Positions 1-45,535 of a stretch of 45,535 bases of DNA are shown piece after piece (within the stretch, counting starts at the first letter, position 1; every line of letters starts with the position of its first letter). The translations under genes and the position numbers were made by a program. Location: assembly GCA_902384455.1 (NCBI GenBank), contig CABMCB010000056.1, positions 1-45,535 on the forward strand. Direction: 5' to 3'. The notes below the pieces were generated by a model. It was not told the DNA's origin. It made no database searches and saw nothing but the letters and a program-made list of their open reading frames with translations. The DNA comes from an uncultured archaeon. Lineage in GTDB: Archaea > Altiarchaeota > Altiarchaeia > IMC4 > SCGC-AAA252-I15.

Positions 1-1
1 G

Positions 2-658
2 ATGCGCGGTTCAATAATGAGCATTGAGGGGAACACAAGCGGGTATGAGAGTTATTACTCTGTGGATGTTAACGGGGATGATGCGCGTGACAGCGGAGCG
101 CAGGTGACTTTTCAGCTTGATGGCGTCGTAGCGGTAGAGTCATCCTTTTATAATCCTGGTTCGTTTCCCGCTTCGCTTAATCTTACGATGCCTAGTATGC
201 GCGGCGATGTAGTGATAAACGAGTTTTTTCCTGGCGTTAGCGGGTGGATTGAAGTTTATAATAATGGGACGTATGCAGTCAACCTTAAGGATTGGGTGCT
301 TGATGACGGTCCGGGCGGATTGTCGCCGTATACTATACCTTACTCTGCTCCGTTACCTTCACGTGGATTCGCATTTTTTTACGCGAACGAAACAAGCATA
401 GTGCTGCCTGATGCGGGAACTGTGAGGGTAGTCAACCCGAACGGAAACGAAACCGACAGAATTAACTACAACAGCACCGACCTTAATCCTTCATGGACCA
501 GTTTCCCGCCCGGCGTGTCTGCGGGCCGTTACCCTGATGGGAATTTTTCTTTTGTGGCTTTGTGGCCTACTCCGGGTGAGCGTAATAGTCTTGTTCCTCT
601 TGTTAGGTTGGGTCTTTTTTCTGGTTGGAATTTGTTTTCGGTTCCTTTGCAGTTTTAG
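2..658 (+). CDS. Lamin-tail-domain surface/secreted protein, C-terminal part (probably 5'-truncated by the window edge)
   Basis: VVINEF..WIEVYNNG..VNLKDWVLDD..GRYPDG..PTPGERN matches the lamin tail domain pattern; ends in a GWNLFSVP motif common in archaeal surface proteins. Confidence 0.75.
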   Translation: MRGSIMSIEGNTSGYESYYSVDVNGDDARDSGAQVTFQLDGVVAVESSFYNPGSFPASLNLTMPSMRGDVVINEFFPGVSGWIEVYNNGTYAVNLKDWVLDDGPGGLSPYTIPYSAPLPSRGFAFFYANETSIVLPDAGTVRVVNPNGNETDRINYNSTDLNPSWTSFPPGVSAGRYPDGNFSFVALWPTPGERNSLVPLVRLGLFSGWNLFSVPLQF

Positions 659-706
659 TTTGGGTTGTTTAAGGGTTTTTCTTTTCTGTTTCTTTAGTTG
701 TATCTT

Positions 707-1597
707 ATGGTGGATGTTGTTACTCGGACTGAGTTTTCGGGTGTGCCTCTTGTTGCTCGGGGTAAGGTTAGGGATATTTATGATTTGGGTGATAAGCTGC
801 TTCTGGTGGCGACAGATAGGTTAAGTGCGTTCGACGTGGTTTTACCTAATGGCATTCCGTATAAGGGTGCGGTGTTAAACCGGCTTAGTGAGTATTGGTT
901 TAAGCAGACGCAGAATATTGTTCCAAATCACCTCATAACTACCGACGTCAAAAAGTATCCTGCTGTGCTTCAGCCTTATGCGAGCATATTAAAGGATCGT
1001 AGTATGCTGGTGAAAAAGGCGAAGCCTCTTCCGGTGGAGTGCGTTGCACGCGGCTACTTGGCCGGAAGCGGTTGGAAGGAGTATCAGAAGTCGCAGTCTG
1101 TGTGTGGAAATAAGCTTCCCGTTGGCCTTAAGGAGTCTAGTAAGCTTCCGTCGCCTATTTTTACGCCGGCGACAAAAGCGGAGAGCGGTCATGACATCAA
1201 CATTTCTTTTGAGGAGACTGTCAAGATTTTGGGTAAGGATAGTGCGGAGAGGATACGCGATTTGACGCTTAAGATTTATTTGGCCGCTAGTGATTTTGCG
1301 GCTTCTAAGGGGATTATTATCGCAGATACTAAGTTTGAGTTTGGGGTTTTTGACGGCCGGATTATTCTTATTGACGAGGTTTTGACGCCTGATAGCAGCC
1401 GGTTTTGGCCTGCTGCTGGTTATGTTGCTGGTAGGTCTCAGAAGAGTTTTGATAAGCAGTTTGTGCGGGATTATCTTGAGACTTTGGTTTGGGATAAGAC
1501 TCCGCCGGGTCCGGTTCTTCCTGAAAACGTGGTTTTGGAGACGAGTCGGAAGTATTTGGAGGCTTATAGGGTGTTGACTGGTAAGTCGTTGGGTTAG
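707..1597 (+). CDS. purC: Phosphoribosylaminoimidazole-succinocarboxamide (SAICAR) synthase
   Basis: [46 protein letters not shown] and FDKQFVRD motifs; ATG at 707 preferred over TTG at 698. Confidence 0.97.
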
Positions 1598-1686
1598 CAG
1601 TCTGTGGTTTAAATCCATTTTTAAGACAATACTCTACTATACTTAACCCTACTGTTTGTTCTGTAGGCCGGGGGTGGGGGTTTGAT

Positions 1687-3192
1687 TTGAAAGCGGTTGT
1701 GTTAGCCGGAGGGTACGGCACCAGGCTCAGGCCTCTCACTTTTAGTGTTCCTAAGCCGATGATTCCCCTTGTGGATCGGCCTATGTTGGAGCATATCATT
1801 AATTATTTGGGTGCTTTTGGTGTTGATGAGGTTATTATCACCACCAATTACCGTAGGGATGCGATTATCAATTATTTTGGTGATGGTGGTAGGTGGGGCG
1901 TTAAGCTTAGTTATCCTGAGGAGTCGTTGCCTTTGGGTACTGCGGGTTCTGTTAAGAATGTTGCGGGGAGTTTGGATGACACTTTTTTGGTTATTCAGGG
2001 GGACAATATCACTAATATCGACTTCAACAGCGTTCTTTCTGTTCACCGTAGGAATGGGGCGTTGGCGACTATTGCGGCTTACCCGGTTTCTGACCCCTGG
2101 AATTATGGTGTTTTGGAGTTGGATGGGGATCGTGTCGTCAGGTTTCATGAGAAGCCGCTTGTTGACGAGTGCTTTAACAACCTGATTAACAGCGGGCTTT
2201 ATGTTGTTGAGCCTGAGGCTCTTTCGTTGGTGCCTGACAGGACTTTCTTTGATTTCAGCAAAAACCTTTTTCCGCTGCTTCAGCAGCAGGGGGCTTTGTA
2301 TGCAGCTAAGTGCGACGGTTTCTGGGTGGATACTGGTCAGCCTGATGGGTATCTTACGGCCAAGAACTGGGTGCTTTCAAATAAAACTCCTTTCATTTCG
2401 TCGACTGCGGCAGTTGACGGAGCTTACGATGGAACAATCTACATCGGCGATGATACTGTTATTGAGCCGGGCGTTACTCTTACGGGTCCGTTGTACATCG
2501 GCGACGGCGTAACAATAAAGAAGGATGCTGTGCTTGGCAGCGGAACTGTCGTAGGCAACGGCGTCTTAGTCGGAGCGGGTTCGCACCTTGAGGGGGCGGT
2601 GCTGTTCGAAAACACCCGTGTGGGCGAAGAAGCATTGTTCTCTGAGGCCATATTAAGTCAGAACTGCAGTATGAGTTCGCAAATTGTGATTAGGGACGGT
2701 GCTGTTATCGGAAACAACTGTGATTTCGGTTCTTGCGTTTCTGTTACTGAGGGGTCGCGTGTTTGGCCTTACATTCAGGTCGCTTCTAACAGTCTTATTT
2801 CCGGGACTTTGCGTCGGTTTGTTGCCGGCGAAATTCCTAGTGGTGATTCGCCTCATATTTTGAGGAGTCTTTCGGCTGATGAGGCTTTTTACTTCAACAT
2901 GGATAAGGGCCGCCATATTCTTTATACTGGTTATCGTGCTGAGTCTCTTAGGGATTTCCATTCTATTTTGGCTAAGGTTGACGGTGATAGTATTCGGTAT
3001 CATTTGCGTGGTAATGTCAACGACTTTAAGGAGTGGGCTTCTTCTGTTTTGGGCGATAGGTTGTTGGCTCATCAGTTTGATCATGCTAAGAGTGAGGCTG
3101 GTGATCGTGTGGATGAGGAGGCTCGGAATGTTCTTTCCGATGTTACTCGCAGGCGGATAAACGAGCTTTTGAAACTTTCTCGGCGGCAGTAG
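1687..3192 (+). CDS. NDP-sugar pyrophosphorylase (mannose-1-phosphate guanylyltransferase-like) with hexapeptide beta-helix and C-terminal DUF5752-like domain
   Basis: LAGGYGTRLRPLT..PKPM, LGTAGSV and EKP motifs; hexapeptide repeats; tail EAFYF..YTGYRAESL..SIRYHL..NDFKEW..VLGD; TTG start after a G-rich SD-like stretch. Confidence 0.88.
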   Translation: MKAVVLAGGYGTRLRPLTFSVPKPMIPLVDRPMLEHIINYLGAFGVDEVIITTNYRRDAIINYFGDGGRWGVKLSYPEESLPLGTAGSVKNVAGSLDDTFLVIQGDNITNIDFNSVLSVHRRNGALATIAAYPVSDPWNYGVLELDGDRVVRFHEKPLVDECFNNLINSGLYVVEPEALSLVPDRTFFDFSKNLFPLLQQQGALYAAKCDGFWVDTGQPDGYLTAKNWVLSNKTPFISSTAAVDGAYDGTIYIGDDTVIEPGVTLTGPLYIGDGVTIKKDAVLGSGTVVGNGVLVGAGSHLEGAVLFENTRVGEEALFSEAILSQNCSMSSQIVIRDGAVIGNNCDFGSCVSVTEGSRVWPYIQVASNSLISGTLRRFVAGEIPSGDSPHILRSLSADEAFYFNMDKGRHILYTGYRAESLRDFHSILAKVDGDSIRYHLRGNVNDFKEWASSVLGDRLLAHQFDHAKSEAGDRVDEEARNVLSDVTRRRINELLKLSRRQ

Positions 3193-3228
3193 TTTTTCTC
3201 GTTTGGAAACAGATAACTAAGTTGATTT

Positions 3229-4290
3229 GTGAAAGACTGTGGTTCGTGTGTTGAATCGGGCGGTTGCGACGCGGTTATTGTCCGGTACGGCGAAATTTTC
3301 CTTAAGAGCGAGCCGGTTAGGTATCGTCTTACCCGCACGTTGCTTACGAACATGCGAAGCGCCTTCAGGGCGGCTGGCGTAAAGTTTAATTTCTCGGTGA
3401 CCCGCCACAGGATAATAGTGAAAACACTTCAGGCGGAAGATGCGGCATCCGCGTTATCTAAGGTTTTTGGCGTGGTAAGCGTAAGTCCAGCGTTAACCCT
3501 TCCTGCGGATTCGTCGTCTTGGGGTCCTTTAGCTGCAGAATTCGCAAAGAGCTCAATGAAACCTAACTTCTCTTTTGCCGTTCGAGCCCACCGCCTGCAC
3601 AAAAAGGGACCTAACACGCCCCAGATTGAGCGGACGGTGGGGTCGGCCATTCAGGTGGCTACTGGTGCGAGGGTGAATCTTACCGCGCCGGACGTTGTTT
3701 TTTATTTGGAGGTTTATTCTGATGCGGCGTATCTTTTCACTGAAAAAAGGGGCGGGGTCGGTGGTCTTCCTTATGGTACTCAGGGGAAGGTTGCGTGTCT
3801 TCTTTCTGACTCGGATGACGTTTTGGCTGCGTGGGCTCTTATGCGTCGGGGTTGTGTGGTCTGTTTTGTTCATCCCGGATCTTGGGAGTCTGCGGAGCAG
3901 TTGCTTGGTCTGATTTTGCCGTGGTTTCCGTCTAAGCCTCAGGTTTATGTTTTTTCGGGTGAAATTCCTGCTGAAGCGGGCGTGGACTGGCTTTCTGGCG
4001 AGCAGTTTAAGGCGGGTTTGCTTTCTGGTTTGGCGCGCCGTCGCAAGATTTCTGCTGTTGCGGCTGGTTATGGATTGCGGCATCTTACTTACTTACCTGT
4101 GATTCGAGGCGGGATTCAGTCGCCTGTTCTTACGCCTCTTTTGGGTGCTGATGAAGAGACGTTACGGCGTTGGAGCGCTTACTTGGGGTTTTCGGGCGGG
4201 CAGTGCAAGAGCGCGCCTTTAACGCCTCAGCACGGAGTTAAAGAGCCGTTTGACGCCGCACATTTAGCCGATTTATTAACGCTCGCGTAA
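3229..4290 (+). CDS. ThiI-like THUMP-domain protein with degenerate PP-loop
   Basis: VRYGEIFLKS, VFGVVSVSP, THUMP domain (VNLTAPD) and GGLPYGTQGK are ThiI hallmarks, but SGGxDS is replaced by SDSDD. Confidence 0.8.
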   Translation: MKDCGSCVESGGCDAVIVRYGEIFLKSEPVRYRLTRTLLTNMRSAFRAAGVKFNFSVTRHRIIVKTLQAEDAASALSKVFGVVSVSPALTLPADSSSWGPLAAEFAKSSMKPNFSFAVRAHRLHKKGPNTPQIERTVGSAIQVATGARVNLTAPDVVFYLEVYSDAAYLFTEKRGGVGGLPYGTQGKVACLLSDSDDVLAAWALMRRGCVVCFVHPGSWESAEQLLGLILPWFPSKPQVYVFSGEIPAEAGVDWLSGEQFKAGLLSGLARRRKISAVAAGYGLRHLTYLPVIRGGIQSPVLTPLLGADEETLRRWSAYLGFSGGQCKSAPLTPQHGVKEPFDAAHLADLLTLA

Positions 4291-4300
4291 GTTACTAAGG

Positions 4301-5800
4301 ATGGAAGAAGTTCTGGACAGCTACGGTAGAGTAAAAATATTGTCCCGCGGCAAGGCAGATTTCCCTAAATACGTTGTTTCTCTCCCTGAGTTCACTGACG
4401 TAGAACAGAAGATTATAGCAGACAGCAGGTCGCTAATCAAAGACATCCGCCCCATAACCGAATCGTTAAAGAGCATCCGCACCAACGAACAGAAAGAGGA
4501 GTACCTGAAAGACTATATCCGCGAGCGCCTAAAGGAAAAGAGGTCAAAAATCACCAACCTAGAGGAACTCGTAACCACCATAGTAGACAACACATTCATG
4601 GGCTACGGCCGCATTTCTCCTTTGATGCATGATGACCAGCTTGAGGAGATTATGATTAACAGCATTAATCAGCCTGTGTATGTTGTTCATCGTAAGGCTG
4701 GTATGTGTGAGTCTAATATTGTTTTTGAGGATTCTGCGTCTATTGATGAGCTTATTGGCTGGTTGGCTAAGCATGCGGGGCGTGATGTTAGCGATAAGAT
4801 GCCTCTTTTGGATGCGCATATGCCTGATGGTAGCCGGGCGAATGTTGCGGTGCCGCCTGCGGCGCCTAATGGTCCGGCTATTACTATCCGGAAGTTCAAG
4901 AACATTCCTTTTAACATAATCGATTTGATTCACCTTAAGACGGTGAACCCGGAGGTTGCCGCTTTTATGTGGCTTTGTGTTGAGGGTTTTGGGATTAATC
5001 CGGTGAACATGATTATTTCAGGTGGTGCTGGTTCCGGTAAGACCACTTTGTTGAATGCGTTGGCTATGTTCATTCCTCAGACTGAGCGGGTGGTCACAGT
5101 CGAGGATACGCTTGAGTTGAATTTCCAGTTCCTCAGGAATATTGTGCCTCTTGAGGCGACTCCCAGCGTCGTTACGGCGGACAATACGCTGTCGATGCAT
5201 TCTCTTTTGAAGAACAGTCTGCGTATGCGTCCTGACCGCGTCATAGTCGGGGAGGTCCGCGGCGAAGAAGCTGAGACGCTTCTTGTGGCGATGGACATTG
5301 GATTGCTGGGGAGTATGGGCACTATCCACGCTAACAACGCCCGTGAGACTACAATACGCCTTATGGAGGAGCCGATGAACGTTCCCATACGGATGATTCC
5401 ATTGATAGACATCATAATCGTCTTAAACCGGATTTACGACCGGCGAATGGGCATGATACGGCGTGTGACGCAGGTCGCTGAAATCGGCGGCATAGAAGGG
5501 GAAGTAGTCCAGATGGGAGACGTATACTCCTGGGACATAAACACGGACGCCATACGTCGCACAGAGTTCCCCATAATACTGCTTGAGAAGATTGCGCGGG
5601 CGGTGGGTATGACCAAGAAGCGGATTCAGACCGAGCTTATAATCCGCCAGAGAATCCTCGAGTACATGGTGGCCACAAAGGTGGAGAAAAACGCCGACGT
5701 ATTGCGGTTCTTCCAGAGCTACCACAATGATCCGAGACTTGTCATAGACGAAATACGCTCCAAAAACCACCCGATTGAGCAGCCTGAACTAACGCAATAA
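4301..5800 (+). CDS. Type II/IV secretion or pilus assembly ATPase (CpaF/TadA/VirB11/FlaI family)
   Basis: Walker A GGAGSGKTT, TVEDTLEL, LRMRPDRVIVGEVRG, GTIHAN, ITIRKF. Confidence 0.93.
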   Translation: MEEVLDSYGRVKILSRGKADFPKYVVSLPEFTDVEQKIIADSRSLIKDIRPITESLKSIRTNEQKEEYLKDYIRERLKEKRSKITNLEELVTTIVDNTFMGYGRISPLMHDDQLEEIMINSINQPVYVVHRKAGMCESNIVFEDSASIDELIGWLAKHAGRDVSDKMPLLDAHMPDGSRANVAVPPAAPNGPAITIRKFKNIPFNIIDLIHLKTVNPEVAAFMWLCVEGFGINPVNMIISGGAGSGKTTLLNALAMFIPQTERVVTVEDTLELNFQFLRNIVPLEATPSVVTADNTLSMHSLLKNSLRMRPDRVIVGEVRGEEAETLLVAMDIGLLGSMGTIHANNARETTIRLMEEPMNVPIRMIPLIDIIIVLNRIYDRRMGMIRRVTQVAEIGGIEGEVVQMGDVYSWDINTDAIRRTEFPIILLEKIARAVGMTKKRIQTELIIRQRILEYMVATKVEKNADVLRFFQSYHNDPRLVIDEIRSKNHPIEQPELTQ

Positions 5801-5820
5801 AAGCGGGGGGCAAAATCAAA

Positions 5821-7764
5821 TTGAAACTCACCCTCCACTCCAAATTCTCTCCCGCCGGAGACCAGCCTAAAGCAATAGACTCCCTCTCTAAAGGCGTTGC
5901 AAAAGGACTGCGCCACCAAACGCTGCTTGGCGTCACAGGCAGCGGAAAAACATACACCATGGCTAAGGTCATGGAAGAAACCCAAAAGCCAGCGTTAGTC
6001 ATAAGCCACAACAAAACGCTCGCCGCCCAGCTTTACGGGGAATTCAAGGAGTTTTTCCCTGAAAACGCAGTCGAATACTTCGTCAGCTACTACGACTACT
6101 ACCAGCCGGAAGCCTACATACCCCAAAGCGACACATACATATCCAAAGACGCCGACATAAACGAGGAAATAGACCGCCTAAGGCACAGCGCAACCCGAAG
6201 CCTGCTCGACAGACGCGACACAATCGTCGTAGCATCAGTAAGCTGCATATACTCCCTTGGAGACCCCAAAGAATACAAGGCAGAAAGCATCCCCCTGGAA
6301 GTCAGCCAGTTAGTATCTCGCAGGCAGCTTATGGAACAGCTGGTCTTAATCCACTACACCCGAAACGACGCCGCATTCGAAAAAGGAACATTCCGCGTCA
6401 GAGGAAACCGCCTGGACATAAGGCCGCCGTACGGCGAAACTTATTTGCGGGTCGTGGTTGAGGATAGGGTGGAGGGTTTGGAGGTTGTTCATCATGTCAC
6501 AGGCAAGACGCTTAATGCTTTAAGCAATGCTCGGATTTATCCTGCAGTGCATTACGTCATGAGCGAGGAGCAGAAGAAGCGGGCGGTAAAGACAATTGAA
6601 TCCGAGCTTGAAAGTAGGGTTTCGGACTTTCAGCGTCAAGGCAAGCTGGTTGAGGCTCAGCGTATTGAGCAGAGGACTAGATACGACTTGGAGATGATTA
6701 ATGAGATGGGTTACTGCAGCGGCATAGAGAACTACAGCAGGCATTTTGACGGGCGCAGTCCCGGTGAGCCGCCGTTTACTCTCATGGACTACTTCCCCAA
6801 TGACTACCTTCTTTTTGTGGACGAAAGCCACATGACGCTGCCTCAAATCAAGGGGATGTACCGCGGAGACCGCGCCCGAAAAGACATACTGATCGAATAC
6901 GGCTTCCGCCTACCTTCGGCGGTAGACAACCGCCCACTAACCTACGAGGAATTCTCATCCAAATTCAACCAAGTCATATACGTTTCCGCGACCCCCTCAA
7001 AAGAAGAGATTTCACTGTCCCAAAACGTCGTCGAACAAATCATAAGGCCGACAGGCCTCGTGGATCCGGAAGTTGAGGTTAGGCCGACTAAGAATCAGAT
7101 TGATGATTTGATTGGGGAAATTAAGGCGCGTGCTGTTAGGAAGGAGAGGGTTTTGGTTACGACGCTTACTAAGAGGATGGCTGAGGATTTGGCTGATTAT
7201 TTGGCTGACGCTGGGGTTAAGGCTAATTATTTGCATAGCGACGTTGAGACTTTGGATAGGGTGGATGTTTTGCGTAATCTGCGGTTGGGGGAGTTCGATT
7301 GCGTCGTGGGGGTTAATCTTTTGAGGGAGGGGCTTGATTTGCCTGAAGTGACTTTGGTCGCTATTCTTGACGCTGACAAGGAGGGGTTCCTAAGGAGTGA
7401 AGTCAGTCTGATTCAGACTATTGGGCGCGTAAGCCGTAATGTCCGCGGCAAAGTCATTTTGTACGCAGACAGGAAGTCTAAGGCGATGGATTTCGCTTTG
7501 AGGGAGACTGCCAGGAGGAGGGCGTTACAGACGGCGTACAACAGAAAGCACGGCATTACGCCGGTGTCTGTTGAGAAGGCGGTGCGCGACAGGATTGCTG
7601 TGGATTACGGCGAAGACCGCCGTAGAGTAGTGGTTGAAGCAGAGGGCATCGACTTGGCTGAGGATGACGTCCGCCGTTTGATGACGGAGGCGGCCGGTAA
7701 GCTTGATTTTGAGGGGGCTGCGTATTACCGTGATTTGTTGAAGAAAAGGGGGGGTTCTCTTTAG
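5821..7764 (+). CDS. uvrB: Excinuclease ABC subunit B
   Basis: GDQP, LGVTGSGKT, HNKTLAAQLY, YYDYYQPEAY, DESH, LLREGLDLPEV, C-terminal UVR motif; TTG start. Confidence 0.98.
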   Translation: MKLTLHSKFSPAGDQPKAIDSLSKGVAKGLRHQTLLGVTGSGKTYTMAKVMEETQKPALVISHNKTLAAQLYGEFKEFFPENAVEYFVSYYDYYQPEAYIPQSDTYISKDADINEEIDRLRHSATRSLLDRRDTIVVASVSCIYSLGDPKEYKAESIPLEVSQLVSRRQLMEQLVLIHYTRNDAAFEKGTFRVRGNRLDIRPPYGETYLRVVVEDRVEGLEVVHHVTGKTLNALSNARIYPAVHYVMSEEQKKRAVKTIESELESRVSDFQRQGKLVEAQRIEQRTRYDLEMINEMGYCSGIENYSRHFDGRSPGEPPFTLMDYFPNDYLLFVDESHMTLPQIKGMYRGDRARKDILIEYGFRLPSAVDNRPLTYEEFSSKFNQVIYVSATPSKEEISLSQNVVEQIIRPTGLVDPEVEVRPTKNQIDDLIGEIKARAVRKERVLVTTLTKRMAEDLADYLADAGVKANYLHSDVETLDRVDVLRNLRLGEFDCVVGVNLLREGLDLPEVTLVAILDADKEGFLRSEVSLIQTIGRVSRNVRGKVILYADRKSKAMDFALRETARRRALQTAYNRKHGITPVSVEKAVRDRIAVDYGEDRRRVVVEAEGIDLAEDDVRRLMTEAAGKLDFEGAAYYRDLLKKRGGSL

Positions 7765-7765
7765 G

Positions 7766-8308
7766 ATGTCTGTTTTGCCGGGTTTGGTTAGGGCTTTTGG
7801 GTTGGTTGCTTTAGTTTGTTGTTTCCTTTTTTTTGTTGATTTGAGGTTGTTTTTGGTTCAATCTTTGGGGTTTAGTCCTGTTTCACCGTATTTTGGGTTT
7901 GAGCTTTTTCTGGCGGTCACGTTAGTGTTTTTCTTCCCGGTGGCTTATCTTAGGGCGGCTCTTGACTGGCGTTTTAGGGGGGTAAATTTTGTGGAAAGGT
8001 TGAAGCGTTTTTTGGTTGTTTTTTTGGTTTTGGCTGTTTTGATGGCCTCCTTTAGGCATCAGCAGGATAGCAAGGCGTTGTTAGTCCTTGCGGGAAATGG
8101 CGGCGTTTTGGTTGACGGAGATGTTTATGTTAACGGGTCTCTTTTGGGGAGCGCTCATAAGGGGGTTGTTGCGGTGGATGCTTCGCAGTTGAAGTCACCG
8201 TCTAATCTGACGGTCATGTGGCGGATTGAGGGTGAACCTTATTTCTCAACGTTTGAAATGGCCGGCGGCGAAGGTAACGTGGGCATATTGACTTTACGTT
8301 TGAATTGA
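7766..8308 (+). CDS. Hypothetical membrane protein (about 3 TM segments plus a small soluble beta-rich domain)
   Basis: ATG 1 bp after the uvrB stop; hydrophobic segments; followed by an oligo-T tract. Confidence 0.6.
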   Translation: MSVLPGLVRAFGLVALVCCFLFFVDLRLFLVQSLGFSPVSPYFGFELFLAVTLVFFFPVAYLRAALDWRFRGVNFVERLKRFLVVFLVLAVLMASFRHQQDSKALLVLAGNGGVLVDGDVYVNGSLLGSAHKGVVAVDASQLKSPSNLTVMWRIEGEPYFSTFEMAGGEGNVGILTLRLN

Positions 8309-8310
8309 CG

Positions 8311-8322
8311 TTTTTTTTTCTT
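8311..8322 (+). terminator. Oligo-T archaeal-type terminator candidate
   Basis: T9 run immediately after the TGA at 8306-8308 and before the next promoter-like element. Confidence 0.4.
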
Positions 8323-8342
8323 CCTTAATGGAGCGGCAAGAA

Positions 8343-8350
8343 TTTTATTT
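8343..8350 (+). promoter_or_regulatory. TATA-like box of a probably leaderless nitroreductase transcript
   Basis: TTTTATTT at about -31 to -24 from ATG 8374, preceded by purine-rich GCAAGAA (BRE-like). Confidence 0.45.
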
Positions 8351-8373
8351 GGCGAGACCTCCTATTACCACTC

Positions 8374-8874
8374 ATGGATGCGACCGCGTTGTTTAAGTCT
8401 CGCAGTAGCGTTAGGAAGTACAAGCCGCAGGTTATTGCCGACAAAATAATCGACGACATACTCGACTGCGCCCGGTTAGCGCCCACTGCAAGGAACGTTC
8501 AGCCGTGGCTTATCGGCGCAGTAACAGACAAAAGTCTGCTGAAAAAGTTGGGCAGTATGGTGGAAACAGGCCCTTTCATAGCAAACGCGGCAGTATGCTT
8601 CGCTGTATTCACACAGAAAAACGAGAAGTACTACTTGGAAGATGGTTGCGCGGCCACTTTGAGTATTATACTGGCGTGTCAGGCGCATGGACTTGGTTCG
8701 TGCTGGGTGGCAGGCGACAAAAAATCGTATATTGAGGATGCGCGCAAACTCCTAAACGTCCCGGAAGGTTATACTTTGGTGGCGCTTGTTCCCGCAGGTT
8801 ACCCTGCTGAGGCGGCAGCCCCGCACCCTAAAAAGCCGAAGGAAGAAGTTACTTTCAAAGACAGGAAGATTTAA
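8374..8874 (+). CDS. Nitroreductase family protein
   Basis: RSSVRKY, APTARNVQPW, EDGCAA..ILACQAHGLGSCW, GYPAE. Confidence 0.93.
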   Translation: MDATALFKSRSSVRKYKPQVIADKIIDDILDCARLAPTARNVQPWLIGAVTDKSLLKKLGSMVETGPFIANAAVCFAVFTQKNEKYYLEDGCAATLSIILACQAHGLGSCWVAGDKKSYIEDARKLLNVPEGYTLVALVPAGYPAEAAAPHPKKPKEEVTFKDRKI

Positions 8875-8884
8875 GGCAGACTAC

Positions 8885-10102
8885 TTAATTCTCGGTCTTC
8901 TGCTCTATTCCGACTATGACGGGTTCAGTGTCAAAGTATTTTTGGACCACCCTCTGGACGTCCTTGAGCGTTACCGCCTTAATCTTCTCTGTGTAGTTCA
9001 ACGCCTCGCTAGCGTTGCCTGAATTATGGAAGAAAGACAATGTCTCAGCCAGCCGCAGAGGATTCTCATGAGACAGTATCCACTCGCCAAGTATGTACCG
9101 TTTGGATTCATTAAGCTCCTTGGAAGTAAGCTTCTTCAGGCGCCTAAACTGCTCGTCAATAAGGTCCCTCACTTTGTCCCAGTTTTGTTTTTCGGTGTTC
9201 ACGTAGACGCTGAAGCTGCCTGTCCGGGGGTCTGTGTTGTGTTCTACGCCGCAGCTGTAGGCGAGGCCTCGTTTGCCTCTTACTTCGTCGAATATCCAGC
9301 CGGATTGTTTTCTGCCTAGTACTGCTTCTACTGCGTCTAGTGCGTATGAGTCTTTGTGTGAGCGTGGTACTGTTCTGAAGCTGTATGTGAAGTATGATTG
9401 TTGTATGTTTTTTTCTGTTTTGTAGCGTCTGTTTTTTGGGAGGGGTTTTAGTGGTTCAATTGTTTTTGGTTTGTTTTGGGTTGTCGGGGTGTTTTTGAAG
9501 TATTTTCTGACTTTTTCTGTGGCGTCTTCTACGTCTCCAACTAGGACGACTGTCATGTTGTTTGCCGTGTAGTGTTTTTTGTGGAAGTTGGCGATGTCGT
9601 TTCTTGTTATTGATTTGATGCTTTTTTGTGTTCCGTATAGGATGTTTCCTGCGGGGTGGTCTGGGAAGAGGTGTTTTTGCGTTAGGACCCAGATGTAGTA
9701 TTTTGGGTCGTCGGTTACCATGCCGGCTTCGTTGAATATGACTTTTCTCTCTTTCTCAACGTATTCCTTCTTGAACGTGCTGTTGATTAGCATGTCGGAG
9801 AGGACTTCTAAGGCGACGTTTACGTCTTTCTTCAGCACCTTAGCATAGTAGAATGTCTGTTCGTTGTCTGTGGCGGCATTTACGTCTCCGCCCAGGCTCT
9901 CTATGGCCCATGTAACGTCGTAAGTTGATTTGCGCTTTTTCGTGCCCTCAAAAATCATGTGCTCTAGGAAGTGGGCTATTCCTGCGTTGCGGTCTGTTTC
10001 CTGGTACGAGCCTACTGCGACTGAGACAAGTACTACGGCTGCTTCACCTTTGTTTTTCTCGGTGATTACTGTCAGCCCATTAGGTAGTACTGTTCTTTTC
10101 AT
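8885..10102 (-). CDS. M16 family zinc peptidase (pitrilysin/MPP-like)
   Basis: LPNGL, GIAHFLEHMIFEGT (HxxEH), NAAT, VRGKRGLAYS. Confidence 0.95.
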   Translation of the reverse strand: MKRTVLPNGLTVITEKNKGEAAVVLVSVAVGSYQETDRNAGIAHFLEHMIFEGTKKRKSTYDVTWAIESLGGDVNAATDNEQTFYYAKVLKKDVNVALEVLSDMLINSTFKKEYVEKERKVIFNEAGMVTDDPKYYIWVLTQKHLFPDHPAGNILYGTQKSIKSITRNDIANFHKKHYTANNMTVVLVGDVEDATEKVRKYFKNTPTTQNKPKTIEPLKPLPKNRRYKTEKNIQQSYFTYSFRTVPRSHKDSYALDAVEAVLGRKQSGWIFDEVRGKRGLAYSCGVEHNTDPRTGSFSVYVNTEKQNWDKVRDLIDEQFRRLKKLTSKELNESKRYILGEWILSHENPLRLAETLSFFHNSGNASEALNYTEKIKAVTLKDVQRVVQKYFDTEPVIVGIEQKTEN

Positions 10103-10162
10103 TGTTTGTAGGCGTCCTGACTAATAGGTGGTTGCGTGTTAAAAAGTCAGTGCTTGTTTTGA

Positions 10163-11311
10163 CTATTGCTTCTTTTCTTCCGCTTCTTTGTTCTCCTTCT
10201 GTGCGACGTCCACGTTAATCTGGCCTGTAGCAACCGCTTTCTCGTCGTCCTCATCTTTCTCCCGTATGCCCTTGTAGGCCATCATGAAGACGACCATGAG
10301 CAGGCTCAGTAGGAATAGGACTATTATGCTGGCTACGAGAATGAGCGTTCCCATTGGTATCGACGAGCCTTCATCAGCCGGCTTGACCGGTAAGGTAGTC
10401 GTCGTAGAAGCCGTATTTACGACTTTGACTGTTGTTGTGGTTGTTGTTGCGGGCTGGGTTTCTTTTGTGCAGTCCCAGTCTGTTACTCTGCTGTCCGGGC
10501 AGACGCATCTGGGTTTGGGGCATCCTCTTGGCGGGAAAGGTATCTGCTGCACTATTCCTCCGGTGTCGGTGCATGCTTCTTCAAAGTTTTCGGCTGGAAT
10601 CACTACGTCGCAGTCTGATGGTATTGATGTGGTCGTGGTGTCATCCTGTTTTTTGATGGTGGTCGTTGTTGTGGGAAACGGGTTTATGGCTTCTCCTGTC
10701 ACCGTCACGATTCGGCTGTCCGCCCAGTATTCGTTGCTTGATTGGGCTACGGATATGTTGTATGTTCCCGGCTGGTAAATCTGGTATGCCGCGCCTACCG
10801 GCCGAGCTGTAGTATACGGATTGGTTTCTGTTCCGTTCAGGTAAAGAATTTTCACTCCAACCCCTTTCGGTTGGTTCAGGATGATTTTGTCGCTAGTCGT
10901 AATCTGAGAGGGCGGCCAAGTTATTCCCCCCTTCGAAAGCTCGTCTTTAACGTAAAATGAGATGCTGCCGCAGTAAGGTGAAAACTGGGGTTGCTGGCCT
11001 TCTCTTTGAATCGTCATTCTGTATGTTCCAGGCAGCAGCGGTTTGAACACTATGACTCCTTCTTCGTCGGTTTCCTTAGCGGTTAATTTTTCGCCCACAC
11101 CCAGCCGCAGGAAATTCACCACAAGCCCCTTTTGCATTGCGCCTCCGGTTTTGGTTTTAAAGTACAAGTAAATCTGGTCGTAAGGGTGAACGCGGTCTAA
11201 GTCCCCCGTCATCTTCGGCCATGAGCAGTCGTCCGCTGAAACTGTGGGAGTCAGCATTATCGCTGCCGAAAGGAATATGGCTAAGAAGAGTTTGACTACT
11301 CGCACCTCCAT
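10163..11311 (-). CDS. Membrane-anchored surface protein (signal peptide, Ig-like region, Thr linkers, Cys-rich module, C-terminal TM)
   Basis: Hydrophobic N-terminus, two poly-Thr stretches flanking a 6-Cys segment, C-terminal TM and charged tail; ATG 11311 fits TATA spacing better than 11320. Confidence 0.75.
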   Translation of the reverse strand: MEVRVVKLFLAIFLSAAIMLTPTVSADDCSWPKMTGDLDRVHPYDQIYLYFKTKTGGAMQKGLVVNFLRLGVGEKLTAKETDEEGVIVFKPLLPGTYRMTIQREGQQPQFSPYCGSISFYVKDELSKGGITWPPSQITTSDKIILNQPKGVGVKILYLNGTETNPYTTARPVGAAYQIYQPGTYNISVAQSSNEYWADSRIVTVTGEAINPFPTTTTTIKKQDDTTTTSIPSDCDVVIPAENFEEACTDTGGIVQQIPFPPRGCPKPRCVCPDSRVTDWDCTKETQPATTTTTTVKVVNTASTTTTLPVKPADEGSSIPMGTLILVASIIVLFLLSLLMVVFMMAYKGIREKDEDDEKAVATGQINVDVAQKENKEAEEKKQ

Positions 11312-11336
11312 GGTTATCATTTTGTACTAGCTCCCC

Positions 11337-11356
11337 TATATATTTTTATTATATAA
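11337..11356. promoter_or_regulatory. Shared AT-rich TATA region of a compact divergent promoter
   Basis: TATATATTTTTATTATATAA lies between the divergent starts at 11311 (-) and 11376 (+), at roughly TATA distance from each. Confidence 0.55.
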
Positions 11357-11375
11357 GCTTTCCTCATTATTGCTT

Positions 11376-11600
11376 ATGGCTGATGCTCCTGTTGTCAAAC
11401 CAAGGAAGCCGAGTTTGATTGGGGATTTGGTTATTTTGCTGGTTTTTGTCGGCATTGTGTTGGGTGTGGGGTGGCTGGTAGCCAATTCAGTAAAATCCGA
11501 TCCAGCCAAAACATGCACATTCGGAATGGGCCCCGCCAAGGAGCCGACTCTCTGCTACATATACACGCAGGTGACTTCGTACGGCACTCAGCCAACTTGA
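11376..11600 (+). CDS. Small single-TM hypothetical protein
   Basis: MADAPVVKPRK, one TM helix, two Cys; TATA box upstream; 3' end overlaps ribD by 13 bp. Confidence 0.6.
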   Translation: MADAPVVKPRKPSLIGDLVILLVFVGIVLGVGWLVANSVKSDPAKTCTFGMGPAKEPTLCYIYTQVTSYGTQPT

Positions 11601-12676
11601 ACGTAACCCGACAGGATAATATCCTCCCCGCAAGGTTCGGCCGAAAACTCCCTTATTCTGTAGGCTTTTGAGAGCGAGGCAACGCCTTCTCCTCCTACAG
11701 CTGGTTTGGAGCGTCGGCCTCCGATGATTTTCGGGGCCACATAGAATACGACTTTGTGGACTACCTTTTCTTTTAGGGCATCTGCGGCGACTTCGCTTCC
11801 ACCCTCAATAAGTATTGATGTGATGCCGAGTTTGCCGAGTGTTTTTACTGCGTCTTTAATGTTGGTGCGGCCGTTTTTTGCGTTTGTTACTATGATTTTT
11901 GCGCCTTTTGATTCAAGGTGGATTCTTTTATTTGGGTTGTGTTGTGGGGTGGTGAATATGATTGTTTTTCCTTCTTTGAGTATTTTGGCTGTGGGAGGGG
12001 TTCTTAGGTGGCTGTCTAGGATGGCTTTGAGGGGGTCTTTTTTGCTTATTTTGTGGGTGGTTAATGTTGGGTTGTCTTTTAGGATTGTGTTGACGCCTAC
12101 GATTATTGCGTCGTTTCTTGCCCTCATTTCGTGGACGTTGCGCCTGCTTTTTTCTCCTGTAATCCATTTGCTTTCGCCGGTTGAGGTCGCTGTTTTTCCG
12201 TCTAGGGTTGTTGCCATCTTTAGCGTCACATAAGGCGTCTTTTTGGTCATGTAGTGGATGAAGGCTTCGTTTAGTGGTTGGGCTTCTTTTTTGAGGATTC
12301 CGTGCCTTGTTTTGATGCCTGCCTTATTCAATTCGCGTAGTCCGTTGCCTGCTACGAGGGGGTTGGGGTCTTTTGTTGCTGCGGCGACTTCCTTTATGCC
12401 TGCTTTTATGATTGCTTTGGTGCATGGGGGCGTTTTTCCAAAGTGGCAGCAGGGTTCTAGGTTCACGTACATTGTTGCGCCCTCCGCTTTTTTTCCGGCT
12501 TTACGTAGCGCTTCTATTTCTGCGTGGGGTTTGCCGGCCTGTTTGTGGTATCCTTCGGCTATTACCGCCCCGTTTTTGACTATGACTGCGCCGACCATGG
12601 GGTTTGGGCTTGTGAATCCTTTTTTGGCGAGTTTAATGCATTGCCGCATAAATAGTTCGTCCTTTTTTTTAGTCAT
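11588..12676 (-). CDS. ribD: Bifunctional diaminohydroxyphosphoribosylaminopyrimidine deaminase/reductase
   Basis: TSPNPMVGAVIV, HAE, LEPCCHFGKTPPC, LDGKTA..GESKWIT, IEGG; ATG 12676 directly follows the ribA stop. Confidence 0.96.
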   Translation of the reverse strand: MTKKKDELFMRQCIKLAKKGFTSPNPMVGAVIVKNGAVIAEGYHKQAGKPHAEIEALRKAGKKAEGATMYVNLEPCCHFGKTPPCTKAIIKAGIKEVAAATKDPNPLVAGNGLRELNKAGIKTRHGILKKEAQPLNEAFIHYMTKKTPYVTLKMATTLDGKTATSTGESKWITGEKSRRNVHEMRARNDAIIVGVNTILKDNPTLTTHKISKKDPLKAILDSHLRTPPTAKILKEGKTIIFTTPQHNPNKRIHLESKGAKIIVTNAKNGRTNIKDAVKTLGKLGITSILIEGGSEVAADALKEKVVHKVVFYVAPKIIGGRRSKPAVGGEGVASLSKAYRIREFSAEPCGEDIILSGYVQVG

Positions 12677-12677
12677 A

Positions 12678-13271
12678 TCAGAGTAGGTGCCCCATCTTCT
12701 TTTTCTTTGTTTCAAGGTATTTTCTGTTTATTTTGTCCGGCTTGATGATGATGGGTACTCTTTCTACGGGGATGCTGTGTTCGGTGAAGCCGCGCAGTTT
12801 ATCGGGGTTGTTGGTGAGAAGCCGTACTTTTGCGACTTTAAGGTGTTTTATTATTTCGTAGGCTGCGTCGAAGTCGCGGTAGTCGTTTAGGAACCCAAGT
12901 TTTTTGTTGGCTTCTACGGTGTCGTATCCTTCGTCTTGGAGGTGGTAGGCGCGGATTTTATTGAGTATGCCTATGCCTCGCCCTTCCTGGCTTGCACCGT
13001 AGATTATTACGCCTTCCCCTTCCTGCTCTATCATGCAAAGGCTTTCTTCCAGTTGCAGGCGGCAGTCGCAGCGGCGGCTGTGGAAGACGTCGCCCGTGAT
13101 GCATGCAGAATGAACCCTAACAAGCGCGTTTTTCCCGGCAACGTCCCCTTTTATCAAGACAACATACTCCTGGCAGTCGGGGCTTCTGTATCCTCTGATG
13201 CGAAATTCGCCGTATTCAGTGGGAAGAACGGCCTCATCAACGTACTCTATTTTGGGTTTATACTCGCCCAT
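12678..13271 (-). CDS. ribA: GTP cyclohydrolase II
   Basis: LPTEYGEF, VRVHSACITGDVFHSRRCDC, QEGRGIG, LLTNNPDK, YLETKKKKMGH. Confidence 0.96.
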   Translation of the reverse strand: MGEYKPKIEYVDEAVLPTEYGEFRIRGYRSPDCQEYVVLIKGDVAGKNALVRVHSACITGDVFHSRRCDCRLQLEESLCMIEQEGEGVIIYGASQEGRGIGILNKIRAYHLQDEGYDTVEANKKLGFLNDYRDFDAAYEIIKHLKVAKVRLLTNNPDKLRGFTEHSIPVERVPIIIKPDKINRKYLETKKKKMGHLL

Positions 13272-13326
13272 GGGTTAAATACGGTCTTGGGGTTTAATAA
13301 ACAAGTAAATTTCAGTTACTGCTTCT

Positions 13327-14334
13327 CTAGTCGTTAACCAGATAGTACCCCGGATTTACGGCTTTTAGGGTTGTAGTCGTCTGGTTCGCGTTGGGTGCCT
13401 GGCTTCTAAACGATTCTGTTTTGCCCATAATCCATCTAACGATGCTATCCTGTTGTTCAGGCGCAACAAAAAGTATCTCAGTCCCATGTACAGTCCCGGC
13501 TACTTCAGTGATTTCCCCTGCGCCGGCAGCCCTCACGCGTATGGCCGATGTGTCGGAATACTCGTCGTCCTTGCCTACTATGATTAAGAGGGATTTGTTT
13601 CCGTATCCGTATATCGCTGGAATAAGCTCCAGCCCCATGTAGTTCAGCCCGGGAGACAGCATAACCACGTCCTTGATTGAATTGTTTTTGCTGGCGTAGA
13701 TGTAACCTAAGTTGGCTCCGACGTCTGAGCCGACGATATGCACCTTATCCAAAGGAATATGCTCCACATCCCTAAGGTAGTTTTGTGCGGCCGCCAGGTC
13801 CTCTTCCATGGGCGGATACTCTTCCGGAGTAAAGTCGTCTATAGAGATGTTTCTCCCATCCTTTGTTGAAGTGCTTTCCCCCATCCCCCTAAGATCAAGT
13901 CCAAGCACAACGTACCCTTTTTCGGAAATTTTAGCCGCCAATTCAAACATATTCCGCCTTGTCTCAGCCCTGCCGGGAACCAAAATTACGCCTTCACCGG
14001 TGGCGTTGACTCTTGGCGGAGGAAGAAGGACGCTCGCCGCAAGAATCACGCCGTCCTTAGTAGTAAAACTCCTAGTGTCACCCCACAGCTTACTGGGATA
14101 CTCCGGCAAAACAAGCCGCACAACACGAATCTGAGCTCCTACGGGTATCTCGCTGCCGTTGCTTTCGTTACCCTCCACGACCACCGCCTCAGGCGGAAGA
14201 AGAACATCCCCCGGCGGTATCTCAGTCCTATTAACTGTCGCATTAGGCAAAGCCGCCTGCTTCTGCGTAAGGCAGAGTGGCACCGCTGAGACCCCTAAAA
14301 TCAAAAGCACTACGCACACACTACGATAGTTCAT
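13327..14334 (-). CDS. Secreted or anchored alpha/beta-fold hydrolase
   Basis: Signal peptide, DLRGMGES, nucleophile elbow GSDVG, LSPG, Asp in DDEYS, His in HGTE. Confidence 0.8.
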   Translation of the reverse strand: MNYRSVCVVLLILGVSAVPLCLTQKQAALPNATVNRTEIPPGDVLLPPEAVVVEGNESNGSEIPVGAQIRVVRLVLPEYPSKLWGDTRSFTTKDGVILAASVLLPPPRVNATGEGVILVPGRAETRRNMFELAAKISEKGYVVLGLDLRGMGESTSTKDGRNISIDDFTPEEYPPMEEDLAAAQNYLRDVEHIPLDKVHIVGSDVGANLGYIYASKNNSIKDVVMLSPGLNYMGLELIPAIYGYGNKSLLIIVGKDDEYSDTSAIRVRAAGAGEITEVAGTVHGTEILFVAPEQQDSIVRWIMGKTESFRSQAPNANQTTTTLKAVNPGYYLVND

Positions 14335-14360
14335 GCCCAGTTTTAATTAGGCGAACAGCA

Positions 14361-14390
14361 TATTAAATCCACTTTCTTAATGTAAGGAGG
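14361..14390 (+). promoter_or_regulatory. uvrA TATA-like box and Shine-Dalgarno-like sequence
   Basis: TATTAAA at 14361-14367 and AGGAGG at 14385-14390 upstream of ATG 14394. Confidence 0.5.
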
Positions 14391-14393
14391 CCG

Positions 14394-17225
14394 ATGGCAA
14401 CAAACCGTATTTTCGTCAAGGGTGCGCGGGAGCATAATCTGAAGAACATTGACGTAGAGTTCCCCAGAGACAAGCTTGTGGTCATAACGGGGTTGTCGGG
14501 CAGCGGAAAAAGCAGCTTAGCATTCGACACATTATACGCTGAAGGCCAGCGCCGTTACGTTGAGTCTTTGTCTGCTTATGCCCGCCAGTTTCTGGAGCTG
14601 ATGGAGAAGCCGGACGTAGACCACATTGAGGGGCTTTCTCCTGCGGTGAGCATTGAGCAGAGGAATGCGAGCCGCAACCCCCGTTCTACGGTGGGGACTG
14701 TAACTGAGATTTACGATTACATGCGGCTTCTTTATGCGCGCGTAGGCGACGTCTATTGCTGCGGAAGGAAGCTGACGCGGCAAACTAAGGAGCAGATCAC
14801 AGACGAAGTTTTGGAGAAGTACGCCGGAAAGAACATAAGGATTCTTGCGCCAGTAGTCATAGACCGGAAAGGCGAATTCCAGAACCTCCTGGACGACCTC
14901 CTGTCCGACGGATACACGTCAGCGATAGTGGACGGAGAAGAAAGGCCATTGAACCAGGAGACGCCTCTTGAGAAGTACAAGAAGCATTCTATAAGCGCAG
15001 TAGTCGATTCAGTGACCGTATCTTCCTCGCAGCGGCTTAGGCTGGCTGAGGCGGTCGAGTCGTCTCTCCTTCTTGCTAAGGGCGTCGTGGAAGTTATGCC
15101 TGAAGGCGGGAAGTCGGCGATGTACAGCGAATTTCTAGCGTGCCCCACATGCGGCAACAATTATCCCCAGCTTCAACCCAGAGACTTCAGCTTCAACAGC
15201 CCCCACGGAGCCTGCCCTGAATGCCAGGGGCTTGGAACAAAGATGGAGTTCGACGAGGACCTAATCATCCCAGACAAAACCAAAAGCATCCGTGACGGAG
15301 CGATAGCATGCTGGAACTCCCACCTCGACGGATTCTACATGACCCTCGTAGAAAACACCGCATCCCACTACGGATTCAACCTCAACACCCCAATCAAAGA
15401 CCTGAAACCCAAACACCTACAAACCATCCTCTACGGAAGCGGCGAAGAAAAAATCAGGTTCAAACACATATCCCGCGACGGAGAAGGCCGCTGGGAGTAT
15501 CAGGGCGCTTTTGAGGGCATCATACCTAATCTGGCGCGCCGCCACAGGGAAACGCAAAGCGAGGATGTGCGGGAGTGGCTTGGTCGTTTCATGCGCGCAA
15601 CACCCTGCCCCGCATGTAAGGGACTTCGGCTTAAGCCTGAGAGCCTTAAGGTGCAGGTGGCCGGGAAAAACATCGCGGAAACGTGCAAAATGAGCATCAA
15701 GGAGGCTTACGAGCACTTTAGGAGTATGCAGTTTTCTGGCAAGCAGGCGACAATTGCGCGCCAGATACTTAAGGAGATTAACGCCCGCCTTAAATTCCTC
15801 ATCTCGGTAGGGTTGGACTATATTACTCTTGAGCGAGCTTCGGCTACTTTGTCGGGCGGGGAGGCTCAGCGCATCCGTCTTGCCACTCAGATTGGAAGCC
15901 AGCTTATGGGCGTGCTATACGTACTGGATGAGCCAAGCATCGGTCTTCATCAGCGCGACAACAGCCGGCTTCTTGACACTTTGAAGAACCTTAGGGATTT
16001 GGGCAACACGGTGGTGGTTGTGGAGCATGACCGCGACACAATACTTTCTGCGGATTGGGTTGTGGATTTGGGTCCCGGAGCGGGTCGCGACGGGGGTTAC
16101 CTTATCGCAAGCTGTCCTCCTAAGCAGCTTTTGAAGGAAAAGAAGTCCATAACCGGGAAGTACCTCACCAACGAGTTGACTATCCCTGTTCCCAAGCGAA
16201 GGAGGGAAGGAAACGGAAAAAGAATAACGGTCCTGGGGGCGCGCGAGCACAACCTCAAAAACATTAAGGTGGAGTTCCCGTTAGGCAGCTTCATAGGAAT
16301 CACAGGGGTATCCGGCAGCGGAAAAAGCACATTAATCAACGAAACACTGGCTAAGGCGCTTCTTTACCACTTCTACGGCGCACTTGACAAGCCAGGAGAA
16401 CACGACAAAATAACGGGTCTAGAAAACATAGACAAAGTAGTGGTCATAGATCAAAGCCCCATAGGCCGCACTCCCCGAAGTAACCCTGCGACTTATACCG
16501 GCGTTTTCACTCCTATTAGGGACCTTTTTGCGGAGTTGCCTGAAAGCAGGCTTCGCGGATATGGGCCGGGTAGGTTCAGTTTCAACGTTAAGGGTGGGCG
16601 TTGTGAGGCGTGTCAGGGTGACGGTAGCATTAAGGTTGAGATGAATTTTCTTCCTGACGTTTATGTGACTTGCGATGTCTGTAGGGGCAAGCGTTATAAT
16701 CCTGAGACTCTTGAGGTGAGGTACAAGAACAAGACCATCAGCGATGTGCTTAATATGACTGCTGAGGAGGCGCTGGAGTTTTTTGATGCCGTTTCGTCTG
16801 TGCAGAGGAAGCTTAAGGTTCTTGTGGACGTTGGTTTGGGTTACATGCAGTTGGGGCAGCCTGCGACCACTTTGTCTGGCGGGGAAGCTCAGCGCATAAA
16901 GATTACTCAGGAGTTAGGGCGCCGTGACACGGGCCGAACCCTTTACATTCTCGATGAGCCTACGACTGGTTTGCATTTTCACGACATAAAGAAGCTTTTG
17001 GAGGTCTTAAACAAGCTTGTGGACTTGGGCAATACTGTGATTGTGATTGAGCATAATCTTGATGTAGTCAAGACTTGCGACTTCATTGTTGATTTGGGGC
17101 CTGAAGGCGGGGATTTAGGGGGGAGTGTTGTCGCCGCCGGGACGCCTGAGGAAGTAGCTTCAAACCAAAAAAGCTACACGGGTGTTTACCTTGCGAAGGT
17201 GCTTGAATCGGCGTCTAAAAAATAG
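14394..17225 (+). CDS. uvrA: Excinuclease ABC subunit A
   Basis: [10 protein letters not shown] twice, GLSGSGKSS and [17 protein letters not shown] twice, zinc-finger CxxC motifs. Confidence 0.98.
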
Positions 17226-17260
17226 CCTTTTCTGTTTTCTTTCATCAATCTCATCAAAGG

Positions 17261-19024
17261 ATGGACATCCCAAATGCGGTTTCTAATTCGCCGGAGAAGC
17301 CCGGAGTCTACATCTGGAAGGGAAATGACGGCGAAATCCTCTACGTAGGCAAAGCCAAGAACATCTTTTCCCGCCTGAAATACTACCTGGACCCGCAGGA
17401 CGTCAAAACCAAACTGCTGATGCGCGACGCCGCCTCAGTGGAATACATAGTCACGGAAAACGAGGTTGAAGCCCTCATTCTAGAAAGCACGCTCATAAAA
17501 AATCATGAACCATACTTTAACGTCCGACTTAAGGACGGAAAAAAATACCCCTACCTCAAAGTCACAGTAAACGAGGAAGCGCCCGCAATATACGTCACAC
17601 GAAACCCCACAAACGACGGAAGCAAATACTTCGGCCCCTACGTGGACACTTCTGCGATGAGGCAGGCGCTTAAGGTGGTGCGAAGGCAGTTCGGGATAAG
17701 AGGATGCAGGGGAGACTTCGATAAGCTGCGCTTATGTCTTGATTATCACATCAAAAACTGCAGCGGGCCGTGCGAACACAAAGTTCAGCCTGAAAAATAC
17801 ATGGCTGACGTAGAAGACGCCTGCCGGGTGCTATCCGGGGACTCGGAACCCCTTCTTAAGCGTCTTAACGGTGAGATGGCGTCTGCTTCAGCAAACCTGA
17901 AGTATGAGGATGCGGCTAAAGTCCGGGATAAAATACGTTCAATAGAATCAATTACGCGGCGGCAGCACGCTGAGTCTTTCGAATTTGAGAATCTCGACGT
18001 AATCGCATACTCGGTGAAAGGCGCAAACGCGGGGATTTCAGTGATTTCAGTGCGAGGCGGAAAGATTCTCTCAAACTTCTTCTACCGGCTGGCGGGAGAA
18101 TACAGAAGCGACCCCAGCAAGGCGCTTTCATCATTCATTCAGCAGTATTACGAGCCACTAAGCTCACTCCCAACCCGCATAGTCACAGTGACGCTCCCTG
18201 AAGACTCCGATGCATTGGCAAGGTGGTTTATTGAAACAAAAGGCGTCAAAGTGGACTTCCTATCCCCCAAAGATGAAAATACGGCAGCGTGGGCGAGAAT
18301 CGCGCAAACAAACGCCTCAGTCGGGCTTGCGGCGGCCGAAACAACGGTTGAAGACGCCTCGACGCGACTCCAAAACCTCATTAAGCTTTCGGATTCGCCG
18401 ACACGAATAGAAGGATACGATGCCACACAGCTTTTCGGCGCCCACCGCGCAGTAAGCATGGTGGTGTTTGAAGACGAAGAACCGGCAAAAAGCGAATACC
18501 GTCTATTCAACATACAAACCCAATCCAAAGACGACGCAAGCTTCATTAAGGAAGCGATATCCCGCCGCGCAAAACATACTGAATGGCGCACCCCCGACCT
18601 TATACTCGTAGACGGAGGACTACAGCAGCTTGCCGCAGCCCAAGACGCACTATCAGAAGAAGGACTATCCTGGCCTGTGGTGGCGCTTGCCAAGCAGGAA
18701 GAACTAGTCTACGTTCCAGGCCGCCCAGTTCCCCTAAAGCTTTCTCGCCGTGACTTAGGATTGAGGCTTCTGCAGAATGTCCGCGACGAAGCCCACAGGT
18801 TCGTCAACGCCCAAAACAAGAGATTACAGAAGAAGGAGGGCCTGTCGTCAGCGCTTGACAGCATAAAGGGCGTGGGACCCGCACGGCGCCGCCTGCTTCT
18901 TGAGCGGTTCGGAAGTGTTGCAAAAATCGCGGCCGCCTCAGTTAAGGAACTAACGGCTGTTCCAGGCGTCTCCCCCAAAACGGCCGAAGCAATAATCGCC
19001 TACCTGAATAAAAAGCGTATTTAA
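17261..19024 (+). CDS. uvrC: Excinuclease ABC subunit C
   Basis: GIY-YIG domain (PGVY..LYVGKAKN), UVR motif, RIEGYD, PDLILVDGG, RDEAHRF, C-terminal HhH. Confidence 0.96.
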   Translation: MDIPNAVSNSPEKPGVYIWKGNDGEILYVGKAKNIFSRLKYYLDPQDVKTKLLMRDAASVEYIVTENEVEALILESTLIKNHEPYFNVRLKDGKKYPYLKVTVNEEAPAIYVTRNPTNDGSKYFGPYVDTSAMRQALKVVRRQFGIRGCRGDFDKLRLCLDYHIKNCSGPCEHKVQPEKYMADVEDACRVLSGDSEPLLKRLNGEMASASANLKYEDAAKVRDKIRSIESITRRQHAESFEFENLDVIAYSVKGANAGISVISVRGGKILSNFFYRLAGEYRSDPSKALSSFIQQYYEPLSSLPTRIVTVTLPEDSDALARWFIETKGVKVDFLSPKDENTAAWARIAQTNASVGLAAAETTVEDASTRLQNLIKLSDSPTRIEGYDATQLFGAHRAVSMVVFEDEEPAKSEYRLFNIQTQSKDDASFIKEAISRRAKHTEWRTPDLILVDGGLQQLAAAQDALSEEGLSWPVVALAKQEELVYVPGRPVPLKLSRRDLGLRLLQNVRDEAHRFVNAQNKRLQKKEGLSSALDSIKGVGPARRRLLLERFGSVAKIAAASVKELTAVPGVSPKTAEAIIAYLNKKRI

Positions 19025-19053
19025 CGTTTCTCCTACTTACATCCTACAATCCA

Positions 19054-19764
19054 ATGGCTGAATACGTCGACGCTTGGGTTCCCGGCTGGACGCCGGAAAC
19101 AGACGGAATACTCAAGGAATTAGGTTACTCTGCCGCCGTAGCCAAAGCCCCAACAAAAGCTAAAACATCCGCCGCATGGATTGACGCATCAAACGTCCAG
19201 CAGGCGGCAAAAAAAACGCTCGACTCAGGAGGCCGATTGGTGTATGCGGCTGGCGGCGCGGAGTCCGTCAATAGGTTGATTGTTGAGTCTCATGAAGTCG
19301 ACGTCATATGGAATACTCATGAATCTGAAGTCCGCGACCTATTGAATTACAGAGCAGGAGGATTGGACGACGCGGCCGTAAACATTATGGCTGAACACAA
19401 GATTATGATGGGCTTTTCTCTTTCATCTTTTTTATCTGCTCAGTATGGTCGGCAGCGCGCTTTTTGGCTGGGCAGGGCGCGTCAGGATGTGAGGTTTGCG
19501 CGCAAAAAGAAGGTGCCTGTTGTTGTGGCAAGCGGCGCAGCCGACGAATGGGGCATTAGGGCGCCGATGGAACTTATCGCTTTCGGGATGCTTTTAGGGC
19601 TTAACCAGGAGGAAGCAGTGAATTCCGTCTTAAAGAACCCTCTTTGCCTGTTAAAGAAGGCGGAAAACAGAGGTGACCCAAACGTCATACTAAAGGGTCT
19701 TACTGTCACTTCATGGGGCAGCACAAGCCAGCCAAAATCAAAGCGCCAGTACGGCTGGTACTAA
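19054..19764 (+). CDS. Ribonuclease P protein subunit p30 (Rpp30) family
   Basis: GG..VNR..VE..VDV, GLDD, ARKKKVPVVVASGA..IRAP.EL..LLGL pattern typical of archaeal Rpp30. Confidence 0.75.
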   Translation: MAEYVDAWVPGWTPETDGILKELGYSAAVAKAPTKAKTSAAWIDASNVQQAAKKTLDSGGRLVYAAGGAESVNRLIVESHEVDVIWNTHESEVRDLLNYRAGGLDDAAVNIMAEHKIMMGFSLSSFLSAQYGRQRAFWLGRARQDVRFARKKKVPVVVASGAADEWGIRAPMELIAFGMLLGLNQEEAVNSVLKNPLCLLKKAENRGDPNVILKGLTVTSWGSTSQPKSKRQYGWY

Positions 19765-19768
19765 AACC

Positions 19769-20944
19769 CTAGTAAGACGGTTGCGTCTCGACTTCCTCGC
19801 GCTCATCGATTGGGACGTAAGGCAAGTTTCTGGGCCCGACATAAGATTCGCGAGGCCTTATCAGCCGGTTGTTTTTGTATTGCTCAATAAGGTGGGCGCT
19901 GTATCCTGCTGCGCGCGCTACCGCGAACATCGGCGTGAAAAGGTCGAGAGGTATTCCCACGGAATAAAGGAGCGGCGCGCTGTAGAAGTCGACGTTTGGA
20001 TACAGGTTTTTCTCCTGGAACTTAGGCTTGCTCCTGACCACCTCCTCGACCTTCTTGGCCATATCATACCAGTGGTATCCGCGGGTGTGGCTGTGGAACT
20101 CCTCGTTGAACTCGCGCAAAGCGACGCTCCTGGGGTCTTCGACCTTATAAACCCTGTGGCCGAAACCCGGGATGCGTTTTCCTTCAGCGAGCATGTCTTC
20201 TACGACAGGTTTGACATTCTCCAACTCCTCAATCTTCAAGAGAAGCTTCATGACGTCCTCATTGGCTCCTCCGTGCAGCGGCCCCTTAAGCGTACCCAAT
20301 GCGCTTGCGACGCCAGAGAAGAAGTCGCTTTGCGTCGAAGACGTGACTCTGGCGCTGAAAGTGCTTGCATTAAGGCCGTGTTCAGCGAGCAGTATCAGGT
20401 ATCTGTCGAGTGCTCGGGCCGCTTCAGGCTCGGGTTTTTCGCCGGTGATTATGTACAGGAGGTTGGCTGCGTGACCTAGTTTGCGGCTGCTTTCAATCAT
20501 GTTGTGGCCGTTGCGGGAGCGGTGGAATGCGGCCACAAGAAGAGGCAGCCGAGCCAACAGTTCGTTGCTTCTCCTGCGTTGGGCTTCTATGCTTTGGTCT
20601 TCATGGCTCTTGTCGACGGAAGACATGTAGGACACAGCCGTTTTCATGAAGTCGATTGGCGAGGCGTCTTCAGGGAATAAGATAAGGAACTTGTAGAGCG
20701 ACTTGGGAATCTCCCTGTTCCTGATGAGCCTGTATGAGAAAGCGTCCAACTCCTTCTGCGTCGGCAGGCGGCCGTGCCAGAGCAGGTAGGCGGTTTCTTC
20801 GAATGTTCCGTTTCGGGCTAGGTCTTTGACGTTTATGCCGCAGTAGTAAAGCTCGCCCCTATCTCCGTCTATCTCGCATATGCTGCTTTCGTCGACGTAG
20901 ATGCCGTCGAGGCCTTTATAGACCTGCATGGTACTCATACTCAT
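19769..20944 (-). CDS. Citrate synthase (citrate/2-methylcitrate synthase family)
   Basis: KGLDGI, EHGLNASTF, GPLHGGAN, GFGHRVYK.EDPR, YPNVDFYS, RLIRP. Confidence 0.95.
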   Translation of the reverse strand: MSMSTMQVYKGLDGIYVDESSICEIDGDRGELYYCGINVKDLARNGTFEETAYLLWHGRLPTQKELDAFSYRLIRNREIPKSLYKFLILFPEDASPIDFMKTAVSYMSSVDKSHEDQSIEAQRRRSNELLARLPLLVAAFHRSRNGHNMIESSRKLGHAANLLYIITGEKPEPEAARALDRYLILLAEHGLNASTFSARVTSSTQSDFFSGVASALGTLKGPLHGGANEDVMKLLLKIEELENVKPVVEDMLAEGKRIPGFGHRVYKVEDPRSVALREFNEEFHSHTRGYHWYDMAKKVEEVVRSKPKFQEKNLYPNVDFYSAPLLYSVGIPLDLFTPMFAVARAAGYSAHLIEQYKNNRLIRPRESYVGPRNLPYVPIDEREEVETQPSY

Positions 20945-21066
20945 TTATTCCTTAAGTATATATCGTTTCATAAAAAAAATGATGAATTCCGTAAACTTCG
21001 CATATTTTTGTGCTAATTTACTCTAATCGGTAGACTTCTTAAGCGGTATTCATTAAGTCTTATCTA

Positions 21067-22038
21067 ATGTCTCATTTTAAATTGGCGGCAATTTTGCTGC
21101 TGGTCCTGCTTGCCGCAGGTTGCCTCACAATAAAATACGTGCCGGACGCAAACGAAACCGCCATAAAAAAAACCACAACCTCATCACCCACTTTAACATC
21201 AACAACCACATTGCCTAATGAAAACACGCTTCCGCCTAAACCCAAACCGACTCTGCCACCAAAACCCCGACCAACCACAACCACATCCATACTCCCAGCA
21301 AAAAACGAAACCGCTTTATCCAGTTGCCCAACCGAATGGCCCCTCAACTGCACAACCGATTATTCGCCCGTATGCGCCCGCCTGGAAGGAGGAGGTCACC
21401 TTAAGTTGGGTGTGGGGCGCTGGGAGACGTTCAACAACAGCTGCATGGCGTGCGCCTCAAGCAGCCGGATGTTCATCATAAGCAATTACAAGCAGGGCGG
21501 TTGTCAAGGCGACGAAGGAGTGATTGTTGACGGGAAAGCGTGGGTGGCAGTCGAGCCTATTCAATGCGGAATGAACGTGTGGGAAAAGTGGTATACTGCG
21601 CAGCAGAACAAAAGCGACGACATAGGCGAAGCAGGCATACTCAAACAGTTTTTCCTAACAAACTATAACGCAACAGTTTACGCGGTGAAATCCATCAAGA
21701 AATACGAAGAAGTCTGTATGTCCTGTGGTTGTTCGCGCGGCGACGAACTTAGGCTGCTTGTAGACTTCAAAGACTTTGACTTATACAAAAAGATGGAATT
21801 CAAGCTAACGGCCGCAGAAAGCGTTTGCGCAGTGAGGAATTTGTCGGCGTGCGTTAATGATTCGGACTGCGTTTGCGGCGGGAAAGATGTGCTTACTGGG
21901 GCATGTTTCATTGGAAATGACGCTTATCGCCGCGACTGCGTTGATATGGCGTCGTTCTGTCCGGATTTCTGCGCTGGGATAGCGGGGAACTTGAGGACTG
22001 CGTGCGTTGAAGGGCGTTGCGCTCAAAAGCCGAAGTAG
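21067..22038 (+). CDS. Cys-rich putative lipoprotein with a Kazal-like module and further Cys clusters
   Basis: Lipobox LLAAGC, Thr/Pro linker, CTTDYSPVCA..TFNNSCMAC, PIQCGMNVWE..CMSCGC, C..DSDC cluster. Confidence 0.75.
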   Translation: MSHFKLAAILLLVLLAAGCLTIKYVPDANETAIKKTTTSSPTLTSTTTLPNENTLPPKPKPTLPPKPRPTTTTSILPAKNETALSSCPTEWPLNCTTDYSPVCARLEGGGHLKLGVGRWETFNNSCMACASSSRMFIISNYKQGGCQGDEGVIVDGKAWVAVEPIQCGMNVWEKWYTAQQNKSDDIGEAGILKQFFLTNYNATVYAVKSIKKYEEVCMSCGCSRGDELRLLVDFKDFDLYKKMEFKLTAAESVCAVRNLSACVNDSDCVCGGKDVLTGACFIGNDAYRRDCVDMASFCPDFCAGIAGNLRTACVEGRCAQKPK

Positions 22039-22041
22039 TTT

Positions 22042-23283
22042 TTATCGGCGCAGAAACAGCCAGTATACGATGGCGTTTATCGCGGTTAAAGGTACGCCTA
22101 TTTTCGCGAACTCCCTGAATGAGATTGTTTCTCCTGACGTTTCTTCAGCGTGCTGGATTATTATGATGTTGCTTGCAGCACCCAGAATCAGGAGGTTTCC
22201 TGCTATGGTGCTTCCTGCCGCCAAAGCAAGCATTCCCTGCGTTGTCGCGCCCGCCTCCCGCAGCATTGGCAGATAGAGGGCGACAAGAGGGACGTTTGAT
22301 ATGAATTGGGACAGAATTATGCTGACCGCAAGAATCATGGGGGTGGAAGTTATGTCTACGTTGAGGCTTTTGATTGCGTTTTGGAAGAATCCCGTAGTCC
22401 ATACTGCTTCCATCAGGATGAACATGCTTGCGAAAAAGATGAGTGTATGCCAATCGACTTTACGCATTATAGTGAACCGTTTGGACGAAAAAATCAGTAT
22501 CGGCAGGCAAGCGGCTAAAGCTATGTACGTCAACTGGATGTCTCTGCCGGTGTTTAATTCAGCCGCAAGTACCTTCGCCACAACCAGCAGGATAATGACA
22601 GATAGCGACAGTTTCGTAAGCGACGCAAGAAAAGGGTCTTTGGACTTTTCGTCGGTGTAAACGAGTTTTACGCCGTTAAACTGGTCCCTAAAGAAGAATT
22701 TTAACACAAGATAACAAACGAAAAGGTTTATCAAAGTGGGAATGAACAAAGCTTTAAAGAAAATGAGAAAAGGATTTTCCACTCCGCCGTTCAACGCAAC
22801 AAGCAGGTTCTGAGGGTTGCCTATCGGACTCATTACGCTTCCAGTCGTCACCCCAAAAGCCAAAGCCAAAAGAAGAAGCTTAGGGGAAACCCGCTGAGTC
22901 CTCGCAAGAAGCAAGACAATCGGCGTGCCAATAATAGCCAAAGTGTCGTTCAAAAGAAATGCAGAAGCCACGCCGTTCACAAAAACAACCGACAAAATAA
23001 GCGAGCTTACGGAAGACGCACGCCTAAACACCTTATACGTAAGATGAGCAAGATAGCCGCTTTCCTCCAAAGCAGCGCCAACAACAAACATGCAGAAAAG
23101 AAAAAGTATGACATCATAATCCACCGCATAAAGCGCCTCAGAAAAAGTGATGCTCTGTGCAACCAAGACCGCCACACAACCGCCCAGCATAATCTGCCAC
23201 ATATGCAATCTAACGCGGGGAACATGCCTTCTGACCGCAATCAAAACAAACACGACGGCCAAAACCGCAACCGGAAACAACAT
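22042..23283 (-). CDS. ArsB/NhaD/SLC13-type anion permease
   Basis: SAFLLNDT, GSVMSPIGNPQN, SQFISNVP, STIAGNLLILGAASN. Confidence 0.9.
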   Translation of the reverse strand: MLFPVAVLAVVFVLIAVRRHVPRVRLHMWQIMLGGCVAVLVAQSITFSEALYAVDYDVILFLFCMFVVGAALEESGYLAHLTYKVFRRASSVSSLILSVVFVNGVASAFLLNDTLAIIGTPIVLLLARTQRVSPKLLLLALAFGVTTGSVMSPIGNPQNLLVALNGGVENPFLIFFKALFIPTLINLFVCYLVLKFFFRDQFNGVKLVYTDEKSKDPFLASLTKLSLSVIILLVVAKVLAAELNTGRDIQLTYIALAACLPILIFSSKRFTIMRKVDWHTLIFFASMFILMEAVWTTGFFQNAIKSLNVDITSTPMILAVSIILSQFISNVPLVALYLPMLREAGATTQGMLALAAGSTIAGNLLILGAASNIIIIQHAEETSGETISFREFAKIGVPLTAINAIVYWLFLRR

Positions 23284-23389
23284 TGAAGTATGAGATAAAC
23301 TTTTCGGAATAAAAAACGCTGGTTAATTATGCCCAAATTCAAGCGTTTTGGGTCCGCCATTTATTTATTTCAGCTTCCAGTTTTTTTTA

Positions 23390-24568
23390 ATGGGTGCGAA
23401 AGTTCTTGAAGATTTAAAACAGCACAGGAACCACGTTTTACTTCTGATTCTGACGGGAATATGCGTAAAGTTCGCCTTGTTTTTTTTTGCTTGGGCATTT
23501 CCCGTGGCGCCCATAGGGCAAATGATGGGCGTTAAACCGGAGTTCCTTTCGATTAACCTAAATAATTCATCTTCCGACACGATACCGTTGGACGCCAAGA
23601 TTCGTAGGGCGTTCGACACTGCCGTATACATTGACATAGCTCAAGAGGGCTACTCGGAAGTCCCAGGTAGAACCAAATTCCTTATGTACTCTTCGAGTCT
23701 TTCCGCGTCCACATGCGCACATATGTGGCTTTTTCTCTATCCCCTTGCGATTAGATTGTTGGCTTCACTTGTCGGTTTTGTGGCGTCCGCGATTTTAGCC
23801 TCAAATTTCTTTTCGCTTACGTCCACAATCCTCCTCTACTTTGTGGCCCTTAAGTACGTCGACGACTCTTCGGCGTTTCGCGCCGCCATCCTCTTCTTGC
23901 TGTATCCGCAGAATCTGGCGTACGGCACCGGAGGATACTCTGAGCCATTATTCATGACGTTCGTATTGTCTGCGTGGCTGCTTCTGGAGCAAAACATTCT
24001 TCTTTGCGGAGTACTCATAATGCTAGCGTCTCTAACCAGATACTTCGGACTGCTTTTGTTCCCATTATTTGCCTTAATCAACGCAGCCAGAAAACTCCCC
24101 GATAAAGAGCTCAAAAAGGCGGCAGCAGACGGCATCCTACTGCACCTGTTTGCGTTGCCTCTCCTCTACTGGCTGTTCATCCAAGTTCCAAACGACACCG
24201 GAATATCGTTTTCTCAGATAGAATCTATGTGCGCCCACGTCTCATTCGGAATTCCCGGCTCATCATTACTGTTTCTGCAGCCAATCGGAGCATTTTTCCT
24301 ATACGCAAGCATAATCGCAGTCTGGCAGCTATGGAAAAACAACAAGATTCTCGCCGGCTACTCAATCGTCTTCCTACTCTCCTTTATGTCGATTAACGGC
24401 CTAACCGCTGTTTCCATAGGAAGGTACATCGGCATAATCTGGCCGCTGTTTATCTTTTACGGCAGATACTTTGCTTGGAAGGACACGTTGGTATTATCTG
24501 CGGGTTTTTTCCTTTTAGGGGCGATTATGTTCATCTTCCACGTGAACTTAATTCCGACGACCTTCTGA
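23390..24568 (+). CDS. GT-C fold membrane glycosyltransferase (PIG-V-like mannosyltransferase)
   Basis: FDTAVYIDIAQEGY, FLYP, YSEPLF, ASLTR..G, GRY; multi-TM; ATG 23390 chosen. Confidence 0.75.
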   Translation: MGAKVLEDLKQHRNHVLLLILTGICVKFALFFFAWAFPVAPIGQMMGVKPEFLSINLNNSSSDTIPLDAKIRRAFDTAVYIDIAQEGYSEVPGRTKFLMYSSSLSASTCAHMWLFLYPLAIRLLASLVGFVASAILASNFFSLTSTILLYFVALKYVDDSSAFRAAILFLLYPQNLAYGTGGYSEPLFMTFVLSAWLLLEQNILLCGVLIMLASLTRYFGLLLFPLFALINAARKLPDKELKKAAADGILLHLFALPLLYWLFIQVPNDTGISFSQIESMCAHVSFGIPGSSLLFLQPIGAFFLYASIIAVWQLWKNNKILAGYSIVFLLSFMSINGLTAVSIGRYIGIIWPLFIFYGRYFAWKDTLVLSAGFFLLGAIMFIFHVNLIPTTF

Positions 24569-24586
24569 TTTTCATTTGAGAATCCG

Positions 24587-25144
24587 TCACTTGTGCAGCA
24601 CTTTCAGTAGGTCTGAGTTTGTGATTATGCCTTGCGTTTCCCCGTGCTCCGTGACAAGGGCTGCAGTATTGTGCTCCAGCAGAACGGACAGAACTGAGAT
24701 AGGCGTCTCTGGCCTGACGGTCGGAAAAGCGTCCTCCATGATGTCGCGAGTCTTTCTGGCAGACAAAGCGGAAGCCTTAGTTCCAGAAGCTATGTGCGCA
24801 AGAATGGCGCGCTCGCTAATGCTCCCAATAATCTGGTCGCCGTCGTAAACAGGCATCTGACTGACTCCAAACTCCTTCATCTTAGAGGCAGCCGACTCCA
24901 ATGGATTGTCCGCCTGCACGCCGACGACGTCGCCGGTCATAATTTCAGCCGCAGTAACCTCCTTACCTTTCATCCCCTCTAAGGCGGTAAAAAGGCGCAC
25001 TACCGTGTTGTAGCGGGGGTCAACTGAGCCGGATTCAATCCTCGCCACCAAGCTTTGACTAACTCCTGCTTTTTCAGCAAGCTCCGTCTGGGTGAGGCCG
25101 AGTTTTTTTCTGCGGCGTTCAATATCCTTTAGGTCTGGGAACAT
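24587..25144 (-). CDS. XRE-HTH transcriptional regulator with CBS domains (conserved archaeal type)
   Basis: RRKKLGLTQTELAEKAGVSQSLVARIESG..DP, followed by a CBS pair (SQMPV, GIIT.SDLL). Confidence 0.92.
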   Translation of the reverse strand: MFPDLKDIERRRKKLGLTQTELAEKAGVSQSLVARIESGSVDPRYNTVVRLFTALEGMKGKEVTAAEIMTGDVVGVQADNPLESAASKMKEFGVSQMPVYDGDQIIGSISERAILAHIASGTKASALSARKTRDIMEDAFPTVRPETPISVLSVLLEHNTAALVTEHGETQGIITNSDLLKVLHK

Positions 25145-25215
25145 CGTATGCGTTTATGAATAAAACGGCGTCCAATTTATTAAGCTTTGTTTGCCTTTTT
25201 ATCATTCCTCATCAA

Positions 25216-25494
25216 ATGCAAAATTTTTACCTGCTTAAGCCGTGCAAGACAAGCGCCGCCTACGAGGCAGTACCCAAGAACCAGCATCTTAGGCTAAACC
25301 TTACTGAGGCGGCTGAAAAACTGAAGAGGGAGGGTTACTTGCTGACGGCTGAAACCCCTGTTTTGTTTATCGCAGAAAAAGAATTTCCTGTGACCGTTTT
25401 CCCTCACGGCAAACTCCTTATCAAAAACGCTACTGAGGAGGGGGCGCAGCGGCTAGCCGACGACGTTTATCGCATACTGGGAATAACCGGCTGA
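25216..25494 (+). CDS. Small conserved-looking hypothetical protein
   Basis: KPCK..AYE and VTVFPHGKLLIK resemble small archaeal alpha/beta proteins; ATG 25216 follows TTTTTAT at TATA-like distance. Confidence 0.65.
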   Translation: MQNFYLLKPCKTSAAYEAVPKNQHLRLNLTEAAEKLKREGYLLTAETPVLFIAEKEFPVTVFPHGKLLIKNATEEGAQRLADDVYRILGITG

Positions 25495-26357
25495 AAATTC
25501 TTTTTGTCTAGCAGTTCCTTCCTATAGTCTTCCATAAAAAGGCGCGTCTTCTCTCCCGGCACAGCGCTTCCAATTGCAGTCTCACCGACGGAAGCCACAG
25601 GTAGAACTCCCCTTCCTGTGGATGTGATAAAGCACTCTCTCATGGACTCTACGTCGTCGGGAGACACAGCCTCCTCAACAACCTTAATCCTCCTTTTTCT
25701 AGCAGACTTTAGGACTACGTCCCTTGTTATTCCGGACAAAACAGTTCCGTCAGCCGCAGTCCACAAAGCGCCGTCACGGTCGACAAAAAAGAGGTTGCTG
25801 CTTGCGCCCTCAGAAAGCCGCCCGTCAGGCGTCAGAAGAATCGCCTCATGGGCCTTGACGCGGTGAGACTCCATTACCGCAAGCACGTTGGGCAGAAAAT
25901 TCAGGCTCTTAATCCGCGGGTCAAGAAAACGCGGGTCGCGGACGAAATCAGTCACATGCACAACAACGCCCTCATCATAAAGAACCTGAGGATAAACACG
26001 GGGACGAAAAGAGGCCACGACCGTGGGTTGCTCAGGCAAATCCGAACCTAACGTCCCGCCTACGCCGCGGCTCACGGTGACCCTTATGACCGCGTCAGAA
26101 AGATTATTCTCCGTCACAACAAGAGAAAGCATTTTCGCAAAATGCTCCGAATCAAAAGGCGCATCCATCCCAACCAAATGCGCGGACTGAAGCAGCCGCT
26201 TCAAATGGTCGTTAGGGCGAAAAACTCGTCCGTCAAAAACCCTCAGAGTCTCATAAACCCCGTCTCCATACAAAAAACCTCTGTCGAAAGCCGAAACATG
26301 CGCTTCACCTGCGTCCAACATAATGCCGTTGACGTAGACGCGGCCTTCAGGCTTCAT
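25467..26357 (-). CDS. Class IV PLP aminotransferase; likely aminodeoxychorismate lyase (PabC-like) by context
   Basis: DRGFLYGDGVYET, HLKRL, KS.N, EGASSNLF, LSGITR; directly downstream of the pabB-like gene. Confidence 0.85.
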   Translation of the reverse strand: MKPEGRVYVNGIMLDAGEAHVSAFDRGFLYGDGVYETLRVFDGRVFRPNDHLKRLLQSAHLVGMDAPFDSEHFAKMLSLVVTENNLSDAVIRVTVSRGVGGTLGSDLPEQPTVVASFRPRVYPQVLYDEGVVVHVTDFVRDPRFLDPRIKSLNFLPNVLAVMESHRVKAHEAILLTPDGRLSEGASSNLFFVDRDGALWTAADGTVLSGITRDVVLKSARKRRIKVVEEAVSPDDVESMRECFITSTGRGVLPVASVGETAIGSAVPGEKTRLFMEDYRKELLDKKNFQPVIPSMR

Positions 26358-26359
26358 CC

Positions 26360-27724
26360 TTAGTCCTTCCTCTTTTCTTCTTTAAATTCGGTTTTAAGGG
26401 CTTTTTGGAGGGCTTCTGCCTTGTGCAATGTTTCGTGGAACTCGAATTCAGGGTCGCTGTCTGCGACTATGCCCGCCCCAGTCTGAAAGTAAGCGCGCTT
26501 ATCGGCAACCAATATGGTCCGGATTATGATGTTTAGTTCCATGTCGCCGTTATAGCCAATCCACCCGGCCGAACCGGTGTATGGGCCGCGACGTACGGGT
26601 TCGAGTTCGTCTATGATTTCCATGCACCTTACTTTTGGGCAGCCGGTGATTGTTCCTCCGGGAAAGACTGCGCGCAGTATGTCAACGGCATCGACGCCTT
26701 CCCTAAGTTTCCCCGAAACGTGGCTTACTATGTGGATGACGTGGCTGTAGCGTTCAAGAACCATCAGCTCATCAACCTTAACGGACCCATAATTGCATAC
26801 TCGCCCCAGGTCGTTTCGTTCCAAATCAACGAGCATAATATGCTCAGCCCTCTCCTTCTGAGACAAAAGAAGCTCAGCCGACAAACGAGTATCCTCCTTT
26901 TTTGTGGCACCCCTTGGCCGAGTGCCAGCTATAGGCCGAGTCTCAATCGAATTGCCTCGCACTTTGGCAAGTAGTTCCGGCGAGGAGCTTACCAGCGTGA
27001 GTTCGGGAAACCTAATGTAGCAGGCGTAGGGCGACGGGTTTATCTCGGTGAGGCGCCGATACAAGCTCAGCGTGTCTCCGTTGAATCCGACTGAAAAGCG
27101 CTGGCTAATGTTCGCCTGAAATATGTCTCCTGCCGCAATGTACTTCTTCGTCTTAATCACGGCTTTCTTGAATCCTTCCTTAGAAAAAGAGCTAAGTAAG
27201 TCTGAAGACGCCGCATGTTTCCCCTCCGACGGAAGAGGTCCTTTGAAGGCGCACTCAATAAGAGACTTTGCGTCTGCCTGCGTTGCTGCGTAAGCAGTTG
27301 CCGTATTCCCTACGTGGTCTATGGTAATCCAACTGGACGGCTCCATAAGATACGCCGTAGGCAAACTCAAGTCGTCCGCAGAATTACCCGAGAAATTCAC
27401 CCACCCCCTAACCAAGTCATAAGAAAAGTAGCCAACAAAACCCCCCGAGAAGCCGCCCGACTTCCCAGCCGCCTTCCTACCTGCGTTTTTTCTTAGAAAC
27501 GCCTCCCATCCGCCGGGAACAACACGCCAACGTCCTCCCTCATAAACCTCTGCTTTACCCTCCTTCTCCCGCACCACCCGCTTAATCTCCGCCCCCAGAT
27601 ACGTCCGCCTGCCGCCTTTAGCGCTCTCAAGAAGGAAACAATACGGCCTTCCCCCAGAAATCCTTTTGAAAAGGCTGTACGGGGTTTCTTTGCCAAGCGG
27701 CCTGGTAGCGGAAGAGTAAGCCAC
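26360..27724 (-). CDS. Chorismate-binding enzyme component I (PabB/TrpE family)
   Basis: LLES, GDIFQAN, NPSPY, SSSPE, TRPIAGTRPR, AEHIMLVDLERNDLG, FPGGTITGCPK, GAGIVADS; linkage to a class IV aminotransferase favours PabB. Confidence 0.9.
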   Translation of the reverse strand: MAYSSATRPLGKETPYSLFKRISGGRPYCFLLESAKGGRRTYLGAEIKRVVREKEGKAEVYEGGRWRVVPGGWEAFLRKNAGRKAAGKSGGFSGGFVGYFSYDLVRGWVNFSGNSADDLSLPTAYLMEPSSWITIDHVGNTATAYAATQADAKSLIECAFKGPLPSEGKHAASSDLLSSFSKEGFKKAVIKTKKYIAAGDIFQANISQRFSVGFNGDTLSLYRRLTEINPSPYACYIRFPELTLVSSSPELLAKVRGNSIETRPIAGTRPRGATKKEDTRLSAELLLSQKERAEHIMLVDLERNDLGRVCNYGSVKVDELMVLERYSHVIHIVSHVSGKLREGVDAVDILRAVFPGGTITGCPKVRCMEIIDELEPVRRGPYTGSAGWIGYNGDMELNIIIRTILVADKRAYFQTGAGIVADSDPEFEFHETLHKAEALQKALKTEFKEEKRKD

Positions 27725-27742
27725 GATACTAATGGGGTGCGC

Positions 27743-28261
27743 CTATATTTGTACGGGAGGGAGGCTGCAAACCCTAAGGACGTAACGGATGAATTCCTCC
27801 CTAGTTCTTGTTTCCCGTCGCATCTGGTTCCATATGCGGACTTTCCTGCTGTAAAAGCCATGTTCAACGGCGGCTTGGACTGCGGTTTCCTGAAGGTCTT
27901 TGAATATTTTAGGCGGGGCCGCGCACGAGTACTTGTCTCTCAGTTGAGCGTTTACCGGGTTGAAGGGGTAAATCCTGCACAGCATCGGGTGGTAACCGTG
28001 TACCGAGCATCTTAGGACGCCGTTGTTTTGCCGCGAAAAAACGCAGGCTCCGTCCTCCCTGCGCTTAAGCACCATGTAGTAATAGCCGTCGTCAAGCCGA
28101 ATGTCCTGCTGCTCGCTTTCGATTTTAGCGACATCGCAAAAATCAACATACTCCAGAGGACTCAAGTCGGAAGCAGCAAGCCTGCGAACGTCAGAGTCGG
28201 AAACAGGAACAAAGTACCTCCTGCAGCAGGCGCCATCGCAGTTATCGCACCCGTCCATCAT
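27743..28261 (-). CDS. YkgJ-family (CxxCxxCC) zinc/Fe-S cluster protein
   Basis: CDNCDGACC..CVF..CSVH..P..CRIYPF; start reassigned to ATG 28261 to avoid overlap with the MFS gene. Confidence 0.88.
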   Translation of the reverse strand: MMDGCDNCDGACCRRYFVPVSDSDVRRLAASDLSPLEYVDFCDVAKIESEQQDIRLDDGYYYMVLKRREDGACVFSRQNNGVLRCSVHGYHPMLCRIYPFNPVNAQLRDKYSCAAPPKIFKDLQETAVQAAVEHGFYSRKVRIWNQMRRETRTREEFIRYVLRVCSLPPVQI

Positions 28262-28298
28262 ATCTTTTTTGGGAAGGAAGATGAAAATATACAATCCT

Positions 28299-29837
28299 AT
28301 GCCAGAAAAAACCCGGCAAAACGAAATAACCGAGGCAGACAAGAAACGCAGCCTCAAATACTCCATATACGACGGCTCAGTATGGGGAATAATGACGGGT
28401 TTCGGAGACCAGTATGTAACGCCCTTTGCGGTAGAACTAGGCGTTTCAGCGTTCGTCATAGGCCTTATAACGTCGATTCCGGCTTTGTTCAGTTCTTTCG
28501 CCCAGTTGTTCAACGCGGCAGCTACAGACTTGCTTCATAGCCGGAAAAAAGTCATTCTTGTGTGTGTTTTCCTGCAAGCCTTAATGTGGGCTCCGCTTGC
28601 TCTCATACCCTTTATAGTTCCGCAGGAATACGTGGAACCGGTGATTTTGCTGTCTGCTATTGCGCTGTTAGTCTTCGGAGGCTTCGGGGGTCCGCCTTGG
28701 GCAAGCATAATGGGCGACCTAGTGCCTAAAGAGACGATGGGGGAATTCTTCGGCAGAAGAAACAGGATAGTAGGGGCGGTCACTTTCACCTCAATACTTA
28801 CGGCTGGATTCATCCTCGACATATTCAAAACAAGAGGCTCGGCACTATACGGGTTCAGCGCGCTGTTCACAGTCGCCCTAATAGCAAGATTACTGTCGTT
28901 CTATTTTCTGACAAAACACGTAGAGATGCCTTACCGCTCGCCTAAAAGCGCGCACTTCTCCTTCCTGCAATACCTGATAAAACTACCCAAAACGAACTAC
29001 GGACATTTCGCAATATACCTTGCACTAATGAACTTCAGCGTCAACGTAGCAGGCCCATTCTTCGCAGTATACATGCTTAGAGACCTCAACCTGAGTTACG
29101 CCGAATACACGATAGTAACAGTCGCAGTCACCATCACAAGCTTCCTTACCATGACTATGTGGGGGCGGGCGGCAGACAAGTTCGGAAACAAGCACATACT
29201 CAACGTAACCGGCATGCTACTTCCGCTTGTTCCAGTAGTATGGCTTTTCGGTTACAGCGTATCGTACCTCATAGTCATCCAGATGCTTTCCGGATTCGTC
29301 TGGGCCGGATTCAACCTTTCGACATTCAATTTCATATACGAAAACGTCCGGCCGACAAAAAGAACTCGCGTAACAGCATATCAAAATGCGATAAACGGGG
29401 GGTCCATATTCGTCGGAGGAATAATAGGCGGTTACCTGGCTATCCATATCACCGACCCCTGGATATTTAAGTCGCCCCTACAGTTCCTCTTCCTGCTGTC
29501 CGGAATACTGAGGCTGTTGATATCCCTCCTGATGCTACCTCGCATACAGGAAGTCCGGGAAGTAGAGGAACCGCGGATTCCAATCATACCTTGGAGATTA
29601 GGGCTCTCCAGAAGCAACTTGGGGCTGAGGCCTATATTCTATCCGATACAGACGTCTCAGCCAGTCCGAAACATCTCAAGGATTATTCGCGAGGCTCCGG
29701 AAGGAGTTTCCAAGATGATTCATGAAGCGCCTGATGAAGTCTCAAGGATTATTCGCGATGCCCCGGAAGAGGCATTATACCGGCTTAAAGTCAGGCCTAA
29801 ATCAGACGGCAAGAGGAAGCAGACTAATCGTCGCTGA
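28299..29837 (+). CDS. MFS transporter with a C-terminal soluble tail
   Basis: SLKYSIYDG, W.S.MGDLVP...G.FFGRR, WGRAADKFGNK, about 12 TM; start likely ATG 28299 (or 28281). Confidence 0.9.
   Translation: MPEKTRQNEITEADKKRSLKYSIYDGSVWGIMTGFGDQYVTPFAVELGVSAFVIGLITSIPALFSSFAQLFNAAATDLLHSRKKVILVCVFLQALMWAPLALIPFIVPQEYVEPVILLSAIALLVFGGFGGPPWASIMGDLVPKETMGEFFGRRNRIVGAVTFTSILTAGFILDIFKTRGSALYGFSALFTVALIARLLSFYFLTKHVEMPYRSPKSAHFSFLQYLIKLPKTNYGHFAIYLALMNFSVNVAGPFFAVYMLRDLNLSYAEYTIVTVAVTITSFLTMTMWGRAADKFGNKHILNVTGMLLPLVPVVWLFGYSVSYLIVIQMLSGFVWAGFNLSTFNFIYENVRPTKRTRVTAYQNAINGGSIFVGGIIGGYLAIHITDPWIFKSPLQFLFLLSGILRLLISLLMLPRIQEVREVEEPRIPIIPWRLGLSRSNLGLRPIFYPIQTSQPVRNISRIIREAPEGVSKMIHEAPDEVSRIIRDAPEEALYRLKVRPKSDGKRKQTNRR
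29673..29771 (+). repeat. Three imperfect 33-bp (11-aa) tandem repeats in the MFS tail
   Basis: ISRIIREAPEG / VSKMIHEAPDE / VSRIIRDAPEE; TCTCAAGGATTATTCGCGA occurs exactly at 29674 and 29740 (66 bp apart). Confidence 0.85.
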
Positions 29838-30408
29838 CTAGGTAGTCAACAGTCATGTCGCTTTCCTCAACTGGAATATGCGGCACAACCTGTTCTTTGA
29901 ATGCTACCCCTATTGTCGGCGCATTAATTTTTGACAGCGCTCTGTCGTAGAATCCTTTGCCGTAGCCGATTCTGGCAAATCCTCTCTTGTGCGGCGCCCA
30001 AGCAAGCCCTGGGACTATCACTACGTCGGCTGATGTTATGTCTGCGGGCTGTGCGCGTCTTAACTCTTTTTTAGGCTCAAGAATGCCGTATTTCCCCGGC
30101 GCAAGGTCTGAAAAATCCGTCACATGAACCCAACCAAGATTACTCCCGTCTACATACGGGACAATAACTTTTTTCACGCCTTCTGCAACCTCTCTTTTTA
30201 TCAGGGATACAGTCTCGACTTCACTACCAAAGCTAACGTAGAACGCAACAGTCTTTGCGGAAGAGTACGCAGGATGATATTCAACGCGCTTCATAATCCG
30301 CGCGCTCCTTTTGGCACGCTCATCGGAGGGCAAAGAATCCCTCAAAGAACGCATTTTAGAACGCAAAACCGCCTTCGCACCGCTAGTCTCGGCGTCCACA
30401 ATTAGCAT
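29824..30408 (-). CDS. 5-formyltetrahydrofolate cyclo-ligase
   Basis: K..LR..M, YVS.GSEVET, YGILEP, DVVIVPGLA, RIGYGKGFYDR; start could be GTG 30399. Confidence 0.93.
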   Translation of the reverse strand: MLIVDAETSGAKAVLRSKMRSLRDSLPSDERAKRSARIMKRVEYHPAYSSAKTVAFYVSFGSEVETVSLIKREVAEGVKKVIVPYVDGSNLGWVHVTDFSDLAPGKYGILEPKKELRRAQPADITSADVVIVPGLAWAPHKRGFARIGYGKGFYDRALSKINAPTIGVAFKEQVVPHIPVEESDMTVDYLVSDD

Positions 30409-30436
30409 TTAAGGAAGCACTGCACTTATAGCTACC

Positions 30437-31345
30437 GTGAAAATCTCCATTATCGGCGCAGGCCGCGTAGGTTCGACGACCGCTTTCATGCTCATGAACG
30501 AAGGATTAGCCGATGAAATCGTCCTAATCGACGTAGAAAAAGAACGCGCAGAAGGAGAAGCGCTCGACCTACTGCACTCCACGGCGGCCATGCGCAGACG
30601 CGTCAAAGTGACCGGCGGCGACGACTACGCCCTGACAAAAGAAAGCGACTTAGTCATTTTGACTGCTGGTCTCCCCCGTAAGATGGGTGAAACGCGGTTG
30701 GATTTGGCTAAAAAGAACGCCGAAATCGTTTTGTCCTGCTTGGCTAAACTCAAGGAACAGAAGCCTAAGGGCTTGCTTATGGTGACTAATCCGGTTGATT
30801 CGATGACGTACATAGCGGTGAAGGAGATGGGTGACGCTAAGAAGGTTTTCGGGTTGGGGACTACGTTGGATTCTATTCGCTACAAAAGCTTGGTTGCGGG
30901 CGCATTCAAAGTCAGCGTGGACAGCCTTGACTTATTCATCCTGGGGGAGCACGGCGACACCATGTTCCCTTACTTAAGCCACGCAAGCGCAGACGGAATA
31001 ACGCTGGCTAAATTCCCCAACTACAAAAGCAACAAGCTCACAGAATTATTCGACCAAGTGATCACGGGCGGCATAGAAGTCATAAAGAGGAAGGGGGGAA
31101 CCGTTTTCGCTCCGTCTCTTGCAATAGTTGCGGTGGTGGAATCGATGGTCCACGACAGAAGGCGCGTCCTACCGGTAAGCGTCTACGACCCGACTAAAGA
31201 CGTCTGCGTAAGCGTACCCTCAGTAGTAAGCAAAGACGGCGCAACACCCATAGCAATAGACTTGGACGAAACAGAACAAACCAAAATGCAGGCCTCAATA
31301 GACGTCATACGCCACACAATAGAAGCATGCTATCCGCTAAGATAG
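30437..31345 (+). CDS. mdh: Malate dehydrogenase (LDH-like)
   Basis: IIGAGRVG, AGLPRKMGETRLDL (Arg specificity residue of MDH), VTNPVD, LDSIR, GEHGD. Confidence 0.88.
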   Translation: MKISIIGAGRVGSTTAFMLMNEGLADEIVLIDVEKERAEGEALDLLHSTAAMRRRVKVTGGDDYALTKESDLVILTAGLPRKMGETRLDLAKKNAEIVLSCLAKLKEQKPKGLLMVTNPVDSMTYIAVKEMGDAKKVFGLGTTLDSIRYKSLVAGAFKVSVDSLDLFILGEHGDTMFPYLSHASADGITLAKFPNYKSNKLTELFDQVITGGIEVIKRKGGTVFAPSLAIVAVVESMVHDRRRVLPVSVYDPTKDVCVSVPSVVSKDGATPIAIDLDETEQTKMQASIDVIRHTIEACYPLR

Positions 31346-31681
31346 CGTCACTGTATTAGTATACTTGATTACCTCCCCGGTTACCGCATCTACAAACATA
31401 AGGTTCTTATTTAATGTCGACGGAGAACTGTCTAGATTGACTTCAATCGGATAAATATCGCCGACGAAACCCTGCCTCCCCTGCGAAGAGTTAATGTAGA
31501 TAATCCACCAACCATGCCATGGCTTCTGAATGAAAGTTCCCCTTAGCTCCCACACATTAAACAAAACCCAATCATTATGATTCTCAATGAAGGGGTCAAG
31601 TGGAACAGTGGTCGCAGCCCTAGGTGGTAAATACCCCACAACAACACCCCCACCCAAACGCGCAGCCTCATCCTTAGACAC
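31337..31681 (-). CDS. PepSY-like domain ORF, in frame with the upstream DUF2085 ORF across one TAG
   Basis: VSKDEAA at the start and FVDAVTGEVI near the end resemble PepSY-type motifs; junction reads GGG TAG CAT GTG. Confidence 0.55.
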   Translation of the reverse strand: MSKDEAARLGGGVVVGYLPPRAATTVPLDPFIENHNDWVLFNVWELRGTFIQKPWHGWWIIYINSSQGRQGFVGDIYPIEVNLDSSPSTLNKNLMFVDAVTGEVIKYTNTVTLS

Positions 31682-31684
31682 ATG

Positions 31685-32320
31685 CTACCCAGCAAAAAGA
31701 ACGCTAACCTGAAAAACAAGAAAAACAACAAACAAAGCGCAGGCCACAGAAAAAAACACAGTCCTTCTATCCGATAACAAACCCCTGAAATGCGGCCGAA
31801 TACCAAACAGGCGGCCCATCACCCACGCGCTCCAGCTTACGCCCAACACAAGTCCGGTCGCAAACCTCACTGCGTTCAAGCTCTCCCAAAGAAAAAGGCC
31901 CTGACCCAAAACGTCGATGATTAGCGGAACCATCCCAGCCAAAAGGAAAAAGATGCCGTACTTTCGCCCAGAAAAAAGCCCCCAAATCAAGCCCACACAA
32001 CAACCCAAATAAATCCCGGCATCACGCGAACACATAGCCAAAGGAATACCCCCAAAAAGAAAAGAACGCTCAGGCATCTGATGACAAGCATAAGACAAAG
32101 CAACAACCCTATAAACAACCGCGGCCGCAGACCCCAAAAAGCCGCCCTGACCTACCGCCAAATGAGAAACCAACATGGCCAGAACGCAAAAAAGACACGC
32201 CAACAAAAAAGTAAGCAAAACAAAATCAAACGCATTCCGCCATAAAATTCGGCCGAAACCGTCAGAATTCTTTGTAGACCGGCTCTTCTTTATCCCTGTT
32301 TTATTGGGCGTTTCATTCAC
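31685..32320 (-). CDS. DUF2085-family membrane protein (possibly the N-terminal part of an interrupted fusion)
   Basis: CHQMPERSF, MCSRDAGIYLG, P.IID, ESLNAVRFATG. Confidence 0.85.
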   Translation of the reverse strand: MNETPNKTGIKKSRSTKNSDGFGRILWRNAFDFVLLTFLLACLFCVLAMLVSHLAVGQGGFLGSAAAVVYRVVALSYACHQMPERSFLFGGIPLAMCSRDAGIYLGCCVGLIWGLFSGRKYGIFFLLAGMVPLIIDVLGQGLFLWESLNAVRFATGLVLGVSWSAWVMGRLFGIRPHFRGLLSDRRTVFFSVACALFVVFLVFQVSVLFAG

Positions 32321-32324
32321 TGTC

Positions 32325-33143
32325 TTACAGGGGGACTCCGTACTTGGGCTTGAAGCTGCTAAGTGGGCAAATCAAAGGAACCGCCAGATTCTGGCATTTC
32401 AGCCTCAACCCGTAGTCCTCAATGAGGGTGCATACGCGCGGATCCAGCCGGTGGAGGTCTATGAAGTCCATTATGCAGCGGTCTCGCACGTCAGTTGCGT
32501 TGATTTTCTTGCAAATCTCAAGGTCACTGTTCCTGCTTGAGAAAGCGTAAAGGCACCAGTCCCTGCTTTTGACGTCGCCTATGCTGTCGCATGCGGTCAC
32601 GTCTTTAGTCAAACTTGACAGGCACCTCATCCTAGAGGACTCTGAACTGATTGAGCTGCACAGGGAAGCGTTCCTAACCCTCACCGCCATGTAGTACACG
32701 CAGCTGTCTTTCTGAGCGGCTGCCGAAATCATAAAGCACGGTTGAGGGTCTTCAGTCTCCCGCGCAGCCCTAAAGAAGCATTCTCCGACAGTAAAGTCGT
32801 CTCCCGCAAGCAGGCAAGGGCTGCTGTCGTTGGACGCCGAAACCGCAGTGATTATGCAATCGACTTTCTCGGCGCTGCTTACGTTATCGCTGCAGCCGAT
32901 TTTATCCAAGCTCTCAGGCGGCTCCTTAATTGTGGGCTTAACCTGAGGCGGATATGTCGCAGAGACCTGAGGTTGGCCCTCCGAAGATGGCGCCGATGCG
33001 ACAGTTGATGTGGGTGGCAGATTGATGTACTCTCCCGGCGCGACTGTAGGCTCGCCAGGACCCGAGTTAAAGACAAAAACTGCCGCTGCAAAGACTAATA
33101 CCAACGCAGCTCCTACAGTAGCCCACAAAATCTTTGAAGCCAT
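32325..33143 (-). CDS. Membrane-anchored Cys-repeat surface protein
   Basis: N-terminal TM, Pro/Ser/Thr linker, repeated C..I.....(R/K)D.C...A units with a period of about 21-26 aa. Confidence 0.8.
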   Translation of the reverse strand: MASKILWATVGAALVLVFAAAVFVFNSGPGEPTVAPGEYINLPPTSTVASAPSSEGQPQVSATYPPQVKPTIKEPPESLDKIGCSDNVSSAEKVDCIITAVSASNDSSPCLLAGDDFTVGECFFRAARETEDPQPCFMISAAAQKDSCVYYMAVRVRNASLCSSISSESSRMRCLSSLTKDVTACDSIGDVKSRDWCLYAFSSRNSDLEICKKINATDVRDRCIMDFIDLHRLDPRVCTLIEDYGLRLKCQNLAVPLICPLSSFKPKYGVPL

Positions 33144-33146
33144 CAC

Positions 33147-34196
33147 TTAAGGTTTCAACTGCGTCGTCATGTTGCTCAAGCTTAAAGAAAGCTTCTTGTT
33201 TTCCTCATCAATAGCCTTCACTTGAGTCCTACAATCACTGCGTAAAGTCAGATTCACGATGTTCATGCAACGAGACTCATCCACCTCATCCTTAGCGACA
33301 TCTATAAAGCAAAGCTCCGCAGGGTACTCGGCCGTTATCTTCCGGCATATGGTGATGTTAGGCGCAAACGCGTTGACTCTCTGGTAGCACCAGTCTCTGC
33401 TGTTGTTTTCGCTTATGCTCACGCAGAAGCTTACGTTCTTTTCAACTATGGCTTTGCATCTTAAGCGGGTGTCCTGCGTCTTAATCAAGTCGCAGACTTC
33501 GGTGTTTTTTGTCGCCGTCGCGGAAGAAAACAGACAGCTTTCCTTCCGTCCAGAATCGGCTATATTGTCGCAGAAGCTGCTGTTCTTCAAAGTAGTCCCC
33601 AATCCAAGGAAACACTCATCCTTCTCGAAAGCGTCAGCAAGACTCTCGCACAAAACCGGATTACCAGACAAAACCGCAATGTTCCTGACGCACTCATCCT
33701 TCAGCAACTGAGCGCTCATTTTAACGCACAAAGACTGATTCAACGCCTCAGCAGCCGAATCATAATAACACCGGTCCCTGTTAACCGAAGTATTAAACTT
33801 CAAGCAATCATCATCCAGCTGCGACACATTGACTACGGGAGCGCAAGTAGGGCAGACTCCGCCGCAATCAACACCCAACTCCGTTCCATCCATAACGCCA
33901 TTAGCGCAAGAAACGGAACTGTTCCCGCCACCGCTAACCACAATATAAACAGACAAAACAAGCAACAAAACAATCAAAGCCCAAAAAACCTTAAGCCCCA
34001 ACGAAGGAATAAAAGAACAAGACGGCAAAAAAGGACACGAGGACGCAACATCAACCTTCTTCTCACTCATCACCATCTTCTCCCGTGAAACACCAACAGT
34101 CCCCCGGACTTCCTCGACGGATTTCGTCTTCAAACTTTCCTCAACCTCTAACTTCTTAGAGGCCTTTTTCTTAGTTGCTCCTACTTTCTTTGTCAT
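33147..34196 (-). CDS. Membrane-anchored Cys-repeat surface protein with a CxNGxxDxxExGVDCGG motif
   Basis: Lys-rich N-terminus, TM helix, CANGVMDGTELGVDCGGVCPTC, about 8 Cys-pair repeats, many N-x-S/T sequons. Confidence 0.8.
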   Translation of the reverse strand: MTKKVGATKKKASKKLEVEESLKTKSVEEVRGTVGVSREKMVMSEKKVDVASSCPFLPSCSFIPSLGLKVFWALIVLLLVLSVYIVVSGGGNSSVSCANGVMDGTELGVDCGGVCPTCAPVVNVSQLDDDCLKFNTSVNRDRCYYDSAAEALNQSLCVKMSAQLLKDECVRNIAVLSGNPVLCESLADAFEKDECFLGLGTTLKNSSFCDNIADSGRKESCLFSSATATKNTEVCDLIKTQDTRLRCKAIVEKNVSFCVSISENNSRDWCYQRVNAFAPNITICRKITAEYPAELCFIDVAKDEVDESRCMNIVNLTLRSDCRTQVKAIDEENKKLSLSLSNMTTQLKP

Positions 34197-34199
34197 GTA

Positions 34200-35168
34200 T
34201 TACCCTCCTTCCGTATAATTCACTGCTGTAATCGTGATATTAAACACTAAAGATTCACCCGCAAGCGGATGATTGAAGTCCAAAGTGATAGTGTCATTAG
34301 AAACATTACGCACCACCGCAAGACCAGCACCAGTAGAAATAATAGTCCCCACCTTAGGGTCAAGAGGCCGTATGACGACGCTTTCCACAACACCCGTCGA
34401 ATTCAACTCAGCCAATATCTGGTCCAAATCACCCGCCACCTTAAGGTAACCCGTATCGCCCAACGGCTCAGCCTGAAGATTAGACGCCTCCTCATCAACC
34501 CTCTCCTCAATGCTCACCACAGCCGGACCCAGATTAGTGTCCACGACCTGCCCAACCTGCGGGTCATGACGCAAATAAACAGTGCCGTTAACAACAGCAA
34601 GAACAGTCATAGGCCACTGCAAATCAGGCAAAAGAAGAGTCTCATTCGCATTAGGCTGCTTGCCAACATCCTGAACGAACCGTTCAACAGAAGTTGAAAT
34701 AACCCTCGGAGCCCACTGCTCCCTCGGAGCCGGCACCAAAGCATCAGCTTTGCGCTCCCCAAACGCCTCCTCAGGCGCCAAAAAAACCTGCTTAAAATCA
34801 CCCACCCTCATACCAACAAGAGCCGCATCAAGACCAGAAATAACCTTTCCGTCACCGACAACCACAACAAGAGGCCCATACTGCCTTTTAGAGTCATAGA
34901 TCCCCGCCGCATCAGCAACTTCGGCAATACTGGAGTCAAATATGCTCCCGTTAAGATACGCCCCGACGTAATTAAAATAAACGACGTCCCCAACCCTGAT
35001 GGACGGAAAAATAGACGTCTTAACCGGAAGTTGATGATAAGCCAAAAGCAAAACAACTAATACGGCCAAAAAAATAGAGATACTTTTGTAGGATAAGAGC
35101 CCACTTTTCAGGCTGCCGCCAACCTCATTTCCCGTTTCTAACGTCGAACTCCTGATTCCTTTAGCCAT
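34200..35168 (-). CDS. Membrane-anchored FKBP/SlyD-type peptidyl-prolyl isomerase with expanded insert domain
   Basis: GDVVYFNYVG..GSIFDSS, VISGLD.AL.GM, PEEAFG, DFNHPLAG; N-terminal TM; ATG 35168 with GGAGGG upstream. Confidence 0.9.
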   Translation of the reverse strand: MAKGIRSSTLETGNEVGGSLKSGLLSYKSISIFLAVLVVLLLAYHQLPVKTSIFPSIRVGDVVYFNYVGAYLNGSIFDSSIAEVADAAGIYDSKRQYGPLVVVVGDGKVISGLDAALVGMRVGDFKQVFLAPEEAFGERKADALVPAPREQWAPRVISTSVERFVQDVGKQPNANETLLLPDLQWPMTVLAVVNGTVYLRHDPQVGQVVDTNLGPAVVSIEERVDEEASNLQAEPLGDTGYLKVAGDLDQILAELNSTGVVESVVIRPLDPKVGTIISTGAGLAVVRNVSNDTITLDFNHPLAGESLVFNITITAVNYTEGG

Positions 35169-35309
35169 ATATCTCCCTCCAAAAATTTTACGCTTCAGAA
35201 CAGCACGAACCTTTTTTATCAACACCCAATACAACAAACATGTACGGCGTAACCTAACAATTCATAAACACGTACGTCTTTAAATGCTAAGCATACGTAT
35301 GGCAGTAAA

Positions 35310-36113
35310 ATGAAAATCGGCACAATACTCACAATAACAACAGTACTGTTTTTCTCCCTATGCATGTCCACCCAAGACGGCCAGACCAACCAAAATCCAA
35401 CTGCTGCACCCCCTCAACCCGTAAAAATAGGAGAACGCGTCAGAATAGGCGACATAGTCAGCATATCATCGACAGTACGACTCCAAAACGGAACAATACT
35501 CGACACCACAGAACGCGCCATAGCCGAAGCCAACGGAATATTCAACGAAAACGAACGATACGCCCCAATAGTCGTCCGAGTAGGCCGAGGAGAAATAATA
35601 CCCGGAATAGAACAAGCCCTAGTAGAAATGCAAGTAGGCGAAACAAGGAACCTGACCGTGCCACCCGAACTAGGCTACGGCTTCCCAGACCCCCGGCTAT
35701 ACAACTGGGTACCCATAATCGCGGCCTTAGACTCAACGATGGAAATCAACCGGACGTTAATCGAACAAGAAAACTTGACGGACATTAAAGTCGGAGAAAC
35801 CCTATTGCACCCGACATTCGGACTCAGAGCAAGCGTCATCAACGTAACAAACGAAACAGTAACAATACAATACGTGCCAGGAGTCACATCCTACGTCAAC
35901 ACGGAATTCGGAAGCACCACATTCACCGTAATCAACGGCACAACAGTCCTAATGATACTGCCCAACTTAACCGCCGGAGACAGAATCGAAACCCAAACCG
36001 GCTACGCGAGAATAGCCGAATCCAACAAAACACACTACCTAATAGACGAAAACAACCCCTACGCAGGAAGAACACTCGTCTACGAAATCAAAATAAACGA
36101 CATAGAAGGCTAA
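35310..36113 (+). CDS. Secreted/lipoprotein FKBP/SlyD-type peptidyl-prolyl isomerase
   Basis: Signal ending in FSLC, GTILDTT, IIPGIEQAL..M.VGE, PPELGYG, DENNPYAGRTL. Confidence 0.88.
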   Translation: MKIGTILTITTVLFFSLCMSTQDGQTNQNPTAAPPQPVKIGERVRIGDIVSISSTVRLQNGTILDTTERAIAEANGIFNENERYAPIVVRVGRGEIIPGIEQALVEMQVGETRNLTVPPELGYGFPDPRLYNWVPIIAALDSTMEINRTLIEQENLTDIKVGETLLHPTFGLRASVINVTNETVTIQYVPGVTSYVNTEFGSTTFTVINGTTVLMILPNLTAGDRIETQTGYARIAESNKTHYLIDENNPYAGRTLVYEIKINDIEG

Positions 36114-36114
36114 A

Positions 36115-37302
36115 TTACGGCCTAACAACTCCCTCCTCAACAGCCTTAATGCGCACAGCTTCAGCCACTTTACCCGCCACCTTCTTATCCAAAGGCGAAG
36201 GCAAAATACGCGTCGAAGTCGGCTTTTTAACCAAAGACGCAAGCGCAAAAGCAGCAGCATTCTTCATCCCATCCGTAATCCTGACCGCACGAGCATCCAA
36301 AGCACCCCTAAAAACACCCGGAAAAGCCAGAACATTATTCACCTGATTAGGAAAATCGCTGCGGCCAGTAGCAACAATAGCCGCCCCAGCATTCTTAGCC
36401 GCAACAGGAACAATCTCAGGCTCAGGATTAGCCATAGCAATCACAATAGCATCATCAGCCATCGACTTAACCATCTCCTCAGTAACAACACCCCCCTTAG
36501 AAACACCAATAAAAACGTCGGCACCCACCATAGCATCAGCCAAAGAACCCAACTTATTAGTCCGGTCAGTACCAGAAGCAATCCTCTGCTTATACGAATT
36601 CAAATCCTTACGGCCGCGATAAATAATCCCTTTGCTGTCGCACACTATTATGTCCCTGAAAGGCCTGCAAAACCCGTCTTCACCAGAGAAATCGCATATC
36701 CTCTGGACAATGCTGTATCCGGCGGCGCCCGCGCCGTTTATGACGACCTTAATGTCGTCAAGGCTTTTTCCCACCACTTTAGACGAATTCAAAAGAGCAG
36801 CCCAGACGACGATAGCCGTCCCATGCTGGTCGTCGTGGAACACAGGTATGCCTATGTCCTGCAGCTGGTCTTCCACGTCGAAGCATCTGGGCGCACTAAT
36901 GTCCTCGAGGTTTATTCCGCCAAACGACGGCGCCATGCCTCTGACTGAAGCGACTATCCCCTCGACGCTCTGGTCCCTTAAGACAATCGGTACAGCATCG
37001 ATTCCTCCGAATTCCTTAAACAAAAGGCATTTACCCTCCATGACGGGCATGGCCGCCTCAGCCCCGATATTGCCAAGCCCCAACACTGCGCTTCCGTCGC
37101 TGACAACCGCAATGGTATTGCCCCTGCCGGTGTATTCATAAGAAAGCTTCGGGTCCGAAGCGATTCGCCTGCATGGCTCGGCCACACCAGGAGTGTACAA
37201 AAGACTTAAGTCGCGTTTAGAACGCACTTTCATCTTTGGGGAAACAGAAAGCTTGCCTTTCAGCTTCCTGTGAAGCTCTAATGAATCATCGTAAATTGTC
37301 AT
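36115..37302 (-). CDS. NAD(P)-dependent malic enzyme
   Basis: LYTPGVA, DGSAVLGLG, PVMEGK, INLEDI.APRCF, FHDDQHGTA, GAGAAG, ATGRSDFPNQVNN; ATG 37302 chosen. Confidence 0.95.
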   Translation of the reverse strand: MTIYDDSLELHRKLKGKLSVSPKMKVRSKRDLSLLYTPGVAEPCRRIASDPKLSYEYTGRGNTIAVVSDGSAVLGLGNIGAEAAMPVMEGKCLLFKEFGGIDAVPIVLRDQSVEGIVASVRGMAPSFGGINLEDISAPRCFDVEDQLQDIGIPVFHDDQHGTAIVVWAALLNSSKVVGKSLDDIKVVINGAGAAGYSIVQRICDFSGEDGFCRPFRDIIVCDSKGIIYRGRKDLNSYKQRIASGTDRTNKLGSLADAMVGADVFIGVSKGGVVTEEMVKSMADDAIVIAMANPEPEIVPVAAKNAGAAIVATGRSDFPNQVNNVLAFPGVFRGALDARAVRITDGMKNAAAFALASLVKKPTSTRILPSPLDKKVAGKVAEAVRIKAVEEGVVRP

Positions 37303-37397
37303 CCTCAACACCAATGGAAAAACTCAGAAATAAAGATGACTGGTTTTAAAACAAAATTAAAGACGTATTTATTCACAGCATCATGGATTCTAACTAA

Positions 37398-38396
37398 ATG
37401 GCCTCCACGCAATTCCAGCAAATCCGGGACAAACTATTGAAGACAGTAGAATCAGCAGTAGCCCAAAGCATAGCCTCGGAAGAAGTGCCTCCGCTTAAAC
37501 AATTTAAGCCTGAAAGACCCGAAGAAGAAAGACTCCCCGCAAGAGAACAATACAAACCGACAACACCCGTAGCAACAGTAAACGAACCAGTCGCAGAAAA
37601 AACAGGCAGCATACTCTCACTACAAGAAGACGCCGAAAGAATAATCGCCTCACTAGCAACAAGCCCCCCACAACAAAGAAAACTACTGCTATCACAACTA
37701 AAAGAACTGCAGATAGAAGCATCAGCAATAGGACAACAATTCTGGGCCGACAAAGACCTAGCGGCAGACCGCCTGACACCCGAAATAGGTCAGGACACAG
37801 TAATACGAAACCCCTCCTTAGCAGGAAGCCTGCTGAAGGTAATCGGCCGGCCTGACATCGCCCAACGGATGGGCTTCGCGACAGAACCATACGCAGCAGA
37901 CATCACAACCGTTACACGCTACGCAAACCCCACAGACGTACCCGAACTAGAAACGTTCTACACTGGCACCCAAGAAACGTTAGAACGACTAGAGCAACTA
38001 GACCCAGAAACAGCAAGGCAAACTCCTGAAGCCCAGAGAAAAAACCTCTTACTACTGGCCGCCGCAATAGTGAACGCCGCAGAAAACCCCCGCCTGCCAA
38101 ACGCTACCGAACACCCCATAGCAGAAGGCGCACAGGAATACCGCCGCTTCCTAAGCAACCTCGACGACACCCAAAAAGACACACGCTTCGCAAGAGCAGG
38201 CGTCGACGACCCAAACACAATAGCAATGGCCGCTCTCTACATAACAGACCACACATCCCCAGACCGCATAACAAGCGACCCACCCGCAAGAATAAACGAC
38301 GCATTCAAAGACCCGCAAAAACTCCTGGAAGCAGCCGTACTACTATCTTTAATCCGAGAAAACCCCGCCGAAGAAACAAGGCAGTTGGCGGCGTAA
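37398..38396 (+). CDS. Hypothetical protein (orphan-like, predicted helical)
   Basis: 332-aa ORF filling the gap between malic enzyme and carS; TATTTATT upstream; no motif recognised. Confidence 0.7.
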   Translation: MASTQFQQIRDKLLKTVESAVAQSIASEEVPPLKQFKPERPEEERLPAREQYKPTTPVATVNEPVAEKTGSILSLQEDAERIIASLATSPPQQRKLLLSQLKELQIEASAIGQQFWADKDLAADRLTPEIGQDTVIRNPSLAGSLLKVIGRPDIAQRMGFATEPYAADITTVTRYANPTDVPELETFYTGTQETLERLEQLDPETARQTPEAQRKNLLLLAAAIVNAAENPRLPNATEHPIAEGAQEYRRFLSNLDDTQKDTRFARAGVDDPNTIAMAALYITDHTSPDRITSDPPARINDAFKDPQKLLEAAVLLSLIRENPAEETRQLAA

Positions 38397-38430
38397 AAAC
38401 CCTTTTAACGAACCACCCCCATTAAATACC

Positions 38431-38994
38431 ATGCTGGCCGACCTCCTCATAGAGGCCCTCTGGTTCATACTACCCGCCTACATAGCCAACTCAACCGCAC
38501 CCGACGTAGCCGCACTAACGCGATTCAGAGGAAAAACGCACCCGATAGACGGAGAAAAGAAATTCCGCGGCCAACGGGTGTTCGGAGAAGGGAAGAGCTG
38601 GGAAGGATTAATCGGCGGAGTGTTGGCTGGAACGATCGTTGGAGCAATACAGATGGTCGTCCGACCGCAAGCTCAGGCGATTTTCACATCAAACGTGTCG
38701 CCTGCGATAAATCTGCCCACACACTCCATTGAACTCGCCTTTCTTCTGGCTTTCGGAGCCCTCGCAGGAGACATAGTAGGAAGCTTCCTTAAGCGCCGCG
38801 TGGGAATGCCGCGCGGAAGCCCCGCCCCACTTTTAGACCAACTCGACTTCGTCTACGGCGCAGTCATACTAAGCTGGCTGGTTTCGCCGATAAGACTCGA
38901 CTACTTCGGAATACTCGCATTCATAACCCTGCCCATACACCTCATAAGCAACATAATCGCCTGGAGAATCAAAATCAAAAAAGAACCCTGGTGA
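38431..38994 (+). CDS. carS: CDP-archaeol synthase
   Basis: PAYIAN, PID, FGEGKSWEG, GDIVGSFLKRR.G..RG..PLLDQLDF, C-terminal K.EPW. Confidence 0.93.
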   Translation: MLADLLIEALWFILPAYIANSTAPDVAALTRFRGKTHPIDGEKKFRGQRVFGEGKSWEGLIGGVLAGTIVGAIQMVVRPQAQAIFTSNVSPAINLPTHSIELAFLLAFGALAGDIVGSFLKRRVGMPRGSPAPLLDQLDFVYGAVILSWLVSPIRLDYFGILAFITLPIHLISNIIAWRIKIKKEPW

Positions 38995-39034
38995 AGGGTC
39001 AATATATTTCTCTAAAACTTACGTATACTACCTG

Positions 39035-40849
39035 ATGCATACTCAGCGAACAGGAGAAGGCGGAGTTCCATTACCACCGCCCTCCCCGTGGGTCGGCATT
39101 CCAGCCATACCCGAAGACGAAAGAGACGCCCTCAAGACGCCCTCGGCCGCATTAGCCTTCATTTCAGACGGAATAAAAGACCTTAACCCGCGGAGATTCC
39201 TCATAAGAGAAAAACCCTTTATACTCGGGCCCGGAGAACCCCGCGAACCTACTGTCCGAAGAGGCTACTCGCAGGCCGTGAAGGACTTAGACACAACCCT
39301 ACAACCCACACTAAACCTCGCAAACTTCATTGAACTAGAAGTTTCAAAGCCGATAGCTCAACTGCTAAACGGCGGAGTCCCACTTGAACTGCACCGAGGA
39401 AGCCCAGACGACTGCATGGCATCACTAAGCCAAAGAGGCTACACCAGATTTTACGCCGTAAAAACGCCCATAGGACCCCCACTATTCCTCGCGGCCTCAC
39501 GCGATAAATACGTCTTCGCCATGGCCGGCCTGTTCGGAGACGACGTTGTTTTGCACTATGAAGCTCTTGCGAAGTACCTACAGGTTAGGCCTACTGATTT
39601 GGATGTGTTTGATTACGGAAGAGACTATCGCGCTTTGGTGGAGGGAAGTCTTGAGCGCCATTCAGTGGAACCTGACGCTTTCATAATCGGCGGCTGGACC
39701 GGAGGAAAGATACTGGAGGTCAGAGAACAGTTAAGAAGGACTTTTTCTCAAATAACAGACCACTGGAAGACGTTTGTGCATGAAGGCGAAGAGGATATGC
39801 CGCTAAATCGGGTCATATTAAGGCGCCTAAGAGAGCCGTTAGACGGCCCTCCCGGAGAAACCAAGAAGGACCGCAATGTCCGAGGCCATTATGGTGACGT
39901 GTATGATGAATTACATGATTTTCTTGCCTCTCAAGAGACCGATAGGTTGTTCACCACGCCGGTAGGTGATATCATCAAAGATGGGCGCCTTTGCCAGAGG
40001 GCATACGATTTGTGGGAAAAGCTGAAGGGCCTGGGGAACCATAACACTAATGTTCCTGAGTTGCCTCAAGTGCGAGAAATAAAACATCCTGGCGGCTCCA
40101 AGATGTCTGTAAGAGCGCTGCCTTTGGATTCGACTAAAGTACTTGAGACTCTCACCGCAAATCCTCTCTCCATCGGCGTTCTCAAATACCGTGATTCACA
40201 CGGGGACGTTAGGACTCTGGCCGTATCGTCTTACCCCTATGGAGACATGTCCAGATACGTCACTGACGCCATTATCCCCCTGCACAGCCTCAAAACCCTT
40301 CTTTTTGTGGGAACAGCAGGCTCTATCCTAGGCGGAGACGATCCGCGGGACAAAATTCTTGTTGGAGACATTGGCGTGCCCATGAACGTTTTTTCCGACA
40401 CAGGCCGCCTTCTTAATCCTACTGTAGAAAACGGATTTCTGGAATACTTGGAGGGAGACATCAAGGCAGACGCGGGAATTTCAGAGCCCGCCGTCCTACC
40501 AAGGAGTGATTCCCGAAGAGAGAGGTTCATAGCCACGTCTCACGTTAACGTCGAGACGCCGTTCTTTGAGACGAAGCCCCACGTTGAAGCATGGAGAAGA
40601 GGGTATTTCGATTCAGTAGACGTGGAAGTCGGCGAAATATTCCAGGCCCTCGAATCCTCACGAGGAAGACGGCCTGCGTTTGGGGCGCTTTTGTACATGA
40701 GCGACGTCCTCGGAGCGCCAGGCTCCACGTTGGGGGAAGTTGAGAGAACAGCTTTAAGTCCCTCACGCTCAACTATCCTCGACGTCATCGTTCGGTACCT
40801 AGACGTCCAAGAAATACTGCCTTGGAATGAACCAATCACCCTCCAATGA
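39035..40849 (+). CDS. Large protein with a C-terminal purine/uridine nucleoside phosphorylase-like domain and unknown N-terminal region
   Basis: LLFVGTAGS..VGDIGVP..VETPFFET..SVDVEVG..LLYMSD appear in PNP_UDP-family motif order; first ~370 aa unrecognised. Confidence 0.6.
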   Translation: MHTQRTGEGGVPLPPPSPWVGIPAIPEDERDALKTPSAALAFISDGIKDLNPRRFLIREKPFILGPGEPREPTVRRGYSQAVKDLDTTLQPTLNLANFIELEVSKPIAQLLNGGVPLELHRGSPDDCMASLSQRGYTRFYAVKTPIGPPLFLAASRDKYVFAMAGLFGDDVVLHYEALAKYLQVRPTDLDVFDYGRDYRALVEGSLERHSVEPDAFIIGGWTGGKILEVREQLRRTFSQITDHWKTFVHEGEEDMPLNRVILRRLREPLDGPPGETKKDRNVRGHYGDVYDELHDFLASQETDRLFTTPVGDIIKDGRLCQRAYDLWEKLKGLGNHNTNVPELPQVREIKHPGGSKMSVRALPLDSTKVLETLTANPLSIGVLKYRDSHGDVRTLAVSSYPYGDMSRYVTDAIIPLHSLKTLLFVGTAGSILGGDDPRDKILVGDIGVPMNVFSDTGRLLNPTVENGFLEYLEGDIKADAGISEPAVLPRSDSRRERFIATSHVNVETPFFETKPHVEAWRRGYFDSVDVEVGEIFQALESSRGRRPAFGALLYMSDVLGAPGSTLGEVERTALSPSRSTILDVIVRYLDVQEILPWNEPITLQ

Positions 40850-40860
40850 ATAAACCAAAA

Positions 40861-41748
40861 TCACTCATATTTGACCCCTTTCCTCAGCGGAACCATGCTG
40901 TAATTTGGGACTACGCCCTTCCACAGCGCCTTCCGGCCGGCTTCTAAAAGAACATTCTGCATGCCCGCGTATTCAGCAGCCGACTTCACTCTGCCGGTAT
41001 CGTACACCCCCCTAAGTTTCTCGCGGTAACCTAGGTCCCTAAGAAGATGATGGTCCAATATCAGTTCACCACCAGTCTCATCAATAATACGTAGAATGTT
41101 CTTTCCAGCCTCAACAAAGTCGCCCAAACTAAACACATGACCTAAAAGATACGTCGGAGGCCCGTCCATCACTATGATGTCCGGCTTACATTCCAATACC
41201 CACTCCGTTGCTTCATCTGAAATAGGGCCTTGAACGTCCGAGCCGAAAACAAACCTTTTCTCGCCGTCGTCGATTAAACACATCAAAACAAAACCAAGCT
41301 TAGTTCCTTCCGGGCCGTGGGGAAAAGGAGGGGAAAAGTTTATGGTTAAACCGCCGAATTTGAATGTTTTACAGTCAGCAAAACGAAGTTCGCAAACCCC
41401 TTCAACTTGCTCCTTAAAATATTTTCCTCTCCCCCGTTGACTGAAGTTTATGCTGCTGGCTACGTCTTTGGCCAACACAGTCTTTCCTTTGTAGAATGTT
41501 TCATCAGGGTCATGATGGTCGTAATGGTAATGAGTTACCACAAGAACGTCGGAACCAAGCGCAACATCATGAATCCTATTTTTAGCCGCCTCAAGAGCAT
41601 TCAACTCCTGCCTCGCAGGAGGCAAGCCAAAACGTGAAGGCCCTAGTGCGGCGCTGGGGTCAATAAAAACCTTTTTGCCGTCCGCCTCAACGAGCGTGGC
41701 CATGCTGCGCACGCCCATACTTTCGAAGGCGATTGGGGTGACATTCAT
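40861..41748 (-). CDS. UPF0282 archaeal metallo-beta-lactamase-fold hydrolase
   Basis: ESMGVRSMA, IDPSAALGP.RFGLPP, THYHYDHH, IN.SQR.R, HG, SDVQGP, GPPTYL, DHHLLRD. Confidence 0.9.
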   Translation of the reverse strand: MNVTPIAFESMGVRSMATLVEADGKKVFIDPSAALGPSRFGLPPARQELNALEAAKNRIHDVALGSDVLVVTHYHYDHHDPDETFYKGKTVLAKDVASSINFSQRGRGKYFKEQVEGVCELRFADCKTFKFGGLTINFSPPFPHGPEGTKLGFVLMCLIDDGEKRFVFGSDVQGPISDEATEWVLECKPDIIVMDGPPTYLLGHVFSLGDFVEAGKNILRIIDETGGELILDHHLLRDLGYREKLRGVYDTGRVKSAAEYAGMQNVLLEAGRKALWKGVVPNYSMVPLRKGVKYE

Positions 41749-41767
41749 ATCTCCTTACGGGGGCATC

Positions 41768-42295
41768 TTACTTGATTCCCAGTTGTTGCCTTGCTATGCG
41801 TGCAGGATCGTATTTATCGTGTTCGGCGACGTACTCAAGAATCCCGGTTGCGCGCTCAAAAACGCCATCCTTACTTCCGGTGTGCGCCGACCGTATTAAG
41901 GCAACTGCTCCGGCAGCGTTAGCGCGCACTGTAGTCACATATTTACCCGTCTTTTCGGCATCCGACGCCCTAAGCGCCGTATCCAAGTAATCCAAAGCCG
42001 AGGGATTCCTGCTCCGCCCAAGGTTAGACGCGGCTGACTGCCTCACAGTAGTAGTATGACCTACGCCAGTAAGCCTTTCCCCTATGAGACGCACGCACTC
42101 ATCCGAAAACGCAGGATTATACGTGCCTCCAGCAGCGGAACCCAACATATCAAGGGCATGCCTTCTTGAAGAATCATTAGAACTTTCAAGAAGCTCCAAA
42201 GCATGCTCATAATCCCTTCTGTAGAACTCATCAATAACAACAGGCGCAGGCAAATTGACGGATTTTCCGCCACCCCCAGCTTCCGCAAGAACCAT
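41768..42295 (-). CDS. HEAT-repeat-like hypothetical protein
   Basis: RRHALDMLG, VRQSAASNLG and VRANAAGAVA repeats; ATG 42295 chosen. Confidence 0.65.
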   Translation of the reverse strand: MVLAEAGGGGKSVNLPAPVVIDEFYRRDYEHALELLESSNDSSRRHALDMLGSAAGGTYNPAFSDECVRLIGERLTGVGHTTTVRQSAASNLGRSRNPSALDYLDTALRASDAEKTGKYVTTVRANAAGAVALIRSAHTGSKDGVFERATGILEYVAEHDKYDPARIARQQLGIK

Positions 42296-42385
42296 AAAAT
42301 ACAAATACGCTATTCAAAAAGAAAAAAACAAAGAAACCGCCACAGAAGACGCCTGAATATATCCGCAGTTGCAGTATAATACCCC

Positions 42386-42931
42386 ATGGAAAAGGTTGTT
42401 TACAACGGCGAACCCCAAAGAAGCAACCTAATAGAACTAATAGCGCAAGTCTCACTCCAAACCATCGGAGCCTCACCCCAAACACAGCAAAAACGCGGAA
42501 GAGCATCATTTCTCATCAAAACAGACGGCTCAATCTCAGAAGTAGGCGGAGCAGAAACATTCGCAAAAGCAAACAAAGACGACGTTAAAGTTACTGTCTC
42601 AGAAAAAGGCGTTTGCTCGGCCAGAATTCCCGGCGAAAAAAAGGCGGCAACATACGAAGTCGAACTGGTTTCGCGCGAAGATAAACTAGAAGATGCCGTA
42701 CGCAGAATGGCATCTGCTGCGAAAGTTCTCATTGAAAACGGCGTAGACCCCGAAAAAACATGCAGAATTCTTCACGGAACAAAGAAAGACAATGCGACCG
42801 CTACCGAAGAACTATTCCTCCAAGACGGAGAACTCAAACCCCGCCCACACTTTCTAACGCGCATATTCAAACGCAGAAAACTAAGTAGGCCGACTTTAGG
42901 CGAAATTGCGAATCTCCCGAACATAGAGTAG
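42386..42931 (+). CDS. Hypothetical protein
   Basis: 181-aa ORF with AATATAT about 30 bp upstream; no motif recognised. Confidence 0.65.
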   Translation: MEKVVYNGEPQRSNLIELIAQVSLQTIGASPQTQQKRGRASFLIKTDGSISEVGGAETFAKANKDDVKVTVSEKGVCSARIPGEKKAATYEVELVSREDKLEDAVRRMASAAKVLIENGVDPEKTCRILHGTKKDNATATEELFLQDGELKPRPHFLTRIFKRRKLSRPTLGEIANLPNIE

Positions 42932-42969
42932 CCAACATAAAATACGACAAATACACTACCCTCTTTTGA

Positions 42970-43197
42970 CTAGAACCCTAGGTTTGCTCCCATCGCAAGA
43001 AGCGCATGAAGGAAAGCTAAAGCCAACGCTATTTTAGCAACATGCTTATGATGCTTGAAAGGAATCCAACGAATCCCTCGTGTATAGAAGTAGCCGATAG
43101 AAAAAGTCAGGCAAACCATCAAAAGCGTAGCAATCCCCCCCCAAACTATGACCGGCTGACCCAAAACCACTTTGTAAGCCAATTCTCCGACTACCAT
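42970..43197 (-). CDS. Small two-TM membrane protein with His residues
   Basis: PVIVWGG..IPFKHH.HVA..LAFLHA; ATG 43197 avoids overlap with the next gene. Confidence 0.65.
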   Translation of the reverse strand: MVVGELAYKVVLGQPVIVWGGIATLLMVCLTFSIGYFYTRGIRWIPFKHHKHVAKIALALAFLHALLAMGANLGF

Positions 43198-43275
43198 GAA
43201 AGACAAGTAGTAACGTAGCATTAAAAAAAAAAGGTTAAGCCGGTTTTTACCCTGAAAACGCCCGTAATTAACAAA

Positions 43276-43965
43276 ATGCAGGTTTACCGCCCGCCAGACG
43301 AACAGGAAGTGCAGCAAAACAGGGTTCTTTTGTGCCAGCGTTTCGCAGACGCGATAGCACAAAAACGACAGACTGAAACGGTAGGCCGTCCGCCTAAGTT
43401 GGTTGCCGATGAAATTAAAGCGGATGAAGGGCTTATTGCGGCGGTTGTCGCACACACTCCCGCCAACGTTCATTTTGATTTGATTGAGAAAGTGCTTGAT
43501 GCCTCAAGGTTTATCGCTGATTCAGACCGAGGAAGCACAAGGTTCATGTTTTACCACGGAGTAACCCGCTTGATCGAAGCAGCCGCCTCCCACAGAAATC
43601 CGGCAAAATACGTGGACTCAAACAGTCCTTGGGCTTCATGCCAGAGAGTGGCACTTGAAAGTGAAATGAAACATCCGTACGACGTCGGCATCCCCTCTTT
43701 AACAGAAGACGCTCAGAGGACTCTGCACGGAATGCTCCTGTCGGTCGCATTCATGGACCTAGACGAAACCCTCAAATCAGCCTTCAGCCCAGACCCAACG
43801 CAAGGATTCGACAGAAGATGGGACAAATTAACCCGACGCTGGATTCAAGAATCAAACACTATGCCAGGCAAACCATTCACTCTGCCATCGGAGACGCAGT
43901 TCAACAGGATACTCGCCGAAACCCGCCTACCCCGCACCCAAGCAGACCTACCGGACCTAAAATAA
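43276..43965 (+). CDS. Hypothetical protein, tandem paralog 1
   Basis: Shares ordered motifs with 44014..44838 (GRP..VADEIK, HFD..EK, PWAS..RV, RRW). Confidence 0.78.
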   Translation: MQVYRPPDEQEVQQNRVLLCQRFADAIAQKRQTETVGRPPKLVADEIKADEGLIAAVVAHTPANVHFDLIEKVLDASRFIADSDRGSTRFMFYHGVTRLIEAAASHRNPAKYVDSNSPWASCQRVALESEMKHPYDVGIPSLTEDAQRTLHGMLLSVAFMDLDETLKSAFSPDPTQGFDRRWDKLTRRWIQESNTMPGKPFTLPSETQFNRILAETRLPRTQADLPDLK

Positions 43966-44013
43966 AAACCAAACAACTACCCGTTTATTTCCACAAAATA
44001 CCCAAAATAAACC

Positions 44014-44838
44014 ATGAACACCGTCGTCGGAGGAGGCGGAGACCGCACTGAAGAGTCGATGGAAAGATGCCGAAGTTTAACGCAGTCAATAAAAACAATA
44101 AGACAAGACGAAATTTTCGGGCGGCCTGCCGAGGTTGTAGCTGATGAAATCAAATTGCACAGTAGACTTCTTAGGGCGGTAGTTCAAAACCTTCCGGTTG
44201 AAACGCACTTTGACATTATGGAGAAGACATTCGACGTTCTCAGGTTCATAGAAGACAGAGGCGGCACAAGCGGACGATACATGTTCCTCGACGGATTAAG
44301 CAGTGTCATAGAAAAAGCCGGACAGCAAGACGACTCATTAGGATACGTAAGAAGAAGCCGCCCTTGGGCGTCAACCAGACGGGTCACCGTAGAAATGGAA
44401 GGTCAGGAACCTTACGAATTCCCCCAAGCTCAAATACCCAAGCAAATAGAAAACACGCCTCAGAACGAACCCGGCAGACGCGCTTTCCATACTATGCTGC
44501 TTGACACCGCCGTCGGTGACGTACACGAAACCCTCCAGGAAGCATTCAGAACCAAAATGAGCCAAACACCCCCCAGCAGAAATTTAATACTAATGGCCCT
44601 AGCCACCAACACACCAGAAGATCCCGGAGGGATACCGCTAACCATCAAAGCACCTCCTGAAATACCATTCCAAAGCTTCGTTAGAAGATGGGGCGGACTA
44701 ATAGGCCAATGGACAGCCGCTTCCCAAACCACGCCTGAAGGAGACCTGCAGCCCCCCGAAAAACAGAAACTTACCGCAATTCTCTCCGACACCAAAGTCC
44801 CCCGGAAACCCGGCGGACTGCCCGAAGTAATGGTGTAA
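44014..44838 (+). CDS. Hypothetical protein, tandem paralog 2
   Basis: Colinear similarity to 43276..43965 with insertions; TTTATTT about 30 bp upstream. Confidence 0.78.
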   Translation: MNTVVGGGGDRTEESMERCRSLTQSIKTIRQDEIFGRPAEVVADEIKLHSRLLRAVVQNLPVETHFDIMEKTFDVLRFIEDRGGTSGRYMFLDGLSSVIEKAGQQDDSLGYVRRSRPWASTRRVTVEMEGQEPYEFPQAQIPKQIENTPQNEPGRRAFHTMLLDTAVGDVHETLQEAFRTKMSQTPPSRNLILMALATNTPEDPGGIPLTIKAPPEIPFQSFVRRWGGLIGQWTAASQTTPEGDLQPPEKQKLTAILSDTKVPRKPGGLPEVMV

Positions 44839-44851
44839 ACGAGAGTGTTTT

Positions 44852-45367
44852 ATGAATCAAAAAGACACAGACCCACCAGAATTAAGGCCTCTTGACAGGC
44901 GGCTTAGCGAATTGTTAGGCGGAGACTTCAGGCAGCAGACTGTAGACCAGATACTAGCTACAACCTCACGAGTATACCCTAGAGAAGACGTGTCCTACAG
45001 AGACTTGTTCTGGATTTACGAACACCTCTTAACTACGCAAGACTCTGAAAACACGCGCAAACAAGTCGCCGCCCAGCTGAACGAAAAACACACAAACCCA
45101 GAAACAAGAATCAAAACTGAAAGTACTGTCAGGCTCCTCTCAGAAGGAAACCCCGCGTACGAAGAGATATCAGTAACAAAAATCTATGTCCACCTGAACA
45201 AAGACCTGCAGGCTCTAGCCGCAATACAACGCCACCACTCAGACACAAGAGCCAGAAACGCAGCAGACGTTATGGGATATTCCCTTAGAGATGAGGGATT
45301 GGACATAGACCTCATCAGAAAAAACCTCGAGCAACAAAACACAAGGGGCCCAAAGAAAATCCATTAA
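44852..45367 (+). CDS. Hypothetical protein
   Basis: 171-aa ORF starting 13 bp after the previous stop; no motif recognised. Confidence 0.62.
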   Translation: MNQKDTDPPELRPLDRRLSELLGGDFRQQTVDQILATTSRVYPREDVSYRDLFWIYEHLLTTQDSENTRKQVAAQLNEKHTNPETRIKTESTVRLLSEGNPAYEEISVTKIYVHLNKDLQALAAIQRHHSDTRARNAADVMGYSLRDEGLDIDLIRKNLEQQNTRGPKKIH

Positions 45368-45374
45368 CTCCCCC

Positions 45375-45533
45375 TCAAACCACAAAATTCAAGGCAACGA
45401 AAATAACCCCAATCAAAAGGAAGAAAAACAGCCACACAAAACGATTCCAATTCCTAATGTCATATCCATCCAGACTTCTAAAAGGCAAAATCTCGGCCAT
45501 AGCCCATAAGCTAGACGTGACATAAGCCATCTG
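45375..45533 (-). CDS. C-terminal fragment of an M50 (site-2 protease)-like membrane protein, truncated by the window edge
   Basis: Not in the ORF track; manual translation gives QMAYVTSSLWAMAEILPFRSLDGYDIRNWNRFVWLFFFLLIGVIFVALNFVV*, resembling the LP..PLDG..W..W motif of M50-like proteins. Confidence 0.6.
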   Translation of the reverse strand, partial: QMAYVTSSLWAMAEILPFRSLDGYDIRNWNRFVWLFFFLLIGVIFVALNFVV

Positions 45534-45535
45534 AA

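What the first reader, a model, noticed from the sequence alone, without database searches (positions are those of the whole stretch)
400..44950. Sawtooth amino/keto strand skew whose sharp A+C to G+T switches sit on GGCC sites
Seen: the + strand alternates between A+C-rich and G+T-rich tracts of a few hundred bp, inside single genes and independent of coding strand. AC-to-GT switches are abrupt and, read by eye, usually lie at or within tens of bp of GGCC: 524, 1666, 3645, 4607, 6422, 7046/7054/7082, 9265, 11735, 14389, 15486, 16464, 17633, 18672, 19231, 21810, 23257, 26342, 28461, 32251, 34161, 38569, 39523, 43384, 44123. GT-to-AC returns are gradual. Because GGCC is palindromic, each strand is G+T-rich 3' of the site. 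Established: C->T and A->G deamination of single-stranded DNA both convert amino to keto bases. Inference: a site-anchored process repeatedly leaves DNA 3' of GGCC single-stranded. Candidates are (a) sequence-specific Okazaki priming at GGCC, where the lagging template just 3' of a priming site waits longest, with forks passing in both directions; or (b) GGCC methylation- or nick-directed long-patch excision repair. I know of no description of such a footprint. Caveats: sites were picked by eye, GGCC is common, and some sites show no switch (e.g. 2358, 34366, 34612, 34873, 35583).
Basis: partly seen in the sequence, partly recalled or inferred. Interest (0 to 1): 0.9.

Follow-up and report, generated by a model that had tools for sequence, protein, structure and literature searches.

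The report
Mutation footprint anchored at GGCC sites
In this archaeal genome each DNA strand is enriched in G and T for several hundred bases downstream of the four-letter word GGCC, a genome-wide mutational scar of a site-directed DNA process that I could not find described anywhere.

Summary
Among all 136 four-letter word classes, GGCC ranks first for an A+C to G+T step (z 30-37). The step is larger at fourfold-degenerate sites (-0.149 left, +0.083 right). Most of it disappears when synonymous codons are shuffled within genes. Blind change-point detection recovers GGCC de novo.

Each half-site acts alone. The strand reading 5'-GGCC followed by G or T gains G+T on its 3' side, and the gain falls almost linearly to baseline by about 700-800 nt. 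The effect does not depend on gene strand or on the sign of the surrounding skew domain. That argues against the Okazaki-priming reading.

Related genomes show the same footprint more weakly: at GGCC in four of them and at GATC in two of another family. E. coli K-12 shows none.

My best reading (about 0.35): a strand-specific incision at a restriction/methylation-type site, followed by 5'-to-3' strand replacement with G.T-type misincorporation. No enzyme was identified. GGCC does not explain most of the skew variance, and tRNA genes are also step points.

The parts
524..527 (.). GGCC (context GGGCCGT) at an abrupt A+C to G+T switch inside the gene 2..658
   Evidence: Step D150 = +0.68. Blind up-step at 535. 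Sequence read directly.
3645..3648 (.). GGCC (CGGCCAT) with an up-step
   Evidence: D150 = +0.43. Blind up-step at 3693.
4607..4610 (.). GGCC (CGGCCGC) with an up-step inside the T2SSE-type ATPase gene 4301..5800
   Evidence: D150 = +0.64. Blind up-step at 4598. 200-nt profile goes from -0.31 to +0.26.
6422..6425 (.). GGCC (AGGCCGC) with an up-step inside uvrB 5821..7764
   Evidence: D150 = +0.44. Gene identified by Pfam.
7046..7085 (.). Cluster of three GGCC (7046, 7054, 7082) with an up-step inside uvrB
   Evidence: D150 = +0.55 to +0.56. Blind up-step at 7057.
11735..11738 (.). GGCC (GGGCCAC) before a long G+T-rich tract (11800-12900)
   Evidence: D150 = +0.33. Blind up-step at 11819. Profile.
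15486..15489 (.). GGCC (AGGCCGC) with an up-step inside uvrA 14394..17225
   Evidence: D150 = +0.47. Blind up-step at 15491.
16464..16467 (.). GGCC (AGGCCGC) with an up-step inside uvrA
   Evidence: D150 = +0.43. Blind up-step at 16515.
17633..17636 (.). GGCC (CGGCCCC) with an up-step inside uvrC 17261..19024
   Evidence: D150 = +0.41. Blind up-step at 17626.
19231..19234 (.). GGCC (AGGCCGA) with an up-step
   Evidence: D150 = +0.31.
21810..21813 (.). GGCC (CGGCCGC) with an up-step
   Evidence: D150 = +0.33.
23257..23260 (.). GGCC (CGGCCAA) with an up-step
   Evidence: D150 = +0.39. Blind up-step at 23317.
26342..26345 (.). GGCC (CGGCCTT) with an up-step at the boundary of genes 25467..26357 and 26360..27724
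   Evidence: D150 = +0.40. Blind up-step at 26320.
32251..32254 (.). GGCC (CGGCCGA) ending an extreme A+C-rich tract (31600-32250, keto skew -0.40 to -0.50)
   Evidence: D150 = +0.64. Blind up-step at 32247. Sequence read directly.
38569..38572 (.). GGCC (CGGCCAA) with an up-step
   Evidence: D150 = +0.35.
39523..39530 (.). Two overlapping-range GGCC (39523, 39527) with an up-step
   Evidence: D150 = +0.43. Blind up-step at 39508.
44123..44126 (.). GGCC (CGGCCTG) with an up-step
   Evidence: D150 = +0.31.
1..13000 (+). Domain in which the + strand is net G+T-rich across genes on both strands
   Evidence: Profiles at 2-kb and 200-nt resolution. Gene strands.
31000..45535 (+). Domain in which the + strand is net A+C-rich across genes on both strands

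Best explanation
A strand-specific event recurs at 5'-GGCC(G/T) half-sites and starts replacement DNA synthesis that runs 5' to 3' along the strand carrying the half-site, for up to about 700-800 nt. The replaced strand accumulates amino-to-keto transitions (A>G and C>T). That is what G.T/T.G mispairs made on the new strand would give. Repeated over evolutionary time this makes each strand G+T-rich downstream of the site, and the palindrome then yields an A+C | G+T step on the plus strand.

The most likely trigger is a single-strand incision by a restriction/methylation-type enzyme, for example on transiently hemimethylated or unmethylated sites after replication, followed by nick translation or long-patch resynthesis.

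SHOWN: the anchor word, the half-site logic, the direction, the length, the mutational nature, and the independence from gene strand and domain sign.

INFERRED: the nick, the resynthesis, the mispair chemistry and the restriction-modification link.
For: Specificity:
- GGCC ranks 1 of 136 4-mer classes (z 30-37).
- CGGCC and AGGCC are the top 5-mers (z 41.9 and 37.8). No 5- or 6-mer lacking GGCC or an overlap with it stands out.
- The other 15 palindromic 4-mers show nothing, even with the same flank test.

Mutational origin:
- The fourfold-site step is about 2.5 times the all-site step.
- Per-gene fourfold skew has sd 0.33, against 0.11 at codon positions 1 and 2.
- The codon-shuffle control removes most of the step.

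Strand-specific half-sites:
- The downstream gain appears only when the base after GGCC is G (+0.064) or T (+0.050), not A (-0.002) or C (-0.003).
- The left and right sides respond only to their own flank. This fits two independent single-strand events, not one double-strand cut.

Additive kernel:
- Upstream of a one-sided site the profile is flat. Downstream it rises by 0.07-0.09 in both negative and positive domains.
- Isolated half-sites (n=108) decline almost linearly to baseline at 700-800 nt.

Chemistry:
- In extreme windows the fourfold A/G ratio goes from 0.85 to 0.21 and C/T from 1.28 to 0.32, both about 4-fold.
- Next to sites the factors are 0.73 and 0.68 (ratios worked out from the frequencies).

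Direction of cause:
- GGCC is compositionally the reverse of what an AC|GT junction would create.
- Down-steps are depleted of GGCC (6 of 107 against 24.4% at random).
- Sites with two synonymous positions, which are lost fastest, have smaller steps (0.072 against 0.103-0.106).

Restriction-type anchor:
- The anchor is GGCC in G006 (z 9.2) and G011 (z 7.4). It is GATC in G024 (z 7.1) and G028 (z 6.1), each rank 1 of 136. Both words are 4-bp palindromes.
- Six co-binned small contigs (62.9 kb) hold 1 GGCC against 159 expected and 1 GATC against 240 expected. Mobile elements under GGCC and GATC restriction would look like this.
- GGCC methylation systems are listed for many archaea in the passages I read of PMC11033074.
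Against: - No GGCC methyltransferase or nuclease was identified. PF00145 (C5 methyltransferase) was not found in G000, which is 91.9% complete. The HaeIII and NgoPII nuclease families were not found, but their control searches rang in no genome, so this says little.
- The PF01555 methyltransferases present have unknown specificity.
- G000 carries a complete DpnII cassette, yet its 840 GATC sites show no step. A restriction-modification system alone is therefore not sufficient.
- G024 shows the GATC step, but no DpnII was found there.
- Presence of a C5 methyltransferase, a Y-family polymerase or MutH does not track the effect across relatives.
- The gain is weak in the first 6 nt after the half-site (+0.013, against +0.08 to +0.11 further on). 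A tract starting at a nick should be strongest there.
- A uniform GGCC kernel explains only 8.6% of the variance at 100 bp and 3% at 3 kb.
- On the skewed contigs 32 of 34 tRNA genes are up-steps, including 11 with no GGCC within 60 bp (mean +0.195). GGCC is not the only anchor.
- Nothing here measures nicks, methylation or substitutions directly.
Confidence: 0.35

Rival explanations
1. Single-strand exposure and deamination. The strand 3' of GGCC is repeatedly left single-stranded, for example because the opposite strand is nicked at the site and degraded 3' to 5'. The exposed strand then suffers C>U and A>hypoxanthine deamination before the gap is refilled.
For: The direction, strand specificity and length of the tract fit equally well. 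Both G-C and T-A skews step at the site.
Against: The fourfold A/G and C/T ratios shift by the same factor, about 4-fold in extreme windows and 0.73 against 0.68 beside sites. As I recall the chemistry, adenine deaminates much more slowly than cytosine, so C>T should dominate. This model also needs a 3'-to-5' gap of several hundred nt started at a specific site, for which I know no example.
Confidence: 0.2
2. A polymerase response to a modified template base, with no nick. The replicative polymerase pauses or is exchanged at N4-methylcytosine in GGCC (or N6-methyladenine in GATC). The next few hundred nucleotides of the nascent strand are then made with lower fidelity.
For: It explains the independence from fork direction and the equal effect on both strands, because every nascent strand runs 5' to 3' past the site. 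It also explains an anchor word that varies by lineage.
Against: In G000, GATC sits beside two methyltransferases of a DpnII cassette and shows no step. E. coli K-12, which I recall as Dam-methylated at GATC, shows none in 300 kb: rank 77 of 136, z -0.1. I know of no such polymerase switch.
Confidence: 0.15
3. Double-strand cutting at GGCC by a restriction enzyme (self-restriction), then 5'-to-3' resection of both ends and error-prone fill-in of the resected strands.
For: It gives the right sign on both sides. It would also fit kilobase-scale cusps at some sites: the mean profile around 25 large up-steps decays over 4-8 kb, and 19 of the 25 have GGCC within 50 bp. The GGCC-free contigs point to GGCC restriction.
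Against: The two sides of a site behave independently, each following only its own flanking base. One cut should affect both sides together.
Confidence: 0.1
4. Sequence-specific Okazaki priming at GGCC. The lagging-strand template just 3' of a priming site stays single-stranded longest. A variant is that low-fidelity primase-made DNA is retained at fragment starts.
For: There is a true sawtooth between consecutive sites, with amplitude growing with the gap. The abrupt-up, gradual-down shape holds at all scales.
Against: Upstream of a functional half-site the same strand is flat, not at a minimum. The effect has equal size on the domain-level G+T-rich and A+C-rich strands. The sawtooth is reproduced by adding independent one-sided kernels. 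The anchor switches between two 4-bp palindromes across related families, which is typical of restriction-modification recognition. The primase sites I recall are short and non-palindromic. The spacing of half-sites per strand (about 500 nt) and the tract length (about 700 nt) exceed the roughly 100-nt archaeal Okazaki fragments I recall.
Confidence: 0.07
5. No site-directed DNA process at all. The pattern comes from protein composition, codon choice, selection around GGCC-encoded peptides, or an assembly or sequencing artefact.
For: About a third of the step survives at the original positions after the synonymous shuffle (0.033-0.034 of 0.096), so amino-acid composition carries part of it.
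Against: The step is strongest at fourfold sites. It is present at 431 intergenic or boundary sites (+0.131) and in all three reading frames. It is absent from all one-letter variants and from the other palindromes. It extends for hundreds of nt. It is seen in six other genome assemblies. Open reading frames are intact with strong Pfam matches, so the letters are not sequencing damage.
Confidence: 0.02

Closest known systems
Replication-associated strand skew, and the sawtooth 'N-domains' of mammalian genomes (papers seen only as search listings and abstracts: PMC2764438, PMC3320577)
   Same: The same two skews, T over A and G over C, move together. There are abrupt upward jumps and gradual declines. 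The sign at the jump matches DNA synthesis leaving the point in both directions.
   Different: The scale is hundreds of nt rather than about a megabase. The jumps are anchored on a 4-bp word at thousands of sites. Each strand's effect depends on one flanking base. The effect does not depend on the sign of the surrounding domain.
Methyl-directed mismatch repair of E. coli (Dam methylation and MutH nicking at GATC; recalled knowledge)
   Same: A 4-bp palindromic methylation site serves as the entry point for a strand-specific nick and long-patch excision and resynthesis. One related genus here anchors on GATC.
   Different: 300 kb of E. coli K-12 shows no GATC step: rank 77 of 136, z -0.1. MutH was not found in 5 relatives. 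Only a weak MutS domain match occurs in G000. Here the tract runs in one direction only and is mutagenic.
Type II GGCC restriction-modification systems of archaea (such as SuaI/M.SuaI and M.PhoI; table and text passages of PMC11033074 read)
   Same: The same recognition word. Six small co-binned contigs avoid GGCC (1 against 159 expected), as expected under GGCC restriction. The chromosome keeps GGCC at 0.87 of expectation, so it would have to be protected.
   Different: None of my five literature searches listed a flanking compositional footprint for these systems. No cognate gene was identified here. The flanking-base rule (GGCC followed by G or T) is not part of the classical site.
Transcription-associated strand asymmetry
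   Same: It is a strand-asymmetric excess of transitions.
   Different: Plus-strand fourfold skew of neighbouring genes correlates equally for same-strand (r 0.59), divergent (0.58) and convergent (0.48) pairs. The coding-strand term is small (mean -0.09).
Raised substitution rates at Okazaki-fragment junctions in yeast and human (recalled; not looked up here)
   Same: It is a local mutational footprint of error-prone synthesis retained near strand starts.
   Different: That footprint is positioned by bound proteins, not by a sequence word. As far as I recall it is not a keto/amino strand skew.

Membership tests
Replication (leading/lagging) skew | The sign of the effect follows fork direction, so only the half-site on the lagging-strand template (or only one strand per domain) should be active | tested here: not met
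   One-sided sites raise their own strand by +0.075 in A+C-rich domains and +0.09 in G+T-rich domains.
Replication (leading/lagging) skew | Polarity switches at an origin next to cdc6/orc1 | tested here: inconclusive
   Cdc6_C matches lie at C71:9888-10196 and on C33. The 2-kb profile of C71 shows only a modest rise there.
Okazaki priming-site model | Minimum exposure, so the lowest keto skew, on the same strand just 5' of each priming site | tested here: not met
   The upstream profile of one-sided sites is flat from -800 to -10 nt.
Transcription-associated asymmetry | The skew sign follows the coding strand | tested here: not met
   Neighbour-gene correlation is the same for all orientations. 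The per-gene coding-frame fourfold skew is unimodal, with mean -0.09 and sd 0.33.
Type II restriction-modification at GGCC | A cognate GGCC methyltransferase is encoded | tested here: inconclusive
   No PF00145 match. Several PF01555 enzymes of unknown specificity. The genome is 91.9% complete.
Type II restriction-modification at GGCC | A GGCC endonuclease is encoded | tested here: inconclusive
   PF09556 and PF09521 were not found, but the control searches rang in no genome. Restriction enzymes are too diverse for this to count as absence.
Type II restriction-modification at GGCC | Mobile elements of the host avoid the site | tested here: met
   Six contigs (62.9 kb) hold 1 GGCC against 159 expected, while CCGG is 127 against 159. 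That these contigs live in this host is inferred from co-binning only.
Type II restriction-modification at GGCC | GGCC is methylated in the chromosome | not testable with these tools
   No sequencing run was listed.
Methyl-directed mismatch repair (Dam/MutH type) | A MutH-type nicking enzyme and MutS/MutL | tested here: not met
   MutH was not found in G006, G011, G002, G024 or G028, while the control rang in E. coli. It was not searched in G000. G000 has one weak MutS_V match of 46 bits and a NucS.
Methyl-directed mismatch repair (Dam/MutH type) | The model system leaves the same footprint | tested here: not met
   E. coli K-12, 300 kb, 1183 GATC sites: step -0.000, z -0.1.
DNA phosphorothioation (Dnd) at GGCC | dndC is present | tested here: not met
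   TIGR03183 was not found in G000. That some Dnd systems modify GGCC is recalled, not looked up.

The most novel reading that the evidence does not exclude
An order of archaea has a post-replicative, site-directed strand-replacement system. It enters DNA at lineage-specific methylation or restriction words: GGCC(G/T) in this family, GATC in another. It rewrites several hundred nucleotides 3' of each site on either strand. In this genome it is a major source of point mutations. It pushes synonymous sites in the most extreme windows to about 80% keto or amino bases, visibly reshapes protein composition, and writes a readable map of its own entry points into the sequence.
Probability: 0.25. Interest if true: 0.92.

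Novelty: categorically new. Interest (0 to 1): 0.88.

Why it matters
If the reading holds, plain genome sequence records where a DNA-processing enzyme enters the chromosome, which strand it works on, in which direction and how far.

That would give a sequence-only assay for a repair or restriction-linked process in uncultured archaea, whose strand-discrimination and mismatch-repair mechanisms are still open questions.

It would also show that a short recognition word can dominate local mutation spectra strongly enough to drive codon use and amino-acid composition within single genes. This matters for models of substitution, for codon-usage inference, for origin prediction from skew, and for gene finders. 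A single codon model missed the genes with a G+T-rich coding strand here.

The lineage-specific change of word (GGCC or GATC) offers a natural experiment for finding the responsible genes.

Tried and rejected
GENE CALLING. A single codon model missed genes whose coding strand is G+T-rich. I replaced it with a three-class model: 2341 genes, 87% coding. These are my own calls, not curated ones. The all-site results do not depend on them.

FIXED-DIRECTION REPLICATION READING. Rejected.

TRANSCRIPTION READING. Rejected.

FLANKING BASE AS MERE CONSEQUENCE OF THE SKEW. Rejected for two reasons. The other 15 palindromes show no step under the same flank test. And the downstream gain falls to zero, not merely lower, when the flank is A or C.

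GGCC AS THE SOLE CAUSE OF ALL SKEW. Rejected. A uniform kernel gives R2 0.086 at 100 bp, 0.052 at 1 kb and 0.029 at 3 kb, against at most 0.017, 0.028 and 0.040 for six other palindromes.

GENE HUNTS THAT LED NOWHERE.
- PF00145, PF09556, PF09521 and TIGR03183 were not found in G000.
- The PF01555 methyltransferase on C57 has no match in G001, G006 or G011, and it sits on a GGCC-poor contig that is probably mobile.
- A C5 methyltransferase is present in G006 and G012 but was not found in G001, G011 or G002.
- A Y-family polymerase is present in G000, G002, G004, G013 and G024 but was not found in G006, G011 or G028.
- MutH was not found in 5 relatives.
- A Dam-type methyltransferase plus DpnII occurs in G000 and G028, but DpnII was not found in G024.
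None of these tracks the footprint.

ORGANISM NAME. The UvrB-based scan returned only bacterial relatives at 56-61% identity, so I have no lineage name. PolD DP2 and Cdc6 show an archaeon.

SEQUENCING RUNS. None was listed, so read ends, methylation and population variants could not be examined, and read laying was not used.

GGCC-FREE CONTIGS. For ten proteins from them, PHROGs gave one weak match, and Pfam gave two matches above the family cut-off (a CBM96 and an Rce1-like domain) plus two marginal ones. Their mobile nature is inferred from word avoidance and from the scarcity of known families.

LITERATURE. Five searches listed no paper describing a strand skew anchored at a restriction or methylation word. 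I read only listings and abstracts, plus the GGCC passages of PMC11033074. Supplementary files were not consulted.

AN ERROR OF MINE. The row 'G024+G028' included the six E. coli loci by mistake and must be ignored. The separate rows for G024 and G028 are correct.

POWER. G005, G007 and G010 were sampled at only 28, 35 and 29 kb, so their negative results are weak.

Full report
WHAT THE WINDOW IS

The window is contig C56 of a 2.41-Mb assembly of 103 contigs, 91.9% complete. It encodes ordinary housekeeping genes: SAICAR synthetase, a sugar-nucleotidyl transferase, a secretion-type ATPase, bacterial-type UvrA/B/C, an M16 peptidase, anthranilate synthase, citrate synthase and malic enzyme. The organism is an archaeon. 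It has the PolD large subunit and Cdc6/Orc1. I could not name its lineage.

THE SKEW IS REAL, EXTREME AND MUTATIONAL

- In 200-nt windows the keto skew (G+T-A-C) reaches +0.56 and -0.50 within the window. The abrupt switches can be read directly in the sequence at 524 and 32251.
- Genome-wide, the sd of keto skew in 200-nt windows is 0.192. The binomial expectation is 0.071 and the sd of purine skew is 0.122.
- In 1387 genes of at least 600 nt, the fourfold-site keto skew per gene has sd 0.33 and spans the histogram bins from -1.0 to +0.8. Codon positions 1 and 2 have sd 0.11 and correlate with it at r 0.68 and 0.42. The pressure therefore acts on DNA and drags protein composition along.
- Plus-strand fourfold skew of adjacent genes correlates equally for same-strand pairs (r 0.59, n=1226), divergent pairs (0.58, n=248) and convergent pairs (0.48, n=261). 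It is a property of position and strand, not of transcription direction.

GGCC IS THE ANCHOR

- In an unbiased scan of all 136 4-mer classes, GGCC ranks first at flank widths of 50, 150 and 400 nt (z 30.3, 37.0, 30.5). Only words overlapping it follow.
- One-letter variants give steps of at most 0.005 in size.
- No other 5- or 6-mer stands out.
- The meta-profile at fourfold sites steps from -0.149 to +0.083 and relaxes over 500-800 nt.
- Blind change-point detection found 390 up-steps and 229 down-steps. GGCC was the most enriched 4-mer within 25 nt of the up-steps: 192 of 390, against 15.4% of random windows and 5.7% of down-steps (z 18.5).
- On the skewed contigs 165 of 239 sharp up-steps lie within 40 nt of a GGCC, including 119 of 153 intragenic ones. 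The figures are 6 of 107 for down-steps and 24.4% for random positions.
- The whole distribution shifts, not just a tail. 76.7% of 2592 [A/C]GGCC[G/T] sites have a positive step, against 45-48% of control sites.
- Shuffling synonymous codons within genes lowers the step from 0.096 (z 41.5) to 0.015-0.018 at the GGCC sites of the shuffled genome and to 0.033-0.034 at the original positions. It lowers the up/down counts from 239/107 to about 80/55 (four shuffles).

ANATOMY OF THE EFFECT

- The site works as two independent half-sites. The strand gains G+T downstream only if the base after GGCC is G or T: +0.064 and +0.050, against -0.002 for A and -0.003 for C. Each side follows only its own flank.
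- The same flank test on the other 15 palindromic 4-mers gives nothing.
- For sites with only one permissive flank, the upstream profile is flat. The downstream profile rises by 0.07-0.09 in skewed domains, whether the strand is A+C-rich or G+T-rich at the domain level. In neutral domains the rise is only about 0.03.
- Between consecutive sites the profile is a true sawtooth whose amplitude grows with the gap. This is what adding such one-sided kernels gives.
- Isolated half-sites (n=108) fall almost linearly from +0.137 to baseline at 700-800 nt.
- The first 6 nt after the half-site show almost no gain (+0.013). The plateau of +0.08 to +0.11 starts at 7-12 nt.
- At fourfold sites downstream, A falls from 0.202 to 0.159 and C from 0.265 to 0.227. 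G rises from 0.298 to 0.320 and T from 0.235 to 0.294. In the most extreme windows the frequencies are A 0.074, C 0.138, G 0.358 and T 0.430. The A/G and C/T ratios change by the same factor.
- Sites that synonymous change can destroy at two positions have smaller steps (0.072) than sites with one such position (0.103-0.106). Intergenic sites have the largest (0.131).

WHAT GGCC DOES NOT EXPLAIN

- A uniform additive kernel at all GGCC sites accounts for 8.6% of the variance at 100 bp and 3% at 3 kb.
- Skew is autocorrelated over kilobases: 0.5 at 1 kb and 0.1 at 10 kb.
- Upward jumps are sharper than downward ones at every scale up to 6 kb.
- Of 25 large jumps (3-kb flanks), 19 have a GGCC within 50 nt. 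Their mean profile is a cusp that decays over 4-8 kb. Several sit at single tRNA genes.
- On the skewed contigs 32 of 34 tRNA genes are up-steps (mean +0.27), in both orientations. This includes 11 without GGCC within 60 nt (mean +0.195). I have no explanation for this beyond 'another kind of entry point'.

COMPARISON WITH OTHER DNA

Inside the assembly:
- 14 contigs (538 kb) show no skew and no GGCC step, and hold 7 GATC against 2090 expected. Three of them carry long tRNA arrays.
- Six small contigs (63 kb) hold 1 GGCC against 159 expected and 1 GATC against 240 expected.
- The remaining 1.81 Mb has GGCC at 0.87 of expectation and GATC at 0.12.
- A complete DpnII cassette, made of a Dam-type methyltransferase, the endonuclease and a second methyltransferase, lies at C71:217709-220372. 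Yet the 840 GATC sites of G000 show no step.

Among 13 relatives sampled (28-500 kb each):
- GGCC ranks 1 of 136 in G006 (z 9.2, 153 kb), G011 (z 7.4, 292 kb), G001 (z 3.0, 83 kb) and G004 (z 2.9, 43 kb).
- GATC ranks 1 of 136 in G024 (z 7.1, 433 kb) and G028 (z 6.1, 271 kb). These two belong to the same genus of another family.
- Nothing comparable appears in G002 (500 kb), G012, G013, G026, G005, G007 or G010. The last three were sampled at under 35 kb.
- The flanking-base rule clearly recurs in G006 and only weakly in G011. It does not apply to GATC in G024.
- 300 kb of E. coli K-12 shows no step at GATC, GGCC or CCAGG.

INTERPRETATION

The footprint marks points from which each strand is treated differently in its own 3' direction, independently on the two strands and whatever the gene or domain orientation.

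- The independence from domain sign and the flat upstream profile argue against Okazaki priming and against fork-direction models.
- The independent halves argue against a double-strand cut.
- The palindromic 4-bp anchors that change between lineages, and the contigs that avoid GGCC, point to recognition of the restriction/methylation type.
- The equal shift of the A/G and C/T ratios is what one mispair class (G.T) made on a newly synthesised strand would give. It fits less well with deamination, where cytosine should dominate. This last step rests on recalled chemistry.

I therefore favour a strand-specific incision at GGCC(G/T) followed by 5'-to-3' strand replacement of up to about 700-800 nt. 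My confidence is only about 0.35, for four reasons. No enzyme was found. The DpnII/GATC pair in the same genome leaves no mark. The first few nucleotides after the site are spared. And tRNA genes behave as anchors too. The rivals are listed with their odds.

NOVELTY

Five full-text searches listed nothing like a strand skew anchored on a restriction or methylation word. The nearest known pattern in shape is the mammalian N-domain sawtooth, and the nearest known mechanism in logic is methyl-directed mismatch repair. Both differ in defining respects that I tested here.

Noticed in passing
G000 contigs C4, C38, C59 (tRNA arrays) and C1, C10, C25, C28, C34, C40, C61, C66, C68, C69, C100: Fourteen contigs (537,651 bp, GC 0.524) have no keto skew and no GGCC step, and hold 7 GATC against 2090 expected. 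C4, C38 and C59 carry arrays of roughly 20 to 40 tRNA genes each. They look like a different replicon or organism co-binned with the archaeon, perhaps a very large extrachromosomal element or virus.
   Followed up: partly
G000 contigs C26, C36, C42, C57, C83, C98: Six small contigs (62,898 bp, GC 0.448) hold 1 GGCC against 159 expected, 1 GATC against 240 and 50 CTAG against 240. Ten of their proteins gave almost no PHROGs or Pfam matches. C57 carries a PF01555 DNA methyltransferase. They are probably a virus or plasmid under GGCC and GATC restriction.
   Followed up: partly
G000:C6:1103-2424 (locus L146): The only small-subunit rRNA found is bacterial (RF00177, 1242 bits) on a 2.9-kb contig, with a group II intron fragment beside it. 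The genome itself has archaeal PolD and Cdc6, so this contig is probably mis-binned.
   Followed up: partly
G000:C71:217709-220372: A complete DpnII-type cassette: a Dam-type methyltransferase, the DpnII endonuclease and a PF01555 methyltransferase. It goes with an 8-fold depletion of GATC in the chromosome (835 against 7063 expected).
   Followed up: yes
G000:C94:32160-39712: A defence island: a DISARM DrmD-like SNF2 helicase (1071 aa), a 1069-aa protein with BREX PglX-like methyltransferase matches, and a PF01555 methyltransferase.
   Followed up: partly
tRNA genes on the skewed contigs, e.g. G000:C71:93315-93388, C90:13331-13404, C32:29934-30008, C84:3260-3336: 32 of 34 single tRNA genes sit at A+C to G+T up-steps (mean +0.27 with 400-nt flanks), in both orientations. 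This includes 11 with no GGCC within 60 nt. Unexplained.
   Followed up: partly
window 5821-7764, 14394-17225, 17261-19024: A bacterial-type UvrB, UvrA and UvrC. UvrB is 56-61% identical to UvrB of Chloroflexota and other bacteria, which suggests acquisition from bacteria.
   Followed up: partly
window 9400-9520 (inside the M16 peptidase gene 8885..10102, minus strand): A run of about 100 nt that is almost pure G+T on the plus strand lies inside a conserved enzyme gene. It is a visible case of the mutational pressure reshaping a protein segment.
   Followed up: no
G000 genome-wide; G011: CTAG shows a small positive step: +0.012 to +0.015, z about 4, in G000, and z 3.2, rank 7, in G011. CTAG is about 3-fold depleted in the chromosome. 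It may be a minor second anchor.
   Followed up: no
relatives G012 and G002: In these genomes the top step words are A-rich (AAAA z 9.1 in G012; AAAA z 6.0 and TAAA z 5.6 in G002). This is probably an effect of intergenic regions and gene orientation, not a site-anchored one.
   Followed up: no
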